IMG/VR virus record: IMGVR_UViG_3300029818_000001
Span: 10,576 to 74,575 of that record
From: a virus
Taxonomy: Duplodnaviria; Caudoviricetes
Length of the DNA: 64,000 bases
Strand: one strand, 5' to 3'
Shown here: one piece after another, positions 1 through 64,000 of the stretch
Position numbering within the stretch: the stretch's first letter is position 1
How the letters are laid out: the number at the start of each line of letters is the position of its first letter
Made by a program: the position numbers and the translations under genes
The notes under the pieces: model-generated
Told to the model about the DNA's origin: nothing
The model's database searches: none
Seen by the model: the letters and a program-made list of their open reading frames with translations, nothing else

Positions 1-30
1 TTCTTACTTAAGTCCGGCGATTAGGAGAAA

Positions 31-143
31 TTCGAATTCCGCCACTCAAAATGCCGCTCTCTTATATTTATAGTTATTAGTTATTTATTATCTTTAAATA
101 GTATTTATATATAGAGAAGCCGAATTTGAGTGGCGGAATTGAA
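31..143. repeat. Inverted-repeat/AT-rich element, copy 1 (origin-like)
   Basis: CCGCCACTCA (39-48) and TGAGTGGCGG (127-136) are inverted and flank a 78-bp, mostly A/T spacer. Its reverse complement aligns with 33401-33509. Confidence 0.85.
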
Positions 144-195
144 AAACGCCACTTTATAAACAATGGAAATGAAAAATATTCGCGGATTCAAAAAT

Positions 196-211
196 AAGTC
201 ACTGATGACTT
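196..211. promoter_or_regulatory. Palindromic operator-like site (perfect)
   Basis: AAGTCA-CTGA-TGACTT upstream of terS. Confidence 0.7.
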
Positions 212-337
212 GCAGCAAACAAGTTGCGGTGTTATATTATCGCCTGTCTGGTTTTATATTTAATCCTCTTAAGGGCGCTACTTTTCCCTTCGTATCGTCA
301 GCCTTGACAATCAAGCGCCCGTCTTTTGAGAGGTTGT

Positions 338-1108
338 ATGTCTGATCAGCCCAACTCAACCACCAAAAACGCCTTCAAGGGCTTTAAAGGCTCTGCTGAT
401 CGCTCCGAGCAAAAGAAAGTCGAGGCTCGCGAAAAAGCGCATCAGCGCATCAAAAGGCGTGGCAATCCCGACGGTTTTAAAGCCGTCACGGAAGAGCAGA
501 TTAAGGCTCGCGCCGAATCTAAGAAAAAACCGAATCTTAAGCCGTCTCAGATCGCCGAAATGGAAGCGATGTGGGAATCCGGCGAGGTCACGCTAAAAGA
601 GCTGGCAGAGCGCTTTAATCGCAGTCAGGATAATATCTCCAGACACATGACGCTGAACGGCGTCGTCAAGGGTGCCAAAGCCGAAGAATACTCTCGAATG
701 ATTAAGGAGAAAATCGCTCAGGAGTTGATGGGTGATGTCGGCGAACACGCTAAAAGAATTCGGCAAGCCAAAGATTACGCGTTAGGCCAAATTGATCTCA
801 TCAAGAAGTTGGCGGCTAACGAAATCATCGGTGCCAAAAAGAAAAACCTCAATCTGAGCTCAACTCTGCCAGCTTTGCGAGCGCTTGACCAATATATGAA
901 GGTGGTGTCGGGCTGTCGAAATGAAGAATACATTTTATTGGGCATCAAGGAGTTCGAAGAGAAGGTTGAGCAAGAAGATATCCCAGAGTTGATTGTCACG
1001 GAGTTGACAGGTGAAGAGATCGAGCGCATGAGACAGGAGCAGCGCGAGTTCGATCAGATGGTTGACGAAGCGGATACGGATGTCAACGAGATAGTGGATG
1101 AGTCATAA
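338..1108 (+). CDS. Terminase small subunit (HTH)
   Basis: Directly precedes and overlaps TerL; HTH-like segment TLKELAERFNRSQDNISRHM. ATG at 338 preferred over the ORF-track start at 326. Confidence 0.75.
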   Translation: MSDQPNSTTKNAFKGFKGSADRSEQKKVEAREKAHQRIKRRGNPDGFKAVTEEQIKARAESKKKPNLKPSQIAEMEAMWESGEVTLKELAERFNRSQDNISRHMTLNGVVKGAKAEEYSRMIKEKIAQELMGDVGEHAKRIRQAKDYALGQIDLIKKLAANEIIGAKKKNLNLSSTLPALRALDQYMKVVSGCRNEEYILLGIKEFEEKVEQEDIPELIVTELTGEEIERMRQEQREFDQMVDEADTDVNEIVDES

Positions 1109-3614
1109 CAGGATAAGACTGCACCCCGGTCAGATGACCGTTTGGCAATCCCCCGCGCGGTTTCGCGTGGTGGTGGCAGGGCGCAGATGGGGCAAATGCT
1201 GCAAGGCCGGAACGCTCATAGCTATGAGCGATGGCAGCTATAAGCGCATTGAAGACGTGGCCTCTGGCGATCAGGTGTTAACCATAAGCGAGAAGACGTA
1301 TAGTCTTGAGTCGAAGGCCGTCAAGCATGTTCACGACAATGGCGTTAAGGATATCGTTCGCATCGTAACGAGGTCTGGCAAGAGACTCGAAGTAACGCCG
1401 AACCACCCCATTCTAGTCAACAATGTATGGACAGAGGCTAAGGACGTCAAGCTCGGTGATCTAGCGGCAATACCTAGAGCCACAGTGTTTGGCGTTGATG
1501 AAGTGCGCTCTTGCGAGATTGACTTCTTGGCTATTTGGCTTGCGGAAGGCGACAGTAGCGGATATACGAATCAAACGCCGGAAATCATTGATGTAATGAC
1601 GAAGGCGTGTGGCGAGATGGGTGTTGAATTTGTAGATTCGGCAACTGGCGATCGAAAAGCCGGTCTGTATTGGCGCTGGAGAGGCGTTAAGCCTAGAAGT
1701 AACGCATGTATAGACTTGTTGAAAAAACATGGTCTACGTCATAAAAATTCCAAGACAAAGTTCATTCCAGATTGCATATTTAGACTGCCAAAGAGTCAAC
1801 TTGCGCGTTTTCTAAATTTGTTCATTGCTTGCGATGGGTCTATAAATCGCCGGAGTAAAAATACATGGGCCGTTGAGATCGCTTTGGCAAATGAGAAAAT
1901 GACTGAGCAGATTGCTGACTTATTTTTGAAGTTTGGCATTAGAGGTCAAATTTCAAAGAAGGTTCATAAGGCGAAAAGTTCGGTCAGTGGCGACAACTTC
2001 ATCTCTTGGCGATTTATTGTGTCAGATAGTAAGTCACTAATTACTTTTTGCGATCAAATAGGCGCATTGAGTAAAGAAAGTAAAGTCGCTAGAGCGAAAT
2101 TGGCCGCGTCTGCATCAAGAGGTAGCTGTAATTCTTATTTGCCTATATCTCACGATGATTTTATCGAGCATCTAAGCTATAAGCCCGTGTTTAAAGGTAA
2201 GTATGGCGGCTACAACTGCGTTGTTTCGCGCGATTTACCAGAGGCTTTGAGAGAGAGATTGAATGGCTGGCGCAAGCAGACACCAAGTAGAGTTTCCGAG
2301 TATCGCTATTCATTCATCAGAGAGTTTGGCGATGGCTATTTTGATCCAATTGCAGATGGGGATTTTGCGTGGGATGAGATATCAGAGATCGAGTGTGTCG
2401 ATAAGGATCAAACCTATGATTTGACGGTTGATGGCAATCATAACTTTATCGCAAATGGTCTGGTTACGCATAATACCGCACTGTCGAAAGCCTTAATCAT
2501 CCGCTACGCCAAAATGCCGCGCCGCAAGGTCTGGTATGTTGCTCCAACCTACCGCATGGCGAAGCAGATCATGTGGCAAGATTTGCAGGACACGATACCT
2601 CCGAGATGGGTTCGTAAAATGAATGATACCTCGATGACCATTTGGCTCATCAATGGATCAGTCATTGAGCTTAAAGGCGCAGATAATCCCGATACTTTGC
2701 GCGGCGTAGGTTTGGATTTCGTGGTGTTGGACGAATATCAGGATATGTCCGAAGACACCTGGCATCGCGTCTTGCGTCCAACGATGGCAGATACGCGCGG
2801 TCATGCGCTTTTCATAGGTTCGCCAAAAAGTTATAACTTACTGCATGATGCTTATATTCTAGGTCAAGACCCGATTCGTGTCGCAAAGCGACAATGGCAG
2901 TCGTGGCAGTTTCCCACCATTACCAGTCCATTTATTCCCGTCGAAGAGATTGAGCAAGCTCGGCGCGATATGGATTCGAAATCGTTTGCTCAAGAGTTTT
3001 TGGCTTCGTTCGAAACAATGGCTGGTCGAGTTTATTACGCCTTCGATCGTCACACCCACGTCAAAAAGTGCGAATTCAACCCCAATTTGCCAATTTGGAT
3101 AGGTCAGGATTTTAATATCGACCCAATGTCTTCGATCATTATGCAGCCGCAGTTGGATGGTAGCATTTGGGTGGTGGATGAGATTGTCTTATTTGGCTCA
3201 AATACCGAAGAGAGCGTCGACGAGATCGAGCGAAGGTATTATCGCTATCGTAACAATGTCACCATATACCCGGACCCTGCCGGAACTCAGAGACAACACG
3301 CCAGAGGCGAAACCGATCTGGATATCTTCAGAGAGCGTGGCTTTCGACGCATTAAGCATCGCGCGCAACACCCTCGGGTGGCTGATCGCGTCAACTGCTT
3401 TAATAAGATGCTGAGATCGACAGACGGCACGATAAGACTGTATGTGGACCCAAGTTGCAAAGGCTTAATTGAGTCGCTGGAGCAGACGATTTATAAAAAA
3501 GGCTCCAGGGATATTGACAAATCCATTAGCGTCGATCATGCAACAGACGCCGCTGGCTACTGCCTAGAAGTGGAGTTTTCGCGCAAAGTCAAGATTTTGG
3601 GCGTCAGTATTTAA
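1098..3614 (+). CDS. terL: Terminase large subunit, intein-containing
   Basis: Walker A GRRWGK/T (split by the intein), YVAPT, Walker B VVLDE, nuclease motif GQDFNIDPMS, C-terminal DHATDAAGY. Confidence 0.95.
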   Translation: MSHNRIRLHPGQMTVWQSPARFRVVVAGRRWGKCCKAGTLIAMSDGSYKRIEDVASGDQVLTISEKTYSLESKAVKHVHDNGVKDIVRIVTRSGKRLEVTPNHPILVNNVWTEAKDVKLGDLAAIPRATVFGVDEVRSCEIDFLAIWLAEGDSSGYTNQTPEIIDVMTKACGEMGVEFVDSATGDRKAGLYWRWRGVKPRSNACIDLLKKHGLRHKNSKTKFIPDCIFRLPKSQLARFLNLFIACDGSINRRSKNTWAVEIALANEKMTEQIADLFLKFGIRGQISKKVHKAKSSVSGDNFISWRFIVSDSKSLITFCDQIGALSKESKVARAKLAASASRGSCNSYLPISHDDFIEHLSYKPVFKGKYGGYNCVVSRDLPEALRERLNGWRKQTPSRVSEYRYSFIREFGDGYFDPIADGDFAWDEISEIECVDKDQTYDLTVDGNHNFIANGLVTHNTALSKALIIRYAKMPRRKVWYVAPTYRMAKQIMWQDLQDTIPPRWVRKMNDTSMTIWLINGSVIELKGADNPDTLRGVGLDFVVLDEYQDMSEDTWHRVLRPTMADTRGHALFIGSPKSYNLLHDAYILGQDPIRVAKRQWQSWQFPTITSPFIPVEEIEQARRDMDSKSFAQEFLASFETMAGRVYYAFDRHTHVKKCEFNPNLPIWIGQDFNIDPMSSIIMQPQLDGSIWVVDEIVLFGSNTEESVDEIERRYYRYRNNVTIYPDPAGTQRQHARGETDLDIFRERGFRRIKHRAQHPRVADRVNCFNKMLRSTDGTIRLYVDPSCKGLIESLEQTIYKKGSRDIDKSISVDHATDAAGYCLEVEFSRKVKILGVSI
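1197..2474 (+). mobile_element. 426-aa intein with LAGLIDADG homing endonuclease in TerL
   Basis: Starts C(CKAGTLI), block B VTPNHP, LAGLIDADG-like FLAIWLAEGD and FLNLFIACDG, ends VTHN, +1 residue Thr. Confidence 0.95.
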
Positions 3615-3620
3615 AAAAAT

Positions 3621-3668
3621 AAGTCACCAGTGAATAAATTACTTGCGCCAGTAAGTAAGTAATGACAT
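3621..3668. promoter_or_regulatory. Two operator-like sites upstream of portal
   Basis: AAGTCA-CCAG-TGAATA (3621-3636) and AAGTAA-GTAA-TGACAT (3653-3668), with CATACT at 3666-3671. Confidence 0.55.
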
Positions 3669-3697
3669 ACTATTGATAAATTTTTCAATGGCTTGTG

Positions 3698-5233
3698 ATG
3701 GATCAAGAAAAACTTAGAAAATTGATCGAAAAGAGACATCCTGAGTATGTCGATCTTTTGCCGCACTGGCGCTTCTTAGAGTCCTGCTACAAGGGCGGCA
3801 GAGCGTGGTTTAAAGATAACATTTTTCGATACATCAAGGAAGGCGAAACCGAATACGGCGATCGCATAGATAGAGCTTATCGATTTAATCACTCGCGTGA
3901 AGTGGTGGATTTGGTCGACAAGTATCTATTTAAGGCGCCCATTATTCGCAACACCGGCGACGCTTCGGATGAGGTTATTCTGTTTTGGGATAAAGCAACC
4001 AAATCGGGCTTAACTATCGATCAATTCATGAAGCAGTTGTCCAGAAAGACCTCCATCTTCGGCTCGGCTTGGGTTATTGTCGACAACACCTTCGTCGTCA
4101 AAGAAGAAGGGGTGATTAGCGTTGCAGACATTAAGGACTCAGGCGGTCAAATCTTTTCTTACTTGGTTACTCCTGATCGCGCATTAGATTTCGCCTACGA
4201 TGAAGATGGCGAGCTGTTGTGGCTTTTGGTTTATGAGGAAGTCAGAGACTCGCAAGACCCGTTCGAATCCAGCGGCGAGATGATAGATCGCTATCGTCTG
4301 TGGACTAAGATGGGTTGGTATCTGTTTTCCACAAGTAAAAGCCAAACCATTGGCGGCGACATCGTTGTGAATATCGAAGATTCGGGCGAGCATGGCTTAG
4401 GCATCGTCCCAGGCTTTCGCGTAGATAACTACATCACTGATGAGTTGTGGGCTGCGCCATCGCTAATCGGCGACATTGCCTATCTCGACAGAGCTGTTGC
4501 CAACTACCTCTCCAATCTTGACGTTATTATTCAAGATCAAACCTTCTCTCAACTGATAATGCCAGCGCAAGGCTTAATGCCAGGTGATGACGACTATAAA
4601 AAGTTGATCGAGATGGGAACCAAGCGCATCTTTCTGTATGACGGGGAGCGAGGTGGCGAGCCGAAATATATCGGCCCAGACCCGAAACAAGCCAATGTGA
4701 TTGTTGGGGTTATCTCCAAAATCATTAACGAGATTTATCATACGGTCGGCATGGCCGGCGAGCGCACCAAACAAGACAATGCGGTGGGTATCGATAACAG
4801 TTCTGGCGTCGCTAAAGCCTTTGACTTCGAGCGCGTGAATTCCTTATTGACCTCCAAGGCCGCCTCTTTAGAGAACGCAGAGCGCAAATTAGTTAAGCTG
4901 GTCAATCTATGGGCCGGCAATAAGAGTTTCGATGACACGCTGGTTCAATACGCCAGATCGTTCGACGTTCGTAGCTTATTTGACGAGTTTGATATTGCCG
5001 CCAGACTGTCGCTGATGGAAGCGCCAGACTCGGTGCGTCGTGAACAAATGGACATTATGATTGATAAGCTTTTCCCGATGTTGGGTAGCGATGTCAAGAA
5101 TAAGATGCGAGCTGAGCTGAAATCTTGGCCGCCTAAGATGGAAGATATTTCTGTCGGACCTTCTCTTCTGCGCGGGGCGAAAGCCGCAAACAACGAGAGT
5201 GAGAAGGCTGAAGATGTTAAGGGAGCCGCCTAG
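3698..5233 (+). CDS. Portal protein
   Basis: ~511 aa directly after TerL; SPP1 gp6-like layout including the SGVAKAFDF segment. Confidence 0.85.
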   Translation: MDQEKLRKLIEKRHPEYVDLLPHWRFLESCYKGGRAWFKDNIFRYIKEGETEYGDRIDRAYRFNHSREVVDLVDKYLFKAPIIRNTGDASDEVILFWDKATKSGLTIDQFMKQLSRKTSIFGSAWVIVDNTFVVKEEGVISVADIKDSGGQIFSYLVTPDRALDFAYDEDGELLWLLVYEEVRDSQDPFESSGEMIDRYRLWTKMGWYLFSTSKSQTIGGDIVVNIEDSGEHGLGIVPGFRVDNYITDELWAAPSLIGDIAYLDRAVANYLSNLDVIIQDQTFSQLIMPAQGLMPGDDDYKKLIEMGTKRIFLYDGERGGEPKYIGPDPKQANVIVGVISKIINEIYHTVGMAGERTKQDNAVGIDNSSGVAKAFDFERVNSLLTSKAASLENAERKLVKLVNLWAGNKSFDDTLVQYARSFDVRSLFDEFDIAARLSLMEAPDSVRREQMDIMIDKLFPMLGSDVKNKMRAELKSWPPKMEDISVGPSLLRGAKAANNESEKAEDVKGAA

Positions 5234-5252
5234 CGGCATTGTAACAATAGAG

Positions 5253-5290
5253 CCGAGTGACAGGTTCGAGTGTTTGACCGAGTGACAGGT
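5253..5290 (+). repeat. 13-bp direct repeat CCGAGTGACAGGT x2
   Basis: Exact copies at 5253-5265 and 5278-5290, partial CGAGTG between them, immediately upstream of the scaffold start. Confidence 0.8.
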
Positions 5291-5300
5291 CAGGTGAAAA

Positions 5301-6179
5301 ATGAAAAAACTAAAACTGTTTGAAAGATTGATGCTTTTGTTGATGGGCGTCCAGTTGATGAGTGTCGTGCCTGAAGGACCAGGCGGTCAGGGGGAAGCTG
5401 ACAAGCCAAGCGGCGGCGAGCAACAGGGAGACGACAGCAAGGATGCAAATGGTGACGACAATAAGGATATTGACGTTCCCAATAAAGACAAGGAAAAAGG
5501 CGAGTCAAAGCTCTCCGATGGCGAAGCAAAGCTTTTGCAAGAGCTGATGGAGAAGAAAAATTCGCTGAAATCAACTGCGGCAGAGTTGGCTCAAGTGAAG
5601 GAGCAACTGAAGCAGTTTGAAGGCGTAAATCTGGATGAAGTCAAAGCTTTATTGAAAGAGCGTCAGGAAAGCGAAACGAAGCAACTCGAAGCGAAAGGCG
5701 AGTGGGATCGGCTCAAGACTAACTTGGTTGAGCAGCATACTGCTGAGAAAGCCAAGCTGGAAGAGCAGATCAAAACACTGTCGGAGGCTTTAAATGGCAA
5801 GGATGAGTCCATTGTCGAGTTGACCATCGGCTCTGCATTCAGAGGCTCTAACTTTATCGCTGAAGAGTTGACGCTGACACCTTCGAAAGCGCAGATCATC
5901 TATGGGTCTCACTTTGAATATGAAGGTGACAAGTTGGTAGGTTATGACAAGCCACGCAACAGTAGCGAGCGCACCATGTTAATCGATGCCAGCGGCGAGC
6001 CGCTGAAGTTCGATGCGGCGATTGCAAAAATTATCGAAATGGATTCTGATAAAGATCGACTGATGAAGGCCAAAGTAAAATCTGGCGCCAATTCAGGAAC
6101 CGCACCGACTACCGGTCAACCTAGGCCCACTGAGTCTAAGGGGATTGGTCGTATCGCGGGGGCGCTGAATCAAAACTGA
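5301..6179 (+). CDS. Capsid scaffolding protein
   Basis: Charged coiled-coil protein with acidic Gly-rich N-terminal region, located between portal and capsid. Confidence 0.75.
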   Translation: MKKLKLFERLMLLLMGVQLMSVVPEGPGGQGEADKPSGGEQQGDDSKDANGDDNKDIDVPNKDKEKGESKLSDGEAKLLQELMEKKNSLKSTAAELAQVKEQLKQFEGVNLDEVKALLKERQESETKQLEAKGEWDRLKTNLVEQHTAEKAKLEEQIKTLSEALNGKDESIVELTIGSAFRGSNFIAEELTLTPSKAQIIYGSHFEYEGDKLVGYDKPRNSSERTMLIDASGEPLKFDAAIAKIIEMDSDKDRLMKAKVKSGANSGTAPTTGQPRPTESKGIGRIAGALNQN

Positions 6180-6204
6180 CGGCGTGAGTTTGTAAGGGAT
6201 AAGT

Positions 6205-6220
6205 AAGTCACGGATGACTG
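6205..6220. promoter_or_regulatory. Operator-like site upstream of major capsid gene
   Basis: AAGTCA-CGGA-TGACTG. Confidence 0.65.
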
Positions 6221-6272
6221 TTTTTTAGGAATAAAGGAAATTTTTTAAGGATAATCTTAAGGAGATTAGGGA

Positions 6273-7202
6273 ATGGCATTACTCATTGATGAGGCTAAGA
6301 AGTTAAGTAACAACCAATTGGAAATCGGCGTCGTTGAAGAAATCATCGACAAAGAAGACCTCTTTTCCATTCTGCCGTTTATGTCGATCAACGGCAAGGC
6401 GTATGTCTACAACCGCGAAAACGCGCTGTCTGAAGGCGACTTTCTCGATCCAAGCGAAACCGTGAACGAAGGCGCGGCAACCTTCACTGAAGTTGTTGCC
6501 AAATTGCGCATTCTGATCGGCGACGTGGATGTCGATAAATTCATGCAAGGCACTTTGAGCGATCACAACAACCAAAAAGCGATTCAAATCGCTCAAAAGG
6601 CAAAGGGTCTCGCTCGTAAATTCAAACGCACTTTGGTTATTGGTAATGCAACCAGTTCGCCAAAAGAGTTTGACGGCTTGGGTGAAATTGCCAAAGCCAT
6701 CACTGTTGGCGACGCAAGCAGAACAGTTGCGGCAGCCACCAATGGTGCGGCTTTGAATCTGTCCATGCTGGATCGACTGTTGGATGCCGTGCCAAACGGC
6801 GCCGATGCGTTGTTTATGCCTTCTCCAGTCGTTCGTGCCTTCCGTGCGCTAATGAGAACTACTGGCGGCGGCACCTCTGCGGCTGAAATCATGATGCCAG
6901 CCTTCGGCCGTCCTATGTTGACGCATAACGGTGTGCCTATTCTGGTGAATGACTTCATTCCGCTGAATGAAACTCAGGGCACCGCGGATGGCGTAACCAC
7001 TTCCGTTTATGCCTTGCGCTTAAACGAATATGACGGCTTACACGGTCTGTATGGTGGCGGCACGGCGGGTATCGTTGTTGAAGACATTGGAACCGTTCAG
7101 GATAAGGACAGCACAAGAACGAGATTGAAGTGGTATTGCGGTTTAGCCTTGAAATCGACAAAATCGATGGCAAGACTGAAAGGCTTGACGAATATCGTTT
7201 AA
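6273..7202 (+). CDS. Major capsid protein
   Basis: 309 aa after the scaffold, strong RBS (AGGAGA), followed by a terminator; HK97-fold-like C-terminal RTRLKWYCGLAL. Confidence 0.85.
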   Translation: MALLIDEAKKLSNNQLEIGVVEEIIDKEDLFSILPFMSINGKAYVYNRENALSEGDFLDPSETVNEGAATFTEVVAKLRILIGDVDVDKFMQGTLSDHNNQKAIQIAQKAKGLARKFKRTLVIGNATSSPKEFDGLGEIAKAITVGDASRTVAAATNGAALNLSMLDRLLDAVPNGADALFMPSPVVRAFRALMRTTGGGTSAAEIMMPAFGRPMLTHNGVPILVNDFIPLNETQGTADGVTTSVYALRLNEYDGLHGLYGGGTAGIVVEDIGTVQDKDSTRTRLKWYCGLALKSTKSMARLKGLTNIV

Positions 7203-7224
7203 AGTCAGCGGTTTATGATTTTAG

Positions 7225-7250
7225 GAAGGGGCGCAAGCCCCTTCTTTTTT
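7225..7250 (+). terminator. Rho-independent terminator
   Basis: GAAGGGGC-GCAA-GCCCCTTC followed by TTTTTT. Confidence 0.9.
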
Positions 7251-7308
7251 GTCTGCGAATTGTGGGCTAAAAAACTGATTTACAAGGAATTTATTTTTGT
7301 GTTAGAGT

Positions 7309-7324
7309 AAGTCACCTATAACTT
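7309..7324. promoter_or_regulatory. Operator-like site
   Basis: AAGTCA-CCTA-TAACTT just before the ORF at 7340. Confidence 0.6.
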
Positions 7325-7339
7325 ATTTATGGAAGAGTA

Positions 7340-7732
7340 ATGCCGCGCTTAATTATTAAACAACCTGGCATGGAGACCTACACCGGCTTTATGTCGGATG
7401 TCGAGTTCATTGATGGTATCAGCATCGAAGATGTGACTAAGTTGCAAGCGCAGCGCATCGCAGGTGCGATCGCTGTCGAGATGGAGGATGGCGCTGACCC
7501 CAGTGCTGCATCTGAATTGCTACGGTTAAAAGCAGATCAAGCTCAGCCTGAGTTCAAGGAGCCTGAAGCTGTCGCCCCAGTCAAGCCTAATTATGATTTT
7601 ACCGAAGAGTCTCTTATGGCGATTGCCGACAAGGATGGCATTATCGGTCTGCGTGAGTTCGCCAAGTCTTATGGCATCAAAAGCAACTCCATTATGGGCT
7701 TGATCGACGCTCTGTTGGCGCTCAAGGCTTAA
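7340..7732 (+). CDS. Hypothetical virion-associated protein
   Basis: 130-aa ORF with RBS in the head-gene block; short helical C-terminal domain. Confidence 0.65.
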   Translation: MPRLIIKQPGMETYTGFMSDVEFIDGISIEDVTKLQAQRIAGAIAVEMEDGADPSAASELLRLKADQAQPEFKEPEAVAPVKPNYDFTEESLMAIADKDGIIGLREFAKSYGIKSNSIMGLIDALLALKA

Positions 7733-7736
7733 TTGA

Positions 7737-8492
7737 GTGGATATCTACCGCAATAACCAATCTGTCGCACTGACGGTCGAAATTGACGGGCCTGCTCTGT
7801 CGGCTACTTATCGCGTTTTCGACCAAAATGATCAGGTTATTATCGACACCATAGAGGTTGCCGGATTTATCCAGAATAGCGTTGCTGTCGATATCATCGT
7901 CGACGCTGCGTTTAATCAGCTAGCCGAAGGTGAGGTTAGAGCCATGCGTCGCGTTGAGATTACGCCTTATGACGTAAATGGTGCGCTTAAAACCTCTACA
8001 GTCGAATACATTATCGAGGCTTTGCCGACATCGATCATAGGTGTCAACTCTTATCAGACGCTTAGTCAGGCTAAGTTGACCGCTATGGATATGCCTCATT
8101 TGGATATCTGGAACACAGCAGACGACAGAATGATTGTGTCGGCCATGACCGAGGCACACTTTCGATTGGGTCAGTTTGCTTATCGAATGGAAGACGATCG
8201 CGGTCTTGATATCGTGGTTGAGAACATCCGAAGCTTAACGATTAATGACTTGCTTTTGTTGCCATCAGCCTTTTTGATCGCCTTACGCAAGGCGCAAATA
8301 TCCGAAGCCGACATTGTGATGGGCGGTGGCTCAGTTCATCGCAAGCGTGAGGATGGTCTAATGAGTGACACCGTTGGTGAGTCCAAGATTATGTTTAGAC
8401 CTGGTAAGCCAGTTGTGTTGCCTGTGGATCGCCGCACCTTGAGCTACCTGAGCGGCTACATTTATCACGGATTGTCGCTAACCAGAACATGA
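7737..8492 (+). CDS. Head-tail adaptor/connector-like protein
   Basis: Position after capsid; GVNSYQTLSQA motif and C-terminal SDTVGESKIMF resemble adaptor proteins. Confidence 0.6.
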   Translation: MDIYRNNQSVALTVEIDGPALSATYRVFDQNDQVIIDTIEVAGFIQNSVAVDIIVDAAFNQLAEGEVRAMRRVEITPYDVNGALKTSTVEYIIEALPTSIIGVNSYQTLSQAKLTAMDMPHLDIWNTADDRMIVSAMTEAHFRLGQFAYRMEDDRGLDIVVENIRSLTINDLLLLPSAFLIALRKAQISEADIVMGGGSVHRKREDGLMSDTVGESKIMFRPGKPVVLPVDRRTLSYLSGYIYHGLSLTRT

Positions 8493-9247
8493 TTGATCTG
8501 ATTGATCGCACCTCGCTTAATGCGGCCACTCATTATGCCGACTTCATTCGGTCGCTGCGTGGTGAGTTATCGCGCATTATGAGTTTACCCAACCCTGGCT
8601 CGCCGTCTGCCCGTCGTCAATTTACTGCCGGTGGTCATCACTTGATCGAGAGTCATCTGGAGAGTATTTCGAGACTGCTGGATCAGGGCTTCGGCGAGAT
8701 ATGGGCGGGCGCACTTGGAAATGCTTTGACCGGCGAGGAAGCGAATGAAGATTTAAGGGGCTTGAGAGATAGTCTAGTCTCCGTTGTCGATGGAGGGCCG
8801 AATGATCACCTGCTGGCGGCGATACGGTCCTTCATGAGTAGAGATGTCGAATATGGCGCACAACAACTGAAGCGATTGGCTTTCGACATTGTGACCATGA
8901 TGTCTGATACGTCGCTCAATAATGCCATTCGCGGGGCGGTGGTGAAAAGCATCGTGGGGCGTCACAACTACACTCACAAAAATAACAAGGAATGGCCGAC
9001 AATTCGAAAGACCCGTCTGTCAATTCGGCATCATTTGCTTAAAACGCACAATGAGATAGTCATATTGGTCGGCACCTCTAAGGGAGAGCGTCAGTTTGTT
9101 GTTAAGAATGAATCTCAAGAACACCGCAATCATGGCATGGAGTTTACGATCGATAGAGACGGCGACTTACCCTGGTATCACGATATCGAAGCCACGGTAT
9201 TTCATCCGAACTCCCGATCGCTAGTGTCCAGAAAGGTAAGTAAATGA
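8489..9247 (+). CDS. Putative minor head protein (MuF/SPP1 gp7-like, divergent)
   Basis: C-terminal FHPNSRS resembles the HPNCRC signature; located in the neck region. Confidence 0.4.
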   Translation: MIDLIDRTSLNAATHYADFIRSLRGELSRIMSLPNPGSPSARRQFTAGGHHLIESHLESISRLLDQGFGEIWAGALGNALTGEEANEDLRGLRDSLVSVVDGGPNDHLLAAIRSFMSRDVEYGAQQLKRLAFDIVTMMSDTSLNNAIRGAVVKSIVGRHNYTHKNNKEWPTIRKTRLSIRHHLLKTHNEIVILVGTSKGERQFVVKNESQEHRNHGMEFTIDRDGDLPWYHDIEATVFHPNSRSLVSRKVSK

Positions 9248-9253
9248 TGACTG
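9238..9253. promoter_or_regulatory. Operator-like site
   Basis: AAGTAA-ATGA-TGACTG across the stop codon at 9247, upstream of 9273. Confidence 0.5.
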
Positions 9254-9272
9254 ATATTTCACGGATGCGATT

Positions 9273-9620
9273 ATGATTTTTCCAAACGTCCCCTGTCGGA
9301 TTTTTCAGCTATTGGGTGACAAAGACGAATACGGCGAGAGTCAATACGCGCGACCAACGCCAGCGCATTGCTCGGTAGTCAAGCTAAGTAATAGCTCTAA
9401 ATCCACCAGCGTTAGAGCGGATAGCTCGGCCTCGCGGGGCAGCGCTAAGGAGGTATTGGCTGACGCGCGGCTGCTGTTTAGCGTCAATACGCAGATCAAA
9501 ATTGGCGATCGTCTGGAGATATACGGCTTTAAGCTGGAGGTGTCTAGCGTTCGTGCGCATTTTCAGGTCTTTCAGAACAAGATAGATCATTGGCAAGTGG
9601 ACTTAAACGCATGGGCGTAA
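9273..9620 (+). CDS. Head closure/head-tail joining protein
   Basis: 115 aa, beta-rich, N-terminal DEYGE turn; typical position. Confidence 0.6.
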   Translation: MIFPNVPCRIFQLLGDKDEYGESQYARPTPAHCSVVKLSNSSKSTSVRADSSASRGSAKEVLADARLLFSVNTQIKIGDRLEIYGFKLEVSSVRAHFQVFQNKIDHWQVDLNAWA

Positions 9621-10060
9621 ATATTACCGGTCGCGGTCTGGATGTGCTTTTAAAGAATGAATTGAAAAGGTCTAGCGAGGGTGCCCGCGATGCTCTTAAG
9701 CGTGGCGCTGAAAAAGTCGCTAATCGAGCCAAAGAATATGTGCCAGTTGATGAGTATAACCTGGAGAGTGCAATCGAGGTTAAAGACCCAGAGAGAGACT
9801 TGCAAAGGAGTGGGCGCTACATTTTTATAGTTGGCGTTAAAGATGGTAGCCCGGTGCCTTCCAGACCCGGCGTGACCGTGGGCGATTACGCTTATTGGAT
9901 TCATGACGCCACATACAATCTTGGTCCGAGATCAGAACAGAAAGCGCAAGAGACGGGTAAAAAGGTTGGGCCTAAATATCTCGAACGCGCTTGGCTTGAG
10001 TTAGAGAGTGAGATTGAGAGAGATGTTATGGATAACGCACATAAAAGGATTGGGAAATGA
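9611..10060 (+). CDS. HK97 gp10-like neck protein
   Basis: VPVDEYNLESAI and KYLERA motifs; ATG at 9611 preferred over 9590. Confidence 0.7.
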   Translation: MGVNITGRGLDVLLKNELKRSSEGARDALKRGAEKVANRAKEYVPVDEYNLESAIEVKDPERDLQRSGRYIFIVGVKDGSPVPSRPGVTVGDYAYWIHDATYNLGPRSEQKAQETGKKVGPKYLERAWLELESEIERDVMDNAHKRIGK

Positions 10061-10431
10061 ATTTAGAGCCTTTCTATCAATTGGTTAAGACGGCTCTGCC
10101 GCAAGAGAGAGGTCTCTATAAGGCTCACATGCCAAATAATGTTAAGCGAGGCATTCTAATTCTGCATCAATTGAGCGGCGCAACTATCGACCCCAATTTG
10201 CCTAATTACCGTAAAACACGCTTTCAGGCGATCATCAGAGAGACCAGCTTCCAAAGCGGCTATGACTTGGCAAAGCAAGTTTCAGCCGCTTTGGAAGTGG
10301 CTAGAGTGACTGTTGGAACAGTCTATATTCACTTCGTTAGACCGCTGCATGATCCTGTGGGTTTTCCACGAGCAGACAGTGGGTTCATCGAGTTTTCCGT
10401 CAATTTTGAGACGGCTTATGTTGACCATTAA
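10057..10431 (+). CDS. Tail terminator/minor tail protein
   Basis: 124 aa between neck and tail tube; RFQAIIR...SVNF pattern. Confidence 0.6.
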   Translation: MNLEPFYQLVKTALPQERGLYKAHMPNNVKRGILILHQLSGATIDPNLPNYRKTRFQAIIRETSFQSGYDLAKQVSAALEVARVTVGTVYIHFVRPLHDPVGFPRADSGFIEFSVNFETAYVDH

Positions 10432-10445
10432 GGAGATTTTTTTAC

Positions 10446-10973
10446 ATGGCAAGTAGCACAGAGAATGTAAAGCTTGGCGTTTGCAAGATTACTTACAAAG
10501 GCCAGGACTTAGGATACACAAAGGGTGGCGTAAGTGTCGACGTAACGACCGACACTTATGCTGTTACGGTCGATCAGTTTGGCGAGTCCGTCATTAACGA
10601 ATACATCACTAAGCGCGACATCAAAGTGGAGTGTCCACTGGCAGAAACCACGTTGGAAAACTTGGTTAATATTATGCCTGGCGCCTCGCTGGTAACGGAT
10701 GACGTCGACTCAACCAAAAAGCGCGTGGATGTTACCAACGGCATCGGCACCAACTTATTGTCCATTGCTGGCGAGCTTCGCTTGCACCCAATTGAGTTGG
10801 ACGATGCGGATCAGTCGGAAGACTTGGTAATCCCATTGGCTGCAACAGCCGGTGCGATGAAGTTCAGTTACAAGCATGACGAGGAGCGTGTGTTTAACAC
10901 CTCTTTCATGGGCTACCCTGACTCTGCGACCAACATTCTGTATTCGTTGGGCGACACGACCGCAGAGGCTTAA
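10446..10973 (+). CDS. Major tail tube protein
   Basis: LGVCKITY, LGYTKGGV and DQFG motifs; precedes the chaperones and tape measure. Confidence 0.8.
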   Translation: MASSTENVKLGVCKITYKGQDLGYTKGGVSVDVTTDTYAVTVDQFGESVINEYITKRDIKVECPLAETTLENLVNIMPGASLVTDDVDSTKKRVDVTNGIGTNLLSIAGELRLHPIELDDADQSEDLVIPLAATAGAMKFSYKHDEERVFNTSFMGYPDSATNILYSLGDTTAEA

Positions 10974-10977
10974 TTGT

Positions 10978-10993
10978 AAGTCATTCGTGACTT
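10978..10993. promoter_or_regulatory. Palindromic operator-like site (perfect)
   Basis: AAGTCA-TTCG-TGACTT. Confidence 0.7.
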
Positions 10994-11009
10994 TGTAAAT
11001 ATCAACGTA

Positions 11010-11038
11010 AAGCCCCTTGAATTAAAGGGGCTTGTTTT
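11010..11038 (+). terminator. Probable terminator after tail tube gene
   Basis: AAGCCCCTT-GAATTA-AAGGGGCTT followed by GTTTT. Confidence 0.65.
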
Positions 11039-11049
11039 GGAGAGTGAAG

Positions 11050-11418
11050 GTGGCAAAGATTTTAAACCTAGATGGTTTGAGCGAAGAAAAAGAAGTAAAG
11101 CTAATTATCGATGGGAACTCTCATCCGCTGAAAAAAATCAGCGTGGCAGACTTCATCAAGCTGGTTAAGCGTCAGGAAGAGATGGAAAAGCGCGAAACTG
11201 AGTTTGAAAAGAGAGGCGAGCATTTGCCTATTTACGAAAAGATCGAGTTTATGGCGGAGTCGGCAGCGGTCAGCTTCCCAACCATCGGCATCGATCGACT
11301 CAAAGAATTAACGATTGATGAGTTATACACCATCGTCGACTTTGCAAGAGAGGCCTCGATGCCGGACGCCGAAGAGACCGATGATGAAAAAAAGAGTCAG
11401 GCCCGAGAGAGCGCATAA
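11050..11418 (+). CDS. Tail assembly chaperone (gpG analogue)
   Basis: Between tube and tape measure; GTG at 11050 after GAAG preferred; slippery site near the 3' end. Confidence 0.75.
   Translation: MAKILNLDGLSEEKEVKLIIDGNSHPLKKISVADFIKLVKRQEEMEKRETEFEKRGEHLPIYEKIEFMAESAAVSFPTIGIDRLKELTIDELYTIVDFAREASMPDAEETDDEKKSQARESA
11388..11394 (+). promoter_or_regulatory. -1 programmed ribosomal frameshift site A AAA AAG
   Basis: In frame GAA AAA AAG; the -1 frame is closed by TGA at 11385-11387 and open from 11388 to 11711. Confidence 0.85.
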
Positions 11419-11711
11419 TATCTCTCGACTTTGGTTTTCTATTTTGCCGCGTGTCGGCCTACTATGGGCTATCCGATGACTCTTTATTGAGTATGCCAAT
11501 CAAGCGGTTTTGGCTATTTAGCGAGTGCATTGACCGCCTTCAGGCTTCCGATGACTTGCGAGCCATTAGAGTAGTCTCGGCGACAAGCAGCAAAGAGGCG
11601 TCTGACTCAACTATACCAAAACTTGTCGAATCGGTCGGCACGGTTGTTATAAAGGATTATGCTCGCGACCCAAGAGCAACAGAGCGTCTACGGGCGATGA
11701 TGAAAAGGTAA
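11388..11711 (+). CDS. Frameshift extension of tail chaperone (gpGT analogue)
   Basis: -1 frame reads KKESGPRERIISLDFGFLFCRVSAYYG..., continuous with the ORF-track 11451..11711. Confidence 0.8.
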   Translation, partial: KKESGPRERIISLDFGFLFCRVSAYYGLSDDSLLSMPIKRFWLFSECIDRLQASDDLRAIRVVSATSSKEASDSTIPKLVESVGTVVIKDYARDPRATERLRAMMKR

Positions 11712-11731
11712 ATGGAACGCAAGAGGCAAGG

Positions 11732-14700
11732 ATGAGCTTAGGTAAAATATCGATAGAGTTAGAGCTGAAGGATGGCAAGTTTGAGGCGAGAGCGATAAAA
11801 GCTGGCGCCGCCATCCGAGGGATGGAGACGGATTTCGCTCAACTCGACAGACGGGTCAAGGGCGTTGAGAGAACTATTGGCGGTTTTTTACCTAAGATTC
11901 GCGATTTGTCGATTGTAACGGCGGCAACTCATTCGATCATACATACCATTAATGGGACGATGATCGCTTGGACAAGTAGCGTCATTAATGCGAATGCTGA
12001 AATTGAGCGCATGAGCGCGCTCCTTCAGGGCTTGAGTTCCAGTCTGACCACCGATGGGCACATTAAAGAGGTCGCTGACGATATGGGCTATCTATTCGAC
12101 ATGGCTCAGAAGGCGCCCTTCTCGATAAAAGAGTTATCCAATTCTTTTGTGAAGATGAAGTCGGCTGGTCTTGAGGATGTCGATAAGAAGCTGGTGTCGA
12201 TCACCAACGCCATCGCCCGGTTTGGCGGCAATGACGAAATTCTTCATAGAGCCACCATTGCGATTCAACAAATGGCGTCAAAAGGCGTCATATCGATGGA
12301 AGAGTTGCGTCAGCAGTTGGGCGAGGCCGTTCCTAACGCCATGAATCTCATGGCTGACGGTCTTGGCATGCCCATGCAAAAAATGGTCGATCTGATTTCT
12401 CAGGGTCGAGTTAAAGCGGTCCCCGCTATCGACGCCATGATGGAGGAAATGGATCGAACCATGAGCGGTGCCGCCGTGCGCATGATGGATACTTGGAACG
12501 GCATGATGTCGCAGTTCTCAACCAAGTGGGCGCTGTTGCAAAAGCAGATCGGTGACGCAGGCTTTTTCGGCGCAGCTAAAGAAGGTATGGGTGAGGTTTT
12601 AAACTTCATGGATAGCGATAGCGCGCTAATAGCCATGAAGGCGGTTGGCGACGCCATGCGCGATGTCATCGAGGCCACCAAGCAAGCTGTTGTCTTTTTT
12701 AAGGAATATGGCGATATCATTCTGACGGTCGCGAAGGCGCTTGGGACTTTCTATACCACAGCTAAGATCGCCAGCTTTGGCGTAGCTGTGCTTAATCCAA
12801 AAAATATTAAAGCTGCCGCTGACGCCTTTAAAGGGTGGGGCGCCGCGATCTTGGAAGCAAGTGCGGCATCTCGAACGGTGATTACGCCCACCAAGCACAT
12901 GATGGGGATCGTTTTAGAGACTGCGACCTCAGTTCAGAAGGTTACACTAGGCACTCGCGCTTGGGGCGCAGCATTGGCTGCATTGGGTGGGCACGTTGGT
13001 GTTGCTATTGCCGGATTGACAGCTCTTTATTACGGCTACGAGGCGCTTAAGCCGAAGATTAATGAGTCGCTAGAGGCTGTCAAGAAATACGGTCGAGAGT
13101 TGGACGATATGGGCAAAATAAAGCCCAAGTTGTTCGATAAGAAAAGTATTGATGAGGCTGCTAGTGGGTTGAGATTTCTGAGAGAGGAATCTGAGAGAAC
13201 CAAGGCTAAGCTCAAGCAGATGGAGGCTGATAATATTCGGCTCCATCCAATCGCAAGAGGTCCAAATTTCGATAAAGATTTGGGGGAAGCGCGTCAGAGA
13301 ATGGCCGATATAACCGAGGAGATTAAAAACGCTCAGGTCAATATCGAAGACAGTATGAGCGCTCTGATCGACAGGGGAGTAAGGCGTCGCATCTCTATTA
13401 TGGAGAATGAGCGAGATGAGTCGATCGATATTTTCGGTCAGACCTACAAGCAGAAGGTTGATTTCGCTCGCAAAGAGCGCGAAGCGATTATTTCGGCAGG
13501 TGGCGATATAGAAAAGGCTGAAGCCGAATTTAACGAAACCAAGAGGAAGGCGGCTGAGGAGCTATATGTTTCGCGCACCGATGCTCTGAAAAAATATGTG
13601 TCTCAGTATGAGGCGCAAATGACTCAATTGGTTAATAAGAGCCAAGATATCGCGGTTTTAAGTGATGTCGATGTCAAGATAAAAATCAACGAAGAGTCTC
13701 TGGCGAATTTACAGCAGGATTATCTTAATTTGAAGGTTGCTATTGAAAACGCAACCACTCCAGACAGAAAGAGAGAGCTGGAGAATCAATTAAAAGATAT
13801 TACCAAAGAGATAAAGGGCGCCTCATCAGCTCTCGATAATTTAAAAAGACTACGCGATGGAATTCTAGGGAATCCAATAAGCGAAGATGACATTATAGCG
13901 TATAACTCAATCATGAGATCGATATCCGACGTTAATGGTAAGTTGACGGACATGGATGGCATTCTTGACAAATTGAGAAGCGGCGAGCCTATAAATGTCG
14001 ATGCCATAATCGATACTAACGTCGGCAAGCAAGCTACGGAGGCTATGGCTCAAGCTCGAAACGCCTATATAAAGGAAAGCAAGGCTCTTCTCAACAAGAA
14101 GAGAGAGGTTGCTGTGCTCATGAAAGAGCCTGATGGCTCCGCCTCTGGAAAGCATGCCGCAAGCCTAGAGGCGCAATTTAAAATTCAAGAGGATGCGCAG
14201 AAGAAGCATAATGAGCTAACTCTTGAACAGCTACAAAAGGTTGACCTTGCGATAGCGGATAGTGTCGATAGCTGGGACGGCATGGGGAAAAAGCTTACAG
14301 AGATTTACGCGCTTAATCGCAGAATAGCCGAGGAAGAGTTTAGAGCGAGAAAGGCTCTAAACCCTAGAGAGGCTAAGGAAATTGATAATTCGGACGCGAT
14401 AAGAGAGAGTGAGCGCCTTCAATCGAAGCTGAACAGTTTAAGAGATGAGGCGGAAAGAGTCTCTGCCACGCCAAGTGTCGAAAACACAGATGCGCTGATG
14501 GCCATTAGAGAGAAGGTCAAGGAAACAGAAAAAGAACTTCAAATAAATGACCAGCTTATCGCCAAGATAGATGAGGCAAATGACGCCTATCGAAGAAGCG
14601 CCAATGTAAAAGCTGATGTGGCTGATAAGAAAAAGGCTGAAGCGGCAGCTGAAAGAGACCGCATTGGGAGAGAAAAGCTTTCCGAGCAAGAGATGAGACA

Positions 14701-16276
14701 GGCCGAGCGCCGCGAAAAATGGCTGGCCGATCAAAAAATTAGCATACTCGATGAAACAAAGCGTCTGACTCGTGAGAATCTTGAAGATGGCACGGAGGCA
14801 TATCGCCAGGCCACTGACGATCGCATCGAGCATTTCAGAAGACAGGCTATAGCGCAAGCGGAGCTTACCGGGCTTGGCAGGAAGGGCAAGGAGAAGGAGT
14901 TTGAGAGCTTCGTTGATCGCGCTACTGCCGAGCTTAAGGAGAAAGAAGCGAATCGCCGAATAGAGGAAGATAAGGCGCGACATAGCGAGATAATCAGAGG
15001 CTTGGATGACGAGATTTACAGCTCACGTCTGGAGCTAATAGAGGACTCTTTCGATCGGGAAAGACAACTATTGGATCGACGCTTTGACCTGATGCGGAGA
15101 GATGCGGAGAGAGAGGTTGAGCTTGGCGAAAACAAAATCGAGAGACTGAATAAGATCGAAGAGTTGCGCCGGCTCGAAGTTCAAAAGCTGGCGCAGTCGC
15201 ATCGCACCGAGTTTGGCAAAATGATGAGTGAAACTCAGCGATTCGAAGACCTGATGTCTGACGTAGGTATGTCGTTTGTTGACGGGTGGACGGACGGCTT
15301 TGCGAGATTGGCCTTCGCCAGTGAGGCGAGCTTTAAGGATATGGCGACTGCCATCATCAAGCAAATCGGCATTTTAATCATCAAGTATTACGCTCTCGCC
15401 GTTGCCAAAATGATTGCCGGTGCGCTTGGCGCAGGTGCGGGAGCAGCAGCGGGCGGCGGCACAGTTAATGGGATTGTGCCACAGGCGTCTTCGAATATCG
15501 GCAGCGGCTTTGCGAGCAATATGTTTCCCAATGCAGATGGCGGCGTAATGCCAATCAGAAAGTTCGCCAAGGGCGGCGTGATGAATGAGAAGACCGCCAA
15601 ATTGCTCTCTAAGGCGCCCGTCATGAGCAAGACTGATATGTTAGCTGGCGGCGTCAAAAACACACCACAGGTGGCCTTGTTTGCCGAGACGGATGTGCCA
15701 GAGGCTTTCATTCCGATGCCGAATGGCGCGATTCCTCTGTCGGTATCGCGCGGCAAAGATGGCAGCATTACCGGCTCGATTCCTTTGCCGAGCGGTCAGA
15801 TTTTACCTACCAAGATTGTCGAGGACAAAAGCGTTAAGGCTTTTGCAAAGGGCGGGGCCGTAGGGAGAGTTAGAGCGTCGAGCGTCGGTGGATTCGCCAG
15901 TGCGTCAACTATTGACTCTGGAGCCATCGTCAGTCAATTGATTCGCGTCGAAGAGGCCATTAATCGACTTGGCAATGTAGCGATGTCCTCAATCCCAAGC
16001 TCAATCGTTGGGAGTGATATGACGCAAACTCAAAACATTAATGGTTCCATCAATCCGTCAGGAATGTCTCAGTTGGCGGGGTCCGTCTCGAACATCGCAC
16101 CAGAGATAAACATTTCCGTGAATGTCGCCAGCGACGGCAGACGCGAAGAGGGCGACTCAGGTGGCAACGATCAAGCCGGCGCATGGACTAAGATGGCAAA
16201 GCAAATCGAAGGCGTAGTTGTCGGCGAGATCGTTAAGCAAAAGCGCCCTGGTGGATTGCTTTACCAAGGGCGCTAA
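11732..16276 (+). CDS. Tape measure protein
   Basis: 1514 aa, N-terminal tape-measure domain (APFSIKEL...SKGVISMEELRQQLGE), long helical region, follows the chaperones. Confidence 0.95.
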   Translation: MSLGKISIELELKDGKFEARAIKAGAAIRGMETDFAQLDRRVKGVERTIGGFLPKIRDLSIVTAATHSIIHTINGTMIAWTSSVINANAEIERMSALLQGLSSSLTTDGHIKEVADDMGYLFDMAQKAPFSIKELSNSFVKMKSAGLEDVDKKLVSITNAIARFGGNDEILHRATIAIQQMASKGVISMEELRQQLGEAVPNAMNLMADGLGMPMQKMVDLISQGRVKAVPAIDAMMEEMDRTMSGAAVRMMDTWNGMMSQFSTKWALLQKQIGDAGFFGAAKEGMGEVLNFMDSDSALIAMKAVGDAMRDVIEATKQAVVFFKEYGDIILTVAKALGTFYTTAKIASFGVAVLNPKNIKAAADAFKGWGAAILEASAASRTVITPTKHMMGIVLETATSVQKVTLGTRAWGAALAALGGHVGVAIAGLTALYYGYEALKPKINESLEAVKKYGRELDDMGKIKPKLFDKKSIDEAASGLRFLREESERTKAKLKQMEADNIRLHPIARGPNFDKDLGEARQRMADITEEIKNAQVNIEDSMSALIDRGVRRRISIMENERDESIDIFGQTYKQKVDFARKEREAIISAGGDIEKAEAEFNETKRKAAEELYVSRTDALKKYVSQYEAQMTQLVNKSQDIAVLSDVDVKIKINEESLANLQQDYLNLKVAIENATTPDRKRELENQLKDITKEIKGASSALDNLKRLRDGILGNPISEDDIIAYNSIMRSISDVNGKLTDMDGILDKLRSGEPINVDAIIDTNVGKQATEAMAQARNAYIKESKALLNKKREVAVLMKEPDGSASGKHAASLEAQFKIQEDAQKKHNELTLEQLQKVDLAIADSVDSWDGMGKKLTEIYALNRRIAEEEFRARKALNPREAKEIDNSDAIRESERLQSKLNSLRDEAERVSATPSVENTDALMAIREKVKETEKELQINDQLIAKIDEANDAYRRSANVKADVADKKKAEAAAERDRIGREKLSEQEMRQAERREKWLADQKISILDETKRLTRENLEDGTEAYRQATDDRIEHFRRQAIAQAELTGLGRKGKEKEFESFVDRATAELKEKEANRRIEEDKARHSEIIRGLDDEIYSSRLELIEDSFDRERQLLDRRFDLMRRDAEREVELGENKIERLNKIEELRRLEVQKLAQSHRTEFGKMMSETQRFEDLMSDVGMSFVDGWTDGFARLAFASEASFKDMATAIIKQIGILIIKYYALAVAKMIAGALGAGAGAAAGGGTVNGIVPQASSNIGSGFASNMFPNADGGVMPIRKFAKGGVMNEKTAKLLSKAPVMSKTDMLAGGVKNTPQVALFAETDVPEAFIPMPNGAIPLSVSRGKDGSITGSIPLPSGQILPTKIVEDKSVKAFAKGGAVGRVRASSVGGFASASTIDSGAIVSQLIRVEEAINRLGNVAMSSIPSSIVGSDMTQTQNINGSINPSGMSQLAGSVSNIAPEINISVNVASDGRREEGDSGGNDQAGAWTKMAKQIEGVVVGEIVKQKRPGGLLYQGR

Positions 16277-16293
16277 TTCCTCTACAATAAGAT

Positions 16294-16309
16294 AAGTCAC
16301 AGGTGATAT
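16294..16309. promoter_or_regulatory. Operator-like site overlapping a -10-like TATACT
   Basis: AAGTCA-CAGG-TGATAT; TATACT at 16307-16312. Confidence 0.55.
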
Positions 16310-16317
16310 ACTAAGAT

Positions 16318-16650
16318 ATGGCTAAACAAGTTTTTACATGGCTCCCGGATATTGATTGGGACCTGGATCATGAGCCAAGAGTTAGCTCAGTCGAGTTTGG
16401 CGAATACGAGCAACGTATTCGTCATGGCATTAACAGCGATCCGCTCAAGTTCGACTTGACCTTTACCAGAAGCAAGTCGGAGATCGACGCGATTAATCAA
16501 TTTCTCAAGACTCATGGCGGCGCCGACAGCTTTCAGTGGACCACGCCACAGTCTTACGTTGGGCTATTCGTGGCGAGAAAGTGGCGAATTAGACCGCATG
16601 AAGAGTCTTTGCGCAGACTATCGGTGGTATTTGAGGAGGTGTATAGCTAG
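16318..16650 (+). CDS. Distal tail protein, lambda gpM-like
   Basis: FTWLPD, VEFGEYEQR, FLKTHGGADSFQWT motifs. Confidence 0.85.
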   Translation: MAKQVFTWLPDIDWDLDHEPRVSSVEFGEYEQRIRHGINSDPLKFDLTFTRSKSEIDAINQFLKTHGGADSFQWTTPQSYVGLFVARKWRIRPHEESLRRLSVVFEEVYS

Positions 16651-17360
16651 TGTCAACCTCTGAGATTATTAAGGATATTCAGTCGCTATCGATGGACGCC
16701 GTTGTCGAGCTGTTTACACTCGACTTTACCAACATTCAGGCGGGCGGAATATTGAGATTTCACGCTGGAACGAACGAGTTGAGACAAAACGTCATTTGGC
16801 AGGGTAATGAATATTACGCAATGCCAATCGAGGCGGAAGGCTTTGAGAAACTAACTCAGGGAACTCTGCCTAGGCCAAAGATTCGTGTCGCCAATACGGA
16901 TGGCGCACTTAGCGCTCAAGTTGCTGCGGCAGACGATCTTGTTGGCTGCAAGGTTATAAGAAAGCGCACCTTGGTTAAATATCTGGATGCCGTCAACTTC
17001 ACTGGCGGTGTGAATCCATTAGCAAACCCCAATCAGCACTTTCCTGATGACGTTTGGTATGTCGAGCAAAAGCTTTCTGAGAATCGGCTGTCTATCGAGT
17101 GGGAGCTTAGCTCTGTGCTTGATTTACAAGGTGTGATGTTGCCAAGAAGACAAATCATTATGAATTCGTGCTCATGGGAATACAAGGGTGAAAATTGCGG
17201 ATACTCAGGCTCAGATTATTTCAATGCTCAAGACCTTCCTACGAACATGAGTAATGACGTGTGCGGGAAGAGATTGAACTCCTGCAAGATTCGGTCAAGC
17301 GGCTTTTCTGGCGGCGTCTTGCCGTTCGGAGGCTTCCCTGGAGCTAAGAGATATGATTAA
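16650..17360 (+). CDS. Tail tip protein, lambda gpL-like
   Basis: VELFTLD, LPRRQI, Cys pattern CSWEY..CGY..CGKRLNSC, FGGFPG. Confidence 0.9.
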   Translation: MSTSEIIKDIQSLSMDAVVELFTLDFTNIQAGGILRFHAGTNELRQNVIWQGNEYYAMPIEAEGFEKLTQGTLPRPKIRVANTDGALSAQVAAADDLVGCKVIRKRTLVKYLDAVNFTGGVNPLANPNQHFPDDVWYVEQKLSENRLSIEWELSSVLDLQGVMLPRRQIIMNSCSWEYKGENCGYSGSDYFNAQDLPTNMSNDVCGKRLNSCKIRSSGFSGGVLPFGGFPGAKRYD

Positions 17361-18105
17361 CAGATTAAATAAGCGGATTGTGTCGCTTGTTCGTGCGGAA
17401 GCCAAAAGACGCTATCCAGAAGAGGCATGTGGGCTAGTTATAAGATCGAATAGAGGCTTCGTGGGCGTCTCTTGCAAGAATGTAGCTGACGAGCCTTGTG
17501 GCAATTTTGTTATTTCCTCCGCAGAGTTTACCAGTATCGCTGACAGAGGCGAGATAGTCGCTGTCTGGCACACTCATATCGACCGCCCCCCAACACCATC
17601 CGTTATCGACATTTTTGGCTGCAATGCCACCGACGTTAATTGGTTCATTGTCGCGATTCAAAAAACCGATGATGATTTCGAGATAAGCGAGCCTTATCTG
17701 CTAAAGCCTAATCAAGATACGGGCTACATTGGCAGACCTTACGCCTACGGCTTCTATGACTGCTTCACAATAGCTGAAAGCTATTATCGCAAGGAGTTTG
17801 GCATTGTCTTTTCTCATAAGCCCTCTGGCTACCCAGAGATCGAGGATTGGTATAAGAAAGGCATGAATCTTTTGGAGGATAACTTCGAGAAGAATGGCTT
17901 TGTTCGTCTGATCGACACCAAGCCGATCGAGGGCGATATCTTATTGATTCAAATGGGTAGCGACGTGCCAAACCATATTGCCATCTATGTCGGAGATAAC
18001 CGCATTTTACACCACTGTGCGGGCAAATTGTCTAGCGTTGACTTCTACGGTGGGTATTGGAAGAAACATACGACGCATCACCTGCGTCACGAAAATAGGA
18101 TTTGA
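17353..18105 (+). CDS. Tail assembly protein, lambda gpK-like (JAB/MPN + NlpC/P60)
   Basis: EACG and HTH..PS..D JAB motif; DCF...NHIAIY NlpC/P60 motif. Confidence 0.9.
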   Translation: MINRLNKRIVSLVRAEAKRRYPEEACGLVIRSNRGFVGVSCKNVADEPCGNFVISSAEFTSIADRGEIVAVWHTHIDRPPTPSVIDIFGCNATDVNWFIVAIQKTDDDFEISEPYLLKPNQDTGYIGRPYAYGFYDCFTIAESYYRKEFGIVFSHKPSGYPEIEDWYKKGMNLLEDNFEKNGFVRLIDTKPIEGDILLIQMGSDVPNHIAIYVGDNRILHHCAGKLSSVDFYGGYWKKHTTHHLRHENRI

Positions 18106-18108
18106 TGA

Positions 18109-18723
18109 ATGCTGACTAAGATAATTCTAGATGGACCGATGGGTAAGAGATTTGGCCGCGAGTGGAATCTTGCCGTAAATTCGCCAGCAGATGCGTTGAG
18201 AATGATAGATGCCAATAAGTCAGGCGTCTTTGTGTGGATTCGCGACAATTTGGACAAATACGAGGGTTATCAGATCATTTGTAAACATGAGGATGGCTCC
18301 GAAGAGTATCTAAATAACGACACGTTCGAGTTGGAGAGAAAGCTGAAGGAGATTCGCTTTGTTCCGACCGTAGTGGGGGCCGGTGGCAACAATAAAGGCA
18401 TGGGCGCTTTGCAGATAGTTTTAGGCATTGTCATCATTATCGCGGCCATTTGGACCGGCGGCATGGCTGCCGCCGCCATTCCTGGCGTATTGGCGGGTGT
18501 CAGCATGATTGCCAGCGGTATCGTTACCATGCTAACCACGATGCCCAAGCCGGGCGATATGTCGGATACGGAGCGTAGAGATGGAACGTCTTACTATTTC
18601 GACGGGCCGACCAATACATCTATGGAAGGTGTGCCGGTGCCCTTAATAATAGGCCGGTGTCTAGTTGGATCTCACCCAATTTATGTCAATTTAACAGTGG
18701 ATGATAAGGTAAAAGGATCATGA
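18109..18723 (+). CDS. Tail assembly protein, lambda gpI-like (ubiquitin-like fold + hydrophobic segment)
   Basis: N-terminal domain ending FVPTVVGAGG, hydrophobic stretch, GVPVPLIIG. Confidence 0.9.
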   Translation: MLTKIILDGPMGKRFGREWNLAVNSPADALRMIDANKSGVFVWIRDNLDKYEGYQIICKHEDGSEEYLNNDTFELERKLKEIRFVPTVVGAGGNNKGMGALQIVLGIVIIIAAIWTGGMAAAAIPGVLAGVSMIASGIVTMLTTMPKPGDMSDTERRDGTSYYFDGPTNTSMEGVPVPLIIGRCLVGSHPIYVNLTVDDKVKGS

Positions 18724-21700
18724 GTGTAAGTCAGGTTATCGGGTCGGGCGGCGGCTGCTTTAGAAAAGGCACTCAGATTCAGCTAGAGCACGGTAAGACT
18801 GTCGCTATCGATAGTCTAAAAGAAGGCGATGAAGTCCTGGCGTTTGACGAGGCTGGAGACATTCATGTCGCAAAAGTTATCAAGCTACATATCCACGAAG
18901 AGCCGCAGCCTATTCTCAGAGTCAAATTTTGGCGGGGTGAGATATTCGTTACGCCAAATCATTGGGTTTTAAATCAATTCTGCTCTTTCGTGGAAATGAG
19001 CACATTGTCTATCGATGACGCGCTCGTTGACAGCATGGGGCATTTGAGACCCATCATAGAGATGGAGCATGTGGGTTTTGAAGAAGTCTACAACTTAACG
19101 GTTGAGCCGCATCACACCTTTATTGCAGATGGTGTTCGAGTTCACAACGGCGGTCATAGAGAGCGATATCCCGAAGTTAAGGGCGCTGGCGGAGGCTCCA
19201 AAAGCACAGGTGGTCGCGTCGCTGTCGAAGCAAGAGACACATTACGCTCTCACGCGCAGGTCTCTCTGATCGATCTGCTCGGAGAGGGCGAGATTGGCGG
19301 TCTAGTAGACGGAGCAAAGTCAATATTCTTGGACGATACGCCTCTGATGAGCGCATCGGGCGGATACAATTTCACCAACGTGGAGTGGGATTTTAGGCCG
19401 GGAACGCCAAATCAATCAATCATTCCAAACTTTTCAGACGTTGGAACTCCGGTTGTTGCGAGTCATGCGCTGACGACATCGGCGCCCTATACATTTACCG
19501 TTAGCAATCCGAATGTAGATAGAGTTCGAATCGTTATGAATGTTTTGTCGCTAATGCGGCAAGACCCAGCGACAGGCGATATAAATGGAGCGCAGGTTAA
19601 ATATCAATTCGCCATGTCTGTCGATGGCGGGCCAATGTCAGTCATCGGTGACGATATAACCATTAAAGGTAAGACTCGATCGAAGTATCAGCGCGCTCAT
19701 CTTATTGATCTGCCCAAGCCTGGCTCGACATGGACGATACAGGTCAGAAGACTGACAGCCGACTCGTCATCTTCGGCGCTCTCTAACGCCACTCAAGTAG
19801 ATAGCTATGTAGAGATTACCGATGTAAAGCTGAATTATCCAAACTCAGCTTTGGTTTCGATGGCATTCGACCCCGAGTCATTCTCAAGAGTCCCAAGACG
19901 GTCGTATCTCGTCGATGGCGCTTATATTCAGGTTCCATCCAACTATGATCCTGTCACCAGAACTTACGCTGGAATTTGGAATGGCACTTTCAAGGTTGCG
20001 ATATCTAACAATCCGGCGTGGTGGCTTTATGAGTTGTTGGTCAATAAGCGAGTGGGGCTTGGCGACTACATCAGCTCAAATCAGGTCAACAAGGCAAAGC
20101 TTTATCTTGTCGGCAAGTATTGCGACGAGCTTGTGGATAATGGCTACGGCAGTCTTGAGCCGCGCTTCACCATCAATACGTCCATTCAAACCCGCGCAGA
20201 AGCCTATAAGCTGATTTCCGACATTGCGTCGGTGTTCAGAGGGATGGCATTTTGGGGTGGGGAGATGGTTGACTTCACCAACGATGCGCCAAGCCCTGGC
20301 GTTGGTATGGTGTTCTCTCAAGCCAACGTCGTTGACGGTCTATTTAATTATGTCGGGTCGTCAAGAAAAGACAGACATAGCGTTGTCTTGGTCACATGGA
20401 ACGATCCAGCCTCTAACTATAAGCAAAGAGTCGCCTATGTAGAAGATGCGGAGCTGATTCAAAAGATTGGCTATAAAAAGCTGGAGACTATCGCGTTCGG
20501 TTGCACAAGCGAGGCACAAGCTATCCGCGCGGGAAGATGGATTCTTTATACCGAGCGATACGAGACCAATTTGATTACCTTCAAGGTCGGCATGGATGCC
20601 GCCTTAGTAATGCCTGGTGAAGTCATCAGAATTCACGAGCCGACAAGAGCCGGGAAGCGCATGAGTGGTCGCATTAAAAGCGCAACCACAACATCAGTAA
20701 CGCTCGATGCTCCTGTTACTCTCGATACCTCAAATGCCACCATCAGCGTTAGATTACCCGATGGAACATTCGTAGATAGACAAGTCAATCAGGGAATAGG
20801 GAGTCATTCGGTATTAACTTGGACCAGCGCCTTATCTGTGGTTCCCAGTAAGATGGCTATGTTTGTGGTGTCGGAGACGAATCTCGTGCCGATGCTGGCC
20901 CGAGTTATCAACGTTAAGCCAGGCGAGGGCGATCAAAAACACACTTACGAAATTGCATGCGTAGAACATAATCCTACCAAATACAATGCGGTCGAGAGCA
21001 ACCTTCTTATCGAGCAGCCCCAAACCTCGATCGTGGACCCATTTAATGAAAACCCGACCAATATATCGATAGACGAGTCGACCTATTTTATCGCACCAGG
21101 CGTTATTGGCTCTAAGCTTCACATTTCATGGGAAGGTAAGGCTAAGTATTTTGAAGTCAGTTACCGCATCACTGTTGACGATGAGACTTCGAACTGGCAC
21201 ATAGAGACAATCACGGTCCCCTCTTACGAGATTCTAGGTCTGCGAGCCGGTTCGGTTGTGGACATCAGAGTTATTGCCGTTAGCAGCAAGGATGTCAGAT
21301 CACTACCGCTTGACGCAACCTACTCGATACTGGGTAAGACAGCCGCGCCTTCGCCGCCAACTAATCTGACCGCACAGCCGCAAGGCTCAAGGTCTGTTTT
21401 GTTACGATGGACGAATCCCGCCGACATAGATTTCGATCATGTCGAAATCTATATGAGTGTGCCAGCAGAGCCGGAGAATCCAGAAGATCCATTGAGTGTT
21501 CAGGCGGCGATAGATGCAGCCGACAATGGTCTATTGGCAGAGCGCATCGCTAGAACCTCTGGAGATACTTTTCTAGTTACCGGATTGCCGCCTCAAGCCG
21601 TAACTCGCTTTTTTTGGGCGAAGGCGGTTGACACATCGGGTAATAAGTCGCAATTTAACGCAATTCCAGGCACGTCGGCAAGCACCGAAGCAGAAGCCGA

Positions 21701-24700
21701 CTACATGGTTGCTCTTCTTGAGAATAAAATCGGCTCATCAACATTAAGTCAAGAGTTGGCCGAGAGAATCGACGGCGCAGGCGATTTGGGAATCGTGGTC
21801 CAAGCGCAGCAAGAAGTTATCGATGGCGTTCTTGGTAAATACACAGTCAAGATAGATCACAATGGCTACGTTTCCGGCTACGGTCTGATGAGTGAGGAGA
21901 ATGACGGCGCCATCATTTCTGAGTTCGCCGTCAGAGCGGATAGATTCTCAATAGGTAGCCCTTCTGGGTCAACTTCAGAACTTGCAACGCCATTTATGGT
22001 GTTAAGCACACCTACGGTAATTGACGGAACTACGTTTGATCCTGGCGTTTATATGAATAGCGCCATGATTACCAAACTCACAGCTTCGCAAATAGATACA
22101 AGAGGTCTGACGGTTAGAGGCGACGATGGCAGAATTATTCTAAGCACCGACGTTCCGCTCGATTACGAGACCGACGTAACCAATAAGCCGGAAATGATTA
22201 GCTTTCACGACACCTTTCAGTTTGGTCTGTCAAGCTCGTGGTTCGAAAGCCCAGACTCGATTAAAAATGGCGTATTCGGTGTAGAGGATAGCATCGGAGC
22301 GCTGTCTGGTGGGCGCGTTCTGAGAGTCGGCAACAACTCTGGCAACAACATGGTTTGGTTCGTGAATAGTCAAAAGTTCGCCTTTGACCATGGCGCACTT
22401 TATCAAATAAAGTGCCGAGTAAGGCGGCTCGCCGGAACGGGAAGTGTGTATGTTGGCTTGGTTGGCGTGGGCGCCGACGGCGTTACGCTCGTCAACAAAA
22501 ATGGCGCAAACGGCTTGGCCGATCAGCACTTTGTCGTAGCGTCTGGCGCCAATCCTGGCAATTCATGGGTTGAATATGTCGGCTACGTCAAAGGTGTCGC
22601 TCTTCAAGGAACCAGCGTGGCTGCGCCGTCGATAGAGTCACCAGGCGTTTTACATCAAAACGTGAGATTCGTTAGACCTGTGCTGATCGCGAATTATAGT
22701 AATCAGTCAGGCATTACAGAGTTTGACGTATTCTCGATGACGCAAATTACGGCAGACCTTAGCACTGGCGCATCGGTTAGATACATTTACAGCGAGTTCG
22801 CGACTCCACCTGCGCTACCACCTAGCGATCAGACAACTGGTTGGGATATTACGTCTAGCGAGTTCGCGATATGGGCGTCGCTTCAGATAAACACCACATC
22901 TCCGTCGGGCGTCATCACGGAATATGGACCCTGGGGGCAGCCCGTTAGAATCAAAGGAAACACGGGGCCAAGTGGTGCATCGGGTCAGGCGGTCGATATT
23001 ATTTTCAGACGGTCAGCTGGTCAGCCGGCTACGCCAAACTCAAGTCTAAATCTACCAAATCTTTGGCATACCGATGTTAATAGCGTTCCAAATGGGCCAA
23101 ACCCTTTGTGGTCGTGCGTTGGCAAAAGGTCTGACCCAGGGGCGAATTGGATTTGGGAGACTCCGGTTAAGATTAGCGGCGAGACGGTTGTCGAACTTCT
23201 GACATTTAGAAGATTCGCTTCTCAGCCCACTACGCCGACAGGGGGAACCTATAACGCAGCAACCAACGTATTCACGCCGCCTACCAATTGGTCTTCGTCG
23301 ATTCCATCTGGCACCGACCCTGTGTGGGTTTCGGTTGGTCTGGTGACAATTGGCGGCTCTGAGACGATAGGCACTCCTACTTGGTCTACAGCAGCCAAAG
23401 CGTTTCAAGATGGTCAAAGCGGGTTAAATGGAAGTAGAACGGCGATACTGGATATGTATCGATGGTCTGCTTCGCCTCCGACTTCATTTCCTTCTGGAAG
23501 TTCTACATACACCTGGGCAACCGCGCAATTTACAGCTCCGTCATCACCTAACGGCTGGTCTCTGACGCCGCCCAGTCCAGTTAGCGGTCATAATCTATAC
23601 ATTTGCCGCCAACTGTATTCTGATAATAATACAAGCAGCCAAACGACTATTGCTTGGACTGCCAATACAGCTCAAGCAATTGGCAAAGCGGGGTCGGATG
23701 GACAGCCTGGGCAGGATGCACAGTATGTTACGGTAAGCTCCGAGCAAGCCTTTAAGTATACAGGTGGCTCATCGACGCCAGTAAATACAACTATCATTAT
23801 GACCGCAACACTCTTCGGGGGCTTGAGTGGTTATCAATGGCAATATTGGAATGGGTCTTCATGGGCGAATTTTACCAGCAATACAGGTAGCACATATTCA
23901 CTCACTCACAACAATGCTGCGTGGGGGACAAGTCAAGCGCTTAGAGTCCGATGTTTATCTGGTGGTAAGTTTGACGAAACAACGATTGTCAAATTATATG
24001 ATGGGGAGTCTGGGGCACAAGGCTCAAATGCAAGAGTTGGCTTCTTAACCAACGAAAGTCACTCTGTTGCGACAAATAGCTTAGGCGGTGGGTATGCGTT
24101 GGGCTCGGCTGGTGGCTTTTTCAAAGTGTTTGACGGGACGAGCGATGTAAGTGGCTCGTCAGCATATACCGTATCTGGCGGCAGTGTCTCTGGCGGCAAT
24201 CACGTCAGAACGTTAAATGGTTTGACGATGACTATTAATCGAACCACGGGTCAGTATTCTCTATCTGGCTCGTCATGGTCATCGGACTCTCTTTCATTTG
24301 ACTTAGTTGCTATATATGGCGGCACCTCTATCGCCAAAACCTATACCATAGTCAAGGCAAAAGCTGGAGCAACCGGCGTCAGCATATCAGGCGTTGTGAA
24401 TAACTATCTGGCTTCATCAAGTAGCTCTGGCGTGACCACAGCGACGCCAGGCTGGACCACAACTGTTCAAACCATAACCGCTGTCAATAAGTTTTTGTGG
24501 AATTACGAAACCATAACTTACAGTAACGGCGCAACGACCGTGACAACGCCAACCATTATAGGCGTTCATGGTAGTGAAGGTAGAGGCATAACCAGCGTTT
24601 TGGAAGAGTATGCTGTCGGCAGCTCAAGTAGCACAGCGCCAACATCTTGGTCTACCACCTTACAGACTACAACCACAACAAATCGCTTCCTTTGGAACCG

Positions 24701-26486
24701 CGAAACCATAACCTACACTGACAGCACGACAAGTAGCGCTCAAAGAGTTATAGGGACTCATGGAGCTACGGGCACAAACGGCACAAACGGCGCAAACGGC
24801 ACAAGAACGGCCTTCTTAGAGCTTTACAAGTGGGCGGCGACTAAGCCGGCAAGCTCATTTCCTTCTGGAAGCTCCACTTACACCTGGGCAACCGGTGCAT
24901 TCACATTACCTTCTTCTCATAATGGTTGGACGCTTCTGCCGGGCGACGCTGTTCCTGGGCAAACACTCTGGGCAGTTGGGCAAGTGTATTCTGACAGCAA
25001 TACGACAGCTCAAAGTAACGTTACATGGTCGATAACTTCTTCAAAGGTTCACGCTGTGGGGGCCGCGGGAACCAATGGCACAAATGGTCAGGGTCAAGTT
25101 AAGTCCTTTGCGTTTAGGCGTCAGACATCGGCTCCAAGCACACCTACGGGCGGAACATTTAGTTCGCCTAATCCGACAACATCCGGCTGGTCCGACGGCA
25201 TTCCATCGGGGTCAAACCCTATTTGGGTAACTACGCGAATATTTACATCGGATGGGTTGTCGCCAGCGCAAGGCGCTTGGTCCACGCCTGTATTGTTTGC
25301 GCTGAATGGCGAAAGCGCTAACGGCGGCTCGGTAAGATATAAATTCAGCAGTAACGCCACTGCACCGGCGACAGGCACCGGCAGCAGCACATATCCGGGA
25401 TCGAACTGGACGATAAATGCATCGTCCAGCACTATATGGATGACGCAGCAAGTTAACGCAGTTAATCCCTCTGGCACGATCGTATCCCATGGAAATTGGT
25501 CTACGCCGGTCAAGATTAAGGGGGAAGATGGGCCGTCAGTGACGATTAACCCATCAAGAGCGGCGACATTTACCTCGACAGATGGCGTGTTGAACTCAGG
25601 GCAGACCTCGATCGTTTTTACAGCAGCAGTTTTTAATATAGCAAGTCCTTCATACGCTTGGTCGATTACGCGACAAGGCGGCTCAGGAACAACCCCAACA
25701 GCCTCAAGCAGCTCAAGCTACACAGTGACGGCGGCAAATATGGGAACCTCCAAGTCGGTAATTGTTACCTGCACGGTTAACGGCACCTACGTTGCCAAAA
25801 CGACCATAGCAACGCTAGATAGCTCCACAGCGGAGCCTAATGCGACAGCGGGTGCGACATTTACACCAGGTCAGCCAGGGACTATAGTGGGAACCATACC
25901 GAATCAGGCAGCATTTGATCTATATTTAGGCTCGGTAAAGATTAAAAGGTCGCACATAGATAATTTGACTGTGGATACTGCCGATATTGTGGACGGCGCA
26001 GTTAAGAATGCGAAGATAGATAATGCCGCCATCAACACGCTAAAAATCGCAGGCAATGCCGTCAGTTCGACGTTCTTCGTCTCTACTGACGACGCCTTTA
26101 ATCTGAATAGCAAATGGACAACCATAGCCTCAATAACGGTTGCGGTATCCGGCCTTGGCACGGGCGAAACAGCAAATGTTGATCTGCTGGGTATGGCTAA
26201 AACCCCATCGGCAATTCACACTCAGCTCGTCGGCAACGCAAATCAGGTTCTTCGCAGTGCGGCAAGGTTTCAAATGCGGATTCTCAGAGGCAGCACACTT
26301 GTCGCTCAAACCAGCTCTGACATATTGCGATCCACAGAAAACTCAGTAGGTGGCTCAGACAATGTTGCAAATGGCACATACACCTATCATCTTCAGATGA
26401 TAAGACACTGGACTCATCCAGAGAATTTTTATGGAGTCTATCGGGCGCGCGACGCTCACTTTACATTAAGGTTGACAAAGCGATGA
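18720..26486 (+). CDS. Tail tip/central fibre protein, lambda gpJ-like, with N-terminal Hint domain
   Basis: 2588 aa; IDLLGEGEIGG, YPNSAL, NPAW, EPRF, FN3-like PSPPTNL, KYTVKID...EFAVRADRFSI; long repetitive distal region. Confidence 0.93.
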   Translation: MSVSQVIGSGGGCFRKGTQIQLEHGKTVAIDSLKEGDEVLAFDEAGDIHVAKVIKLHIHEEPQPILRVKFWRGEIFVTPNHWVLNQFCSFVEMSTLSIDDALVDSMGHLRPIIEMEHVGFEEVYNLTVEPHHTFIADGVRVHNGGHRERYPEVKGAGGGSKSTGGRVAVEARDTLRSHAQVSLIDLLGEGEIGGLVDGAKSIFLDDTPLMSASGGYNFTNVEWDFRPGTPNQSIIPNFSDVGTPVVASHALTTSAPYTFTVSNPNVDRVRIVMNVLSLMRQDPATGDINGAQVKYQFAMSVDGGPMSVIGDDITIKGKTRSKYQRAHLIDLPKPGSTWTIQVRRLTADSSSSALSNATQVDSYVEITDVKLNYPNSALVSMAFDPESFSRVPRRSYLVDGAYIQVPSNYDPVTRTYAGIWNGTFKVAISNNPAWWLYELLVNKRVGLGDYISSNQVNKAKLYLVGKYCDELVDNGYGSLEPRFTINTSIQTRAEAYKLISDIASVFRGMAFWGGEMVDFTNDAPSPGVGMVFSQANVVDGLFNYVGSSRKDRHSVVLVTWNDPASNYKQRVAYVEDAELIQKIGYKKLETIAFGCTSEAQAIRAGRWILYTERYETNLITFKVGMDAALVMPGEVIRIHEPTRAGKRMSGRIKSATTTSVTLDAPVTLDTSNATISVRLPDGTFVDRQVNQGIGSHSVLTWTSALSVVPSKMAMFVVSETNLVPMLARVINVKPGEGDQKHTYEIACVEHNPTKYNAVESNLLIEQPQTSIVDPFNENPTNISIDESTYFIAPGVIGSKLHISWEGKAKYFEVSYRITVDDETSNWHIETITVPSYEILGLRAGSVVDIRVIAVSSKDVRSLPLDATYSILGKTAAPSPPTNLTAQPQGSRSVLLRWTNPADIDFDHVEIYMSVPAEPENPEDPLSVQAAIDAADNGLLAERIARTSGDTFLVTGLPPQAVTRFFWAKAVDTSGNKSQFNAIPGTSASTEAEADYMVALLENKIGSSTLSQELAERIDGAGDLGIVVQAQQEVIDGVLGKYTVKIDHNGYVSGYGLMSEENDGAIISEFAVRADRFSIGSPSGSTSELATPFMVLSTPTVIDGTTFDPGVYMNSAMITKLTASQIDTRGLTVRGDDGRIILSTDVPLDYETDVTNKPEMISFHDTFQFGLSSSWFESPDSIKNGVFGVEDSIGALSGGRVLRVGNNSGNNMVWFVNSQKFAFDHGALYQIKCRVRRLAGTGSVYVGLVGVGADGVTLVNKNGANGLADQHFVVASGANPGNSWVEYVGYVKGVALQGTSVAAPSIESPGVLHQNVRFVRPVLIANYSNQSGITEFDVFSMTQITADLSTGASVRYIYSEFATPPALPPSDQTTGWDITSSEFAIWASLQINTTSPSGVITEYGPWGQPVRIKGNTGPSGASGQAVDIIFRRSAGQPATPNSSLNLPNLWHTDVNSVPNGPNPLWSCVGKRSDPGANWIWETPVKISGETVVELLTFRRFASQPTTPTGGTYNAATNVFTPPTNWSSSIPSGTDPVWVSVGLVTIGGSETIGTPTWSTAAKAFQDGQSGLNGSRTAILDMYRWSASPPTSFPSGSSTYTWATAQFTAPSSPNGWSLTPPSPVSGHNLYICRQLYSDNNTSSQTTIAWTANTAQAIGKAGSDGQPGQDAQYVTVSSEQAFKYTGGSSTPVNTTIIMTATLFGGLSGYQWQYWNGSSWANFTSNTGSTYSLTHNNAAWGTSQALRVRCLSGGKFDETTIVKLYDGESGAQGSNARVGFLTNESHSVATNSLGGGYALGSAGGFFKVFDGTSDVSGSSAYTVSGGSVSGGNHVRTLNGLTMTINRTTGQYSLSGSSWSSDSLSFDLVAIYGGTSIAKTYTIVKAKAGATGVSISGVVNNYLASSSSSGVTTATPGWTTTVQTITAVNKFLWNYETITYSNGATTVTTPTIIGVHGSEGRGITSVLEEYAVGSSSSTAPTSWSTTLQTTTTTNRFLWNRETITYTDSTTSSAQRVIGTHGATGTNGTNGANGTRTAFLELYKWAATKPASSFPSGSSTYTWATGAFTLPSSHNGWTLLPGDAVPGQTLWAVGQVYSDSNTTAQSNVTWSITSSKVHAVGAAGTNGTNGQGQVKSFAFRRQTSAPSTPTGGTFSSPNPTTSGWSDGIPSGSNPIWVTTRIFTSDGLSPAQGAWSTPVLFALNGESANGGSVRYKFSSNATAPATGTGSSTYPGSNWTINASSSTIWMTQQVNAVNPSGTIVSHGNWSTPVKIKGEDGPSVTINPSRAATFTSTDGVLNSGQTSIVFTAAVFNIASPSYAWSITRQGGSGTTPTASSSSSYTVTAANMGTSKSVIVTCTVNGTYVAKTTIATLDSSTAEPNATAGATFTPGQPGTIVGTIPNQAAFDLYLGSVKIKRSHIDNLTVDTADIVDGAVKNAKIDNAAINTLKIAGNAVSSTFFVSTDDAFNLNSKWTTIASITVAVSGLGTGETANVDLLGMAKTPSAIHTQLVGNANQVLRSAARFQMRILRGSTLVAQTSSDILRSTENSVGGSDNVANGTYTYHLQMIRHWTHPENFYGVYRARDAHFTLRLTKR
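18756..19148 (+). other. 131-aa Hint (intein-like) domain without endonuclease, +1 residue Gly
   Basis: CFRKGTQI start, block B VTPNHW, block F VYNLTVE..HTFIADG, ends VHN followed by GG. Confidence 0.9.
23484..24894 (+). repeat. 40-bp near-identical in-frame direct repeat within J
   Basis: 23484-23523 vs 24855-24894, 37/40 identical, offset 1371 bp (457 codons). Confidence 0.8.
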
Positions 26487-27112
26487 ATATTAGAGCGGGA
26501 GTTTACAATCCTCAAACTGGTCAAATCATAAGGGTTGTCGGCTGCCCTGAGCAGCATTTAAATCTTCAAATTGACCACGAAACCGAGGCGGCATTAATAC
26601 TTACTGATGACATTGGCATGAAAACACACTATGTCAACGTTGATGCGTCGCCACACACTTTTGTCGCCATACCAGAAAGCCCCTCTGAGTTTCACGATTG
26701 GGACCCCATTGATAAGGCGTGGGTTTTGTCTGTTGAGCGTATGAGATTTGATCTGCTAGATCAGATAAGCTACCTCTTCATAATAAAGAAGCATTTGCCA
26801 ATATTGCACGATAGCAAAACGATGGATGCCGATCAAACGGCTATGGACAATATAGCCGGAAAGCTTAAAGAGATCGAAATCTTGGGTCTGAATTACCCGA
26901 CAGATATGCTTTTATGGCGTGACGCGAATAATGACAATCACAGTTGGCCCGACGTTGAGAGCTACAAAACCTTTCTGGAGGGTCTGGTAGTGGCGATATC
27001 ACAAAGAACTACGCGACTTTACTTAGATTCCTGGCAAAAAAAGGCCGAGATAGATGCATTAGATAGCCTCAACATAGCGTCTTACGATGTTGAGCAAGGG
27101 TGGTCCGCTTAG
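26483..27112 (+). CDS. Tail fibre assembly-like protein
   Basis: Overlaps the end of J; YVNV..HDWD..KAWV and WRDANN motifs typical of fibre chaperone-like proteins. Confidence 0.6.
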   Translation: MNIRAGVYNPQTGQIIRVVGCPEQHLNLQIDHETEAALILTDDIGMKTHYVNVDASPHTFVAIPESPSEFHDWDPIDKAWVLSVERMRFDLLDQISYLFIIKKHLPILHDSKTMDADQTAMDNIAGKLKEIEILGLNYPTDMLLWRDANNDNHSWPDVESYKTFLEGLVVAISQRTTRLYLDSWQKKAEIDALDSLNIASYDVEQGWSA

Positions 27113-27122
27113 TATAATAAGT

Positions 27123-27138
27123 AAGTAACCATTGACTT
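27123..27138. promoter_or_regulatory. Operator-like site
   Basis: AAGTAA-CCAT-TGACTT upstream of the holin-like gene. Confidence 0.6.
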
Positions 27139-27198
27139 ATTAATTAAATCACAGGTAAACTATGTATGACAACCAATCATCAAAACAAGGAAGAAGAG

Positions 27199-27531
27199 AT
27201 GCCGGGTGAACACCAAAACCACGTTGCTGTCAATACATGGCTGTGGTCAGACCGATTAATGTGGTCTGTAATTCTTATGTTCTTACTAGGCTCTGTAGCG
27301 AGAACTTTTGTTAGTAATGAGCCTTTTGATGTCAAGAAGTTTGTTGGCGAGATTATTTTTTCAGCAATTGGCGCTGTCATGATGTATTCAATGGGGCTAA
27401 TGCAGGGAATGAGCGAGGCGCAAATTGTTTGTTTCGGAGCGATGGCAAGTCTCGGCGGCATCAGAAGCTTCGAATGGTTTATTAAGATTGCCAAGAATGT
27501 CAAGGCGGCATCTTCGATCGGAGATAAGTAA
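27199..27531 (+). CDS. Holin-like membrane protein
   Basis: Small, 2-3 hydrophobic segments, basic C-terminus; ATG at 27199 preferred over 27166. Confidence 0.55.
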   Translation: MPGEHQNHVAVNTWLWSDRLMWSVILMFLLGSVARTFVSNEPFDVKKFVGEIIFSAIGAVMMYSMGLMQGMSEAQIVCFGAMASLGGIRSFEWFIKIAKNVKAASSIGDK

Positions 27532-27890
27532 TGACGGGCAAATTGGATCTGCCTGCAATCAAAAGAGGCTCCACATGGCGCTATTGGCTTCAGTGGTTAA
27601 GTCACGATGAAGAGCCTATTTTGTTGACCGGCTGTGACATAAACATGCAGATTCGCAGCAGCGTGGATAGCCCAGTCATACTTGTTGATCTGTCTCTAAC
27701 CAATGAAAGGATTACCAAAGTTGACGACACTGGCGAGATTTTTCTTCACATACCTCACACCATCACCTCATTCATAAATCGAAACATAGATTTTGGAGTT
27801 TATGATTTGGAGATAACACACCCAAGTGGCGAGGTTACAACCTTAATAGAGGGTAGTGTCGAATTCTCCAAGGAGGTGACGCGCAAATGA
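27531..27890 (+). CDS. BppU-like/baseplate-upper-like beta domain protein
   Basis: IKRGSTW, MQIR, GVYDLEI...LIEGSV pattern. Confidence 0.55.
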   Translation: MTGKLDLPAIKRGSTWRYWLQWLSHDEEPILLTGCDINMQIRSSVDSPVILVDLSLTNERITKVDDTGEIFLHIPHTITSFINRNIDFGVYDLEITHPSGEVTTLIEGSVEFSKEVTRK

Positions 27891-28105
27891 ATACCATAGT
27901 TTTATATCCGGTCAATAATGGCCCAGCCATTATAAAGACGGGAAAGCAGGGGCCGCCAGGCATCGGAGGCTCCGAGGTGACGCCAGAATTCATCGGTGCT
28001 TTATCGGTAACGGCGAGACTGGCTGAGTTCGACACAGATGAGAAGCGGGCGGCTGCTCGTGACAATATAGGACTTACCGTCATCGATGGCGGAGAATTTT
28101 TTTAA
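27887..28105 (+). CDS. Small fibre-associated protein
   Basis: GKQGPPG, ARDNIG, C-terminal IDGGEFF. Confidence 0.6.
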   Translation: MNTIVLYPVNNGPAIIKTGKQGPPGIGGSEVTPEFIGALSVTARLAEFDTDEKRAAARDNIGLTVIDGGEFF

Positions 28106-28123
28106 ATCAAGGAGAGATAAGTA

Positions 28124-28579
28124 ATGCCAACTATTAAAATCAAACGCGGCTTAAAGGCTAATTTACCCACTTCGGGAATGTCAGAGGGCGAGCCGCTTGT
28201 TACTACTGATCGCGGAACGCTACATATTGCCACTGGCGCAGCAACTAAGCTACCGGTTGTTCCTGCTGTTGACGATCTGACCACACTAGCGTCCATTGAC
28301 GGAGCAGCAGACCTGCTTTTGCTTCATGACGCAAGCGAGGCATCAGGTCAGAAAGAGAAGAAGATTACCTTCAACAACTTCAAGGCGGCGTTGAATATTC
28401 CCGAAGGCACAGCCGACGAGAAAGTCGCTGTGGTATCAGGCGGCACGAGTGGCTTCATCTGGGGAACGGATGGGACCGATGGCGTCTTGCGCATGAATAA
28501 CTCGATGAGTTGGACTAAGGACCCTGCTAACGGTTTTGTGACGCTTGCTGTCGCCATGGTTGATGGAGGTGTTTTCTAA
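28124..28579 (+). CDS. Fibre protein with Mtd-N/hyaluronidase-N-like module
   Basis: N-terminal IKIKRG...GEPLVTTD; C-terminal VDGGVF. Confidence 0.65.
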   Translation: MPTIKIKRGLKANLPTSGMSEGEPLVTTDRGTLHIATGAATKLPVVPAVDDLTTLASIDGAADLLLLHDASEASGQKEKKITFNNFKAALNIPEGTADEKVAVVSGGTSGFIWGTDGTDGVLRMNNSMSWTKDPANGFVTLAVAMVDGGVF

Positions 28580-28581
28580 TT

Positions 28582-30111
28582 ATGGCCGGTATCAGACTAA
28601 AGCGCGGCACGAAGGCACAGATTGATGCAGCCAAGGCCGCATCGGGACTTGCTGAAAGTGAGCCTTATCTGATTACTGACGAAGGTCGCATTGCTATCGG
28701 CACCGGAGCGGCAGACTATAAGCCTGTCGCCATGGGGGATGTTGATATTGTTGTCTCCAACGCAGCCCCAGCTCAGCCGTATGACGGTCTTGTTTGGATA
28801 GACACCGAGTCAAACCCCGTTGGCGATTCGGCCTATCAAGTGGCTGTTAATAACGGGTTTGTTGGGACTGAGCAGGATTGGCTCGCGTCATTGCAGGGTG
28901 ACGCTGGGCCTCAAGGAGATACCGGTGCCGATGGGTCTCAAGGACCTCAAGGGATACAGGGTGAAGCTGGACCTCAAGGAGATACAGGGCTGCAAGGTCC
29001 TCAAGGGATACAGGGTGAAGCTGGACCTCAAGGAGATACAGGGCTGCAAGGGCCTCAAGGGATACAGGGTGAACCCGGCATTTCAGCCTATCAGGTTGCG
29101 GTTAATGGTGGCTTTGTTGGAACTGAGCAGGAGTGGCTGGACTCTTTAGTTGGACCTCCCGGCGAAGCGATGCTTTACGACCCAGCGACAGCAGCCAGCA
29201 CCTTCTTGTGGCTTGTGGATATTGAGCGCACCGAACAGCAAATTATCGATTGGCTTCCCACCACAGCGGTCGGTGGTCTATCCTCTTTGCGTAATGACTC
29301 AGTGCTGTTGGCTGATTTGGCAGGTAGCTCTATTGGCATGAAGAATGTCGCCAAGGATGCCGATTTGGTAAATAGCTTGGTTTGTGATAATTCAGTAGCT
29401 TGTGCCGTGTTTGTAAACTCATCCATCGCTAGAGCTGAGTTATTCGAATCTTCCGTCGCTAGAGCTGAGTTATTCGAATCTTCCGTCGCTATGGCAGAGA
29501 TTATTGGCTCGACTGCTGCTAGAAATGACATATATGGTATCTCTGCGGCTAGAGCTGACTTGTTTATATCTACTGTAGGTATGATTGAGTTTGCGTCATC
29601 AAGTCTCGCGATGGCCGAATTGGCAGCGTCCTCTACAATTCGAGCTGAATTGTTCGCATCTTCTTTGGCGATGGCGAAGGTCGCGGAAAGCTCTCATTTG
29701 CTCGTCTTCTTTGACAGCGCAACCTCACGCTTAGAGATGTTTGGCTCTGCTATCGTCGAGAAGGCATTTAGAGACTCCACAAATGCGATGACGCTGATCG
29801 ATAGTATTGCTACCAATGTGTCGGCACTCACTACCAACCAAAACTATGCAAGTTTGACTAGCTCCAAGGTCTTCGCGACATCTGTAAACACGGGCACAAC
29901 CGCGATATCGGGTGAGAGAGGGGCACGATACTTTAATCACTTACAGGATGGTGTGACAAATTCGACGATGGTGGTGTCTAACAATCCATCTCCAGGAAAC
30001 CCTTGGGCATTGTGCGCTGGAAGAATGTTTGAAGGCTTACAAGTGATGGCTAGATCAGGTAGCACCACTTCAACGGCAACTCGCACAGCTCGCGTCGTGG
30101 TAATGGAGTAA
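28582..30111 (+). CDS. Collagen-like fibre protein with 10-aa helical repeats
   Basis: IRLKRG N-terminus, GXY collagen tract flanked by two SAYQVAV..GFVGTEQ.WL motifs, ARAELFESSV-type repeats. Confidence 0.8.
   Translation: MAGIRLKRGTKAQIDAAKAASGLAESEPYLITDEGRIAIGTGAADYKPVAMGDVDIVVSNAAPAQPYDGLVWIDTESNPVGDSAYQVAVNNGFVGTEQDWLASLQGDAGPQGDTGADGSQGPQGIQGEAGPQGDTGLQGPQGIQGEAGPQGDTGLQGPQGIQGEPGISAYQVAVNGGFVGTEQEWLDSLVGPPGEAMLYDPATAASTFLWLVDIERTEQQIIDWLPTTAVGGLSSLRNDSVLLADLAGSSIGMKNVAKDADLVNSLVCDNSVACAVFVNSSIARAELFESSVARAELFESSVAMAEIIGSTAARNDIYGISAARADLFISTVGMIEFASSSLAMAELAASSTIRAELFASSLAMAKVAESSHLLVFFDSATSRLEMFGSAIVEKAFRDSTNAMTLIDSIATNVSALTTNQNYASLTSSKVFATSVNTGTTAISGERGARYFNHLQDGVTNSTMVVSNNPSPGNPWALCAGRMFEGLQVMARSGSTTSTATRTARVVVME
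28940..29073 (+). repeat. 54-bp tandem repeat (GPQGIQGEAGPQGDTGLQ), about 2.5 copies
   Basis: Read directly from the DNA and protein. Confidence 0.8.
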
Positions 30112-30558
30112 ATGATGGAAACTTACGCACTGATACAAAGTTACGAAATCATTGGCTGGATTGATAATCCTCCCGGTAGGCCTATTCCCAAGTTTCCCGC
30201 CGATATCTTGGTATTGCCCGCCGATATCGCCAAAGAAGATCGAGAGGCAGCGCAGTATATCGACGGCATTGTCACGATTGACCCCTATTACACGCCGGAA
30301 GAGCCAGTCATTGTCGACCCCATTACGCAGGTGCCTAATAAGGTCTCTATGCGGCAGGCGAGACTGGCATTGCACAACGCTGGCTTGCTATCCGCCGCAG
30401 ACGCTTTTGTTCAGTCGTTGGGCGGGGCCGCTCAAATCGAATGGGAATATGCGCAGGAAATCAGGCGCGATCATGCATTGGTTGCGGCACTCCAAGCGGA
30501 GCTGCAATTGACTGATGAACAAATCGATCAGTTGTTTATTGCGGCCAATGCGCTGTGA
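30112..30558 (+). CDS. Hypothetical fibre-associated protein
   Basis: VPNKVSMRQARLAL...IEWEYA...LFIAA C-terminal pattern often seen after phage fibre genes. Confidence 0.6.
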   Translation: MMETYALIQSYEIIGWIDNPPGRPIPKFPADILVLPADIAKEDREAAQYIDGIVTIDPYYTPEEPVIVDPITQVPNKVSMRQARLALHNAGLLSAADAFVQSLGGAAQIEWEYAQEIRRDHALVAALQAELQLTDEQIDQLFIAANAL

Positions 30559-30857
30559 ATACTCAGTCAACAATAACCCTTGAGCCAGTATGTGGCTATC
30601 TTGTGCGGGTGTATCCCGATCAAGTAGAGACCGACACTCACGCCAAATATAAGGCAGTCATGACGATCGATGTTGATGGCGATACGGCTGTGGCAAAGGG
30701 TTATTGCGGCAGTAATTGGAACACCAGAAATCGCCGCGATCTATTTAATGAACTAAAAAATCGTGGAATCAAAACTTTAAATTACGAGCGGTATGACTCT
30801 GGGCGCTTGATTAAATCGAGCGTGATAAAACTTAGCAGGAATAAGAATGACACCTGA
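30555..30857 (+). CDS. Hypothetical protein
   Basis: Translationally coupled 100-aa ORF. Confidence 0.55.
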   Translation: MNTQSTITLEPVCGYLVRVYPDQVETDTHAKYKAVMTIDVDGDTAVAKGYCGSNWNTRNRRDLFNELKNRGIKTLNYERYDSGRLIKSSVIKLSRNKNDT

Positions 30858-31323
30858 ACAATTATTAGACGAAATAACGAACGGCCCGCTGGCTTTGGAG
30901 CTGGCTGATGCACTAGCCTCTGGCGATGACGTGGCTATTTGCGCGGCATTGAATAGTAAAGATATACCCAGCCAAGGCTGGATTTCGGTCGCCGATTTCG
31001 AAACTTGGTGCGCATCAAACGACGCGGAGTATAAGCGCATCGAGGCTTTATCGAGAGACGAGACCAGCCCGTTTTACTCTGCCGCAAATTCTCTGTTGAG
31101 GCGATTGTCGGTCCAAAATACCGAGAATGCGATCAATACCGGCGCACCGCCGATAGCTTCTTTGTTGGATGCGTGGCCGTATGTTGATGCGAACTCTAAA
31201 GAGTCTCTACTGGCGCTGGGGCGCACATTGATTAGCAGGGCGGAGCAACTGGGCGAACATATCTCACTTAAAAACGTAATCGACGCTCTGTATAACGAAG
31301 ATGGCGCACGGAGGGTATTGTAA
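30847..31323 (+). CDS. Hypothetical protein
   Basis: Coupled 158-aa ORF. Confidence 0.6.
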   Translation: MTPEQLLDEITNGPLALELADALASGDDVAICAALNSKDIPSQGWISVADFETWCASNDAEYKRIEALSRDETSPFYSAANSLLRRLSVQNTENAINTGAPPIASLLDAWPYVDANSKESLLALGRTLISRAEQLGEHISLKNVIDALYNEDGARRVL

Positions 31324-31751
31324 TGCCATTAACTACAGTCGAAACACAAATTACATGGTCGGCGGCCAGCTCTATCACACTGAGCAATGCCACACAAACC
31401 GACTCGGACACATTTACGCTTCATGACTCGTGTATCTCAGCGAGTGTTCAAATACGAGTGACCAATCAGGGATCGCCACAGTCGGGAGATGCGCTGTCAG
31501 CTAGGCTTAAATGGAGCTGTGGGGATATTCTTGAAAATACAGGGGACGATTTCGACACTGATCAACATGCTGAATTCCTAGGCAGATTGGATACGTTTGC
31601 TACGAATAATCCGGGTGAAAGCCCCGCGATGCGCACATATCACTTATCATTAGGTGGAGCCAGGAAATTCAAGTTATCTATTTTAGGCGCACAAGCTGCT
31701 TCACGGAACCTAGTCGTTCATGCGCGTGTTATTGAACAGAGAGCTAACTAA
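31323..31751 (+). CDS. Hypothetical beta-rich protein
   Basis: Coupled 142-aa Ser/Thr-rich ORF. Confidence 0.6.
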   Translation: MPLTTVETQITWSAASSITLSNATQTDSDTFTLHDSCISASVQIRVTNQGSPQSGDALSARLKWSCGDILENTGDDFDTDQHAEFLGRLDTFATNNPGESPAMRTYHLSLGGARKFKLSILGAQAASRNLVVHARVIEQRAN

Positions 31752-31753
31752 TA

Positions 31754-32605
31754 ATGGTATTTATACCGCGTTGGGAGAGGCATAAGCAGCGATTGTCGAG
31801 GGACTACACGGTCAATTGGGGGCATCAATTGACCGAACACATACATAGCATTCTCCTTCCTCACTCTGATTTGAGGCTATATAACCGCGAGCGCGAAGTT
31901 AACCGCTCATCATTCTCAGGTGTGAGTGTGTTTGATGAGTCAATCTATTTAAATAACAGTATTCTTGCATATGATGGTCTCACCATTCCATCGACAAACA
32001 ATCTAGCGCTATTAGCAGTAATAGATACAAAAGACTTATCAGGTGGCGGGCAGATTGCGGCACGAGATAATTTCGCATTAAGTCGTCGTAATTATCAATT
32101 TCGAATAGGTTCCTTTAATGGGGATAGTGTTAGCATCTCTACAATACACTGGCCTGGAGTTGTCAGTAATCTTCTAGGCTCCTGTGGACGAGAGAGTGGT
32201 GTGGTTGCCATCTCCAACAAAATAGGGGCAGTAAGCGAGGGCGCTGTCAATGGGGTTTTGAATTACGGAGTGGCTCCGTCTTCTTTTTCAAATAATAATC
32301 CACAGCTTTGTATCGGAGTTAGAAGAGAGAGTTCGAACTGGGTCGAGCGACCCCTTGGTTTGATTCTGAATATGTTTGTAGAGTTTTCGTCTGCGCTGAC
32401 TACCGATGAAGTGTTGGCGTTGTCAGAGGCTCCCTACCAAATACTAAAACCCCGCGTCATCTACTTCGACATGGGTGCAACCGCAGCATTCAAATCCGCC
32501 CCTATCAAATATCACAATAGCGCTAATCTAATCACGCCTGTCGCCAAGGTGTGGGATGGCGCAGCGTCGAGCTGGAAAAACAGCACGATTAAGGTAAAGG
32601 GGTAG
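31754..32605 (+). CDS. LamG/concanavalin-like domain protein (putative)
   Basis: Beta-rich, AVNGVL, LCIG and ALTTDEVLAL patterns typical of LamG-like folds. Confidence 0.5.
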   Translation: MVFIPRWERHKQRLSRDYTVNWGHQLTEHIHSILLPHSDLRLYNREREVNRSSFSGVSVFDESIYLNNSILAYDGLTIPSTNNLALLAVIDTKDLSGGGQIAARDNFALSRRNYQFRIGSFNGDSVSISTIHWPGVVSNLLGSCGRESGVVAISNKIGAVSEGAVNGVLNYGVAPSSFSNNNPQLCIGVRRESSNWVERPLGLILNMFVEFSSALTTDEVLALSEAPYQILKPRVIYFDMGATAAFKSAPIKYHNSANLITPVAKVWDGAASSWKNSTIKVKG

Positions 32606-32647
32606 GGAGATTGAGTCGCTTCCTGTATCTAAACACTTAACTGTTAA

Positions 32648-33391
32648 ATGGAATTCAATCAAATGGAATTCAACGTGAAAATCAAGCGAGAAAAGAGACA
32701 AAATAGAAAGCGCAAATTAAGCGCCCCTGAGCCGTTTTTCGAAGAAATAGTGCTCTCGGTAGATAAGAAGCATTTGGAGCCGATACGCGCTATCAATGAA
32801 GCTCAGGGGCACTATTTAAGCTCAATTCGACAGAATGTTATCACATTCGGGGTCGGTCCCGCTGGGACGGGGAAGAGTTATTGCGCGGGAGGCTATGCGG
32901 CAGATAAGTTGAGAGATAAGGAGGTTGATAAGCTGATCATCACTCGCCCCTGCGTGGAAGCAGGCGAGTCGTTAGGCTTTCTTCCCGGCGAGTTGGAGGA
33001 TAAGTTCGCACCCTATATCGACCCCTTCCGCGAAATTCTCAATGAGCGATTGGGCAAAAGCTTTGTTGACTATCTAATCAAGCACAAGCGCATCGATGCT
33101 AAACCTCTAGCCTACATGCGAGGCAATACCTTTAAGAATTGCATCGTTATTTTAGACGAAGCGCAAAACACCACGCCGACGCAAATGAAGTTGTTTTTAA
33201 CGCGAATAGGCGAGAACTGTAAGGTAATCATCGACGGCGACATTCAGCAAAAGGATATCCGGCAACAAAGTGGTTTAGCCGATGCTATCGATCGTCTAAG
33301 TCAGATTAAAAACGTGGGTGTCGTTAATTTTGACGCCGACGATATTGTTCGCTCCAGAATCGTCAAGGATATTATTAAAGCCTACGGATAA
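32648..33391 (+). CDS. phoH: PhoH-family ATPase
   Basis: GPAGTGKS, ITRP, GFLPG, LAYMRG, ILDEAQN, LTRIG, GDIQQ. Confidence 0.95.
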   Translation: MEFNQMEFNVKIKREKRQNRKRKLSAPEPFFEEIVLSVDKKHLEPIRAINEAQGHYLSSIRQNVITFGVGPAGTGKSYCAGGYAADKLRDKEVDKLIITRPCVEAGESLGFLPGELEDKFAPYIDPFREILNERLGKSFVDYLIKHKRIDAKPLAYMRGNTFKNCIVILDEAQNTTPTQMKLFLTRIGENCKVIIDGDIQQKDIRQQSGLADAIDRLSQIKNVGVVNFDADDIVRSRIVKDIIKAYG

Positions 33392-33400
33392 TAGGCACTT

Positions 33401-33509
33401 TTCAATTCCGCCACTCAAATTGCGTCTCTCTAATATAAATAACTTATATAATATCTTTTCTTAATAACTATTATATTTAGAGAGCGTGAAAATGAGTGGC
33501 GGTTTTGAA
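33401..33509. repeat. Inverted-repeat/AT-rich element, copy 2 (origin-like)
   Basis: CCGCCACTCA (33408-33417) and TGAGTGGCGG (33493-33502) flank a 75-bp A/T-rich spacer; the first 21 bp equal the reverse complement of 123-143. Confidence 0.85.
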
Positions 33510-34151
33510 TTCTTCACAGTCGGTAAATTTTATGGCTCAGAACTTGCGGATTTCGACTGCGAGTTGCTGATGATGGAAAGATTCGCGGGTAACGAGCGGG
33601 CCTTTAAAAAGGAGTTTAAGACAGAGCTGCGGCTTATGCAGACCAAGTGGTTCGATTACCGGCTTTTACATCCTGTGGTTGCCACCTATCTCTACGCTGC
33701 GGAGTTCACCCGTATCTATCAGCGTTACTACGCCAAGACTCGCGATTATGAAAAGGCTGAGTTCGTCAAGGGGTTTTCTGGTGGAGATGCTTGGCGAGCC
33801 AAGAACTCCGGTGGATTCATTAAAGGCCGGCGTCAGGCGGATGCGCTCGGCATACCTTATTGGTTCTACATCGATCACGCTTTCGAGTTCTTGTATCGCA
33901 AGTGTTGGAAACACATACCCTGGCATATTCATCTTTACACTAAAGAGATCGTGGAGTTTGTGCAGACGGAGTGGCTGACTTATTCGAGAGAATGCTTGGT
34001 GTTGGCTGAACTCGACTTCTTCAAGGGCGATCAAAACAAAGGTAGAGAGGAATGGCGAGCGCATCGACAATGGCTAATCAATAGAATTATGAGATCGCCG
34101 GTCCCTAAGTTGGCAGCAGATAGTTTGCGCGAAAGAGGCTATGTAATTTAG
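33492..34151 (+). CDS. Hypothetical protein (candidate replication factor)
   Basis: ~219 aa, aromatic/basic; start codon lies inside the element's right arm; upstream of Hfq-helicase-primase. Confidence 0.7.
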   Translation: MSGGFEFFTVGKFYGSELADFDCELLMMERFAGNERAFKKEFKTELRLMQTKWFDYRLLHPVVATYLYAAEFTRIYQRYYAKTRDYEKAEFVKGFSGGDAWRAKNSGGFIKGRRQADALGIPYWFYIDHAFEFLYRKCWKHIPWHIHLYTKEIVEFVQTEWLTYSRECLVLAELDFFKGDQNKGREEWRAHRQWLINRIMRSPVPKLAADSLRERGYVI

Positions 34152-34162
34152 CCTGAGAAACT

Positions 34163-34178
34163 AAGTCATGGATGACTA
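34163..34178. promoter_or_regulatory. Operator-like site overlapping a -10-like TATACT
   Basis: AAGTCA-TGGA-TGACTA; TATACT at 34177-34182. Confidence 0.65.
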
Positions 34179-34250
34179 TACTTTTTCACGGTCGAGCGTT
34201 ATTATAGCGACTCGGTTTTAAACGTTCGATTTACAAGCAAGAGGATAAAG

Positions 34251-34550
34251 ATGCATAGCAATCAACAGGATAGAAAGACTTTAACATTGAAGAGAGAGTC
34301 AAGGTTTCAATACCCAGCCAAGAAAAAACCCGGTTCGCTAAGATTATCGAAGCATGAGTCTGACCTCAAAAGAATACAAGAGAGCGGTAAGGAAATTAAT
34401 CTCTTCTTAATGTCTGGAGTTCTTATGACAGGTAGGGTTATCGCCGTAGATAAATACACCATCAAGATAGATGCCAAGCTCGTCAATGGAAAAGTAAAAT
34501 CACATACCTTCTTTAAACACAGCATCGAGTCTTTCTCTGAGGTTGAATAA
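34251..34550 (+). CDS. hfq: Hfq/Sm-like protein
   Basis: Sm1-like INLFLMSGVLMTGRVIAVDKYTI and Sm2-like FFKHSIESF (compare Hfq [23 protein letters not shown] / VYKHAISTV). Confidence 0.75.
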   Translation: MHSNQQDRKTLTLKRESRFQYPAKKKPGSLRLSKHESDLKRIQESGKEINLFLMSGVLMTGRVIAVDKYTIKIDAKLVNGKVKSHTFFKHSIESFSEVE

Positions 34551-35956
34551 TGAGTGCGGCGGTTGAGGATAAATTAGTCGAAACTGTCGCTCATTCGTTC
34601 GCTGGCGAGCCTGAGTCGCCCTCGTCTGAAATGGATGAACAGTCCGTTACAGAGCCGTATGCGTTCGACGCAGCCTTTCAAGATAAGATTGCCGCGCTTG
34701 CCATCAGCGACTTCGCATTTATGAGGCGCACTCAGGGTCTAGTGTCGCCGGATTATTTCGAAAACGCCGCCACCGCTATGCTGGTGAATATTGCGCTAGA
34801 GCATTGGCAAAAATACAAAGAGACACCCAGTCGCACCGCATTCACTCAGTTGGTCAAAGATGCCATTCTCAATAATCGCATTCGCAGTGATCTAAAGGAT
34901 GAGTTTAAGACTAAGTATGTGGCGTTGGTAAAAACCAAGCTGACCGATCGCGAGTTCGTCATTGATAAGGTGGCTGAGTTCGCGCGTCACCAGGCGATTT
35001 ATCGAGCCATGTTGCAGTCTGCTGATTTGATGGCAAAAGGTAAGCTCGATCAAATCGCCGATCTGGTGGTTAAGGCGTCAAGAGTTGGCGCTGATGATGC
35101 GGTAACGCTTTACGACTACTTCGAGGAGATTGAAAACAGAACGCAAGAGCGCAAGGACAAGGTCTCAGGTCTCAAGCCACCACAAGGTATCACCACCGGC
35201 TTTAAAAAGTTGGATGAGCTGTTGCTGCATAACGGATGGGGCAGAAGTGAGTTGTCGTTGATACTTGGCGGCGCTAAGTCTGGAAAGTCAACTGGTCTGC
35301 TCTTCTTCGCTAAAAATGCAGCTCTGGCAGGGCACACCACTTTATATGTGACACTTGAAATGTCGGCCAAGATTGCCGCGATGCGTAACGACGCCAGTAT
35401 CTCCGAAACGGAAGTTAAGGAGCTGGAGAAGAACATTCTCAGCGTTCACGATAAGGTTAAGCTGTCGGCGATGAAGTCGGCTAAGTATTACATGGCGGAG
35501 TATCCATCGGGTTCACTGACACCTTCGTCATTACGTCGATTAATTGACCAGTATGAGATTCAGGGTATTCGATTCGATTTGGTGGTGGTGGACTATCTCG
35601 ACATTATGGCGCCGGATTACCGCACTGACAGCGCCATCGAGAACTCGAAGAATATCTTTGTTGGCGTTCGCGCAATCGCTCAAGAAAAAGGCATGGCTCT
35701 ATTGTCAGCTACGCAGACCAATCGTGAGGGCTTTAAGAGTGTGACGGCAAAGGCTGAACACGTTTCGGACGACTTTAATAAAATCCGAATTGCCGATCTG
35801 ACCATTTCGATCAATGCGACTGATGATGAGAGGGCTAGAGGCGAGGCGAGACTATACTTTGCGGCTAGTCGAAATCAAGAGGGCGGCATTACGCTACATG
35901 TCAAGCAAGACTTGTCGCGGATGATCTTTATCAAGTCAATCATGGGGATAATTTGA
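34550..35956 (+). CDS. Replicative helicase (DnaB/T4 gp41-like SF4)
   Basis: Walker A GGAKSGKST, YVTLEM, Walker B VVVDYLD, SATQTNR. Confidence 0.92.
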   Translation: MSAAVEDKLVETVAHSFAGEPESPSSEMDEQSVTEPYAFDAAFQDKIAALAISDFAFMRRTQGLVSPDYFENAATAMLVNIALEHWQKYKETPSRTAFTQLVKDAILNNRIRSDLKDEFKTKYVALVKTKLTDREFVIDKVAEFARHQAIYRAMLQSADLMAKGKLDQIADLVVKASRVGADDAVTLYDYFEEIENRTQERKDKVSGLKPPQGITTGFKKLDELLLHNGWGRSELSLILGGAKSGKSTGLLFFAKNAALAGHTTLYVTLEMSAKIAAMRNDASISETEVKELEKNILSVHDKVKLSAMKSAKYYMAEYPSGSLTPSSLRRLIDQYEIQGIRFDLVVVDYLDIMAPDYRTDSAIENSKNIFVGVRAIAQEKGMALLSATQTNREGFKSVTAKAEHVSDDFNKIRIADLTISINATDDERARGEARLYFAASRNQEGGITLHVKQDLSRMIFIKSIMGII

Positions 35957-37008
35957 TGAGTGACGCTCTTCAGGAGATGCTTTTGGCGCTCGACATGGAG
36001 GAGTGGCTGAGCTACGAAGGCGTTGAGTTTAGACGCACACGAGGCTCCCGAGGCGATCAGCTACATATCAAACAATGCCCAAGCTGCGGCAAGAGTGACT
36101 GGAAGGTGTATCTCAACGCTGAAACTGGCTTGGGCAACTGTTTTCACGCAGATTGCCCAAAAGGGACCTTTAATAAGTATTCCTTCATTCGCGAAACCTT
36201 ATTGAATCAGTCGGACAAGCCAAATATCAAAGAACACATTAAAAACTTCGTGCGCGAAATGGGGTGGCGTCCTCGCCGCAAGGTCTCCGCTCATGTGGAG
36301 ATGTCGGCAGAGGATTTAGAGATACCGAATTACTTACCAATTCCGATTGAAGGTAAGAATCTCAAGTATCTAATCGATCGACGAGTTGATATTGAAATGG
36401 CAAAGTATTTCAATTTGGGCTATATCAAGTCAGGATACTTCGGTCAGCGAATCTTTATACCTATTCACGATCTGGATGGGTCGCTGGTTTCATTTCAAGC
36501 CAGGGATATCACCGGCAAGGCTGAGAGAAGGTATCTGTTCCCCAAAGGCTTTGCGTCAACCGCTAGAATCCTCTATAACGGACAGAATGCGTGGCGTAAG
36601 AAGCGCATGGTGATCGTCGAAGGGGTGTTCGATGTCATCGGCACCAAGATTGCCTTCGATGAGACCGATGAGTTCAAAGAAGTAGCGATCGTCGGCTCCT
36701 TCGGCTTGTCGCTGTCGGGAGGTGTGGTCAATAATGACGACGATCAAGTTAGGCGACTAATTGAATTGAAAAAGGCCGGTCTTGAAGAGATTACGCTGAT
36801 GTGGGATGGCGAAGCTAGAGCGATGAAGAAGGCGATCGCTCAAGCTGACGTTCTAACCAGCTTAGGCTTTGTCGTCAAAATTAGTAAGCTGCCTGAGAAT
36901 AGAGACCCAGGTGATTTAGCCCCTTCCGTCATTCGTCAGTGCTTTAGACAGGCGACCACATTCAATCAAGTTAATTCGCTTAAGCTAAAGTTGGCATTTT
37001 GCAAATAA
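35953..37008 (+). CDS. DNA primase (Zn finger + TOPRIM)
   Basis: CPSC...CFHADC, VEGVFD, WDGE, DPGDL. Confidence 0.88.
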   Translation: MMSDALQEMLLALDMEEWLSYEGVEFRRTRGSRGDQLHIKQCPSCGKSDWKVYLNAETGLGNCFHADCPKGTFNKYSFIRETLLNQSDKPNIKEHIKNFVREMGWRPRRKVSAHVEMSAEDLEIPNYLPIPIEGKNLKYLIDRRVDIEMAKYFNLGYIKSGYFGQRIFIPIHDLDGSLVSFQARDITGKAERRYLFPKGFASTARILYNGQNAWRKKRMVIVEGVFDVIGTKIAFDETDEFKEVAIVGSFGLSLSGGVVNNDDDQVRRLIELKKAGLEEITLMWDGEARAMKKAIAQADVLTSLGFVVKISKLPENRDPGDLAPSVIRQCFRQATTFNQVNSLKLKLAFCK

Positions 37009-37022
37009 GTCATTGGTGACTT
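37007..37022. promoter_or_regulatory. Palindromic operator-like site (perfect)
   Basis: AAGTCA-TTGG-TGACTT. Confidence 0.7.
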
Positions 37023-37048
37023 GTAAGCCCTAACAGCGGGGCTTACAA
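37021..37048. other. Perfect 10-bp hairpin
   Basis: TTGTAAGCCC-TAACAGCG-GGGCTTACAA, no U-tract. Confidence 0.6.
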
Positions 37049-37059
37049 TAGCTCTATAA

Positions 37060-37617
37060 GTGAACGGCGAAGAGGATGTTGTGAGCGCTTCAAATCAAGA
37101 CACGATACGGGCAGCGTTCGAAATATTGAATGTCGCTCTCAAGAGTTCGGACGTAATGAGGAACAAGGGCGGGTATAGGCAATGTGAGGTGATGATTTTA
37201 ACCTATCAAGTTCCAGAGCCGGCCACCAATAAAAGATTTCCAGTGCCGCTTGTGAGTGAGTTTAAAGCGGTTGGGGTGACTCAGATTACTGAGAGAGACA
37301 ATACAAGGCATCTTAAGATTGTGAGGCCAACCGGCATATCGGAAGCTCATAGTTATCTGAATAAGATTGTGAGTGACAGAAAGGCTAGAGGTTACTGGCA
37401 CGATGGCTTGTATGCTTGCTGGACAGGCGAAAGAGCTTTCTCATACGTTCAACACAGAATCGATCTAACTTCAACCAAAAGTCACACTTTGATGAATTTC
37501 ATAGATGGCATGGTTAGGCATGCGGGGCTTGTTGAGTCGTCGCGGCTCGCCTCAACGCCAGACGCGAGCGTTATCGAGACAAAGATGAAATTAAATCCAC
37601 TTTACGGGAGTTGGTAA
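37060..37617 (+). CDS. Hypothetical protein ending YGSW
   Basis: 185-aa ORF, coupled to the next gene by TAATG. Confidence 0.6.
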   Translation: MNGEEDVVSASNQDTIRAAFEILNVALKSSDVMRNKGGYRQCEVMILTYQVPEPATNKRFPVPLVSEFKAVGVTQITERDNTRHLKIVRPTGISEAHSYLNKIVSDRKARGYWHDGLYACWTGERAFSYVQHRIDLTSTKSHTLMNFIDGMVRHAGLVESSRLASTPDASVIETKMKLNPLYGSW

Positions 37618-38255
37618 TGAATGAGCAAGAAGAGAAGCACCCACTGGAGTTTTCCCTCAAAGGAAACAACACGATCTATGTCGGCTGCGAGTTTCGAGCC
37701 TTTCGTCAAAACTATGCGATTTGTTTGAATGTTATCAAGGCATACGAAGAAGGTCGCCGCAAGCTTGAGGAAGAGTGTTGTAGCGAGATCAAGCGAGGCG
37801 TTTGTCCCGCGCTCGCCATGAGAAAAGAAGAAGTCGAGGCAGGCTATGCGTTGCATTATAAACCTAGAGCACCTGCACCTGAGGTTAAGAAAGAGGAGAA
37901 GGTGATTTTTCAATCCTCGAATTACACTCAAAAAGATCCAAACTATCAGCGCGGGTGGAATCACGCCGGGTCAGTCATTAATGGCGCAAAGAATAAATCC
38001 ATCAAGAGTGTGCCAATTGCACCTTTGGCACAAAACAAGAGATTTACGGCGGATGTGGAGGCTAGAGTTAAAAGCGACAATCTTTCCTTTTCTGATGCCA
38101 TATCATCAGCAATCAAGAGTGAGATTGGCGATACGAAAAATCAGCAAAAACAAAAAGAGTTGGTAGAGAAAGAAATTAAAGAGACTCCAATTAAGCAGGA
38201 GTCGTTATTGGAAAAAGCAAGACGTTTAAGAGAGCAAAAGGAGATGAGTAGATGA
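37617..38255 (+). CDS. Hypothetical protein with N-terminal Cys cluster
   Basis: CEFR..YAIC..CC..CPAL; ATG at 37617. Confidence 0.65.
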   Translation: MNEQEEKHPLEFSLKGNNTIYVGCEFRAFRQNYAICLNVIKAYEEGRRKLEEECCSEIKRGVCPALAMRKEEVEAGYALHYKPRAPAPEVKKEEKVIFQSSNYTQKDPNYQRGWNHAGSVINGAKNKSIKSVPIAPLAQNKRFTADVEARVKSDNLSFSDAISSAIKSEIGDTKNQQKQKELVEKEIKETPIKQESLLEKARRLREQKEMSR

Positions 38256-38440
38256 TGGAGTTGGCAGTAGGGTTGATTGCGCTCTATATAATAAGGAATG
38301 GAGGCTTTTGTCATTCCGTGCATTTTATAGGCGCAGCATGTATTGCGATCGTCGCGGGAATGGTGTGGTATATAGCCATACCGGTAATTGTAACCGCTAT
38401 GCTGTTTGAGACGATGGCTAAGAACACTTTAAAGCGCTAG
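38252..38440 (+). CDS. Small hydrophobic membrane protein
   Basis: 62 aa, mostly hydrophobic, ATGA-coupled. Confidence 0.5.
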   Translation: MMELAVGLIALYIIRNGGFCHSVHFIGAACIAIVAGMVWYIAIPVIVTAMLFETMAKNTLKR

Positions 38441-38484
38441 CTCATTTGCGCAGAGTTATGGTATTTTCCACACAGGAGGATGCC

Positions 38485-38922
38485 ATGATTCGAAAACGCA
38501 GCACTATTTTAAAAACCACCAGAGACGACTTTTTGACCGATGTTGAGTTGGCTAAGTCATTAAGTCGTTTTTCACCTATGGCGCAAAAGGCCATTCTATT
38601 TTCGCTATTAACACATACGTCTCCAGAAGAAACGACCTTGCTGACGTGGGAAGAGGCGAAAAGGCTTCGATTAGATAAACCCTCGATTCAATTATTGAGA
38701 ACGTTGCCAGTCCATATCAATTCGCTGTTGGTATTTTGGAAGCAAACCAGCGAGGGCGAAGTTTATCCGATTTACAATCTCAATAGCCTTTGTCGCCATA
38801 TCGCTAACGGAAAAGATTGGTCGACCTATCAAGAAGCGTTCGATCGAATGATTTATGTTGCCGATTCATCAGTCGCCTTTAATACAATTTTGATTAAGCA
38901 CCTAATGACTTTTCGTCTATAA
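38485..38922 (+). CDS. Degenerate tyrosine-recombinase-fold protein
   Basis: AGGAGG RBS before ATG at 38485; FLTDVEL...AILFSLLTHTSPEE..LTW aligns ungapped to the integrase box I region but lacks the catalytic Arg. Confidence 0.5.
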   Translation: MIRKRSTILKTTRDDFLTDVELAKSLSRFSPMAQKAILFSLLTHTSPEETTLLTWEEAKRLRLDKPSIQLLRTLPVHINSLLVFWKQTSEGEVYPIYNLNSLCRHIANGKDWSTYQEAFDRMIYVADSSVAFNTILIKHLMTFRL

Positions 38923-39050
38923 TTGCGGCACGTTTTTGGCACACTGGTGGCACAGTGCCAAGCGAAATAAGAGGATTTTTGAGTAATTTTTAGAGTGTGC
39001 CAGAAGTTGCGATTTTAGCTTTAACTGTTTGATTTTTTTAATGCTTTTTA

Positions 39051-39137
39051 TGGTGCCGAGGAGAGGACTTGAACCTCCACGCCCTTGCGAGCACTAGCAC
39101 CTGAAGCTAGCGTGTCTACCAATTTCACCACCTCGGC
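39051..39137 (-). tRNA. tRNA-Leu(CAG), complete with CCA
   Basis: Reverse complement GCCGAGGTGGTGAAATTGGTAGACACG CTAGC TTCAGGT GCTAG ... GTTCAAGTC ... CTCGGCACCA; 87 nt, long variable arm. Confidence 0.95.
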
Positions 39138-39202
39138 AAAGGTGTGCTGTATCAGCGAAGTGAGCTAATAAAATCAACAACTTGGGTTAGATCGTCTTGA
39201 CT

Positions 39203-39230
39203 GATATAGCCGGAGGCTAGTGACAGTCAA
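39203..39230 (-). promoter_or_regulatory. Putative sigma70 promoter for the tRNA
   Basis: - strand TTGACT-16 bp-TATATC, about 65 nt upstream of the tRNA 5' end. Confidence 0.4.
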
Positions 39231-39269
39231 AAGTAGCTCTGGCACACTCTCGGCACAGTGAGAAAAATT

Positions 39270-40226
39270 ATGGCGACAATTAGAAAGCGGTCGGGCAAGT
39301 GGCACGTTCAAGTTAGAAAGTTGGGTCAGTCAATAACCAGAAGTTTTACTAGCAAGAACGATGCCGAAAGATGGGCTAGACAGACAGAAAGCGAAATTGA
39401 GCAAGATCGCTTTGTGCCAAAAAGAAAATCGGTCAACTTGTCATTTTTACTTGACAAGTGGCGAGACGAAGTGTTGATAAATCTAAAAAGCCACTCTGTC
39501 GATAAATATAAGGTGGAGCTTATTAAGCGCAGTCTTGGCGAATACTCGCTGAATGAGATCACCAGTGAGCGTCTTGCTGCATATCGGGACGAGCGCGCGA
39601 AAGAGGTTTCAGCACAAACCGTCAAGCATGAGTTGGGAATTATCCGGCGAGCTATGAACTGCGGCGTTGAATGGGGCTTCAACAATAGCGTCCCCTATGT
39701 TAAATCACCCTCGCTGAAGGGTCAGGGTCGCAAGCGCAGATTAAACGATAATGAATCTGCCAAGCTTGAGGCGACTGTGGATGAATACATGCACAACATC
39801 ATCATCTTTCTGGAGGAGACCGCCATGCGTCGCGGGGAGTTGGCAAAAATTAAACTGTCCGATGTCAGTATCGATGAGCGGTCTATTCATTTGGGCGACA
39901 CCAAGAATGGCGATGACCGAGTGGTCCCGGTAAGTAAAAGAGGTATGACAGCTTTGCGTTATCTGATGGACAACGCAAAGGGAGAGAAATTGTTAAATTA
40001 CTCGAAAGGCTGGTTGTCGAGAAAATTCACACGATATAGAAAGAGCGCAGGCATAGAAGATTTTCGACTGCATGACTTTCGACATGAAGGCGCTTCGCTG
40101 CTATTCGAAAAGGGCTTGAACGTGATGGAGGTTGGGGCAATTACAGGTCACAAAGATTTGGCATCACTTAGTCGATACACTCATATCAACACCAGACACT
40201 TATTGAAAAAGCTGGACGAGAAGTGA
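39270..40226 (+). CDS. int: Tyrosine integrase
   Basis: TAMRRGE (R), TKNG (K), HDFRH, GHK, RYTH (Y); N-terminal arm-binding-like region; adjacent to the tRNA. Confidence 0.95.
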   Translation: MATIRKRSGKWHVQVRKLGQSITRSFTSKNDAERWARQTESEIEQDRFVPKRKSVNLSFLLDKWRDEVLINLKSHSVDKYKVELIKRSLGEYSLNEITSERLAAYRDERAKEVSAQTVKHELGIIRRAMNCGVEWGFNNSVPYVKSPSLKGQGRKRRLNDNESAKLEATVDEYMHNIIIFLEETAMRRGELAKIKLSDVSIDERSIHLGDTKNGDDRVVPVSKRGMTALRYLMDNAKGEKLLNYSKGWLSRKFTRYRKSAGIEDFRLHDFRHEGASLLFEKGLNVMEVGAITGHKDLASLSRYTHINTRHLLKKLDEK

Positions 40227-40241
40227 TGCCAAATTATACCC

Positions 40242-40637
40242 TTATTGAGACGCAACACTTTTGATTGCGTCAATTATACCTTTCTTTCTGGCGAGAATTT
40301 CAACAGGCGAGTAGGTGTTGCGCATCGCCTTAATAATCTCGCGCTCATCCTCACTAATCGGCTCGCCCAATATTTGTTTAATGGCTTCGTATTTTTCAGG
40401 TTCGTAAGCGGTCATTACAATATCAAGCATGACCGCAGGATCGGCACCGATAATCTTTGCCAGTTTTGGAATAACATAGACTGGTAACTTAGAGCGACCT
40501 TGTTTAAACATGGTGATAACATTTGGGTTGTCGTAACCGAGCATTTCCGCTATTTGATTCTGTCTATATTTACAGGCGTCAATCTTGTCGCGAATAAAGT
40601 TTGCAACGGTCTGGTTTTCGATGGATATTTTCGACAT
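40242..40637 (-). CDS. XRE-family HTH repressor
   Basis: QNQIAEMLGYDNPNVITMFKQGRSKLP; the only convincing - strand CDS, divergent from the replication genes. Confidence 0.85.
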   Translation of the reverse strand: MSKISIENQTVANFIRDKIDACKYRQNQIAEMLGYDNPNVITMFKQGRSKLPVYVIPKLAKIIGADPAVMLDIVMTAYEPEKYEAIKQILGEPISEDEREIIKAMRNTYSPVEILARKKGIIDAIKSVASQ

Positions 40638-40713
40638 ACTTTCCTCTTTTTATTTTAAATGATGCAATTATTTGTTGCCATCATCGCCGCTCTGTGATAA
40701 TTCGTCTAGTATT

Positions 40714-40880
40714 ATTTATGCGGTGACTTATTATAATTGCGGCCTTGTGTCAATGCAAAACTTATTTATGTTTTGCCAATGAGAATTGGGTCACATTTTA
40801 ATTTGTAAGTAAATGCTTACAGCCAAACTATTATAATGGCGAGAATAACTGTAGTCTAATTATTAAATAAATGGTGACTT
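40714..40880. promoter_or_regulatory. Divergent control region with degenerate operator-like sites
   Basis: TGACTT half-sites at 40714-40729 and 40865-40880, degenerate site at 40807-40822, TATAAT boxes at 40732-40737 and 40832-40837. Confidence 0.5.
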
Positions 40881-40983
40881 TTATTTGTTTGCTGAATAAA
40901 TATTAAGGCTGTAAAATTGTTGAAGCGGCACAAGAGAGCCAATTACAGATGCCCGCATAGCATCTGTCGTTGGCGTTTTACAT

Positions 40984-41199
40984 TTGATTATGAAGTGGTT
41001 GGAATATAGCATGACGAATAAAAATTACAATAGCGCAGTATCTAAAGCGTTAGATGAATTGGCATCAGAACTGCCGGAGGATGGTGTGGACGTTTTAGAT
41101 TTCAACGACCATGTGGTTAATATATGGAAAGATTGTAAAGGAAATATTAAGCTATCGATACACGCCGGTGGCAGCAGAGTGACAATTTTAACGATGTAA
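40984..41199 (+). CDS. Small hypothetical protein
   Basis: 63-71 aa ORF (likely ATG at 41011) opposite the repressor. Confidence 0.45.
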   Translation: MIMKWLEYSMTNKNYNSAVSKALDELASELPEDGVDVLDFNDHVVNIWKDCKGNIKLSIHAGGSRVTILTM

Positions 41200-41324
41200 C
41201 GCGGAGTAGGTGACTTGTCGAATTTTAGAGCTTACCTGATCAAAACCTACTTATTCGATGTAGAATGACAACTGAGTAAAGCAATTCGATAAGTCGCAGC
41301 CGGCTTTAAGTTATGCCGGTAAGT

Positions 41325-41340
41325 AAGTCACCTATGAATA
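41325..41340. promoter_or_regulatory. Operator-like site
   Basis: AAGTCA-CCTA-TGAATA directly before the cobT-like RBS. Confidence 0.55.
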
Positions 41341-41349
41341 AGAGGATTT

Positions 41350-43263
41350 ATGAAAAAAGACGTTGAGGTATTAAGAGAGAGTATCCGCGCAATCACGCAG
41401 ATATTGGCGCAAGACAACATACAGGTTACGCAAACAGGTGTGGACGCATATACGGTGGCTGACGAAACAGGCAGACCGGAGCTGATTAATCTACCTTATT
41501 TGCCGGATGACGCCTCGGATGAATTGATTAGTGCGGTTCAAGGTTATCTCGATCACGAAGTAGGTCACGCTTTGTTTTCTGATTTCAGCGTGGCGTCTAA
41601 AGCTAAGAGATCTGGCAGCGTTGTCGCTCAGTTTCACAATATCGTCGAAGACACCTTCGTCGAGCGCAAGATGATTGGCAAATTTAGAGGCTGTAGTTAC
41701 AACTTGGGTAGCGTCGGTGCCTTTTATCTTTCGCGCTTTGTCGATAAGAAGATCGAGGAGGGTGATGAGAAGACGCTCGCGTCAGTATTAGTGGTTCCAG
41801 CAATACGGGCGTTCTCAGGTCAGCAGATATTTATTGATTACATGGCTGATAAGTGGCACATCATCGCCGATTTCCGTAAGATAGTTGAGCCAATGAGTGC
41901 GGAAATTGCAAGCTTAAGTTCGTCACAGGAATGTCTCGACATGGCGATTAAAATTGTCGAAGCGACGAATAAGAAGAAAGAGGAGAAGAAAGAGGAGAAG
42001 AAAGAGGAGAAGAAAGAGGAGAAGAAAGAGGAGAAGAAAAAGGAGAAGAAAAAGGAGAAGAAAGGGGAGTCTTCGGAAGAAAGCGAGGAAGGAGAAGAAG
42101 AGAAAGACAAAGACGAAAGTGAAGAAAGTGAAGAAAGTGAAGAAAGTGAAGAAAGTGAAGAAAGTGAAGAAAGTGAAGAAAGTGAAGAAAGTGAAGGAGA
42201 GGGAGACGAAAGTGAAGGAGACGGAGAAGGGGAAGGAGAAGAAGGAGGCGAAAGTGAAGGAGAGTCGGACTTGAGGCTTATCTTCACAAATATGGAGCAT
42301 AGTGATATCACGGAGGGCGTCAATGAAGCGCTCTCGACAGAAGTGGTGAATACAGCGAAAGGCTCGCAATATGTTAAGTTCACAGATGAGTATGACGAGG
42401 TGAAGCCGCTCGATAAAGCGTATTGGTCAAGCGAAAAGCAGGCTCAAGAATTTGAAGATACTGTGTCACACATAACGGCACCTATTCAAAAAGATATCGA
42501 ACGAGCCATTTGTGCGCGTTCGATATCTACCTGGTCCAATGGGCATCGCAAAGGTAGACTGCATGGCTCGTCGCTGTCTCGACTGACGATTGGTGACGAT
42601 CGTATCTTTAGAAAGAAGGTCGTTAATAACAGTAAAGATGTGGTGGCCAGCTTGGTAATCGACTGTAGCGGATCAATGACTGGCAATAGAATGAAGTTGG
42701 CCTGTCAAGCCGCGATGACACTTTCAATGGTATTGGACCGCCTAAAGATCAGTCATGAAGTTTGTGGCTTCACAACGAAAAGCATGCCGCATGAAGTGAT
42801 TGTAAAAATGGAAAAGGATCGTAAAGATCGCGACATTTATTATGCGCGACAAGAGGCGATCGCAATGCCAATATTTAAAGCGTTCGGCGAGCGCTTGACG
42901 ATGGCTACAAAGCAGAAAATCACAGGAGCAGGCGTTGGTAATATAGATATGTGCAATAACTGCGATGGTGAGTCAGTTGAAATGGCCGCAAGACGCTTAA
43001 TGTCTCAGAAAGAGGCTCGCAAGATTATGATCGTGCTATCGGATGGGGCGCCAGCCTGTTGGGGCGGCGGCGACTTTAGAAGACATTTAAAGGATACAGT
43101 TAGCGGCTTGGAAAGGGTCATGGATGTCGTAGGCATTGGTATTCAATCGCGAGAGGTGGAGAGATACTACTCTAAAAACATCTATGTTGATGATGTTAGC
43201 GATTTGCCACTCGTGGTGGCAAAGCAGTTAAAAGCAATGCTTTTGGCTGGCGCTAACAAATAG
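41350..43263 (+). CDS. cobT: CobT-like protein (HExxH N-domain, acidic linker, VWA domain)
   Basis: DHEVGH, MIDAS DCSGSM, VLSDG; paired with a MoxR-type AAA ATPase. Confidence 0.8.
   Translation: MKKDVEVLRESIRAITQILAQDNIQVTQTGVDAYTVADETGRPELINLPYLPDDASDELISAVQGYLDHEVGHALFSDFSVASKAKRSGSVVAQFHNIVEDTFVERKMIGKFRGCSYNLGSVGAFYLSRFVDKKIEEGDEKTLASVLVVPAIRAFSGQQIFIDYMADKWHIIADFRKIVEPMSAEIASLSSSQECLDMAIKIVEATNKKKEEKKEEKKEEKKEEKKEEKKKEKKKEKKGESSEESEEGEEEKDKDESEESEESEESEESEESEESEESEESEGEGDESEGDGEGEGEEGGESEGESDLRLIFTNMEHSDITEGVNEALSTEVVNTAKGSQYVKFTDEYDEVKPLDKAYWSSEKQAQEFEDTVSHITAPIQKDIERAICARSISTWSNGHRKGRLHGSSLSRLTIGDDRIFRKKVVNNSKDVVASLVIDCSGSMTGNRMKLACQAAMTLSMVLDRLKISHEVCGFTTKSMPHEVIVKMEKDRKDRDIYYARQEAIAMPIFKAFGERLTMATKQKITGAGVGNIDMCNNCDGESVEMAARRLMSQKEARKIMIVLSDGAPACWGGGDFRRHLKDTVSGLERVMDVVGIGIQSREVERYYSKNIYVDDVSDLPLVVAKQLKAMLLAGANK
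41974..42189 (+). repeat. In-frame tandem repeats: AAGAAAGAGGAG x5 (+2 variants) and AGTGAAGAA x8
   Basis: 41974-42033 (KKEE)5, 42034-42057 (KKKE)2, 42118-42189 (SEE)8. Confidence 0.95.
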
Positions 43264-43290
43264 CAAAGCTATCGAAACGCCCTAAGAAAT

Positions 43291-43306
43291 AAGTCATGGA
43301 TGACTT
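43291..43306. promoter_or_regulatory. Palindromic operator-like site (perfect)
   Basis: AAGTCA-TGGA-TGACTT. Confidence 0.7.
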
Positions 43307-43379
43307 TTAATACCTGCTTTGCTGCTTTATTATAAGCACTTATGTTAATCGGCAATTTTTCAACAAAAAGAGGATATCT

Positions 43380-44525
43380 ATGAGCATGATCACCTGTCAA
43401 ATATGCGGTTCTCAAGTCCACTCAGTTCAGCTTCATCTGCGTGATGACCACGCAGAATGGACTGTCGAGGAATATCAAAAAGAATTTCCAGATTCGCCAC
43501 TGTTAAGCGAGGCGGCCAAAGAGCGTCTGGAAAAGCGCAAAGCGGAAACCACGCTTCGCCACATGAATTCGACCAACGTCGTGCCGATTGACAAAGAGGG
43601 CGGCGAAGAAATGGTCGCGATGGGTTCTCTGTTCGGACTAGGTAAGACGAAAGCGGCACTGAGCGCTACGGGCAATCCCATTATGATCAAGCGTTACGGG
43701 AGAGCCAAAAACTCAGCCGATTTAATACCGGATTCAGATGACAATTTCGTCTATGATATCGAGGTGTTGAAAAACGTGCTGTTAGGTTTCGATCTGAATA
43801 TACCGACGTATTTATGGGGACATGCGGGGACGGGAAAATCCAGTTTTGTCGAGCAAGTGTGCGCTAAAACCAACAGACCGCTGATTCGCATCCAGCATAC
43901 CGTGAATACCGAAGAGAGCCACATCGTTGGGCAATGGACGGCGAGAGACGGCTCGACTCACTTTGAATTAGGGCCGTTGGCGATTGCGATGAAAGAAGGC
44001 TACGTTTATATGGCGGATGAATACGATTTCGCCCTACCTTCGGTGCTGTCCGTCTATCAATCGGTCTTAGAAGGTAAGTCACTGATGATTAAGGAAGCGG
44101 ATACTACCAACAGAGTAATTAAGCCACACCCGAACTTTCGCTTTGTAGCAACTGGAAACACAAATGGAAGCGGTGACGAAACAGGTCTGTATCAAGGAAC
44201 GAATATGCAGAACGCAGCAAACTACGATCGCTTTGGCGTTGTTTGTAAGGTCAACTACATGCCTCAGAAGATGGAAGTTCGAATTCTGGTGGGTCAGTCC
44301 GGTATCGATGGCGACGACGCTGATCGTTTAGTCAAGTTGGCTAAGGAGATTCGCGATGCCTATGACGCCGGCAAAATCTCTTCGACGATATCGCCGAGAG
44401 CTTTGGTTAATGCGGCAAAGGTCGGCGTTCGTAGAGGCTCGCTATTAACTGGCTTTCAGCTTGCTTTTGGCAACAAGCTAAGTCAGATCGATCAAGAGGT
44501 TTGCACTGGGTTAGCTCAGCGCTAA
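43380..44525 (+). CDS. cobS: CobS/MoxR-like AAA+ ATPase with N-terminal C2H2-like finger
   Basis: CQIC..HLRDDH; GHAGTGKS; ADEYD; TGNT; AANYDRF; SPR. Confidence 0.88.
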   Translation: MSMITCQICGSQVHSVQLHLRDDHAEWTVEEYQKEFPDSPLLSEAAKERLEKRKAETTLRHMNSTNVVPIDKEGGEEMVAMGSLFGLGKTKAALSATGNPIMIKRYGRAKNSADLIPDSDDNFVYDIEVLKNVLLGFDLNIPTYLWGHAGTGKSSFVEQVCAKTNRPLIRIQHTVNTEESHIVGQWTARDGSTHFELGPLAIAMKEGYVYMADEYDFALPSVLSVYQSVLEGKSLMIKEADTTNRVIKPHPNFRFVATGNTNGSGDETGLYQGTNMQNAANYDRFGVVCKVNYMPQKMEVRILVGQSGIDGDDADRLVKLAKEIRDAYDAGKISSTISPRALVNAAKVGVRRGSLLTGFQLAFGNKLSQIDQEVCTGLAQR

Positions 44526-45055
44526 TGTATAGCCCGCCTCGCTGTTTTGGTCTTGCCTCGATGCACGGGGCAGACCCTAAGATTTGCGGCGATTGCGCCT
44601 TCGAGCCGGAATGTCGCGTCGCCGCCACGAAAATGATGAATGCTCTGCAAAAGCGCATTACTTTGGGTAATGTCAGAGTAATGCGCTCTGCGGTCGCCCC
44701 AGTTGCGGATGAGGTTAAGCCAATTGATGCGCCAATATCCACAGGTTTAAGCAAGATGGCTCTGGCTTTGCTTAGCAAGATTGTCGCTGCCAATGTTAAT
44801 TTGAGCGAATTGGCGACGCATCGCGTTAATCCATTTCCGCCGACCTTTAAGCGGGCGCATCTGCGCGGTATCGCCAATCTTCTATTAAGCGAACGGTGGG
44901 TGTCAGAGAGCGAAATTGTAGCTTTGCTAATTGAGACTCACGCCATGAGTGAGAAGAGCGCGAGCGTAGAGTGTCGCCTAATTAAAGAGATTTTGGCGCT
45001 TTTGGATATTGTCGAGCTTTCTAGCAAAAGCATGAAATTAAAGGAAAAACAATGA
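44525..45055 (+). CDS. Hypothetical protein with N-terminal Cys4 motif
   Basis: CFG...CGDCAFEPEC; ATG at 44525 coupled to the cobS stop. Confidence 0.65.
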   Translation: MYSPPRCFGLASMHGADPKICGDCAFEPECRVAATKMMNALQKRITLGNVRVMRSAVAPVADEVKPIDAPISTGLSKMALALLSKIVAANVNLSELATHRVNPFPPTFKRAHLRGIANLLLSERWVSESEIVALLIETHAMSEKSASVECRLIKEILALLDIVELSSKSMKLKEKQ

Positions 45056-48000
45056 AGTCAATTTTATCAGTAAGAACACACTTTAGTATTAAGGAAAGTA
45101 TTGTCGATCCAGCCACCATCGGTCAAGTCGCAAAAGAGTTGGGTTACGACGCTCTGGCTATTGTCGATACGATGTCCATCAATGGCTTGGTTGATGTCAC
45201 TAAGTCGTGCAAAAAGGCCGGTGTTAAGCCAATTATCGGCTGTCGATTAGCGATCTATGATGACCCATCTTTCAAACAGACGAAGAGCGATGCCAAGAAA
45301 AGCGAAAAGCCTAATGTGTGTTGGTATGCAACGGTCTACGTTAAGAATGAAGACGGCATGAAGGCGCTGATTAAAACGCTGTCGCGAGCCAACGAAGAAG
45401 ACTACTTTTATTACACGGCAAGACTCGGCCTAGAGGAGCTGATTGAATTACTTGTAACGGGCAATTTATTCTTTACATCGGGCGATTTTAACGGGCTTTT
45501 CGCGCATGACGACTATACCGCTATAGCCGATAGAATTTTCGGCGAAATAGACCCGCTGAATGCGTTTATTGAGCTAGTTCCTATCGACACTCCGCTCTAT
45601 GAAAAATCGAACAAAAGAGCGCTTGATTGTGCAGTTAAATACCCTGATGTGGGCGTGATCGCCGCCAAGCCGGTCTTCTATGTCGACAGTAAAGACGCGG
45701 ATTCTCTGGATATCATTAATGGCGTGATTTCAAATACACCCATCGACAATATCTTCTTCAAAAAGCCCTACATTCGGAATCTATCGCTGATTGACGCCAA
45801 TTCGCTGATTGACGACTGCGCCGAGAGATTTGGCGCAAGTCTAGTGGCGGATATATCGGCCAACATAGATCGCATCGCCTCCGAGTGCATCTATGAGTGG
45901 AGTGAAATGCCAATGTCGATGCCGGCGATGGCGGAAAATGAAATGTCGGAGCTGATCGCGCTGGTTAAGAAGGGTTGGTCTGAGCGCTTGATGAGACCTG
46001 TCTTGGGTCATCAGCCGACCGACTTAACGCTCTACAAGGAGCGTCTGCAATACGAGCTATCTGTGTTGAAGAAAATGGGCTTTGAGCGGTATTTTCTCGT
46101 GGTGTCCGATCTCATCCGATGGTCGAAAGAGAACAATATAAAGGTCGGGCCTGGTCGCGGGTCCGCTGCCGGCAGCTTGGTTTCTTATCTGCTCTACATC
46201 ACGGACTTGGACCCTATTCGCTTTGGTCTAATCTTTGAGCGATTCATTAACCCAGAGCGTATCGACTTGCCGGATATTGATATAGACTTCGCCTCATCGC
46301 AACGTGCGGAGGTAATTAACTACATCAAAAACAAGTATGGCGAAGAAAATGTGGCTGGCATTAGCAACTATGTGACATTAGGCTCAGCGTCGAGTCTTCG
46401 CGATATTGGTCGAATTCACAATCTATCGCCACTGGAGATGACCTGCACAAAGCTCATGCCTAAAGAGCATGGCGAGATGATCGATCTTGAAATAGCGGCA
46501 ACGATGGTGCCTGAAATTGAAAAGTTCAAACATAAGCACGGTCACATTTGGAATCATGCACTCAAGTTGGCGGGGCGCTTGCGTAATTACGGCAAACATG
46601 CGGCAGGCGTGGTAATTGCTGGCGAACCGGTGAACAACCGCGCGGTTATTGAGAGACGGGCCGGTGAGATGGTGGTGAATTGGGACCGCAATTCCGTTGA
46701 AAAATGGGGATTGATTAAGATCGATATCTTGGGCCTTGCGACGCTGGATATTCTTGACATTGTAATGGAGTCGGTGAAGCGTCTTGGCGTTTCGGTCGAT
46801 CTATTAAGTATCCCATTGGATGATGAGTCGACGTTGGATTTGTTTACACAAGGTCGGTCAGTTGGAGTTTTTCAGTTCGAGTCGTCAGGCATGAGACATC
46901 TTCTGAAAGAGTTGGGTAAATACGAGCGTCTGACCTTCGAAGATGTAGCGGCGGCGACCGCTCTGTTTAGACCTGGCCCCATTGATGCAGGTCTGATGGA
47001 CGACTATATTCAGATTAAGCAGGGCGCAGATCCTTATTATGACCATCCATCAATGGAAAGCGCTCTGAAGAATACCGGTGGGGTTATTATTTATCAGGAG
47101 CAGGTTATGCAGTTGGCTCGTGATGTGGCAGGGTTTACGATGCCAGAAGCGGACAAGCTGAGAAAAATCATGGGCAAGAAGCAAAAGGATGAAATGGCGG
47201 AAATGCGGGATAAGTGGGTTAAAGGCTGCGTGTCTACCTCTGAAATGCCAGAGCGCGAGGCTAATAATCTCTTTGATAAAATTGAAAAGTTCGCAGGCTA
47301 TGGCTTTAACATGAGCCATGCTGCCGCCTATTCGGTTATCTCGTATTGGGCGATGTGGTTTAAGGCGCATTATCCGCTTGATTTCTTCGCCGCCTCCATG
47401 TCGGTATTGAATGACGACAAGATGCCAGCTCTGGTTAAGGATGCTAACGCCAGCGGCATTGATATCTTGCCGCCTGACATCAATATATCCACAGACAAGT
47501 TCGAGATTGTCGAAAGTGAAGGCGAAAGAGCGCGAATTGTCACACCATTAAATCGCATCAAAGGGTTGTCGGATATTAGCGCCAGAGCGATCGTCAAGGC
47601 GAGAGAGAGCAATGGCGGACGATTTGCTCATGTGAGTGAGTTGGAAAGTCTGGTGGATCGCCGCAAGTGTAATTCGAGAACGATGACCAATCTCGATAAG
47701 GTCGGCGCCTTCGCCTCGATCATTTCAGGTTCATTGCCGGCCAATCATCCCGATCGTCTGAAGGATCAGTTGGAATTGCTGCCTGGTCTTTGCTCGAATA
47801 CCGTCTATGTGGATCGGGTGATGCCGCGCGACTCTCACACAATTAACTGCATTCGCAATATCTACATGGAAGCGAGAGCTTGCGATGGGTGCTCCTTAAC
47901 CGAGGGTGCTCATCCGTCACCGGCATTCGGCAAGAAGCCTAGAATTATGATTATTACCGATTGTCCGAACAACTCTGAGGATCAAAACAACAAGTTGATG

Positions 48001-48381
48001 ACGGGTGACGGCGCGAAGTTTGTTAAGTGGGCCTTGCAAGAAAATGGTCTAAAGCTTAACGATTGCTACTTCACGACGTTGGTTAAGTCGCAAAAAATTG
48101 GTAAGGCTCTATCGAATGAGCAAATTAACGCCTGCTCAAAATATTTAGATAGAGAGATCGAGGTATTAAAACCCTCGACCATCGTGTTGCTTGGAAATTC
48201 AGTCATACGTTACTTATTGCCGAGCGAGAAGAAGCCTAAGGATGCATTTGGCAAGATTATCTACTCGAAAGAGTTGGATGCGAACATAGTGGTGGGCATG
48301 AATCCGGCATTGATTTGGTTCGACCCCGACAAGCAAAACGATCTGGATGAATTGTTTGCAAAAGTGGCGGATTTACTATGA
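45052..48381 (+). CDS. dnaE: DNA polymerase III alpha (DnaE) with C-terminal UDG-like domain
   Basis: PHP region, GRGSAAGSL, PDIDIDF, KHAAG, KIDILG, GVFQFE, YGFNMSHA; C-terminal CxxC...LDREIEVLKPSTIVLLG. Confidence 0.95.
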   Translation: MKSILSVRTHFSIKESIVDPATIGQVAKELGYDALAIVDTMSINGLVDVTKSCKKAGVKPIIGCRLAIYDDPSFKQTKSDAKKSEKPNVCWYATVYVKNEDGMKALIKTLSRANEEDYFYYTARLGLEELIELLVTGNLFFTSGDFNGLFAHDDYTAIADRIFGEIDPLNAFIELVPIDTPLYEKSNKRALDCAVKYPDVGVIAAKPVFYVDSKDADSLDIINGVISNTPIDNIFFKKPYIRNLSLIDANSLIDDCAERFGASLVADISANIDRIASECIYEWSEMPMSMPAMAENEMSELIALVKKGWSERLMRPVLGHQPTDLTLYKERLQYELSVLKKMGFERYFLVVSDLIRWSKENNIKVGPGRGSAAGSLVSYLLYITDLDPIRFGLIFERFINPERIDLPDIDIDFASSQRAEVINYIKNKYGEENVAGISNYVTLGSASSLRDIGRIHNLSPLEMTCTKLMPKEHGEMIDLEIAATMVPEIEKFKHKHGHIWNHALKLAGRLRNYGKHAAGVVIAGEPVNNRAVIERRAGEMVVNWDRNSVEKWGLIKIDILGLATLDILDIVMESVKRLGVSVDLLSIPLDDESTLDLFTQGRSVGVFQFESSGMRHLLKELGKYERLTFEDVAAATALFRPGPIDAGLMDDYIQIKQGADPYYDHPSMESALKNTGGVIIYQEQVMQLARDVAGFTMPEADKLRKIMGKKQKDEMAEMRDKWVKGCVSTSEMPEREANNLFDKIEKFAGYGFNMSHAAAYSVISYWAMWFKAHYPLDFFAASMSVLNDDKMPALVKDANASGIDILPPDINISTDKFEIVESEGERARIVTPLNRIKGLSDISARAIVKARESNGGRFAHVSELESLVDRRKCNSRTMTNLDKVGAFASIISGSLPANHPDRLKDQLELLPGLCSNTVYVDRVMPRDSHTINCIRNIYMEARACDGCSLTEGAHPSPAFGKKPRIMIITDCPNNSEDQNNKLMTGDGAKFVKWALQENGLKLNDCYFTTLVKSQKIGKALSNEQINACSKYLDREIEVLKPSTIVLLGNSVIRYLLPSEKKPKDAFGKIIYSKELDANIVVGMNPALIWFDPDKQNDLDELFAKVADLL

Positions 48382-48647
48382 CCATCTATGACCATAAGAG
48401 AGCGTGGTTTGAAGAAAATACTCGAATAATATGGGGTAATAGTGAACTTGAGAGGCCGCTATTAGATGGTGGTGCATTGAATGATAATTCATTAAGAATA
48501 AAGCGCGAGTTAGAGCGAATATCGAGAGAGGGGCAGCTTGTCACTCAGGTATCTCAACCTAATTCCGCAAAGAGCGTTGAGATTAAGGTGTCGAAATGGG
48601 CGACGCCGGAATTTAAAATTAAACCGAAAAACTGGGGGAACTGGTGA
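48378..48647 (+). CDS. Hypothetical protein ending WGNW
   Basis: Coupled 89-aa ORF. Confidence 0.55.
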   Translation: MTIYDHKRAWFEENTRIIWGNSELERPLLDGGALNDNSLRIKRELERISREGQLVTQVSQPNSAKSVEIKVSKWATPEFKIKPKNWGNW

Positions 48648-48889
48648 TGGCTAAAAAAGTAACATTGGATATGCTGTTGCATAGAATAATTAAAGTGAGG
48701 CGTGAATCAATCGACAATGACGACTTTGACGACCCTCAGATAGAAATTATCATCAATGGGTTTGCTTTTATGGCGACGGTCGATAATTTTCAAATCGACA
48801 AAAGCGGCACGATTGAGATTAATCTACCTGAAATAGCCCTCACTAAGCATGATAAAGTAAGTCATCGGGTAACTAATAGAGAGGAGTAA
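48644..48889 (+). CDS. Hypothetical protein
   Basis: Coupled 81-aa ORF. Confidence 0.55.
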   Translation: MMAKKVTLDMLLHRIIKVRRESIDNDDFDDPQIEIIINGFAFMATVDNFQIDKSGTIEINLPEIALTKHDKVSHRVTNREE

Positions 48890-48893
48890 GTGA

Positions 48894-50852
48894 GTGATAA
48901 ATAAATACCAAAGAGAAAGCATTGCTCTGCTGGAGCAAACGCCGGAGCGGGTAATAAGAAGATTGGACGAAGACATTTTGATTGCGGTGATTAAAGCGTG
49001 CAATGTGGAATACAGAGGTGGTAAACCGATAGTCTCTGATTTATTTTACGATTCGGTGCTGATTGAGGAGCTACGCAGACGCGACCCTAATCATGAGTTC
49101 TTGAAAAGCGTTGAGCCAGAACCGGAATTAATCGAAGGCAAGACGGTTCAGTTGCCACAACGAATGCTGTCGACCGATAAGGCTTATTCGATCGACGCGA
49201 TTGAAAAGTGGGTGAATCGAGTCGCTAAAGAAGCGGCTGAGGTTGGTTTCGGTCGAAACGATCTGATATTTAAGGTGACGCCTAAGCTTGACGGGTTTGC
49301 GGCCTATGACGATGGCGAACGACTTTACACGCGCGGCGACGGCTATAGAGGCACGGATATCACGCGAGCATTTGAGAATGGTCTTGACATTCTTGGTCGT
49401 TGCGTTAGCGACACTGATGAGGAGTTGCGCGGCAAAGGCCCGGGTGAAATCGTCGTATCGAAGGCTTATTTCGACGAGCATCTGTCTGACAAATACGAAA
49501 ACAGCAGAAATGTAATCGCCAGCGTGATTAAAGAAGGCGAGCTTGATATTGAAATCAAAACAGCCATTGCGAATAAAGCGATTTTATTTGCGCCTTTCTC
49601 GATGCTAAATTGCTGCGTCATTGACGCCAATGTCTTGCTTGAGGATTTCGAGCAAATTAGAGAGGAGATGCTTAATTCCATTTTCGATGTCGACGGCATA
49701 GTTATCGAATGCATCAATGAGCCAGTAAAGCAGCACATGAGTCACACCAGTCATCATCATCGTTGGCAAATCGCTTTCAAGGAAAATACCGAATATCACG
49801 ATATTGAAGTTGAAGGTTTAGCATGGCAAACATCGAAGACTGGCCGCATTACGCCAGTTGTTCAACTTAAGCCGACCAAAGTTTCGGGCGTAACTATCTC
49901 GCGAGCCACGGGCCATCATTATGGTAATGTGCAAAGTAAAGGTATCGACGCTGGGGCGGTCGTTAAAGTGTGTCGCAGCGGCTTAGTGATTCCCTATATT
50001 GAAAGCGTTGTTACGCCGGTGAGCGCCATAAATGTTCCAGCGTGGTGTCCAAGCTGTAGTGCGCCTACTCATATCGATGGCGACAATCTGCTATGCACCA
50101 ATACCGTCGATTGCCCTGCTCAAATCGAGCGCACCATTGAGTATTTCTTTAAAACCATCGGCAACTGCGACGGCTTCGGCCCAAAAATAATCCAGCAGTT
50201 AGTTGGGCAGTATCCCGATATTTCTATTATCGACGTTTACACAGGTGGCGGTGACACTCGTGGGATGAATAAGTATTTTGGTAGGGCCGGCATTGGTCAG
50301 GGTATTGGTAACAATCTCATCGACGAGCTTGAGCGAAGCAAAAAAGAGCCAATCGAAGACTGGCGCTTTCTTGCGGCCTTCTCAATCCCGAATGTCGGTA
50401 AGGGTGGCTGCGAGCGTCTTCTAAAACATCATCGTCTTGAAGATGTGTTCAATCTAACGGTTGACCAGATTGTTGAAATCGATGGTTTTGCCAAAAAAAC
50501 CGCTACGGCGCTTGTTGAGGCACTAGATCGCATAAAATCTAGTTTCGACGCGCTGTATTCGCTCGGTTTCAATCTAATTCGAACGCCACTAAATAGCGAA
50601 AAAACGGCGATTTCAAGCGCGATATCGAATAAAACGATTGTATTCACCGGCTCGATGAAATCGGGCAGCAGAGACGAATTACAGAGTGGGGCGAGGGCGC
50701 TCGGGGCTAATGTTGCTTCGTCTGTCACCAGTAAGACAGATTATTTGGTTTGCGGCGATAAGGTGGGCGCTTCGAAGACTGAAGCGGCTGTGAAAAAAGG
50801 CGTCAAAGTGTTGACAGAAGAGGTTTATTTAAAACTGTTGGGAGATTTATGA
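48894..50852 (+). CDS. ligA: NAD-dependent DNA ligase
   Basis: KLDG, TRGDG, VDGIV, IAFK, GRITPV, Zn finger CPSC..C..C, HhH, BRCT IVFTG. Confidence 0.95.
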   Translation: MINKYQRESIALLEQTPERVIRRLDEDILIAVIKACNVEYRGGKPIVSDLFYDSVLIEELRRRDPNHEFLKSVEPEPELIEGKTVQLPQRMLSTDKAYSIDAIEKWVNRVAKEAAEVGFGRNDLIFKVTPKLDGFAAYDDGERLYTRGDGYRGTDITRAFENGLDILGRCVSDTDEELRGKGPGEIVVSKAYFDEHLSDKYENSRNVIASVIKEGELDIEIKTAIANKAILFAPFSMLNCCVIDANVLLEDFEQIREEMLNSIFDVDGIVIECINEPVKQHMSHTSHHHRWQIAFKENTEYHDIEVEGLAWQTSKTGRITPVVQLKPTKVSGVTISRATGHHYGNVQSKGIDAGAVVKVCRSGLVIPYIESVVTPVSAINVPAWCPSCSAPTHIDGDNLLCTNTVDCPAQIERTIEYFFKTIGNCDGFGPKIIQQLVGQYPDISIIDVYTGGGDTRGMNKYFGRAGIGQGIGNNLIDELERSKKEPIEDWRFLAAFSIPNVGKGGCERLLKHHRLEDVFNLTVDQIVEIDGFAKKTATALVEALDRIKSSFDALYSLGFNLIRTPLNSEKTAISSAISNKTIVFTGSMKSGSRDELQSGARALGANVASSVTSKTDYLVCGDKVGASKTEAAVKKGVKVLTEEVYLKLLGDL

Positions 50853-51064
50853 GTTTAAAGAGACATGACGAACTAAGGGTAACTCTGACTGATGCAAGTG
50901 GTGTTCAGTTGGTGATTTACAAGGTAGAGGGTTTTCCCGATAGCGACCCTCACTTCTGTATTGGCGAGTTGGATGGTGAGCACTTTTTCTTCTCTCGTGA
51001 AGAGGTGAAAGAGCTTTTTAAGGCTATTGATGAGGTTGTTGTTAAAGGCACGGTAACGATGTAA
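50849..51064 (+). CDS. Small hypothetical protein
   Basis: Coupled 71-aa ORF. Confidence 0.5.
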   Translation: MSLKRHDELRVTLTDASGVQLVIYKVEGFPDSDPHFCIGELDGEHFFFSREEVKELFKAIDEVVVKGTVTM

Positions 51065-51086
51065 AGACATCGATAGCCAACAAAAT

Positions 51087-51102
51087 AAGTCATGGATGAC
51101 TA
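51087..51102. promoter_or_regulatory. Operator-like site
   Basis: AAGTCA-TGGA-TGACTA, overlapping TATACA. Confidence 0.65.
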
Positions 51103-51160
51103 TACAACCCTTAAGTGAACGACGATAATAGATATTCAAGACTAACAAGAGGAGTATTTT

Positions 51161-51718
51161 ATGTTTACTGAAGAAGAAATGGCTGAGGTTGAGTTTTTGG
51201 AGCAAGAAGAAAAGCTCAGAGGCAAGCCGGCGCCCAAGAAATCCGTCCGAGTATTTATCAATCCAGAGCAATTCAAAGAGGATGTGTCGATCAATCTGTC
51301 GGACTTAAATGGGTGCTTTTTAGAGCAGGCGTCTTTATTTGCGCACTACGGAATGATGGCGGCAAAAGCATCGGAACAGGCTGACAACCTTAAGATGATG
51401 CTTGAGATAAAAGAGGCTCAGTTGAATACGGAACATCGCGAAAGGCTGTTAATTTTTGGCGGCAAAGTTACCGAGCAGATGGTGACAAATGCAGTATTGA
51501 CCGATACTCGCTATATCAAGGTTAGAAAGGCGTATAACGAAGCGAAAGGTGTTTTGGAAATGCTTAAGACCGCGCCCGAGGCTTTTAGGCAGCGTCGGGA
51601 TATGCTGATTCAGATCGGCACCAACGCTCGTGAAGAAATGAAGGGCGATTTGTTCATGAAATCGAAAGAACAGAAGGATGCTGACTTGCGCGAACGCACT
51701 CGTAAGGCAGTTGCGTAG
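51161..51718 (+). CDS. Coiled-coil protein, possibly a UvsY-like recombination mediator
   Basis: Helical, AGGAG RBS, directly before the SSB-like gene. Confidence 0.45.
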   Translation: MFTEEEMAEVEFLEQEEKLRGKPAPKKSVRVFINPEQFKEDVSINLSDLNGCFLEQASLFAHYGMMAAKASEQADNLKMMLEIKEAQLNTEHRERLLIFGGKVTEQMVTNAVLTDTRYIKVRKAYNEAKGVLEMLKTAPEAFRQRRDMLIQIGTNAREEMKGDLFMKSKEQKDADLRERTRKAVA

Positions 51719-51743
51719 GCAGTCTCTTCCTACGATAGAAAAT

Positions 51744-51759
51744 AAGTCATAAATGACTT
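51744..51759. promoter_or_regulatory. Palindromic operator-like site (perfect) overlapping TATAAT
   Basis: AAGTCA-TAAA-TGACTT; TATAAT at 51759-51764. Confidence 0.7.
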
Positions 51760-51835
51760 ATAATTAACACGCTGAAAAGAGAAACAAGTTGGTCTCGAAA
51801 AGGCTCAATTAAACAAGCAAAAAAGGAAAAAAATT

Positions 51836-52678
51836 ATGTCTTCATTATTAGAAGCGCGTCGCGCATTGGCCCGTCAACAAAAAGCGGAAATTCAAGAAAA
51901 ATCCGGTCGTCGCGAAAGAGCGGTTCGCCCACCTGTCGGCAAATCAAAGTGGCGCATTTTGCCGAGCTGGAGAGGCCTTGAAGAGCCGCTGTTTGCTCAC
52001 GCCTTTGGGCAGCACTTCATCAAAGATAAAAACGGCGATATGGTCGCAGTTCATATGTGTTTGGACAAAACCTACGGTAAGCCGTGTCTCATTTGTGACT
52101 CAATTGCCCGAGGCATTCGTAGCGCTGAGGATGACGACACCATCAATCTGCTGAAGGAGTCACAATCTTCAGGCTCTTACCTTATGAATGCGCTGCGTAT
52201 CGACGGCGACGAGCCCACCACACCGGTATTACTGTCTTTATCTCCAACCACTTATGAAAAAGTGCTGGATTTAATCGATCAATACGCAGACGAAGGCGTC
52301 GATCTGCTTGACCCTAGCGAGGGTTACGACATTGTAATTAGCCGCACCGGCAAGGGTTTGAACACCAAATACGATGTCAATGCGGCGGTCAAGCCATCGA
52401 AGATTTCCAAGTCTGTTTTGGAAAATCTGAATGACTTGGACCTCTACGTCAAGCAAGAGCATGAAGCTACCGAACAAAAGGCGTTGAGCTTTATCGACAA
52501 GGTTGTAACCGGTAGAGCGGCGCTGCCTTCTTCCAAATCTGATGACGATGAAATGGAAGACATCTTGGAGGCTGACTTTGAGGAGACCTCTGAAGAAGAC
52601 TTGGATAAGTCGGTCAGCTCCAAAAAAGTGACAGACGATGAGTTGGATAGCATCTTAGGTGAGTTGAGCGATCTGTAA
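51836..52678 (+). CDS. Single-stranded DNA-binding protein (T4 gp32-like)
   Basis: WRILP, HF..C...G..CLIC Zn motif, GYDIVISRTG, acidic C-terminal tail. Confidence 0.8.
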   Translation: MSSLLEARRALARQQKAEIQEKSGRRERAVRPPVGKSKWRILPSWRGLEEPLFAHAFGQHFIKDKNGDMVAVHMCLDKTYGKPCLICDSIARGIRSAEDDDTINLLKESQSSGSYLMNALRIDGDEPTTPVLLSLSPTTYEKVLDLIDQYADEGVDLLDPSEGYDIVISRTGKGLNTKYDVNAAVKPSKISKSVLENLNDLDLYVKQEHEATEQKALSFIDKVVTGRAALPSSKSDDDEMEDILEADFEETSEEDLDKSVSSKKVTDDELDSILGELSDL

Positions 52679-52696
52679 GCCTTAGTCATTAACAGC

Positions 52697-52723
52697 GAAA
52701 GGGCTTAAGTGCCCCTTCTTTTT
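52697..52723 (+). terminator. Probable terminator after ssb
   Basis: GAAAGGGC-TTAAGT-GCCCCTTC followed by TTTTT. Confidence 0.65.
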
Positions 52724-52737
52724 CGGAGGATATTTTT

Positions 52738-53691
52738 ATGTTAATGATTGTGGATGCCAACAGCGTAGGGCATGCGGCAAATGCAGCGACACGCTTGACC
52801 GTTGGTGGCAAGCCCACTCAGGCGATCTTTGGCACACTTAATACTGTTCGCGATCTATCCGTTAAGTTTAAGCCGAGTGGGATTATGATGTTGTGGGATG
52901 GTCGGGCGCAATGGCGATACGATCTTTATCCCGAATACAAAGCAAATCGCAACCCCGATCCAAACAAGAAGTTAAAGCCTTACGAGATTAAAAAGCTAAA
53001 GCTTCGGGAGGATTATCACGCGCAAAGAGGTGATATCGCTCGCGGCTTGTCTTTATTGGGGATTACTCAAGTATTTCCAAAAGAAGATGAGGCGGATGAT
53101 TTGGCGGGCTATCTGACGGGTTCGCTCACAGGCGAAGTTATGCTGGTGTCGCGCGATCACGATTGGCTTCAGCTTGTAAAGAAAAATGTCTCTTGGTTTA
53201 ACCCTATCGATAACGAACTTGTGAAGCATTCAACCTTTGAAGCTTACACCGGCTATAAGCATGTTAGTCAGTTTGTGGCTGAGAAGGCTCTGATGGGCGA
53301 TACGTCGGACTTTATCAAAGGTGTGCCTGGCATTGGCGAAACTGCCGCGCCGTTAATTCTCAATCATTATCGAGGCGGCGTTGGTGAGTTAATTCAAGAA
53401 GTTAAGGTTGCCGGCGAGGCTTGGGAACCCCCGACTAAAGAGCTGAGGCGATACAGAAAGAAGATTATCGAGTTCGGCCTTAATAAGAATGGCGCTATGG
53501 ATGTTTTTTATCGCAATGTCAAATTAATGAGTTTGATAGATGCGCCAGCTCCGCGTAGAGGAACTGTGTCAGTAGTTAGAAGTGAGCTGAATGAGGGCGA
53601 CTTTTTGGAGTTTTGCGACGAGTTCGCCTTTTATTCAATCGTAAGAGAATCAGACAAGTGGCTGAGACCCTTTGTAAAAAGTGAGAATTAA
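52738..53691 (+). CDS. 5'-3' exonuclease/flap endonuclease (T4 RNase H-like)
   Basis: IVDAN, EADD, SRDHD, GDTSDFIKGVPGIG. Confidence 0.9.
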   Translation: MLMIVDANSVGHAANAATRLTVGGKPTQAIFGTLNTVRDLSVKFKPSGIMMLWDGRAQWRYDLYPEYKANRNPDPNKKLKPYEIKKLKLREDYHAQRGDIARGLSLLGITQVFPKEDEADDLAGYLTGSLTGEVMLVSRDHDWLQLVKKNVSWFNPIDNELVKHSTFEAYTGYKHVSQFVAEKALMGDTSDFIKGVPGIGETAAPLILNHYRGGVGELIQEVKVAGEAWEPPTKELRRYRKKIIEFGLNKNGAMDVFYRNVKLMSLIDAPAPRRGTVSVVRSELNEGDFLEFCDEFAFYSIVRESDKWLRPFVKSEN

Positions 53692-53692
53692 T

Positions 53693-54700
53693 ATGAGCGT
53701 AGTAGAGAGTTTAGCCAAAGCATTAGATAAAGAAATAGGTTTAAATGCAATATCTCAGGAGGTTACGAGATTTATAGATACAGGATACCCCCCTCTGAAC
53801 AAGATAATATCGGGTAGATATGACGGCGGCCTTCCATTTGGAAGAATGATGGAAATGTTTGGAGAGTCATCAACGGGCAAAACCTGCTTGGCAACGCAGT
53901 GGATGATTAATGCTCAAAGAATGGGCGGAATAGCGATATTTGTCGATTGGGAAAGATCATTCGACTTAGGCATGGCTAAACAGATGGGTTTAAATGACGA
54001 GCGGCCATACTGGATATACGTCAGACCGAAAACTTGGGAAGAGGGTAATCTCTTGGCTACTAGAGCGTGTAGAGCCATAAGAAACTCCGGTGCTATATCT
54101 GACGATGCTCCAATTCTTGTCGTTTATGATTCGATAGCCGCAGCCATACCGAAAGCAAGCAGCGACAAGGAAATAGATGAGCTGACGATGAATGATACAT
54201 CCGCTTTGGCAAGGGTGACTTCGACAACCCTGAAGGTTCAAGCTCAGTTCGCTGATGACTTCAATGCCACGTTTCTATATTTAAACCAAACGAGAGAAAA
54301 AATAGGCATTATGTTTGGCGATAAAGTGTCAACACCAGGTGGCAAAGCTATGGAGTTTTACTCAACGGTTAGACTGACCCTTTCAAGACAAAGAGTAATG
54401 GAGGAAAAGGGCAAAGAGAAGGAAATGATAGGTCAGAACATAAAAATCTCCTGCATAAAGTCAAAACTAACGGCTCCATTCAAGTCATGCTCTCTCAGAC
54501 TCTCATTTGACGAAATAGGTATGGCGAGTTTCGATAATATATGCAGTCTCGTGGAATATGCTCTTGAGCGCAAGATAATTTCTGGCGGGGCGTGGATTGA
54601 ATGGAATGGTCAAAAGTTTAATGGCAAGAAAAAGCTTATTGAGCATTTGAAGGAAGATGAGAGTGACCGTGTTAAGTTTACCGACGATGTTACTGCCTGA
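53693..54700 (+). CDS. recA: RecA/UvsX-like recombinase
   Basis: GESSTGKT, VDWERSFD, VYDSIAA, LNQTR, TPGGKAMEFYS. Confidence 0.92.
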   Translation: MSVVESLAKALDKEIGLNAISQEVTRFIDTGYPPLNKIISGRYDGGLPFGRMMEMFGESSTGKTCLATQWMINAQRMGGIAIFVDWERSFDLGMAKQMGLNDERPYWIYVRPKTWEEGNLLATRACRAIRNSGAISDDAPILVVYDSIAAAIPKASSDKEIDELTMNDTSALARVTSTTLKVQAQFADDFNATFLYLNQTREKIGIMFGDKVSTPGGKAMEFYSTVRLTLSRQRVMEEKGKEKEMIGQNIKISCIKSKLTAPFKSCSLRLSFDEIGMASFDNICSLVEYALERKIISGGAWIEWNGQKFNGKKKLIEHLKEDESDRVKFTDDVTA

Positions 54701-54772
54701 ATAATCGCCTACAGCTTGCTCTTTTAAGCATCGAAGCCAAAGTGTCAGCAATTCACCTAAAGAGACTAGACA

Positions 54773-55156
54773 ATGTGGGAGATAGAGAAATATAAAAAAG
54801 GCCGCCGTCTATATGGCGGCTTTTATTTTGACAAGGCCAGAAACATACGGGTTTATTTAGCTTATCGATGGCATCGCGAAATTTACCGATGCGGAGAGTC
54901 CACCGTATCTGATGCGCTAAGAAAGAAGGTGGCATGCTGGGCGATCGATTGCGAAACATTGCAATTAGCTAAAATCAAAGGTGTGCAATTTGTAGGCGTC
55001 AAACTGAAGGATGACGATAGTTTGTTTTTAGCACCTATCGAGGCATTCTACGACCCTAAAAACATTAAGATTTTAAATTATTCCAACCGAGGCGGGTCGC
55101 ATCAGCGCTATCTGCCTCTATCTCAATTCAGAACGCTACTAAAGATGAAACTATAG
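54773..55156 (+). CDS. Hypothetical protein
   Basis: 127-aa basic/aromatic ORF. Confidence 0.6.
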   Translation: MWEIEKYKKGRRLYGGFYFDKARNIRVYLAYRWHREIYRCGESTVSDALRKKVACWAIDCETLQLAKIKGVQFVGVKLKDDDSLFLAPIEAFYDPKNIKILNYSNRGGSHQRYLPLSQFRTLLKMKL

Positions 55157-55234
55157 CAATTACCAGACATTTGCTCTAGCACTCCCTGATTGCGCGTGAG
55201 AAAATAAGTCGCTAATAACAAAAAGAGATTAATT

Positions 55235-55432
55235 ATGAGCAATGCGGGAGACATCTTAAACAGGCCGCTACCTATGGATGTATGGGAAGAAGTTTACCAG
55301 GATGAGCTGGAGATTGAGGCGGCAGAAAGTGGGCAGGATAGAGAGCTTGGCTTTGACTATGACCGTTTTGTAGAAAGGCGCTACGGGCAATATGTAAAGG
55401 AATTTCAGTCGGCAAGAAGTGAGAGCAAATAA
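55235..55432 (+). CDS. Small acidic hypothetical protein
   Basis: 65 aa with RBS. Confidence 0.5.
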   Translation: MSNAGDILNRPLPMDVWEEVYQDELEIEAAESGQDRELGFDYDRFVERRYGQYVKEFQSARSESK

Positions 55433-55640
55433 TATGGCACAGGGTCCGGGCAAATATGACGATCTTTGCACCAAAGTCAGAGAAGAAGCGCAGGCGGTCG
55501 GCGCGGTTGTGATTGTGCTGAATGGCAATTGCGGCTCAGGCTTCTCGGTGCAGGGGCCGCCAGAGTTGTCAATCATGTTGCCAGAGCTGCTGGAGAGTCT
55601 CGCCTCGGAAATCAGAAGCGGAGCTGACGAGGTGCTTTGA
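55419..55640 (+). CDS. Small hypothetical protein
   Basis: 73 aa. Confidence 0.5.
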   Translation: MRANNMAQGPGKYDDLCTKVREEAQAVGAVVIVLNGNCGSGFSVQGPPELSIMLPELLESLASEIRSGADEVL

Positions 55641-55726
55641 GTGGGCGATTTGTCAAACAGTAGTAAATCCTATCTCTGCGTGAGAAAATAAGTCACTGTT
55701 TAATTACTACATAGGAGTGTGTCGCA

Positions 55727-56116
55727 ATGCTATCGGTTGCAACGATCTGTTTGGCAATGAACATTTATCACGAATCAAGAGGGGAGCCGCTGATAGGTCA
55801 GTATGCGGTGGCTCATGTCACAATGAATCGCGTAGAGAGTGAAAAGCACCCCAATGATGTGTGCGGTGTGGTCTTCAAGAAGGGGGCTTTTCACTGGACG
55901 GCGGATAAGCGAAGCGTCGAGATCGCAGCAAAAAAGATGAAAAAGCAATTAGAGCTGGAGAGTTGGTCGATGTCGGTTTTGATCGCTAAGAACGTATTGG
56001 CTGGACGCTCAAAAGACATAACTCGTGGCGCTTTGTTTTTTAATGAGAAATCGATGGGTCGCCGTTTTAAAACCAATGTGCCGACCTTAAAAATAAGTAG
56101 CCACATTTTTTACTAA
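55727..56116 (+). CDS. Cell wall hydrolase, SleB/Hydrolase_2 family
   Basis: CLAMNIYHESRGEP, VAHVTMNR, CGVV...FHW, HIFY. Confidence 0.85.
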   Translation: MLSVATICLAMNIYHESRGEPLIGQYAVAHVTMNRVESEKHPNDVCGVVFKKGAFHWTADKRSVEIAAKKMKKQLELESWSMSVLIAKNVLAGRSKDITRGALFFNEKSMGRRFKTNVPTLKISSHIFY

Positions 56117-56135
56117 GCAAGAGGATAAGTTACGA

Positions 56136-56387
56136 ATGAGTAGATTAAATCTAAAAGTGGGCGACATTGTTCGCATTCCAAAATACAGCAGATTATTTGG
56201 GAAGGTGGACTCATCGGTAGACCGTCAAATGGCGAAAATCACCTATCGAGTTACTAAAGTTCAGAAAGACTTTTGTGGCTCTGATGAGGAGGGTTGGTTT
56301 GACGATATATCGCTAGTCGAAGCTGAGACTGGCGAAAGATTCCCCTACATGCTCTGCGACGCAAGCGTGGAGAAAATCAATGCGTGA
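56136..56387 (+). CDS. Small hypothetical protein
   Basis: 83 aa, GAGG RBS, LKVGD start. Confidence 0.55.
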   Translation: MSRLNLKVGDIVRIPKYSRLFGKVDSSVDRQMAKITYRVTKVQKDFCGSDEEGWFDDISLVEAETGERFPYMLCDASVEKINA

Positions 56388-56574
56388 TGTATCGGGTAAC
56401 AAACTAAGCGTGGGCGACAAAGTAGCGACCGTGTTTGACGGCTATGCGCATCTTGAGGTTGCCAGAGTCATTGGTTTCACGCCGGTTAAGGTTCGGGTTG
56501 AACAAGCCACAGGCTCGGCTTATACGAAATACCCTAATCAGGTTTCAAAAGTCGTTATTACACCTGTATTTTAG
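56380..56574 (+). CDS. Small SH3/KOW-like hypothetical protein
   Basis: DVSGNKLSVGDKVA...GFTPVKVRV. Confidence 0.55.
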   Translation: MRDVSGNKLSVGDKVATVFDGYAHLEVARVIGFTPVKVRVEQATGSAYTKYPNQVSKVVITPVF

Positions 56575-56583
56575 TGAGTATTT

Positions 56584-56742
56584 ATGAATAAGCGAAGCAA
56601 TAAAAACAGCAGATCGCCAAATCCACGCAGATTTAGCCGCTATTACAAATCAAGACCTCAACCGGAGTCTATTTGGGACTCTCATTACGGCGGCAAAGAC
56701 AGTCCGCCCAGAGGCATATCGGCGAAAGTTTACGATGATTAA
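56584..56742 (+). CDS. 52-aa Arg/Ser-rich ORF (below ORF-track cutoff)
   Basis: MNKRSNKNSRSPNPRRFSRYYK...VYDD fills the gap before sbcD; weak RBS. Confidence 0.35.
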   Translation: MNKRSNKNSRSPNPRRFSRYYKSRPQPESIWDSHYGGKDSPPRGISAKVYDD

Positions 56743-56810
56743 AGGAATGTTATGAAAATAAAGATGTTTAAGAGAGTGAGTAGAGAGTTGAGTATAAATT
56801 GGAGGTGGAT

Positions 56811-57839
56811 ATGAAACCCTACGCATTATTGTCGGACCTGCATTTTCATAGCTGGTCAACCTTTTCAACCGTCAATGAAAGTGGCGTCAACAGTCGTTTG
56901 CAAACTATTATCAATGAGGTTCTTCGGGCGAAAGAAGAACTCGTCAAGGCCGGAGGAGACACGATGATTCTGGCGGGTGATTTGTTTCACACAAGAGGCT
57001 CGGTATCGCCGGAGGTTTTAAATCCCGTTATTGAACTGTTTGAGACCATTGTGGCCGATGGCATCACCGTTCATGCAATCCCTGGTAATCACGATCTATC
57101 ATCCAAAGACTCGTCTTGGTTGACCAACGCAGCGTCGGCACTGATACCGGCTGGCGTAAGAATGGCGCATCAGCCACTCGCAGGATCGGATATTGTGTTA
57201 ATACCCTGGTTTAGCTCTATCGAAGAGTTGAAGAGAGAGCTGGAAAAGCATGTCTCTCCCAATAAGGATGTCATTATTCATGCGCCTGTCGATGACGTGA
57301 TACCCGGTCTGCCAAGTCACGGATTGGACGCCGATTATCTGTCGAGACTTGGCTACAAGCGTGTTTTCTCAGGTCACTATCATTGCTACAAAAACTTTGG
57401 AAATGGCGTCTATTCGATCGGAGCAACGACGCACCAAACTTGGTCGGATGTTAACTCTAAGGCGGGGTTTCTACTCGTTTATCCCGACTTGGTAAAGCGT
57501 TACGACACGCATGCGCCTAAGTTTGTCGACATCTATGGTGACATGGATGAAGAAGAAATGATGATCTGTGATGGCAACTATTGTCGAGTCAAGATCGGCA
57601 AGGCGACACCGGCTGAGATTAACGACATTCGTGAAGAGTTATTAAGTTACGGCGCTAAAGGCGTGGTAATTCAAGCAGTTAAACAGACTGAAATTGAGGA
57701 GCGTAGCGTCTCTGCTATTAAGAGCATCACCACGCTAAATCAGTCGGTGGCTATGTATATTGAAGACAAGTTTGGCAAAGACGAAGAGCTGATTAAGCTT
57801 TGCGATGACATTCTTGAAGAGATCGAGGAGATAGAATGA
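56811..57839 (+). CDS. sbcD: SbcD/Mre11-like nuclease
   Basis: SDLH, AGDLFH, PGNHD, SGHYH; GGAGG RBS. Confidence 0.92.
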   Translation: MKPYALLSDLHFHSWSTFSTVNESGVNSRLQTIINEVLRAKEELVKAGGDTMILAGDLFHTRGSVSPEVLNPVIELFETIVADGITVHAIPGNHDLSSKDSSWLTNAASALIPAGVRMAHQPLAGSDIVLIPWFSSIEELKRELEKHVSPNKDVIIHAPVDDVIPGLPSHGLDADYLSRLGYKRVFSGHYHCYKNFGNGVYSIGATTHQTWSDVNSKAGFLLVYPDLVKRYDTHAPKFVDIYGDMDEEEMMICDGNYCRVKIGKATPAEINDIREELLSYGAKGVVIQAVKQTEIEERSVSAIKSITTLNQSVAMYIEDKFGKDEELIKLCDDILEEIEEIE

Positions 57840-59764
57840 AGATATTAGCTTTGGAAATAAGTAACTTTCTCACCGTGGGGGAGAGTCCTATTGCATTGAC
57901 TCTCGATAACAAAGGTCTTTGCTTGCTGCAAGGTGAGAACCGCGACGATAGTAGCGCCGCATCCAACGGCGCCGGTAAATCCACGATCGCCGATGCGATC
58001 TATTGGTGCTTATTTGGACAAACCGCCCGTGGCGAATCTGGCGATGCGGTAATCAATAACAAGACGAAAAAAGGGTGCTCTGTGGGGCTTGTCGTCGAGG
58101 ACGATGGCGTTCAGTATCTCATTGGGCGCCATCGTAAGCACAAGACTCACAAAAACTCGCTTGTGGTATTTGCAGATATGGTTAATTTAACCAAAGGCAC
58201 CGACAAGTTGACGCAAGAGCTGGTTGAGCAAATTGTCGGCTGCTCGCAACAGGTCTTTAAGGCTGCGGTTTATGCCGGTCAAGATTCGATGCCGGATTTA
58301 CCAGGCATGACCGACAAATACTTGAAGGAGATTGTTGAAGAGGCTGCGGGTATCAATCGGCTATCTGCCGCTCATGACGTGGCGAAAAAGAGGTTAGCCA
58401 AGATCGATATGTCAATAAGAGATATCGAGGGCGAAATAAAGGTCAACGACACACTTGCATCTAATGCCGAAGACGCTCTAAAGGATGTCTCTGTAAATAT
58501 TTCTGATTTTGAAAGTAAAAGAGTTGGCGATATAGCTGATATCGACGCCAAGATATCATCGGCAAAGGTCGTTATACAGTCGCATCAAGCTGATCTTGAT
58601 AAAGTCCCTGTTGCCTCTATCTTGAGCGATCTCGACGCTCTTGACGACCTGCTAAAGAGCGAGTTAATTAAGCGAGCCGATCTTGAAGGTGACGAGAGAG
58701 ACAAGAGCGATAAGGTTAAATTAATAGCCAATCAATACAAGGCCATGAAGATGATGGCTGAATCAAAGCTGAGCGATGTCAAAAATATACAGGCAAAAGT
58801 CGGCCAGCCGTGCGGTGAGTGTGGCAAGCATTATCACGAAGATGATCTTGATGCAGCCTCTAATATTGCGAAAAATGACTTGCGCTCAATGAAAAGCGCA
58901 CTGTCGGCTTTGAAGAGTGAGCACGAGACGGCGAAAAACGAGCACGAAACGGCATTAGCGGCGCTTTCGTCGGCGAGCGGTCTAACCGGTATCATTTCGT
59001 CTTTCGAAGCTCAGAAGCGCAGCTTACAGAAGAGGTTGGATGACGCTAAATTTATCGAAAGAGAAATTAATGGTGAGAGAGCTGTTATTAAAAATCTTGA
59101 GGCAATGCGATTGAAGGCGCAGAGTGCCGATAATCCTTTCGAGGCATCTAAAAAGAAAATTTGCGCCAATTTAAAGACGGCAAATGAGATATTGACGAAG
59201 GCAAAAGCTGATCTTGACGAGGCTCTTAAAGAGCGGGGCTTGATCGAAAAGGCGGTCGCGGTGTTTGGACCGGCGGGGGTGAGGGCGCACATTCTCGATA
59301 CCGTTACGCCTATCTTGAATGACCGAACCTCTTATTACCTGTCGGTGTTGTCAGATGGCAACATCAGCGCCGTGTGGAACACGCTGTCGAAAACCAAGTC
59401 GGGCGAGCTGCGCGAGCGATTTAAGATTGAGGTTGAAAGCGAAACAGGGGGCAGTAACTTCGGTGGGCTGTCGGGTGGCGAAAAGCGCAAGGTTAGATTG
59501 GCTACGGCAATGGCTCTGCAAGATTTGGTTGCTGGACGCGCATCGAAGCCTATCGAGCTTTGGGTAGCCGATGAGATTGATGATGCGTTGGATGACGCTG
59601 GTCTTGAGCGATTGATGACGGTGCTTGAAGACAAAGCGAAAGAGAAAGGCACGGTGTTGATAATTTCGCATAATTCGCTTGAAAATTGGGTTAGAAATTG
59701 CACGACCGTCATCAAGGAAGGTGGCTTTTCACGCTTAGAAGGTGACTTAAGTGTTGAAAGATAG
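57836..59764 (+). CDS. sbcC: SbcC/Rad50-like ATPase
   Basis: NGAGKS, Zn hook CGEC, LSGGEK, ADEIDDALD, ISH. Confidence 0.93.
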   Translation: MKILALEISNFLTVGESPIALTLDNKGLCLLQGENRDDSSAASNGAGKSTIADAIYWCLFGQTARGESGDAVINNKTKKGCSVGLVVEDDGVQYLIGRHRKHKTHKNSLVVFADMVNLTKGTDKLTQELVEQIVGCSQQVFKAAVYAGQDSMPDLPGMTDKYLKEIVEEAAGINRLSAAHDVAKKRLAKIDMSIRDIEGEIKVNDTLASNAEDALKDVSVNISDFESKRVGDIADIDAKISSAKVVIQSHQADLDKVPVASILSDLDALDDLLKSELIKRADLEGDERDKSDKVKLIANQYKAMKMMAESKLSDVKNIQAKVGQPCGECGKHYHEDDLDAASNIAKNDLRSMKSALSALKSEHETAKNEHETALAALSSASGLTGIISSFEAQKRSLQKRLDDAKFIEREINGERAVIKNLEAMRLKAQSADNPFEASKKKICANLKTANEILTKAKADLDEALKERGLIEKAVAVFGPAGVRAHILDTVTPILNDRTSYYLSVLSDGNISAVWNTLSKTKSGELRERFKIEVESETGGSNFGGLSGGEKRKVRLATAMALQDLVAGRASKPIELWVADEIDDALDDAGLERLMTVLEDKAKEKGTVLIISHNSLENWVRNCTTVIKEGGFSRLEGDLSVER

Positions 59765-60248
59765 CTATGGGTTAAATCTTGAGGAGCTGATTTCGTCAAT
59801 CAATGAAGACCTTGCAGACCTTCATACGTCAAACTCTGTTGGACTTCCGACATTTGTGGCTCATTCGCCCATTAGCGTGGCGATAAAGACGGACATGGGT
59901 TGGCGCACCACCAATCTGATGGGTGACACCGTGACCCTCATCGGCTTAAGAATTGGAATTAAGGCGGTGATTTGTCAATTTTTAAATGGCTACTCCAGCC
60001 CCTTGAATTGCTACCCAGGCTTTGACGGAGTTGGCTTAATCGAGATAGGTCTCGCCAAAAGTGAGGCTTCTTTGAGCGACTTCAAGGAGTGGTTACTGAT
60101 TCAGATAGATTTGGAGTGCTATCTATCTGAATACATCGAGAAGCATGAGCTAGACGTAGGTCACTTTAAGAAAAACAAGGTGAAAAAGGTGAGTGTAGAG
60201 AGAAATAAAATTGAGAGACCTGCTGACACATTATGGGGGAGCTGGTAG
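59751..60248 (+). CDS. Hypothetical protein ending WGSW
   Basis: 165-aa ORF overlapping the end of sbcC. Confidence 0.55.
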   Translation: MLKDSYGLNLEELISSINEDLADLHTSNSVGLPTFVAHSPISVAIKTDMGWRTTNLMGDTVTLIGLRIGIKAVICQFLNGYSSPLNCYPGFDGVGLIEIGLAKSEASLSDFKEWLLIQIDLECYLSEYIEKHELDVGHFKKNKVKKVSVERNKIERPADTLWGSW

Positions 60249-60295
60249 CGAAGCGCTTGAGGCCATTTTGATAACATATTTCAAACGAGGTGAAT

Positions 60296-60457
60296 ATGAA
60301 AGACCATGAGATAGCAATACTGGTTAACTGCATTCGCGATAAGTTAAACGAGCGTATACCCAACTTGCCACAATGTCTTCGCGGGCTAATTAGCGAAGCG
60401 GTGGTTGACAGTCTGGAGAAGCAAGGCTTAAGAGTTGATAAAAAGGAAAGCGAATGA
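60296..60457 (+). CDS. 53-aa hypothetical protein (below ORF-track cutoff)
   Basis: GAGGTG RBS; MKDHEIAILVN...; TGA overlaps the ruvC ATG. Confidence 0.6.
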   Translation: MKDHEIAILVNCIRDKLNERIPNLPQCLRGLISEAVVDSLEKQGLRVDKKESE

Positions 60458-61032
60458 ATGAAATTAAAATTGTGGGTATTGACCCATCGCTACGCAACTT
60501 TGGCGTAGTAAGAGCGACGATTAACCCCGACAGTTTGGTGGTATCGATCGAGTCTGTTCGTCTAATACAGCCCTCGGAGAACAAGACGGCTAAAAAACAG
60601 GTGAGAAAAAACAGCGACGATTTGCGCCGAGCTAGATGGTTGCAGAGTAATATGATTGAAGCGTGTCGCGATTGCGCCTTCGCGCTTGTCGAAATGCCCG
60701 TAGGTTCGCAATCTGCGAGAGCGATGGCTAGTTACGGGATAGTTACGGGCGTGTTATCGAGCTGCCCAATACCTATTATCGAAGTAACGCCAACAGAAGT
60801 TAAGCTGGCTGGCGCCGGCCATAAAACCGCATCGAAGCAGGAGATGATAGATTGGGCAGTAGACAAGCACCCTGAGGCAAAGTGGTTGCGCCGTAAGCTA
60901 AAGAGCGAGATGGTTTTGATGGGTGGCAATGAGCATATCGCGGATGCGTTGGCAGCTATCTACGCAGGCATCAATAGCGAACAATTTAAAACTGCTCTGG
61001 CTATGTATAGGCAATTGAATAAAGCCGCCTAA
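60454..61032 (+). CDS. ruvC: RuvC-like Holliday junction resolvase
   Basis: VGIDPSLRNFG, VEMP, ASKQEMI, EHIADALA. Confidence 0.88.
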   Translation: MNEIKIVGIDPSLRNFGVVRATINPDSLVVSIESVRLIQPSENKTAKKQVRKNSDDLRRARWLQSNMIEACRDCAFALVEMPVGSQSARAMASYGIVTGVLSSCPIPIIEVTPTEVKLAGAGHKTASKQEMIDWAVDKHPEAKWLRRKLKSEMVLMGGNEHIADALAAIYAGINSEQFKTALAMYRQLNKAA

Positions 61033-61041
61033 TTTTAAAGT

Positions 61042-61057
61042 AAGTAACGGGTGAATG
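61042..61057. promoter_or_regulatory. Degenerate operator-like site upstream of nrdA
   Basis: AAGTAA-CGGG-TGAATG. Confidence 0.45.
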
Positions 61058-61099
61058 TGTTATATTTTTCACCCATTTTAATTAATTGAAGAATAGTGT

Positions 61100-64000
61100 A
61101 TGGATAACATGAACGTCATTAAGAGAAGCGGCTCGGTCGAGTCTTTAAATATTCAAAAAATTCACGATGCTACTAGGTATGCCACCGAAGGCTTGAGCGC
61201 ATCGCAATCGGAACTGGAAACCGCAGCGCATTTGATGCTATTTGATGGCATCAAGACGGCCGATATCCACAAGGCGCTAATTGTGTCGGCGGCGGGACTT
61301 ATATCGGAGGAGTGCCCCGACTATACCTACGCGGCGGCGAGACTGCTGCTGCAAACCATCTACAAAGAAGTGACGGGTGGGTCCATATCTTACCCATCGC
61401 TTGAGCTATATATTGAAAAGAGTATCTCAGAAGGTCAGCTAGACCCGCGCTTGGCTACTGACTTTGATCTGCACTATTTGAACGGCTTTATTAAGCCAGA
61501 GAATGACTTTCTGTTTGATTATTTGGGACTTCAAACGCTGGCGGATCGCTACTTAATTACAGAGAGATCCACGGCGAGCAAGCGATCAAAGATTATCGAG
61601 TTACCTCAGCACTTTTGGATGCGCGTGGCGATGGGTGTCGCTTTGGCCGAAAAAGAAAATAAGACAGCGTGGGCGGCTGAATTTTACTTAACAATATCCA
61701 ACTTTTGGTTTGTCCCGTCTACACCAACGCTCTTTAATGCCGGCACGAATCACCCTCAACTGAGTTCATGCTATGGCAACACAGTTGAAGACTCTATCGA
61801 TGGCATCTTTGAAACCATGCACGAATGCGCTCGATTTTCCAAGCATGCTGGTGGAATCGGCACCGACTGGACGCGGGTGCGGTCGGCCGGCAGTCCGGTA
61901 TTGGGAACCAATGGCAAAAGTTCCGGCGTTATTCCCTATCTGAAGGTCTTTAACGACGCGGCAGTCAGTGTTAATCAAGGGGGAAAAAGAAACGGCGCCT
62001 TTGCGGCTTATCTTGAGCCGTGGCACCCAGATTTTCCAGACTTCATCGATCTAAAGAAAAACTCTGGCGATGAAAGAAGAAGAGCGCACGATATCTATCC
62101 CGCTGCCTGGATTCCCGACTTATTCATGAAGCGCGTTGAGAGTGGCGAGATGTGGTCCTTCATCGATCCTACCGATGCGCCTGAGCTACATGAGGCGTAT
62201 GGTCATGAATTCGAATCGCTCTATGCGCACATTGAGAATGACAAGCCTCATTTGGTTCGTTCACAAATGCCGGCCAAAGATTTGTGGCGCAAAATGCTGA
62301 CCAGCTTATTTGAAACCGGTCATCCGTGGATCACTTTTAAGGATACGCACAACAATCGCAACCCGCAGTCACACGTAGGCGTCATTCACAATACTAATCT
62401 TTGCTGTATGACTGGCGATCAGCGTGTCGTTACTGACGCAGGCATTTTAACCGTTAAAGAGCTTTACGACAGTCAACGTAAGAATAAAGTAGTAGGCTTG
62501 ACTGAATTTAGCGATGCGTCTGAAATGCTGTTACCAAGACCGGATGCGCCGATTGTTGAGATTCAAACTGCCGAAGGCTACTCTCACAAAGTAACGCCTG
62601 ATCATAGGGTTTGGGTTAAAGATAAAGGCTGGGTAGAAGCGCAAAACTTGATAGCTGGTGACAAATTGCTCACTCAGCAGATTGAGGGTATGTTTGGCGA
62701 CATTCATCAGCCGAAATTGGCGCTTATTTCTGGCTTAATTGCGGGTGACGGGACATATCTCGGCAAGGATAATTCCATCTCCGTTTGTATCGATTTATGG
62801 GGAGATAAGACTGGAAAGTTTAGAGATGTTATAGAGCGCATTGTTGAGGAGGTAATTCTTGACGACTGCGCAGTAACTACATCCTCTCTTTCACCAAAAT
62901 TCAATAAGAATAAGTCGAAAGATATGTGGAGGCTATGCAGCGCGCCGTTAGCTAGAGTTCTCGATGGCTTTGGCTTCAATAAGGATACTAAACTAAAGGT
63001 TCCTGATTTTGTGTGGAAAGGCACGAAGCCGACGGTTATGGGCTATTTGAGAGGCTTATATTTGGCCGACGGAAATATTCAGGTTGGCAAAGGCGCAACT
63101 ACGATGGCTTTGTCGTCAGTCGATAGAGAATTTCTTAAAGATATTCAAATACTGTGGGCAAACTTCGGCGTAAAGACTTCAATTGGTAAATTGCGCGATA
63201 GCGAGTTAACCGATTTTAACGACGGCTATGGCGCTTACGAATGTAAGTCTTGCTGGAGACTTCTAATTACATCCATTCAAGGCTGTCAGATCGCTGAGAG
63301 AGTGACAATGCTGGGTAAATTTAGAACCGGCGACAGCGCCGACACTTTCGTAAGTAATTTGAAAAAGCAAGGCTATAAGCAAAAGCTGTATGCGACATTT
63401 ACAGATCTCATTGATTTACCCAATGAAGACGCTTATTGTTTGACAGTTGACTCTGAAACCCATGCTTGGACCGTAAATGGGTTGATTACGCATAATACCG
63501 AAATAAGCCTGAATAATAGCGATACCGAAAGCTTCGTTTGCAACTTAGGCTCAATCAATTTGGCTAAGGTCACTGAGCATGATTACCGCGAGGTGTTCGA
63601 GAAGGTTATCCCCGTAGCTATGCGAATGCTGGATAATGTTGTCGACGTTAACTTCTACCCATCGGAAAAAGCCAGACGCTCGAATCTAAAGAGTCGACCT
63701 GTTGGTTTGGGTATGATGGGTTACACCGAATTGCTGGTTAAAAGCGGCATCGAGTGGGAGTCCGTCGATCATTTGATGTTTGCCGAAGAGTTATCGGAGT
63801 GCTTTGCCTATCATGCGACGAAGGCTTCGTGTGATTTAGCGAGAGAGCGGGGCGCCTATGAAACCTTTAATGACTCCAGATGGGATAGAGGCATTTTGCC
63901 GATTGATACGGCGGTGCGGCTGTCAGATATCGTTGGTTTTGATGTCGCTCACACCACTCTTTGCGATTGGCCTCAATTGCGCAATGACATAAGAAAGCAC
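61100..64000 (+). CDS. nrdA: Class Ia ribonucleotide reductase alpha subunit, partial (runs off the window), intein-containing
   Basis: ATP cone MNVIKRSG, PSTPTLFNAG, LSSC, GGIG, NQGGKRNGA, NLC/TEI split by intein, VCNLGSINL, RPVGLG; absent from the ORF track because it has no stop in the window. Confidence 0.95.
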   Translation, partial: MDNMNVIKRSGSVESLNIQKIHDATRYATEGLSASQSELETAAHLMLFDGIKTADIHKALIVSAAGLISEECPDYTYAAARLLLQTIYKEVTGGSISYPSLELYIEKSISEGQLDPRLATDFDLHYLNGFIKPENDFLFDYLGLQTLADRYLITERSTASKRSKIIELPQHFWMRVAMGVALAEKENKTAWAAEFYLTISNFWFVPSTPTLFNAGTNHPQLSSCYGNTVEDSIDGIFETMHECARFSKHAGGIGTDWTRVRSAGSPVLGTNGKSSGVIPYLKVFNDAAVSVNQGGKRNGAFAAYLEPWHPDFPDFIDLKKNSGDERRRAHDIYPAAWIPDLFMKRVESGEMWSFIDPTDAPELHEAYGHEFESLYAHIENDKPHLVRSQMPAKDLWRKMLTSLFETGHPWITFKDTHNNRNPQSHVGVIHNTNLCCMTGDQRVVTDAGILTVKELYDSQRKNKVVGLTEFSDASEMLLPRPDAPIVEIQTAEGYSHKVTPDHRVWVKDKGWVEAQNLIAGDKLLTQQIEGMFGDIHQPKLALISGLIAGDGTYLGKDNSISVCIDLWGDKTGKFRDVIERIVEEVILDDCAVTTSSLSPKFNKNKSKDMWRLCSAPLARVLDGFGFNKDTKLKVPDFVWKGTKPTVMGYLRGLYLADGNIQVGKGATTMALSSVDREFLKDIQILWANFGVKTSIGKLRDSELTDFNDGYGAYECKSCWRLLITSIQGCQIAERVTMLGKFRTGDSADTFVSNLKKQGYKQKLYATFTDLIDLPNEDAYCLTVDSETHAWTVNGLITHNTEISLNNSDTESFVCNLGSINLAKVTEHDYREVFEKVIPVAMRMLDNVVDVNFYPSEKARRSNLKSRPVGLGMMGYTELLVKSGIEWESVDHLMFAEELSECFAYHATKASCDLARERGAYETFNDSRWDRGILPIDTAVRLSDIVGFDVAHTTLCDWPQLRNDIRKH
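62405..63496 (+). mobile_element. 364-aa intein with LAGLIDADG endonuclease in NrdA
   Basis: Starts CMTGDQRV, block B VTPDH, ISGLIAGDG and LRGLYLADG motifs, ends ITHN, +1 residue Thr. Confidence 0.95.

Follow-up and report, generated by a model that had tools for sequence, protein, structure and literature searches.

KorB of RK2, a member of the ParB family, silences globally at 12 OB palindromes. In phage P1 the operators are asymmetric 17-mers, and the late structural operons are controlled indirectly through the late-promoter activator Lpa, whose promoters combine a -10 hexamer with an inverted repeat near -22. The P1 repressor C1 acts at operators spread over the genome, represses the adjacent promoters and maintains lysogeny (PMC8198154). 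For L5 and cluster A phages, the source describes numerous sites of the immunity repressor gp71 distributed genome-wide and including structural genes, at which elongation can be stopped, together with repression of the early promoter; the L5-type repressor is presented there as a monomeric, two-domain protein with an asymmetric recognition sequence (PMC9283540). For the phage-plasmids related to SSU5 and pHCM2, we found no description of dispersed palindromic operators in the literature searched.

The DNA analysed here (the window, 64 kb) is part of a 74.5-kb IMG/VR record with a completeness of 68%. It originates from a siphophage of about 110 kb, to which the SSU5-type phage-plasmids are distant relatives. 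About 20 of its gene groups are preceded by a 16-20 bp element, the palindrome AAGTCA-N4-TGACTT, with the extended consensus A-T-AAGTCA-N4-TGACTT-A-T. An earlier note had described this palindrome as far more frequent than expected by chance, and the window indeed contains five perfect copies (0.00 expected) and 21 copies with at most two mismatches (2.96 +/- 1.79 expected). All site coordinates given in that note were verified (five perfect sites, five with one mismatch, the others with two to four), and its statement that the sites are nearly all intergenic agrees with 17 of 25 sites in the record, despite a coding density of approximately 92% which leaves about 8% of the DNA non-coding. In four relatives 24-38 of 40-50 sites are intergenic, and in a fifth 14 of 29. 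We think that the palindrome is probably a double-stranded DNA operator for a dimeric helix-turn-helix repressor of the phage, most likely its XRE protein, which would silence the operons in the lysogen.

In the packaging, head and tail region, the perfect site at 196-211 precedes a terS-like gene (326-1108), and its right end is shared with a predicted promoter (TTGCAG-17-TATATT), which places the site centre at -41.5 relative to this promoter. Two degenerate sites with two mismatches each (3621-3636 and 3653-3668; centre-to-centre distance 32 bp) are located before the portal gene (3695-5233). The one-mismatch site at 6205-6220 lies before the gene for the major head protein (6273-7202), and no convincing promoter was predicted there. 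At 7309-7324, 16 nt before the gene 7340-7732, a one-mismatch site is centred at +1.5 of the upstream predicted promoter TTTACA-18-TAGAGT. No promoter was predicted at the two-mismatch site 9238-9253 between the genes 8489-9247 and 9273-9620, and this site is therefore roadblock-like. The perfect site at 10978-10993 is situated just 3' of the stop codon of a gene whose product is an Ig-domain tail protein according to its PHROG match (the match to a major tail protein is weak), and is followed by a terminator-like hairpin. After the tape-measure gene, the two-mismatch site at 16294-16309 ends 9 nt before a minor tail gene starting at 16318; its centre is at +6.5 of the promoter TTTACC-17-TACAAT predicted upstream (-10 hexamer at 16283).

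In the remaining part of the window, the one-mismatch site at 27123-27138 follows directly 3' of a strong predicted promoter, TTGAGC-17-TATAAT (centre +5.5), and the one-mismatch site at 34163-34178, which precedes an Hfq-like gene and a gene for a 468-aa protein (34550-35956), is in the register -18.5 with respect to TATACT at 34177. At the perfect site 37007-37022 the predicted promoter TTGTAA-17-TACAAT overlaps the right end (centre -41.5). Two-mismatch sites are present at 40865-40880, where the XRE gene and an ORF in the Cro position diverge, and at 41325-41340, 10 nt before the CobT-like gene (41350-43263). The perfect site at 43291-43306 precedes the CobS-like gene and is centred at -41.5 with respect to the -10 hexamer TATTAT at 43328. 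Further downstream, a one-mismatch site (51087-51102) is found before the gene 51161-51718, and a perfect site (51744-51759; centre -19.5) before the gene for a gp32-like SSB, where TATAAT (51759) starts on the final T of the site. The site at 55690-55705 (two mismatches), before a cell-wall hydrolase gene (55727-56116), and the degenerate site at 55206-55221 (four mismatches) both have the prefix TGAGAAAAT. The last site, at 61042-61057 (three mismatches), precedes the gene for the ribonucleotide reductase large subunit (61100 onwards). Together with the site at 55206 it retains the AAAT/AAGT prefix and scores well with a position matrix, for which the sites listed in the earlier note were the training set. 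Matches at 35898 and 48200 are probably due to chance. Three sites were missing in that list: a one-mismatch site within the gene for the terminase large subunit (2031-2046), a two-mismatch site within the CobS gene (44076-44091), and a minus-strand site before the XRE gene (40714-40729).

Five complete relatives with a GC content of 44-61%, which were picked up through the motif itself, contain 10-33 copies of TAAGTCA-N4-TGACTT per strand at up to one mismatch, versus 0 copies of a control pattern. A site was found before the orthologues of the ParB-like gene and of the portal, CobS and gp32-like SSB genes in six of six genomes, and before those of the terS-like gene, the head protein gene, gene 7340, the CobT gene and the helicase gene in five of six, while operon-internal genes had a site in none of the six. 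Thus, the earlier proposal that nearly all transcription units, including those for capsid and tail, are preceded by operators gains support from the recurrence of the sites before orthologous operons across six genomes. No copy of the motif is present in the lytic relatives nickie and ANB28, and dispersed palindromes of any sequence were not detected in these two phages. Cyrano and RHEph10 have diverged XRE homologues together with different or shifted dispersed palindromes; in the Escherichia phage Cyrano these are AAACAA-N-TTGTTT (12 copies) and TAAGTA-N2-TACTTA (8 copies).

With respect to predicted sigma-70 promoters, the site centres peak at -41.5 (9 sites) and at -19.5/-18.5 (20 sites), and approximately 20 further sites are centred between -1.5 and +11.5; since the promoters were predicted from consensus and a promoter score of at least 8 was also reached by the antisense control at 46 of 102 sites, only the sharp peaks at -41.5 and -19.5 are considered trustworthy. 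Such a variety of registers fits an operator rather than a promoter element. At the CobS promoter of relative G001, one site is centred at -41.5 and another follows the predicted start at a distance of about 25 nt. The -10-like hexamers which had been noted next to several sites were only partly retained: TATAAT at 51759 and TATACT at 34177 are in the register -19.5/-18.5 that recurs in the family, while the hexamer at site 16294 is surpassed by the better promoter upstream, and those at 3666 and 51101 are weak.

The centres of the two half-sites are 10 bp apart, like in the 434 and P22 operators. This spacing and the lack of hairpin covariation (see below) are in line with the dimeric regulator that had been suggested before. 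The best candidate is the 131-aa XRE-type protein encoded on the minus strand at 40242-40637, which has Pfam and PHROG matches and a cI/Cro fold. Its gene adjoins the integrase gene (39258-40226) and faces the 71-codon ORF in the Cro position (40984-41199). The structural model is a five-helix cI/Cro HTH with target-normalised TM-scores of about 0.8 to P22 C2 and 434. All five relatives with the motif have a homologue, whereas nickie and ANB28, which are devoid of the motif, have none. Among the 38 proteins of the record which are conserved in at least four of the five motif-bearing relatives, only the XRE protein and a 127-aa protein are absent from nickie and ANB28, and of this pair the XRE protein alone is present in all five, the 127-aa protein being absent from G001. 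The XRE protein is thus the conserved protein of the record that best tracks the motif, with the co-occurrence covering few, phylogenetically nested lineages. Predicted fold and joint presence or absence with the motif therefore speak for the XRE protein as the likely regulator, as had been proposed.

A degenerate minus-strand site, AAGTCACCGCATAAAT at 40714-40729, directly follows a minus-strand TATAAT (40735-40730) and is a candidate autoregulatory operator at the XRE gene promoter. In every family member the XRE gene has a site with one to three mismatches within 320 bp upstream, which is not significant when compared to the intergenic background, and the control region of the XRE gene studied here has degenerate sites only. 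A domain search revealed no S24 peptidase domain in the XRE protein, and induction therefore probably does not proceed by RecA-stimulated self-cleavage. The Cyrano homologue CYRAN_45 is listed as the putative repressor, and its expression in the lysogen exceeds background 10-fold (PMC9928086). Conservation of the recognition helix was rejected as evidence for specificity: the helix-3 signature N[IVL][IM]TM[FIL]KQG occurs in approximately 34 unrelated loci, mostly of Methylococcaceae, which have no motif nearby, and the helix alone thus does not specify AAGTCA.

That the operators are read by another protein, i.e. a ParB-like protein comparable to KorB, a product of the third of the genome that the record lacks, or a conserved host factor, appears rather unlikely, although it is the strongest of the alternatives. 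The XRE helix signature is not confined to motif-bearing phages, and two ParB_N proteins occur in all relatives, their divergent promoter bearing a site in six of six genomes. However, conservation of the ParB-like proteins extends equally to nickie and ANB28, which lack the motif, and this also holds for the ABC ATPase and every other core protein. The incompleteness of the record leaves room for a 145-aa orphan protein, whose gene is outside the 68%-complete record and which shows the same phyletic pattern (present in G001-G005, absent from nickie and ANB28), but visual inspection suggests that it is acidic, and neither Pfam nor PHROG gave a match. A host factor is improbable, since syntenic family members are found in Vibrio- and Massilia-labelled contigs, the GC content of the relatives ranges from 44 to 61%, and the motif was lost in related lytic phages.

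Somewhat less likely still is an activator box, at which a phage dimer would recruit RNA polymerase, either as a class II activator at -41.5 or in a manner similar to P1 Lpa. The position -41.5 is the classic one for class II activators; here the sites occupy it exactly, and most orthologous CobS promoters preserve this register. Moreover, in the -19.5 class no -35 hexamer is recognisable at around 7 of 17 promoters, and the upstream half-site is better conserved than the downstream one (29 vs 71 mismatches, p=0.002). On the other hand, many promoters of the -19.5 class are near consensus in both hexamers (e.g. TTGACA-18-TAGTAT and TTGCAG-17-TATAAT) and so should fire unaided. There are at least three registers, including positions downstream of predicted starts and 0-15 nt before start codons, and replication, lysis and structural genes under one box would have no temporal order. 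Finally, lytic relatives with the same core genes lost the box along with the lysogeny module, while a box needed for lytic expression should persist.

A phage-specific promoter, recognised by an RNA polymerase or sigma factor of the phage, is quite improbable. The element is 16-20 bp long, gene-polar and located before most operons, and a sigma-70 region 2 protein is encoded between CobS and DnaE in RHEph10, G002 and G004. However, no such gene was detected in G000, nor in G001, a complete genome with the highest number of sites, and no RNA polymerase gene was found among the window proteins searched. A palindrome with a 4-bp spacer does not match the -35/-10 spacing of a sigma factor either, and the sites are surrounded by canonical sigma-70 hexamers in fixed registers. 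A function as a nucleic-acid hairpin, be it a DNA cruciform, an attenuator or a signal for RNA processing or translation, is very improbable: the arms of 6-8 bp could pair, the sites are found in intercistronic gaps or 5' leaders, and larger hairpins directly follow the sites 10978 and 37007, but the dyad is broken in 110 of 129 deviating pair cells, with compensation in a single one, which means that base identity and not pairing is selected, the pairs T3/A12 and A5/T10 are essentially invariant, one-arm variants recur (AAGTAAG...TGACTT, TGAGTT, TGAACT), a comparison of the element with Rfam gave no family match, and the stem is too short and weak for RNase III.

We therefore favour the repressor operator, relative to which the activator box is the less likely reading, also for the -41.5 class, and infer binding of the XRE protein to the sites, repression upon binding, and the actual transcription starts. 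A dimer of the phage-encoded helix-turn-helix repressor, most likely the 131-aa XRE protein, would bind about 20 operators in the window, and about 10-30 strong ones in each complete relative, which are located on or just behind host-type sigma-70 promoters. Some of them would overlap the -35 hexamer (centre -41.5), some would occupy the spacer and reach the -10 hexamer (centre -19.5), and others would lie at +1 to +12 or in short intergenic gaps, so that the bound dimer could block initiation or act as a roadblock. In the lysogen, one protein would thus act directly on the operons for packaging, head, tail, lysis, replication and nucleotide metabolism and silence them without a regulatory cascade. 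If this is true, almost the entire genome is kept silent in lysogeny by a single small repressor of the phage, a strategy which is known from P1 and L5 and of which we found no description in the present phage lineage.

The comparison with these systems reveals both parallels and differences. Like the phage described here, whose relatives include plasmid-prophages, P1 is a large temperate phage; in contrast to the P1 operators, the site is a true palindrome suited to a dimer of the cI/Cro type, and the operons for packaging, head and tail also carry it directly. The L5 stoperators are similar in their location in short gaps between genes and in their polarity relative to transcription, but here the site has dyad symmetry and its polarity is mild and is accounted for by the overlap with -10 and -35 hexamers. 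With RK2 KorB our phage shares dispersed palindromes on a mobile element, varied promoter distances and the presence of ParB-like genes, whereas these ParB-like proteins are unfit as readers because they are equally present in motif-less relatives. The lambdoid repressors, such as cI/Cro, 434 and P22 C2, have the same five-helix HTH fold, palindromic operators whose half-sites are spaced by one helical turn, and a gene which adjoins the integrase gene and is divergent from a small ORF, but they act at two clustered operator regions and not at approximately 20-40 dispersed sites. With the SSU5/pHCM2-like phage-plasmids, finally, the core gene set (25-61% protein identity) and the position of the XRE gene next to the integrase and CobT genes are common, and Cyrano, too, has multiple dispersed palindromes. 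There, however, the sequence of the palindrome is different and the recognition helix of the XRE protein has diverged, while the hosts here are environmental and one motif is common to phages of 44-61% GC.

The palindrome AAGTCA-N4-TGACTT is present in five perfect copies in the window against 0.00 expected, which bears out the proposal of an earlier note that its copies are far too many to be due to chance. With up to two mismatches allowed, 21 copies were found while 2.96 +/- 1.79 were expected. On re-scanning, all palindromes listed in that note were at the correct coordinates, but the list was incomplete: two intragenic sites which are good matches (2031 and 44076) and a minus-strand site before the gene of a small HTH protein (40714-40729) had been overlooked. 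About 20 sites are present in the window, and three further ones lie in the first 10.5 kb of the record, outside of it. One of these three (record position 4172-4187) stands before a gene on the minus strand, and its matrix score is higher in the minus orientation. According to the position matrix the conserved block is longer than the palindrome (approximately 20 bp), with a nearly invariant T at -1 and a frequent A at +16, and in this genome an A-rich prefix (AAAT or AAGT) stands ahead of the sites. The median distance between a site and the stop codon before it is 18.5 nt, and that to the start codon after it 27 nt.

The IMG/VR record (74,575 bp, of which the window covers bases 10576-74575) is rated 68% complete, and almost all window genes are on the plus strand. 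Searches against Pfam and PHROG identified a terS-like DNA-binding protein (326-1108), the terminase large subunit (1098-3614), the portal (3695-5233), a scaffold and the major head protein (6273-7202), and further CobT-like and CobS-like proteins, a DnaE-type polymerase, an NAD-ligase, a gp32-like SSB, a pair resembling SbcCD, a RuvC-like resolvase and a ribonucleotide reductase into which an intein is inserted. PhoH, an Hfq-like protein, a 468-aa protein and a conserved 351-aa protein also belong to the gene set, while a 1514-aa protein and a 2588-aa protein are placed at the tape-measure and tail-tip positions by size and location only. The core of the SSU5/pHCM2-like phages is present (DnaE, CobS/CobT, terL, portal, head, SbcCD-like genes and RuvC-like resolvase), and Cyrano, an SSU5-like phage-plasmid of E. 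coli, has homologues of 33 of the 38 conserved record proteins with 25-61% identity. When DnaE is compared, the isolated phages closest to this one, at approximately 42-44% amino acid identity, are RHEph10 of Rhizobium, ANB28 of Stenotrophomonas and nickie of Pseudomonas. A megablast comparison of the window and of locus L005 with isolated phages gave no match, and neither did a search of viral contigs with a DnaE peptide pattern.

Several of these genes have features of their own. The large subunit of the ribonucleotide reductase (61100-64000) contains an ATP-cone and continues past the window end; its intein harbours an endonuclease domain of the LAGLIDADG type, residues 451-799 containing the Pfam matches Intein_splicing and LAGLIDADG_3. 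The polymerase III alpha subunit (45052-48381) carries a C-terminal domain of the uracil-DNA-glycosylase superfamily (residues 961-1093), a fusion also mentioned in the RHEph10 annotation. The NAD-dependent DNA ligase (48894-50852) has no homologue in the five complete motif-bearing relatives G001-G005, which instead encode an ATP-dependent ligase at a different locus (60149-61570 in G004; gp037 in RHEph10), and this looks like a non-orthologous replacement. The Hfq match of the 99-aa protein encoded at 34251-34550 is below threshold (E 4.8e-6, 26.5 bits at a cut-off of 27); its reading frame and the following gene, which starts at 34550, overlap at the stop codon, and homologues were detected in G002 and G004 only. 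A block of about 12 genes (26483-32605) has homologues in none of the relatives. It is hinted that the phage has a methanotroph host, since a Methylococcales MAG contig (L171) matches the gene at 28582-30111 with 51% identity and many homologues of the HTH protein are found in Methylococcaceae. At the very start of the record, outside the window, at least six tandem copies of the 19-bp unit ATGTTATAACATAACAGAG are present (bases ~9-125, locus L152); this iteron-like array might represent an origin of replication, or else an artefact of the contig end.

A scan of viral contigs with the extended motif revealed more than 117 stretches, many of them on contigs of 96-115 kb. The five complete relatives comprise G001 (115 kb, GC 44%), the provirus G002 (GC 55%), G003 and G004, both with terminal repeats and a GC content of about 60%, and G005 (GC 61%). 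In these genomes TAAGTCA-N4-TGACTT with at most one mismatch occurs in 10-33 copies per strand, and the reversed control pattern in none. Their coding density is 90-93%, yet the sites are mostly intergenic, for example 38 of 43 in G001. Although protein identity among the genomes is only 25-65%, the sites precede the same orthologous genes. All six genomes have one at the ParB-like gene, the portal, the CobS-like gene and the gp32-like SSB, five of six at the divergent helicase, the terS-like gene, the head protein, gene 7340 and CobT, and none at operon-internal genes. Sites kept at orthologous genes in this way are the signature of a conserved regulon.

To distinguish a structured nucleic acid from a protein-binding site, we considered the 102 sites flanked by co-directional genes. 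Among 129 pair cells deviating from the consensus dyad, 110 break the pair, 18 are G.U only and a single one is compensated. With compensatory changes lacking and no family match in an Rfam search, an RNA or DNA hairpin was discarded. Variants in one arm recur (AAGTAAG...TGACTT, TGAGTT, TGAACT and TGAATT), the paired positions T3/A12 and A5/T10 are invariant, both halves are conserved, and the half-site centres are 10 bp apart. Because changes break the dyad, one-arm variants recur and these two pairs never vary, selection acts on base identity in both halves, and the geometry is that expected when a dimeric HTH protein binds double-stranded DNA. Conservation is better in the upstream half-site (44 vs 19 sites, p=0.002) while the site itself is symmetric; this mild polarity would be explained by the downstream half doubling as part of a -35 or -10 hexamer.

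The candidate for such a protein is XRE, a 131-aa HTH protein encoded on the minus strand (40242-40637). The gene order is tyrosine integrase (39258-40226, by Pfam and PHROG), XRE, a 71-codon ORF (40984-41199) and CobT. The order of this lysogeny module is identical in Cyrano, and in G002-G004 the XRE gene has an integrase homologue nearby. Upstream of the integrase gene, at a distance of 120 bp, is a gene for tRNA-Leu (CAG) on the minus strand (39051-39137), which may be a phage tRNA or mark the attachment-site region. In the AlphaFold2 model residues 11-90 form a five-helix cI/Cro domain at a pLDDT of about 82-95, while the C-terminal part is helical and of low confidence. Foldseek aligned the protein with P22 C2, 434 cI/Cro, ImmR and DdrO at a target-normalised TM-score of ~0.8 and an rmsd of 1.6-2 A; in addition there is a weak Pfam HTH_37 match and there are PHROG matches to 'transcriptional regulator'. 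The domain search found no Peptidase_S24 domain. A C-terminal S24 peptidase is the mark of RecA-dependent induction in the lambda cI / LexA subclass, and induction of this phage is probably not by RecA-mediated self-cleavage.

XRE homologues are present in all five relatives, each adjoining a CobT-like gene, and eight of the 12 invariant alignment columns belong to helix 3 or to the residues right behind it. When bacterial genomes were scanned for the signature of this helix, 38 loci were obtained, only four of which bear the motif, all of them syntenic family members (L180, L188 from Massilia, L193 and L204 from Vibrio). Near the other 34, mostly in Methylococcaceae, the palindrome is absent, and conservation of the recognition helix was dropped as proof of specificity. 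The phyletic evidence is stronger. The lytic relatives nickie and ANB28 share the core genes but have neither integrase nor XRE between the ligase and CobT genes; a homologue of XRE was found in neither at E<0.1, the motif has zero copies, and dispersed palindromes are not above shuffle level. Of the 38 record proteins conserved in at least four of the five motif-bearing relatives, only XRE and a 127-aa protein are missing from both lytic phages, and the latter is also absent from G001, the genome richest in sites. The pattern appears to extend to two further phages: in Cyrano XRE has diverged, helix 3 included, and the dispersed palindromes are others (12 copies of AAACAA-N-TTGTTT and eight of TAAGTA-N2-TACTTA), while RHEph10, the helix of which is nearer to that studied here, has AGTCAAT-N0/N4-ATTGACT. 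In an E. coli LF82 lysogen the Cyrano homologue, annotated as putative repressor, is transcribed 10-fold over the prophage background (PMC9928086). Sites upstream of the XRE gene were found in all ten family members, but with P=0.07-0.26 each against the genome-wide density they are unconvincing as autoregulatory sites when compared to the intergenic background. Altogether, the palindrome is probably the operator of a phage-encoded protein, and there are fair grounds to regard XRE as its reader. This assignment carries a caveat, the record being only 68% complete: a 145-aa orphan protein, acidic by eye (L132:16622-17059 in G004), which has homologues in G001, G002, G003 and G005 but none in nickie, ANB28, Cyrano or RHEph10, lies outside the record. 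A family search gave no match for it, and it could belong to the lysogeny circuit, as an antirepressor or in another role.

When sigma-70 promoters were scored around the 102 oriented sites, the distance between the site centre and the predicted start was not uniformly distributed. Nine sites are centred exactly at -41.5 and 20 at -19.5 or -18.5. Since the antisense control also passes the promoter-score threshold at 46 of 102 sites, only these two sharp peaks are firm; about 20 further sites are centred from -1.5 to +11.5, and the class at +1 to +12 is suggestive only, because the false-positive rate of the predictions is high. At -41.5 the site shares its two final Ts with a -35 hexamer of the form TTGnnn, of which they are the opening bases, and this is followed after 17 bp by a TAnnAT-type -10 hexamer. 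Most CobS promoters have this arrangement, and in the window it is found at 196, 37007 and 43291. At -19.5 the site fills the spacer, and the -10 hexamer begins with its last T; this hexamer is in many cases a perfect TATAAT (e.g. at 51759). In the downstream class a strong predicted promoter lies just upstream of the site, as at 27123 (TTGAGC-17-TATAAT), 16294 (TTTACC-17-TACAAT) and 7309. Sites 6205, 9238 and 41325, located 0-20 nt ahead of a ribosome-binding site, and also 10978, have no credible promoter. The CobS promoter of G001 has two sites, one at -41.5 and the other ~25 nt downstream of the predicted start; this downstream site and the promoter-less ones are compatible with an elongation roadblock. 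One box in several registers at otherwise competent promoters has, on these predictions, the look of an operator and not of a promoter element or a dedicated activator site.

Repression is likely to be the main role of the operator. An XRE dimer on about 20 operators would block initiation, and promoter escape or elongation where the operator is downstream of the start. The operons for packaging, head, tail, lysis, replication and nucleotide metabolism would be affected alike; such direct silencing would keep the prophage quiet, and once the repressor was lost, all units would be released together. It is known that lambda cI acts as a class II activator at PRM, and by analogy the same cI/Cro-type dimer could be bifunctional, silencing most operons, those for structure and lysis among them, when bound at -19.5 or downstream of the start, and activating from the strictly conserved -41.5 sites, so that selected operons such as CobS-DnaE would stay expressed in the prophage or plasmid state. 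We consider this improbable, but if true, a whole lysogeny programme for the genome would be written in a single operator sequence placed in different registers, and would be conserved across hosts of 44-61% GC.

The -19.5 class also recalls the Lpa-type late promoter of P1, which consists of a -10 hexamer and an inverted repeat near -22, lacks a -35 and serves late genes only. However, approximately 10 of 17 promoters in this class have a good -35 of the TTGnnn type, for example TTGACA-18-TAGTAT and TTGCAG-17-TATAAT, and the same box is found at -41.5, downstream of predicted starts and before replication genes. A promoter specific for a phage RNA polymerase or sigma factor was rejected as well. 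RHEph10, G002 and G004 do encode a sigma70_r2 protein, but it is not detectable in this record or in G001, and no phage RNA polymerase gene was found among the window proteins searched. The sigma-70 region 2 gene lies between CobS and DnaE (L131:11203-11931 in G004, L154:10604-11239 in RHEph10, also in G002); the 184-aa ORF at 44501-45055 is not its homologue and matches RHEph10 gp046 instead. In nickie (L205) a different, non-palindromic element, roughly GCGCTC-aTAAT ... CAAACAGCGAG, is repeated in intergenic regions before several replication genes (gaps 4888-4990, 7065-7165, 12390-12470 and 18355-18440) and is possibly a phage-specific promoter plus leader. Reading of the palindrome by the ParB-like proteins in a KorB-like manner was rejected, both being conserved (32-40% identity) in the motif-free phages nickie and ANB28.

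The preferred reading is silencing by a repressor, most plausibly XRE, on dispersed operators. We rate the finding as real, with good comparative support and no surprise in its mechanism. Full-text searches of the literature, covering the motif sequence as well as operators of SSU5 or pHCM2, yielded no description of dispersed palindromes in this lineage or in SSU5-like phage-plasmids. If the reading is correct, a single operator at about 20-40 sites and a single repressor would make up a complete wiring diagram, open to testing, for a widespread, unstudied lineage of roughly 110-kb temperate siphophages, distant kin of the enterobacterial SSU5/pHCM2 phage-plasmids, with related contigs labelled Vibrio, Massilia and Methylococcales among others. 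The comparison with the lytic relatives suggests that operators and repressor are gained or lost together, and the motif could serve as a compact marker when metagenomic contigs of the family are annotated for promoters, operons and a temperate or lytic lifestyle.

Among known systems, the SSU5/pHCM2-like supergroup shares the core genes. The five-helix HTH domain and a gene beside the integrase, divergent from a small ORF, are as in cI/Cro-type repressors, whereas the S24 peptidase domain of the lambda cI / LexA subclass is absent. P1 operators are asymmetric, and the late structural operons of P1 are not known to carry the operator themselves. Here, in contrast to the asymmetric 17-bp operator of the C1 type, the site is a dyad, the candidate protein has the cI/Cro fold and the late structural operons do carry the operator. 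The likeness to P1, whose C1 repressor has its operators scattered genome-wide (PMC8198154), is that one site recurs in more than ten dispersed copies on or beside predicted promoters, with ~10-30 strong sites per complete relative. In L5 and other cluster-A mycobacteriophages the repressor also stops elongation at numerous stoperators, the site being asymmetric and the repressor a monomeric two-domain protein (PMC9283540); here the site is palindromic with both halves conserved, and the candidate has a classical cI/Cro fold. If our reading is correct, the direct, cascade-free silencing of almost all operons that is known from P1 and L5 would be extended to a dimeric cI/Cro-type repressor and palindromic operators.

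What the first reader, a model, noticed from the sequence alone, without database searches (positions are those of the whole stretch)
18720..19210. Tail tip protein J begins with a Hint domain that cannot splice canonically
Seen: MSVSQVIGSGGG | 131-aa Hint (Cys1, TPNH, ...VHN) | GGHRERYPEVKGAGGGSKS. The +1 residue is Gly and there is no endonuclease. Established: canonical splicing needs Cys/Ser/Thr at +1, and bacterial intein-like (BIL) Hint domains lacking it mainly self-cleave. Inference: this is a domesticated auto-processing module rather than a selfish intein. It could release J with a new Gly-Gly N-terminus and/or activate the 12-aa leader as a thioester able to ligate to another nucleophile, giving self-timed maturation or covalent cross-linking of the tail tip.
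Basis: partly seen in the sequence, partly recalled or inferred. Interest (0 to 1): 0.78.

Follow-up and report, generated by a model that had tools for sequence, protein, structure and literature searches.

The report
Self-excising Hint cassette in tail-tip J
The tail-tip protein J of this uncultured phage carries, inside its glycine-rich N-terminal tail, a small intein-like (Hint) domain with intact catalytic residues but no splice nucleophile; hundreds of environmental phages share this optional cassette, no paper I could search describes it, and what it does is untested.

Summary
J (18720-26486, 2588 aa) reads: 12-aa leader, then a 131-aa mini-Hint (Cys13, T-P-N-H 78-81, V-H-N 141-143), then Gly144-Gly145. 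There is no endonuclease.

- **Fold:** the AF2 model is confident. Its best PDB matches are BIL domains (Tetrahymena BIL2, C. thermocellum BIL 2lwy).
- **Family:** at least 270 protein clusters and 441 IMG/VR stretches carry the same Hint, and all complete ones are J proteins. In 202 N-termini, Cys1, the block-B His and the terminal Asn are invariant. Position +1 is Gly (176) or Ala (26), never Cys/Ser/Thr.
- **New here:** the Hint sits inside the native poly-Gly tract of J, so the "leader" is J's own N-terminus. Most copies are followed by a linker plus a second copy of the [IV]-x-G-[AS]-G-G motif.
- **Distribution:** presence is patchy on the J tree (at least 22 gains or losses). Sister alleles differ by an in-frame indel bounded by Gly-codon repeats.

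The best reading is an optional, intein-like, type-A-BIL-style cassette that removes itself. Ligation would have to go by aminolysis; otherwise the Hint is simply cleaved off. "Domesticated" and "tail-tip cross-linking" are not supported. This scan had already noted the cassette on other genomes.

The parts
18720..26486 (+). Tail tip protein J (TipJ / central tail fibre), 2588 aa, carrying the Hint cassette at its N-terminus
   Evidence: ORF list and translation. Pfam FNIII-A_GpJ 248-368, Phage-tail_3 492-652, Phage_Tail_Tip 1039-1120. About 45% identity to J proteins of SSU5-like and Ralstonia phages from residue ~166 onward.
18720..18755 (+). N-extein or 'leader' (MSVSQVIGSGGG). This is the native J N-terminus and ends in the motif V-I-G-S-G-G-G; -1 is Gly12
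   Evidence: Hint-less J homologues begin M-x(3-30)-[IV]-x-G-[AS]-G-G-G.... -1 is Gly in 199 of 202 homologues.
18756..19148 (+). 131-aa mini-Hint domain, Cys13 to Asn143. Block B is T78-P79-N80-H81, block F is V-Y-N-L-T-V...H-T-F, block G is V141-H142-N143
   Evidence: Invariant columns in alignment A1. Cys1, block-B His and terminal Asn conserved in 202 of 202.
19149..19175 (+). Post-Hint linker G144-G145-H-R-E-R-Y-P-E ('HR-type'); +1 Gly and +2 Gly. Predicted disordered
   Evidence: 146 of 202 homologues have GG[HYF]R..[YF]P. pLDDT below 50 over residues 146-171. Linker type is clade-specific on the Hint tree.
19176..19205 (+). Second copy of the J N-terminal motif (V153-K-G-A-G-G-G), followed by S-K-S; conserved J sequence resumes after it
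   Evidence: Aligns with the N-terminus of Hint-less J proteins. The two copies are more alike within a protein than between proteins.
18109..18723 (+). gpI-like tail assembly / plug protein. Its N-terminal ubiquitin-like domain ends ...I-R-F-V-P-T-V-V-G-A-G-G (residues 82-93), the same [IV]-x-G-[AS]-G-G motif
   Evidence: Translation. Position between K and J. PF06805 Lambda_tail_I on homologues. Tail consensus across loci. Ubl and C-terminal Gly as described in PMC1779556.
17353..18105 (+). gpK-like protein with a JAB/JAMM metalloprotease domain (E24, H73-x-H75-x7-S83-x2-D86) and an NlpC/P60 domain (C137, H208, H221)
   Evidence: Pfam Prok-JAB and NLPC_P60. Translation. These residues are invariant in 43 homologues. 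58 of 60 Hint+ loci have such a K.

Best explanation
This is an in-frame, endonuclease-free, intein-like cassette of the type A BIL kind. It is lodged in the poly-glycine N-terminal tail of the tail-tip protein J.

Shown:
- The HINT fold.
- An intact set of junction residues (Cys13, His81, His142-Asn143).
- Gly or Ala at +1 throughout the family.
- The position inside the native J N-terminus.
- An optional, patchy distribution, with alleles that differ by a clean in-frame indel.

Inferred mechanism:
1. After translation the Hint folds, and Cys13 converts the Gly12-Cys13 peptide bond into a thioester.
2. Asn143 cyclises and cuts the chain before Gly144.
3. No side-chain nucleophile exists at +1. 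So the freed alpha-amine of Gly144 either attacks the Gly12 thioester directly, or the thioester is hydrolysed.
4. Attack by Gly144 is splicing by aminolysis and gives ...GSGGG-GGHRE.... Hydrolysis leaves J starting at Gly144.

In most family members, including this one, a second copy of the N-terminal motif follows the Hint. Both outcomes therefore give a J N-terminus like that of Hint-less relatives. In the variants without a linker, only ligation would restore it.

I think removal of the 15-kDa domain is what matters to the phage. The cassette itself is an optional passenger, neutral or mildly regulatory, kept active because an unexcised Hint would spoil J. It is gained and lost by recombination at the flanking Gly-codon repeats.
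For: - **Fold and family.** Best PDB sequence hit is 2lwy, a type A BIL, E 9e-7. The AF2 model has pLDDT above 93 for residues 10-145. Foldseek top hits are BIL2 6y75/6tmm (E 3e-11) and 2lwy (TM 0.87, rmsd 1.6 A), then DnaB mini-inteins. Block F reads V-Y-N...H-T-F as in 2lwy, not V/T-Y-D...H-N-F as in this phage's TerL intein.
- **Catalytic conservation.** Cys1, the block-B His and the terminal Asn are each present in 202 of 202 homologues. -1 is Gly in 199 of 202. +1 is Gly in 176 and Ala in 26. +2 is always Gly. No decayed copy turned up among about 200 full N-termini.
- **Strength of selection.** The Hint is more conserved than the J hub (mean pairwise identity 60% against 46%) and tracks it (Spearman 0.73).
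- **Insertion in the native N-terminus.** Hint-less homologues start M-x(n)-[IV]-x-G-[AS]-G-G-G-G-K-G-G-G. P0288 (no Hint) and P0069 (Hint+) share the leader MTRYVMGEGGGG, and their DNA differs by an in-frame indel bounded by GGYG..GGCGGYGG repeats.
- **Optional.** At least 22-25 changes on the J-core tree of 174 rows. None of 1763 phage records with J homologues has it.
- **Cassette behaviour.** The linker type is clade-specific on the Hint tree.
- **Mechanism precedent.** For type A BILs the published scheme is an N-terminal thioester, Asn cyclisation, and attack of the freed amino group on the thioester, with cleavage products dominating (PMC4031507, PMC7664689).
Against: - No biochemical data exist for any member. 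Self-processing is inferred from conserved residues only.
- Conservation of the whole domain above that of the J hub, and family-specific invariant motifs outside the classical blocks (W-V-L-N-Q 82-86, H-L-R-P 108-111), are more than a passive passenger would need. They may point to an added function.
- The conserved HR..YP linker has no explanation.
- The tree cannot tell gain from loss. J genes are mosaic (pairs with Hint 88% and core 43% identity), so the count of events is approximate.
- The adjacent K protease could in principle remove the region instead of the Hint itself.
Confidence: 0.6

Rival explanations
1. Domesticated maturation switch. The Hint is kept because it helps the phage. 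A bulky cap on each of the three J N-termini would hold back the next assembly step until it excises itself, giving a self-timed or redox/zinc-gated checkpoint. In lambda the J N-terminus joins the gpL C-terminal domain.
For: - The whole domain is under stronger constraint than the J hub.
- Invariant family-specific motifs lie outside the catalytic blocks.
- Linker classes are conserved.
- There is no endonuclease, so persistence cannot rest on homing.
- The family is found only in J.
- The BIL2 relative is zinc-activated (PMC8616854).
Against: - Closely related J proteins, and all cultured lambda-like phages searched, do without it.
- Many independent losses or gains mean it is dispensable.
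- No co-varying change in neighbouring genes was found.
Confidence: 0.15
2. Removal by the neighbouring protease. The gpK-like JAB (or NlpC/P60) peptidase cuts after the [IV]-x-G-[AS]-G-G motif, which occurs at the end of the gpI ubiquitin-like domain, in the J leader and again after the Hint. Cutting at the second J site would remove leader, Hint and linker in one piece, whatever the Hint does.
For: - The motif occurs three times: V-V-G-A-G-G in gpI, V-I-G-S-G-G and V-K-G-A-G-G in J.
- The gpI tail consensus resembles the HR-type linker plus motif, R-[YF]-P-V-[VI]-x-G-[AS]-G-G.
- K has an intact JAMM site, invariant in 43 homologues, and is present in 58 of 60 Hint+ loci.
- JAB cleavage of gpI after its C-terminal Gly was predicted in PMC1779556.
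Against: - If K removed the Hint, its catalytic residues could decay. They never do (202 of 202).
- The variants without a linker have no second site.
- The motif is short and glycine-rich, so the resemblance may reflect only a strand followed by a flexible linker.
- Cleavage of J by K has never been reported.
Confidence: 0.1
3. Conjugation chemistry of the BUBL type. The Hint activates the ubiquitin-tail-like leader as a Gly thioester and passes it to a lysine or an amino terminus other than Gly144, for example the conserved Lys in the G-G-G-K-G-G-G tract of J or another tail protein. That would leave an isopeptide-linked tag.
For: - The best structural match is Tetrahymena BIL2. That domain forms an isopeptide bond between the C-terminus of its upstream ubiquitin-like domain and lysines of substrates (PMC8616854).
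- The leader ends in G-G-G and resembles the gpI Ubl tail.
- The tail module has a Ubl and a deubiquitinase-like JAB but no E1 or E2 (PMC1779556).
- A conserved Lys sits in the flexible Gly tract.
Against: - The N-extein is a 6-37-aa peptide, not a ubiquitin-like domain.
- Tagging with such a peptide has no evident use.
- Hint-less relatives need no such step.
- There is no direct evidence.
Confidence: 0.07
4. Catalytically silent structural domain that stays on J in the virion.
For: No processing has been shown for any member. Some Hint domains are inactive.
Against: Complete conservation of the residues for both junction reactions over sequences down to about 30% identity is hard to explain without catalysis. 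Hint-less relatives show the domain is not part of the J architecture.
Confidence: 0.05

Closest known systems
Type A bacterial intein-like (BIL) domains, e.g. Clostridium thermocellum BIL (PDB 2lwy); Amitai 2003, Dassa 2004, Aranko 2013, as summarised in PMC4031507
   Same: HINT fold of about 130-140 aa without an endonuclease. N-terminal Cys, block-B His, C-terminal His-Asn, and no Cys/Ser/Thr at +1. Block F has Asn and H-T-[FY]. It is the best sequence hit in the PDB (E 9e-7) and has TM 0.87. The expected chemistry is a thioester plus Asn cyclisation, with ligation only by aminolysis.
   Different: Classical BILs sit in variable regions of non-conserved, often secreted bacterial proteins, with varied flanks. 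This family sits at one fixed site in a conserved tract of a phage structural protein. Its flanks are nearly invariant (Gly at -1, Gly/Ala at +1, Gly at +2), the host motif is usually duplicated, and Hint-less alleles exist as for inteins. Sequence identity is only about 29%.
Canonical class 1 mini-inteins (e.g. Ssp/Npu DnaB, gp41-1) and the two inteins of this same phage (TerL, RNR large subunit)
   Same: Same fold and blocks A, B, F, G. Inserted in-frame at a conserved site of the host protein. Alleles with and without the element. Must be removed for the host protein to be native.
   Different: No +1 nucleophile in any of 202 copies, so no branched intermediate is possible. The TerL and RNR inteins of this phage end T-H-N|T and carry LAGLIDADG endonucleases. 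The host protein is a fast-evolving tail protein, not a replication or packaging enzyme.
BIL2 of the Tetrahymena thermophila BUBL1 locus (PDB 6y75, 6tmm)
   Same: Top structural match (E 3e-11). The N-extein ends in glycines, and the thioester is resolved by an amine rather than a side-chain nucleophile at +1 (PMC8616854).
   Different: There the N-extein is a whole ubiquitin-like domain and the product is an isopeptide on a lysine. Here the N-extein is a short peptide. Identity is 23%. No conjugation is shown.
Pretoxin Hint (PT-HINT, PF07591) domains of polymorphic toxins
   Same: The Pfam model matches above its cut-off on the N-terminal piece (28.9 against 27.7 bits). Both are autoproteolytic Hint domains that release a neighbouring module.
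   Different: PT-HINT lies upstream of C-terminal toxin modules in secreted bacterial proteins. Here the domain is N-terminal in a virion protein, and no toxin domain is present.

Membership tests
HINT (Hedgehog/intein) superfamily | Horseshoe-like all-beta HINT fold | tested here: met
   AF2 pLDDT above 93 over residues 10-145. 66 PDB matches with E <= 0.001; the about 45 listed are BILs, inteins and Hedgehog autoprocessing domains, best TM 0.81-0.89 on the target.
Type A BIL domain | N-terminal Cys/Ser nucleophile and block-B T-x-x-H | tested here: met
   Cys13 and T78-P-N-H81. Both conserved in 202 of 202 homologues.
Type A BIL domain | C-terminal His-Asn as in inteins | tested here: met
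   H142-N143. Terminal Asn in 202 of 202. TIGR01443 passes its cut-off.
Type A BIL domain | No nucleophilic Cys/Ser/Thr at +1 | tested here: met
   Gly144 here. Gly 176 and Ala 26 of 202, never Cys/Ser/Thr.
Type A BIL domain | Located in variable regions of non-conserved (often secreted) bacterial proteins, with diverse flanks | tested here: not met
   Always at one site inside the conserved poly-Gly N-terminal tract of phage J, with near-invariant flanks.
Type A BIL domain | Autocatalytic N- and C-terminal cleavage, with some splicing | not testable with these tools
   Needs expression and mass analysis. Inferred only from conserved residues.
Canonical class 1 intein | Cys/Ser/Thr at +1 to form the branched intermediate | tested here: not met
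   Gly144. 0 of 202 homologues have a nucleophile at +1.
Canonical class 1 intein | In-frame insertion at a conserved host site, with intein-less alleles | tested here: met
   Hint-less homologues have a continuous [IV]-x-G-[AS]-G-G-G-G-K tract. The sister pair P0288 / P0069 differs by a clean indel. Patchy on the tree.
Canonical class 1 intein | Homing endonuclease (optional; absent in mini-inteins) | tested here: not met
   131 aa, no LAGLIDADG or HNH hit. Compare the TerL and RNR inteins of this phage.
Class 3 intein | No Cys1; W-C-T motif with a block-F Cys nucleophile | tested here: not met
   Cys1 is present and block F has no conserved Cys.
BUBL-type BIL (ubiquitin-dispensing) | N-extein is a ubiquitin-like domain ending in Gly-Gly | tested here: not met
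   The N-extein is a 12-aa peptide (6-37 aa in homologues). It only resembles the tail of the gpI Ubl.
Hedgehog-type Hog domain | Sterol-recognition region after the Hint; no C-terminal Asn cleavage | tested here: not met
   His-Asn is present and is followed directly by a Gly-rich linker and J.
TipJ / lambda gpJ tail tip protein (host protein) | FNIII-A_GpJ and Phage-tail_3 hub domains, and gene order L-K-I-J | tested here: met
   Pfam hits. 1763 phage records with J homologues.

The most novel reading that the evidence does not exclude
The tail-assembly module of these phages runs a ubiquitin-like conjugation chemistry without an E1. The Hint turns the ubiquitin-tail-like J leader (...[IV]-x-G-[AS]-G-G-G) into a glycyl thioester and transfers it to a lysine or amino terminus, as Tetrahymena BIL2 does. 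The gpI Ubl and the gpK JAB/NlpC peptidases, which share the same tail motif, act as partners or erasers. This could be part of assembly control, or a decoy against host systems that conjugate Ubls to the central tail fibre (bioRxiv 10.1101/2023.09.04.556158).
Probability: 0.07. Interest if true: 0.9.

Novelty: new variant of a known kind. Interest (0 to 1): 0.66.

Why it matters
Type A BIL domains are known mostly from a few bacterial proteins tested in artificial contexts, where cleavage dominates. Whether ligation "without a nucleophilic side chain" is ever used in nature is open.

This family is large, natural and strongly constrained: at least 270 protein clusters, with Gly at -1, Gly/Ala at +1 and Gly at +2. 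Evolution has also supplied built-in controls:
- variants without a linker, which would need ligation to restore the native N-terminus;
- variants with a duplicated motif, which would not;
- natural Hint-less sister alleles.

That makes the question directly testable with simple expression constructs. It would also be the first self-processing Hint reported in a phage tail-tip protein, the protein that starts tail assembly and is a known target of host ubiquitin-like defence. Practically, gene callers name these proteins only "TipJ family" or "phage tail protein", so the cassette goes unannotated.

Tried and rejected
- **Complex prediction.** gpK-like protein (alignment A3) against J residues 144-205 (A1) gave no verdict, score 0.01. 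I do not use it either way.
- **Phage collection.** A tblastn of the Hint region found only 8 weak hits, in helicase inteins and hypothetical proteins, none in a J gene. A blastn of 8 kb around the site found only short 120-130-nt matches to T1-like tail genes. No cultured relative exists in that collection.
- **Species genomes.** Only 10 loci, mostly MAGs, so no well-studied host emerged.
- **Literature.** Searches for BIL/Hint/intein together with phage tail, tail tip, host specificity protein or central tail fibre found no description of this cassette. The phiCbK paper concerns TerL and RNR inteins only. The primary BIL papers (Dassa 2004, Aranko 2013) are not held. Their content is cited through reviews (PMC4031507, PMC7664689).
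- **Rejected ideas.**
  - Internal start downstream of the Hint giving Hint-free J: there is no in-frame start codon.
  - Class 3 intein: Cys1 is present and there is no W-C-T motif.
  - A nearby downstream nucleophile: the first Ser/Thr is about 17 residues away and is not conserved.
  - A/S co-variation between the gpI tail and the J motifs within a genome: none is evident by eye.
- **Weak result.** The within-protein similarity of the two J motif copies is significant against shuffles. But relatedness was not controlled and the leader register is imperfect, so I treat it as weak.
Full report
**1. What is there**

The window is part of an IMG/VR virus record of 74.6 kb, estimated about 68% complete. 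It has a lambda-like tail module:
- tape measure protein, 11732-16276
- gpM-like, 16318-16650
- gpL-like, 16650-17360
- gpK-like with JAB and NlpC/P60 domains, 17353-18105
- gpI-like, 18109-18723
- a 2588-aa J protein, 18720-26486

The J start codon overlaps the gpI stop (ATGA) and has an AGGA just upstream.

- a 12-aa leader ending G-S-G-G-G
- a 131-aa Hint domain from Cys13 to Asn143, with T-P-N-H at 78-81 and V-H-N at the end
- then G-G-H-R-E-R-Y-P-E-V-K-G-A-G-G-G-S-K-S

Homology to other J proteins begins at about residue 166.

**2. Is it a real Hint?**

Yes.
- Pfam Hint, Vint and PT-HINT pass their cut-offs on the isolated N-terminal piece.
- TIGR01443 (intein C-terminal region) passes its cut-off.
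- The best PDB sequence match is the C. thermocellum bacterial intein-like domain 2lwy (E 9e-7).
- An AF2 model built on 53 homologues has pLDDT above 93 for residues 10-145. Residues 146-189, the linker, are predicted disordered.
- Foldseek ranks Tetrahymena BIL2 (6y75/6tmm, E 3e-11) and 2lwy (TM 0.87, rmsd 1.6 A) first, then DnaB mini-inteins.
- Block F reads V-Y-N-L-T-V...H-T-F, as in 2lwy (V-Y-N-F-K-V...H-T-Y). This phage's own TerL intein reads T-Y-D-L-T-V...H-N-F.

There is no endonuclease. The same phage has two canonical inteins with LAGLIDADG endonucleases and Thr at +1. One is in the TerL Walker A motif and the other in the RNR N-L-C|T-E-I motif.

**3. The family**

Searching with residues 1-200 or 1-160 of J found 84 clusters of long proteins and 186 of shorter ones. 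All complete ones are J proteins. IMG/VR holds 441 matching stretches. Only about 10 of 185,579 species genomes have one, mostly MAGs. None of the 1763 phage records with J homologues in the GenBank phage collection has it.

Over 202 complete N-termini:

| Position | Count |
|---|---|
| Cys1 | 202 of 202 |
| Block-B His | 202 of 202 |
| Terminal Asn | 202 of 202 |
| -1 Gly | 199 of 202 |
| +1 | Gly 176, Ala 26; never Cys/Ser/Thr |
| +2 Gly | all |

No decayed copy was seen.

The Hint is more conserved than the J hub (mean pairwise identity 60% against 46%). The two identities are correlated (Spearman 0.73). A few discordant pairs point to recombination.

**4. Where it sits**

The representative search with the J hub returned both Hint-bearing and Hint-less proteins at similar identity. 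The Hint-less ones begin M-x(3-30)-[IV]-x-G-[AS]-G-G-G-G-(K/S)-G-G-G...R-x-A-x-E-x-x-D-[ST]-L.

So the "leader" of the Hint-bearing proteins is the native J N-terminus, and the Hint lies inside J's own poly-glycine tract.

Three forms follow the Hint:
- G-G-[HYF]-R-x-x-[YF]-P-x-x followed by a second [IV]-x-G-[AS]-G-G-G (146 of 202, including this phage)
- [GA]-G-[RL]-G-... followed by a second motif (40 of 202; the A-G-L-G form makes up the +1 Ala class)
- no linker at all (16 of 202). Here H-N is followed directly by G-G-G-G-K, so ligation would recreate the native tract exactly.

Linker type is clade-specific on the Hint tree. The two motif copies share rare residues in some loci: I-S-G-S-K-G-G with I-Q-G-S-K-G-G, and I-V-G-S-T-G-G with V-A-G-A-T-G-G. 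They are more alike within a protein than between proteins, though relatedness was not controlled.

**5. Optional element**

On a tree of the J hub (174 rows, 51 with the Hint), presence needs 25 changes, at least 22 of them forced by well-supported branches. The tree is FastTree, and J is mosaic, so the number is approximate.

Sister pairs make the pattern concrete:
- P0288 (no Hint) and P0069 (Hint+) share the leader M-T-R-Y-V-M-G-E-G-G-G-G; P0064, a second Hint+ sister, begins at a later called start (M-G-E-G-G-G).
- At the DNA level, P0288 differs from P0069 and P0064 by one in-frame indel. Its ends lie in Gly-codon direct repeats (GGYG..GGCGGYGG).
- P0220 and P0033 are a second such pair.

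This is the population pattern of an intein, but without an endonuclease. Loss by recombination between the flanking repeats, and gain by homologous exchange of the 5' end of J, are both plausible. The tree cannot tell which occurred.

**6. Mechanism**

Canonical splicing is excluded because there is no +1 nucleophile.

The published scheme for type A BILs has three steps: a thioester at the N-terminal junction, Asn cyclisation at the C-terminal junction, and attack of the freed amino group on the thioester. Cleavage products usually dominate (PMC4031507, PMC7664689).

Two points favour real use of the N-terminal step:
- Cys1 and the block-B His are invariant, although C-terminal cleavage alone would not need them, unless the two steps are coupled.
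- Both junction residues are glycines. These are the least hindered thioester and amine (my inference from general peptide chemistry).

One point favours cleavage as the main outcome in most members: the second motif copy makes the C-cleaved J look like a native J N-terminus.

I therefore commit to self-excision with either end product. The variants without a linker are predicted to depend on ligation.

The thioester carries only the leader, so it cannot cross-link J to anything.

**7. The neighbouring Ubl and JAB**

I checked it.
- The gpI-like protein has a ubiquitin-like N-terminal domain ending ...I-R-F-V-P-T-V-V-G-A-G-G.
- Across loci, the gpI tail consensus is [EQ]-I-[RK]-[FI]-[VI]-P-V-[VIL]-x-G-[AS]-G. 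This resembles both the J N-terminal motif and the HR-type linker plus motif, R-[YF]-P-V-[VI]-x-G-[AS]-G-G.
- K has an intact JAMM site and NlpC/P60 triad, invariant in 43 homologues. Such a K is present in 58 of 60 Hint+ loci.
- Iyer et al. predicted that K's JAB cuts gpI after the Ubl's C-terminal Gly (PMC1779556). In lambda, only gpI residues from 101 onward are resolved in the tail tip (PMC11101478).

So K might also cut J after the motif. I keep this as a rival at 0.1, because it does not explain why the Hint's catalytic residues never decay or how variants without a linker cope.

The closest structural relative, BIL2, conjugates a Ubl to lysines (PMC8616854). That inspires the most novel reading, at 0.07.

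**8. Novelty and score**

No paper in the searchable library describes a Hint, BIL or intein in a J or central tail fibre protein. Source annotations call these proteins only "TipJ family", "DUF1983 domain-containing" or "phage tail protein".

This scan had already noted the cassette on at least five other genomes. Two follow-ups reached a similar verdict. My own tests agree and add the following:
- the insertion inside the native tract
- the three linker classes
- the sister-allele indel
- the Hint-against-hub conservation
- the link to the gpI tail motif

I class it as a new variant of a known kind: BIL-type chemistry with intein-type population behaviour, in a new host protein. Interest is 0.66.

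Noticed in passing
window 1098-3614 (+): The large terminase subunit carries a canonical intein of about 425 aa with a LAGLIDADG endonuclease. It sits in the Walker A motif (G-R-R-W-G-K | C-C-K-A-G-T...T-H-N | T), so +1 is Thr.
   Followed up: partly
window 61100-64000 (+), runs off the window: The ribonucleotide reductase large subunit carries a canonical LAGLIDADG intein in the N-L-C | ... T-H-N | T-E-I active-site motif, so +1 is Thr. This one phage therefore has three Hint elements of two mechanistic kinds.
   Followed up: partly
window 18370-18387 (gpI residues 88-93), 18735-18752 (J residues 6-11), 19176-19193 (J residues 153-158): The motif [IV]-x-G-[AS]-G-G ends the ubiquitin-like domain of gpI and also marks the J N-terminus, twice in Hint-bearing J. 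It lies next to a K protein with an intact JAB site. Hint-less J proteins have it too. It may be a shared docking or cleavage site for K.
   Followed up: partly
window 18720-19379; alignment A1: Family-specific invariant residues lie outside the classical intein blocks (W82-V-L-N-Q86; H108-L-R-P111), and there is a conserved G-G-H-R-x-x-Y-P linker. None of these has a counterpart in 2lwy. Unexplained.
   Followed up: no
window 45052-48381 (+): A DNA polymerase III alpha-like protein (PHP, polymerase and finger domains) is fused at its C-terminus to a uracil-DNA glycosylase superfamily domain (residues 961-1093).
   Followed up: no
window 22900-25000 (+), within J: The distal part of the 2588-aa J contains long internal repeats. 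For example, two modules of about 70 aa share ...F-P-S-G-S-S-T-Y-T-W-A-T...N-G-W-[ST]-L.... This suggests a modular, duplicated fibre region.
   Followed up: no
window 41350-43263 (+) and 39051-39137 (-): A CobT-like VWA protein, and a tRNA-Leu(CAG) gene near integrase-like ORFs.
   Followed up: no

What the first reader, a model, noticed from the sequence alone, without database searches (positions are those of the whole stretch)
34251..34550. Phage-encoded Hfq-like protein translationally coupled to the replicative helicase
Seen: Sm1- and Sm2-like motifs (LMSG..MTG.V..VDKYTI; FKHSI), a basic ~35-aa N-terminal extension, no acidic tail, and its TAA overlapping the helicase ATG (TAATG). It has its own operator/-10-like site. 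Established: Hfq is a hexameric Sm-fold RNA chaperone that also binds DNA. Inference: it may hijack host sRNA regulation through mixed hexamers or, given its coupling to a hexameric helicase and primase, act in replication or primer-RNA handling.
Basis: partly seen in the sequence, partly recalled or inferred. Interest (0 to 1): 0.72.

Follow-up and report, generated by a model that had tools for sequence, protein, structure and literature searches.

The report
Phage Hfq-like gene heading helicase operon
An uncultured ~100-kb phage carries its own much-altered copy of the bacterial RNA-binding ring protein Hfq as the first gene of its helicase-primase operon, an arrangement kept across a whole phage lineage, which hints at an untested role in phage DNA replication.

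Summary
ORF 34251-34550 (+) encodes a 99-aa protein, and its TAA shares one base with the helicase ATG. It is a true Hfq homologue: Pfam Hfq E 4.8e-6, family profile against B. subtilis Hfq E 1.8e-11, and an AF2 core that matches only Hfq chains.

It belongs to a phage clade of about 50 clusters (50 % identity). All have a basic disordered N-terminal arm. The proximal-face pocket is conserved (Y/F69, K89, H90), with an invariant His where Hfq has Gln8. The distal face and rim are not conserved.

In all 15 loci examined the gene sits between a ~220-aa unknown protein and dnaB, with stop-to-start distances of -4 to +14 nt. Three related phages with the same helicase-primase module have no such gene before dnaB, so it is a clade-specific accessory and not an obligatory loader. 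It evolves 3-5 times faster than its neighbours.

Function is untested. I favour a nucleic-acid-binding accessory of replication initiation over classical sRNA regulation. Mixed hexamers with host Hfq look unlikely.

This scan has already reported the same arrangement on other DNA (Methylobacterium, Burkholderia and soil phages). I found no paper characterising such a protein.

The parts
33486..34151 (+). Upstream partner gene: 221-aa all-helical protein of unknown function (phrog_2500), always directly before the Hfq-like gene. It is also present in the relatives that lack the Hfq-like gene.
   Evidence: phrog_2500 E 5.8e-35, no Pfam family. tblastn finds it in all loci. AF2 with 11 sequences gives pLDDT 85 and an all-alpha model. 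No PDB fold match: Foldseek has no hit with E<=0.001 and VIA best Z is 4.2.
34163..34177 (.). Palindromic motif AAGTCATGGATGACT, one of about 15 intergenic copies in the window. Probably a binding site for a dimeric protein at the head of the operon.
   Evidence: 27 matches (both strands) to AAGTCANNNNTGACT at up to 1 mismatch against 1.1 expected. Identical in L002. Copies aligned.
34200..34205 (+). TATTAT, a -10-like hexamer inside a block (GCGTTATTATAGC) conserved in L002. It places the palindrome centre about 41 bp upstream of an inferred transcription start.
   Evidence: Conserved block. Similar TAttAT/TACAAT/GATAAT hexamers lie at the same distance after other motif copies. The start site is inferred, not shown.
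34240..34245 (+). Shine-Dalgarno AGAGGA, 5 nt before the ATG.
   Evidence: Sequence. AAGAGGA is invariant in L002.
34251..34352 (+). Codons 1-34: basic, disordered N-terminal arm (net charge +8) ending just before the invariant His35.
   Evidence: pLDDT about 50. pI 11.1. The arm is basic in all 13 homologues measured, +2 to +9. Weakly conserved Q5, R8, T10-L11.
34353..34550 (+). Codons 35-99 plus stop: Sm/Hfq core (helix 36-45, five strands) with the conserved pocket residues H35, D67, K68, Y69, F88, K89, H90, F95.
   Evidence: AF2 core pLDDT about 90. Foldseek top hits are all Hfq, with 1kq2 target-normalised TM 0.87. Pfam Hfq E 4.8e-6. Conservation counts.
34539..34542 (+). GAGG inside the end of the Hfq-like gene, 7 nt before the helicase ATG: ribosome-binding site for dnaB.
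   Evidence: Sequence.
34550..35956 (+). DnaB-like replicative helicase (468 aa). Its start overlaps the Hfq-like stop by 1 nt.
   Evidence: Pfam DnaB_C E 2.9e-18, phrog_19 E 3.4e-75.
35953..37008 (+). DnaG-type primase (350-351 aa). Its start overlaps the helicase stop.
   Evidence: phrog_47 E 1.7e-50, DNAG_N E 2.3e-7. Gene calls.
37007..37021 (.). Next copy of the palindromic motif (AAGTCATTGGTGACT), closing the three-gene unit and preceding the next gene (37060).
   Evidence: Also at the same place in L002, 8776-8790. A promoter-like TTGTAA-17-TACAAT follows.

Best explanation
The ORF encodes a genuine but remodelled member of the Hfq (bacterial Sm) family that is specific to a lineage of ~100-115-kb phages (Nickievirus-like isolates, prophages and many metagenomic phages).

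Shown: it has the Hfq fold. The residues that in Hfq form the proximal-face uridine/3'-end pocket between neighbouring subunits are kept (Tyr/Phe69, Lys89, His90, Asp67), and an invariant His sits where Hfq has Gln8. The distal A-rich-RNA face and the arginine rim are not conserved. A basic disordered N-terminal arm is always present. The gene is the first of a three-gene unit (hfq-like, dnaB, primase) joined by 1-nt overlaps and bracketed by two copies of a phage regulatory palindrome.

Inferred: it forms a ring that binds single-stranded, probably U-rich, nucleic-acid ends through the proximal pocket and the basic arms. It is made in step with the helicase. It acts as an accessory of replication initiation, for example by holding or annealing an origin transcript or primer RNA, or by helping place the helicase on opened DNA next to the origin-like repeat upstream. 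It would not then be a classical sRNA-mRNA matchmaker. Because related phages manage without it, it modulates the process and is not essential to the helicase family.
For: Homology and fold: Pfam Hfq E 4.8e-6. All PDB sequence hits are Hfq. The family profile against B. subtilis Hfq gives E 1.8e-11, and the top 35 hits are all Hfq. 45 of 49 family members hit Pfam Hfq. The AF2 core has pLDDT about 90 with a helix and five strands. Foldseek top hits are all Hfq at probability 1.00.

Conservation: H35, D67 and K89 are present in 49/49, H90 in 46/49, and Y/F69 in 48/49. Distal and rim positions are variable. The mapping onto Hfq numbering comes from the alignments.

Linkage: the order phrog_2500 - Hfq-like - DnaB (- primase where the contig reaches) holds in all 15 loci, including members only 26-35 % identical. 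Stop-to-start distance is -4 to +14 nt everywhere. The unit is bracketed by motif copies in the window and in L002. No terminator-like site was found inside it.

Context: the phage encodes a full replisome (DnaE-type polymerase, SSB, ligase, exonuclease, recombinase) but no recognisable loader. An inverted repeat around an AT-rich core lies just upstream.
Against: No experiment or complex prediction was possible, so ring formation, ligand and partner are all inferred.

Conserved gene order in a monophyletic phage lineage can be inherited rather than functional.

Rhizobium phage RHEph10, E. coli phage PhiR41_1 and Klebsiella phage p4727 keep phrog_2500-DnaB-primase with no Hfq-like gene in between.

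The conserved pocket is the RNA 3'-end site of Hfq, which fits RNA regulation equally well.

The gene evolves 3-5 times faster than the replication genes beside it (dN 0.35 against 0.07-0.14). That is unusual for a core replisome part.

I found no correlation between the presence of the gene and an acidic helicase N-terminus.
Confidence: 0.45

Rival explanations
1. It is a phage post-transcriptional regulator. As an Hfq-type ring it binds U-rich 3' ends of host or phage RNAs. It would stabilise or silence them, or compete with host Hfq for sRNAs, and so reprogramme gene expression early in infection. Its place before dnaB would then only reflect timing of expression.
For: The only strongly conserved surface is the proximal RNA 3'-end pocket. 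The fast evolution of the rest of the protein suits a host-interaction or takeover role. It coexists with a canonical host hfq in an Oxalobacter genome, so it is not a replacement. It is dispensable in related phages.
Against: The distal face and arginine rim needed for sRNA-mRNA annealing are not conserved (the role of the rim is described in PMC3753642, listed). No phage sRNA was detected by Rfam. The strict adjacency and overlap with dnaB across deep divergence has no explanation on this reading. Mixed rings with host Hfq are unlikely at this divergence.
Confidence: 0.27
2. It is the helicase loader proper. A hexameric ring would dock on the DnaB hexamer and deliver it to the origin opened by the upstream phrog_2500 protein. 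This is analogous in gene order to SPP1 genes 38-39-40 (origin binder, loader, helicase; from my own knowledge).
For: Its position and translational coupling to dnaB. No known loader is found in the window. Phage helicase loaders are diverse, non-homologous and syntenic with dnaB (PMC11087808).
Against: Phages with a 39-42 % identical helicase and the same neighbours have no such gene. If a loader is needed, the phrog_2500 protein is the conserved candidate. No known loader has an Sm fold. A conserved uridine-type pocket is not expected of a protein-protein adaptor.
Confidence: 0.12
3. It is a translational autoregulator of its own operon. The ring would bind the 5' leader or the junctions of the hfq-like/dnaB/primase mRNA and set the amounts of helicase and primase, as E. 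coli Hfq represses its own mRNA (own knowledge).
For: It is the first gene of the operon, with 1-nt overlaps through the unit. There is a U-rich stretch in the leader (ACTTTTT at 34180-34186 and GGTTTTAAA at 34213).
Against: The leader fold is not significantly stable (z -1.84). There is no direct evidence. A purely autoregulatory gene would be easy to lose, yet it is retained across the clade.
Confidence: 0.08
4. The role is unrelated to either RNA regulation or replication, for example a ring that sequesters nucleotides or defence-related RNAs (anti-defence). Its location would be an accident of where it was inserted.
For: It is accessory. It evolves fast. Its base composition differs from its neighbours: GC3 44 % against 54-56 %.
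Against: There was no PADLOC or defence context to test, and nothing points to a ligand. The position is conserved over very deep divergence.
Confidence: 0.06

Closest known systems
Bacterial Hfq, closest to the Gram-positive type (B. subtilis 3AHU/3HSB, Listeria 4NL2/4NOY, S. aureus 1KQ1/1KQ2); Pfam PF17209
   Same: Same Sm fold (helix plus five strands). Sm1 glycines and Asp are present. The Sm2 motif is F-K-H-[AS]-I. Tyr42, Lys57 and His58 (S. aureus numbering) of the proximal uridine pocket are kept. The rim is non-basic, as in Gram-positive Hfq.
   Different: An invariant His replaces Gln8. There is a 20-55-residue basic N-terminal arm instead of a C-terminal tail. The loop between strands 3 and 4 is about 5 residues longer. 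The distal-face aromatic is not conserved. Identity to Hfq is only 15-28 %. The gene lies in a phage helicase-primase operon rather than the miaA-hfq-hflX neighbourhood (hflX-like GTPase next to the host copy in L025).
Other phage and bacterial 'Hfq-related' proteins (Pfam PF21979 Hfq_1; mycobacteriophage 'Hfq-like domain' proteins such as Adephagia gp39)
   Same: Small Sm-fold proteins, some encoded by phages, noted only by annotation or structure prediction.
   Different: Only 5 of 49 family members touch PF21979. The actinophage proteins are distant structural hits (Foldseek E about 1e-3 to 1e-2), and I did not establish a link to a helicase gene for them. None has a tested function in the papers I could search.
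FljA / Flag1_repress (PF03614), a tandem Sm-like translational repressor carried by SSU5-type phage-plasmids
   Same: An Sm-related RNA-binding protein carried by the E. coli and Klebsiella relatives of this phage lineage (PhiR41_1, p4727).
   Different: It has two domains and about 170 aa. It lies about 39-45 kb from dnaB in those genomes. The family profile of the present protein does not detect it.
SPP1 G38P-G39P-G40P and lambda O-P modules (initiator, loader, helicase)
   Same: The gene order unknown protein - small protein - DnaB-type helicase, next to an origin-like repeat, resembles these modules (own knowledge; for the repeat).
   Different: G39P and lambda P are helical proteins with no Sm fold. 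The resemblance is positional only and was not tested.

Membership tests
Hfq (bacterial Sm-like proteins, PF17209) | Sm fold: N-terminal helix followed by a bent five-stranded sheet | tested here: met
   AF2 gives H36-45 and strands 48-53, 58-66, 70-76, 82-88, 92-97, with core pLDDT about 90. The Foldseek PDB top hits are all Hfq chains at probability 1.00, with target-normalised TM scores of 0.70-0.87.
Hfq (bacterial Sm-like proteins, PF17209) | Significant sequence match to the family model | tested here: inconclusive
   This protein scores 26.5 bits against a gathering cut-off of 27 (E 4.8e-6). The six-frame search counts it as over the cut-off with neighbouring residues. 45 of 49 relatives match at E<=0.01. 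The family profile hits solved Hfq at E 1.8e-11. Homology is clear, but the curated single-sequence threshold is narrowly missed.
Hfq (bacterial Sm-like proteins, PF17209) | Sm2 signature [YF]KHA[IV] with Lys56/His57, and Phe/Tyr42, forming the proximal uridine pocket | tested here: met
   F88-K89-H90-S91-I92 and D67-K68-Y69. K89 is present in 49/49, H90 in 46/49 and Y/F69 in 48/49. They align to K57/H58/Y42 of S. aureus Hfq.
Hfq (bacterial Sm-like proteins, PF17209) | Gln8 of the proximal pocket | tested here: not met
   The aligned position is His35, invariant in 49/49 family members. His can still hydrogen-bond, but that is inference.
Hfq (bacterial Sm-like proteins, PF17209) | Distal-face A-rich RNA site (Tyr25/Phe25 and neighbours) | tested here: not met
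   F52 in this protein aligns to Tyr25, but the column is variable in the family (E9, T6, F5 ...), as are positions 57-60.
Hfq (bacterial Sm-like proteins, PF17209) | Basic rim patch (Arg16/17/19) used for RNA annealing in proteobacterial Hfq | tested here: not met
   The aligned residues are Q43-E44-S45-G46, and the family consensus is Q/K/E, D/E, S, G. Gram-positive Hfq proteins also lack this patch.
Hfq (bacterial Sm-like proteins, PF17209) | Homohexameric ring | not testable with these tools
   Only monomer prediction is available. The strand 4 and 5 residues that form the Hfq interface (F88, F95, I92) are conserved, which is compatible with a ring.
Hfq (bacterial Sm-like proteins, PF17209) | RNA binding and chaperone activity | not testable with these tools
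   Needs biochemistry.
Replicative helicase loaders (DnaC/DnaI, lambda P, SPP1 G39P, DciA, VdhL) | Sequence or fold similarity to a known loader | tested here: not met
   No loader family appears in Pfam or PHROGs for this protein. The fold is Hfq, not any loader fold.
Replicative helicase loaders (DnaC/DnaI, lambda P, SPP1 G39P, DciA, VdhL) | Co-occurrence with its helicase across relatives | tested here: not met
   Three phages whose helicase is 39-42 % identical have no such gene before dnaB. A tree of the helicases splits the Hfq-plus from the Hfq-minus loci, with support 83/91.

The most novel reading that the evidence does not exclude
An Sm/Hfq-fold ring has been recruited as a dedicated component of a viral DNA replication-initiation module. 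Made 1:1 with a hexameric DnaB helicase, it would use its conserved 3'-end pocket and basic arms to capture an origin transcript, R-loop or primer and so direct helicase or primase action. This would be the first Sm-family protein whose primary job is DNA replication.
Probability: 0.3. Interest if true: 0.8.

Novelty: new variant of a known kind. Interest (0 to 1): 0.6.

Why it matters
Hfq is among the best-studied bacterial RNA chaperones. It was first found as a host factor for an RNA phage, yet the library I could search holds no characterised phage-encoded Hfq.

This clade shows which part of Hfq a virus keeps and which parts it discards or replaces. It keeps the 3'-end pocket. It discards the distal face and the rim, and it swaps the tail for a basic N-terminal arm. 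The clade also ties the protein physically to the replicative helicase gene across very divergent phages.

If the link is functional, it would connect Sm-ring RNA handling to the start of DNA replication. If it is not, these would still be natural minimal Hfq variants that act during infection alongside the host's own Hfq.

Cultured relatives (Pseudomonas phages nickie, hairong and Nican01) make the question directly testable.

Tried and rejected
- **Nucleotide search:** megablast of the module against isolate phages found nothing. Only a protein-level search found a relative.
- **Promoter scan:** the generic sigma-70 scan gave chance-level numbers, 14 found against 14.2 expected. The 'own promoter' claim therefore rests on the repeated palindrome and not on that scan.
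- **Palindrome as RNA hairpin:** reading it as an Hfq-type hairpin plus U-tract is not favoured. The variants break pairing instead of compensating, and the U-run is not conserved between copies.
- **Leader RNA:** the fold is not significant, z -1.84.
- **RNA genes:** Rfam found only a tRNA-Leu and no sRNA.
- **Upstream phrog_2500 protein:** it has a confident model but no known fold, and the protein atlas gave no hit. It did not help to name the module.
- **Charge pairing:** I tested whether the basic arm of the Hfq-like protein pairs with an acidic N-terminus of the helicase. Acidic N-termini occur with and without the gene, and two Hfq-plus loci have almost none. Rejected.
- **dN/dS:** it could not be computed because synonymous sites are saturated.
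- **Locus scans:** the 49-sequence alignment was too diverse for the locus scan, so I used a 12-sequence subset.
- **Sm-like genes in the Hfq-minus phages:** nothing lies next to dnaB. The only hit is a distant FljA-family gene elsewhere in two of them.
- **Literature:** three searches for a characterised phage Hfq found none. The helicase-loader paper PMC11087808 does not mention Hfq.

Full report
**What is there**

The window is part of a 74.6-kb IMG/VR virus record. The same phage occurs on a 99-kb metagenomic contig. All long ORFs lie on the + strand.

ORF 34251..34550 encodes 99 residues. It has an AGAGGA ribosome-binding site 5 nt upstream. Its TAA shares base 34550 with the ATG of the next gene.

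That next gene is a DnaB-like helicase (DnaB_C E 2.9e-18; phrog_19 E 3.4e-75). A DnaG-type primase follows it (phrog_47 E 1.7e-50), and its start overlaps the helicase stop in the same way.

Upstream lie PhoH and a 221-aa protein of phrog_2500 with no Pfam family. Further downstream the phage encodes an integrase, a DnaE-type polymerase, an NAD-ligase, an SSB, an exonuclease and a UvsX-like recombinase. I found no recognisable helicase loader.

**Is it Hfq?**

Yes, as a homologue.
- Pfam Hfq matches residues 39-95 at E 4.8e-6, 26.5 bits against a cut-off of 27.
- Every PDB sequence hit is an Hfq or Hfq-like protein.
- A single-sequence AF2 model gives a confident core (pLDDT about 90) with one helix and five strands, and a low-confidence N-terminus.
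- Foldseek against the PDB returns only Hfq chains at the top: Listeria, B. subtilis, S. aureus, Caulobacter, Aquifex, E. coli and Pseudomonas.
- An exhaustive HMMER search of 1.84 billion representatives found 51 clusters at E<=1e-3, nearly all 80-134 aa.
- A profile of 49 of them hits B. subtilis Hfq at E 1.8e-11, and its top 35 PDB hits are all Hfq.
- 45 of the 49 match Pfam Hfq individually.

**What is kept and what is changed**

Column counts over the 49 sequences, mapped onto Hfq numbering through the HMMER alignments and an alignment with a real proteobacterial Hfq, show the following.
- **Kept:** Asp67, Lys89 and His35 are invariant. His90 (46/49), Gly61 (47), Gly56 (43), Leu39 (46), Phe95 (45) and Tyr/Phe69 (48) are nearly so. 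Tyr69, Lys89 and His90 correspond to Tyr42, Lys57 and His58 of S. aureus Hfq, that is, the proximal-face uridine/3'-end pocket.
- **Changed in the pocket:** His35 sits exactly where Hfq has Gln8, the fourth pocket residue.
- **Not conserved:** the distal-face positions (52, 57-60) are variable. The rim positions are Q/E/S/G rather than Arg.
- **N-terminal arm:** the 18-54 residues before His35 are basic in every homologue measured (+2 to +9; +8 here, pI 11.1) and predicted disordered.
- **No tail:** only three residues follow strand 5.

**Genomic linkage**

I examined 15 loci that carry a family member:
- the window itself;
- Pseudomonas phage hairong;
- the 56 %-identical Logan contig L002;
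- eight IMG/VR contigs;
- four distant members fetched by identity;
- a prophage next to nadB in an Oxalobacter genome.

In every one the gene lies directly between the phrog_2500 homologue and dnaB. The primase follows wherever the contig reaches that far. The distance from its stop to the helicase start is -4 to +14 nt in all of them. The helicases of these loci are only 44-50 % identical to the window's, with tree path lengths of about 1.6 changes per site, so the arrangement is old.

**It is not universal**

Three phages have the next-closest helicases (39-42 % identity): Rhizobium phage RHEph10, E. coli phage PhiR41_1 and Klebsiella phage p4727. They keep phrog_2500-DnaB-primase adjacency with only 43-118 nt between the first two genes.

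The family profile finds nothing in their whole genomes. Pfam Hfq finds nothing over its threshold. The two enterobacterial ones carry a FljA-family tandem-Sm gene 39-45 kb away.

A helicase tree separates the 12 Hfq-plus loci from the 3 Hfq-minus loci (support 83/91, midpoint root only). That fits a single gain or loss. The gene is therefore a clade-specific accessory of the module.

**Rate and composition**

Between the window and L002 the protein is 56 % identical, while its four neighbours are 81-89 % identical. Its dN is 0.35 against 0.07-0.14 for them, and the divergence is spread over both arm and core apart from the motif residues. Its GC3 is 44 % against 54-56 % in the neighbours.

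**Regulatory signals**

A generic promoter scan is uninformative. The palindrome AAGTCAyNNrTGACT is a different matter.
- It gives 27 matches on both strands against 1.1 expected.
- Most copies lie between genes, a few to about 100 nt after a stop codon.
- One copy (34163) precedes the Hfq-like gene and the next (37007) follows the primase.
- Both are at the same places in L002.
- The block around 34163 and a TATTAT block about 22 nt later are conserved in L002 while the neighbouring intergenic DNA is not.

It also defines hfq-like/dnaB/primase as one unit, with no terminator-like site inside.

**Reading**

The fold and homology are shown. Everything about function is inferred. The conserved pocket argues for binding of single-stranded, probably U-rich, nucleic-acid ends by a ring. 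Loss of the distal and rim sites argues against classical sRNA-mRNA matchmaking.

Co-translation with a hexameric helicase, the operon structure and the origin-like inverted repeat upstream point to replication initiation. I give that reading 0.45. Within it, a strict loader role is less likely (0.12 as a separate rival), because sister phages lack the gene.

A post-transcriptional regulator reading keeps 0.27. It is helped by the gene's fast evolution, its dispensability, and its coexistence with a canonical host Hfq. Mixed hexamers with host Hfq are unlikely, since only 12 of 35 residues are shared in the single alignable stretch.

**Novelty**

Phage proteins with Hfq-like folds are visible in databases and have been mentioned in passing, for example Adephagia gp39 (PMC11373665) and BFVD hits including phage nickie. 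I found no paper that characterises one or notes the helicase linkage. The Nickievirus orthologues are annotated as hypothetical.

Earlier agents of this scan have reported the same arrangement on other genomes. My synteny and conservation results agree with theirs. The results I obtained here and did not see in those notes are the Hfq-minus sister phages, the invariant His at the Gln8 position, and the motif-bracketed operon.

Noticed in passing
window 196, 3621, 6205, 7309, 9238, 10978, 27123, 34163, 37007, 41325, 43291, 51087, 51744 (15-nt sites): The palindrome AAGTCAyNNrTGACT recurs about 15 times (27 matches on both strands against 1.1 expected). Most copies lie in intergenic DNA shortly after a stop codon, in both the structural and the replication regions. 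The half-sites vary independently, so a DNA site for a dimeric phage or host protein is likelier than an RNA hairpin. Several copies are followed about 22 nt later by a TAttAT-like hexamer.
   Followed up: partly
window 33401-33509: A 33-nt inverted repeat (76 % complementary) flanks a 43-nt AT-rich core with two 22-nt direct repeats, between phoH and the phrog_2500 gene. It looks origin-like. The right arm overlaps the start of the phrog_2500 ORF.
   Followed up: partly
window 33486-34151: The phrog_2500 protein gives a confident all-helical AF2 model (pLDDT 85). It has no PDB match by Foldseek, and the VIA-align best Z is 4.2. It is conserved next to dnaB even in phages that lack the Hfq-like gene, which makes it the better candidate for an initiator or loader.
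   Followed up: partly
window 34251-34550: The Hfq-like gene is compositionally off: GC 38.7 % and GC3 44 %, against 46-49 % and 54-56 % in the four flanking genes.
   Followed up: no
L024 3235-6665 (Oxalobacter sp. contig JAJDFZ010000019.1): A prophage-like phrog_2500 - Hfq-like - dnaB - primase block starts about 150 nt after a bacterial nadB-like gene. The same genome has a canonical hfq next to an hflX-like GTPase gene (L025).
   Followed up: partly
L031 / L030 (E. coli phage PhiR41_1 37204-37701; Klebsiella phage p4727 18407-18907): These phage-plasmid-like relatives lack the Hfq-like gene before dnaB but encode a FljA-family (PF03614) tandem Sm-like protein elsewhere in the genome.
   Followed up: partly
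window 39051-39137 (-) and 39258-40226 (+): A tRNA-Leu(CAG) gene lies on the minus strand next to a tyrosine integrase gene (phrog_1 E 1.7e-54), so the phage is probably temperate.
   Followed up: no
protein P0015 (metagenomic, 2574 aa): A very long protein matched residues 33-64 of the Hfq-like protein in two stretches (E 4.5e-7) but has no Pfam family. It may be a chance or low-complexity match.
   Followed up: no
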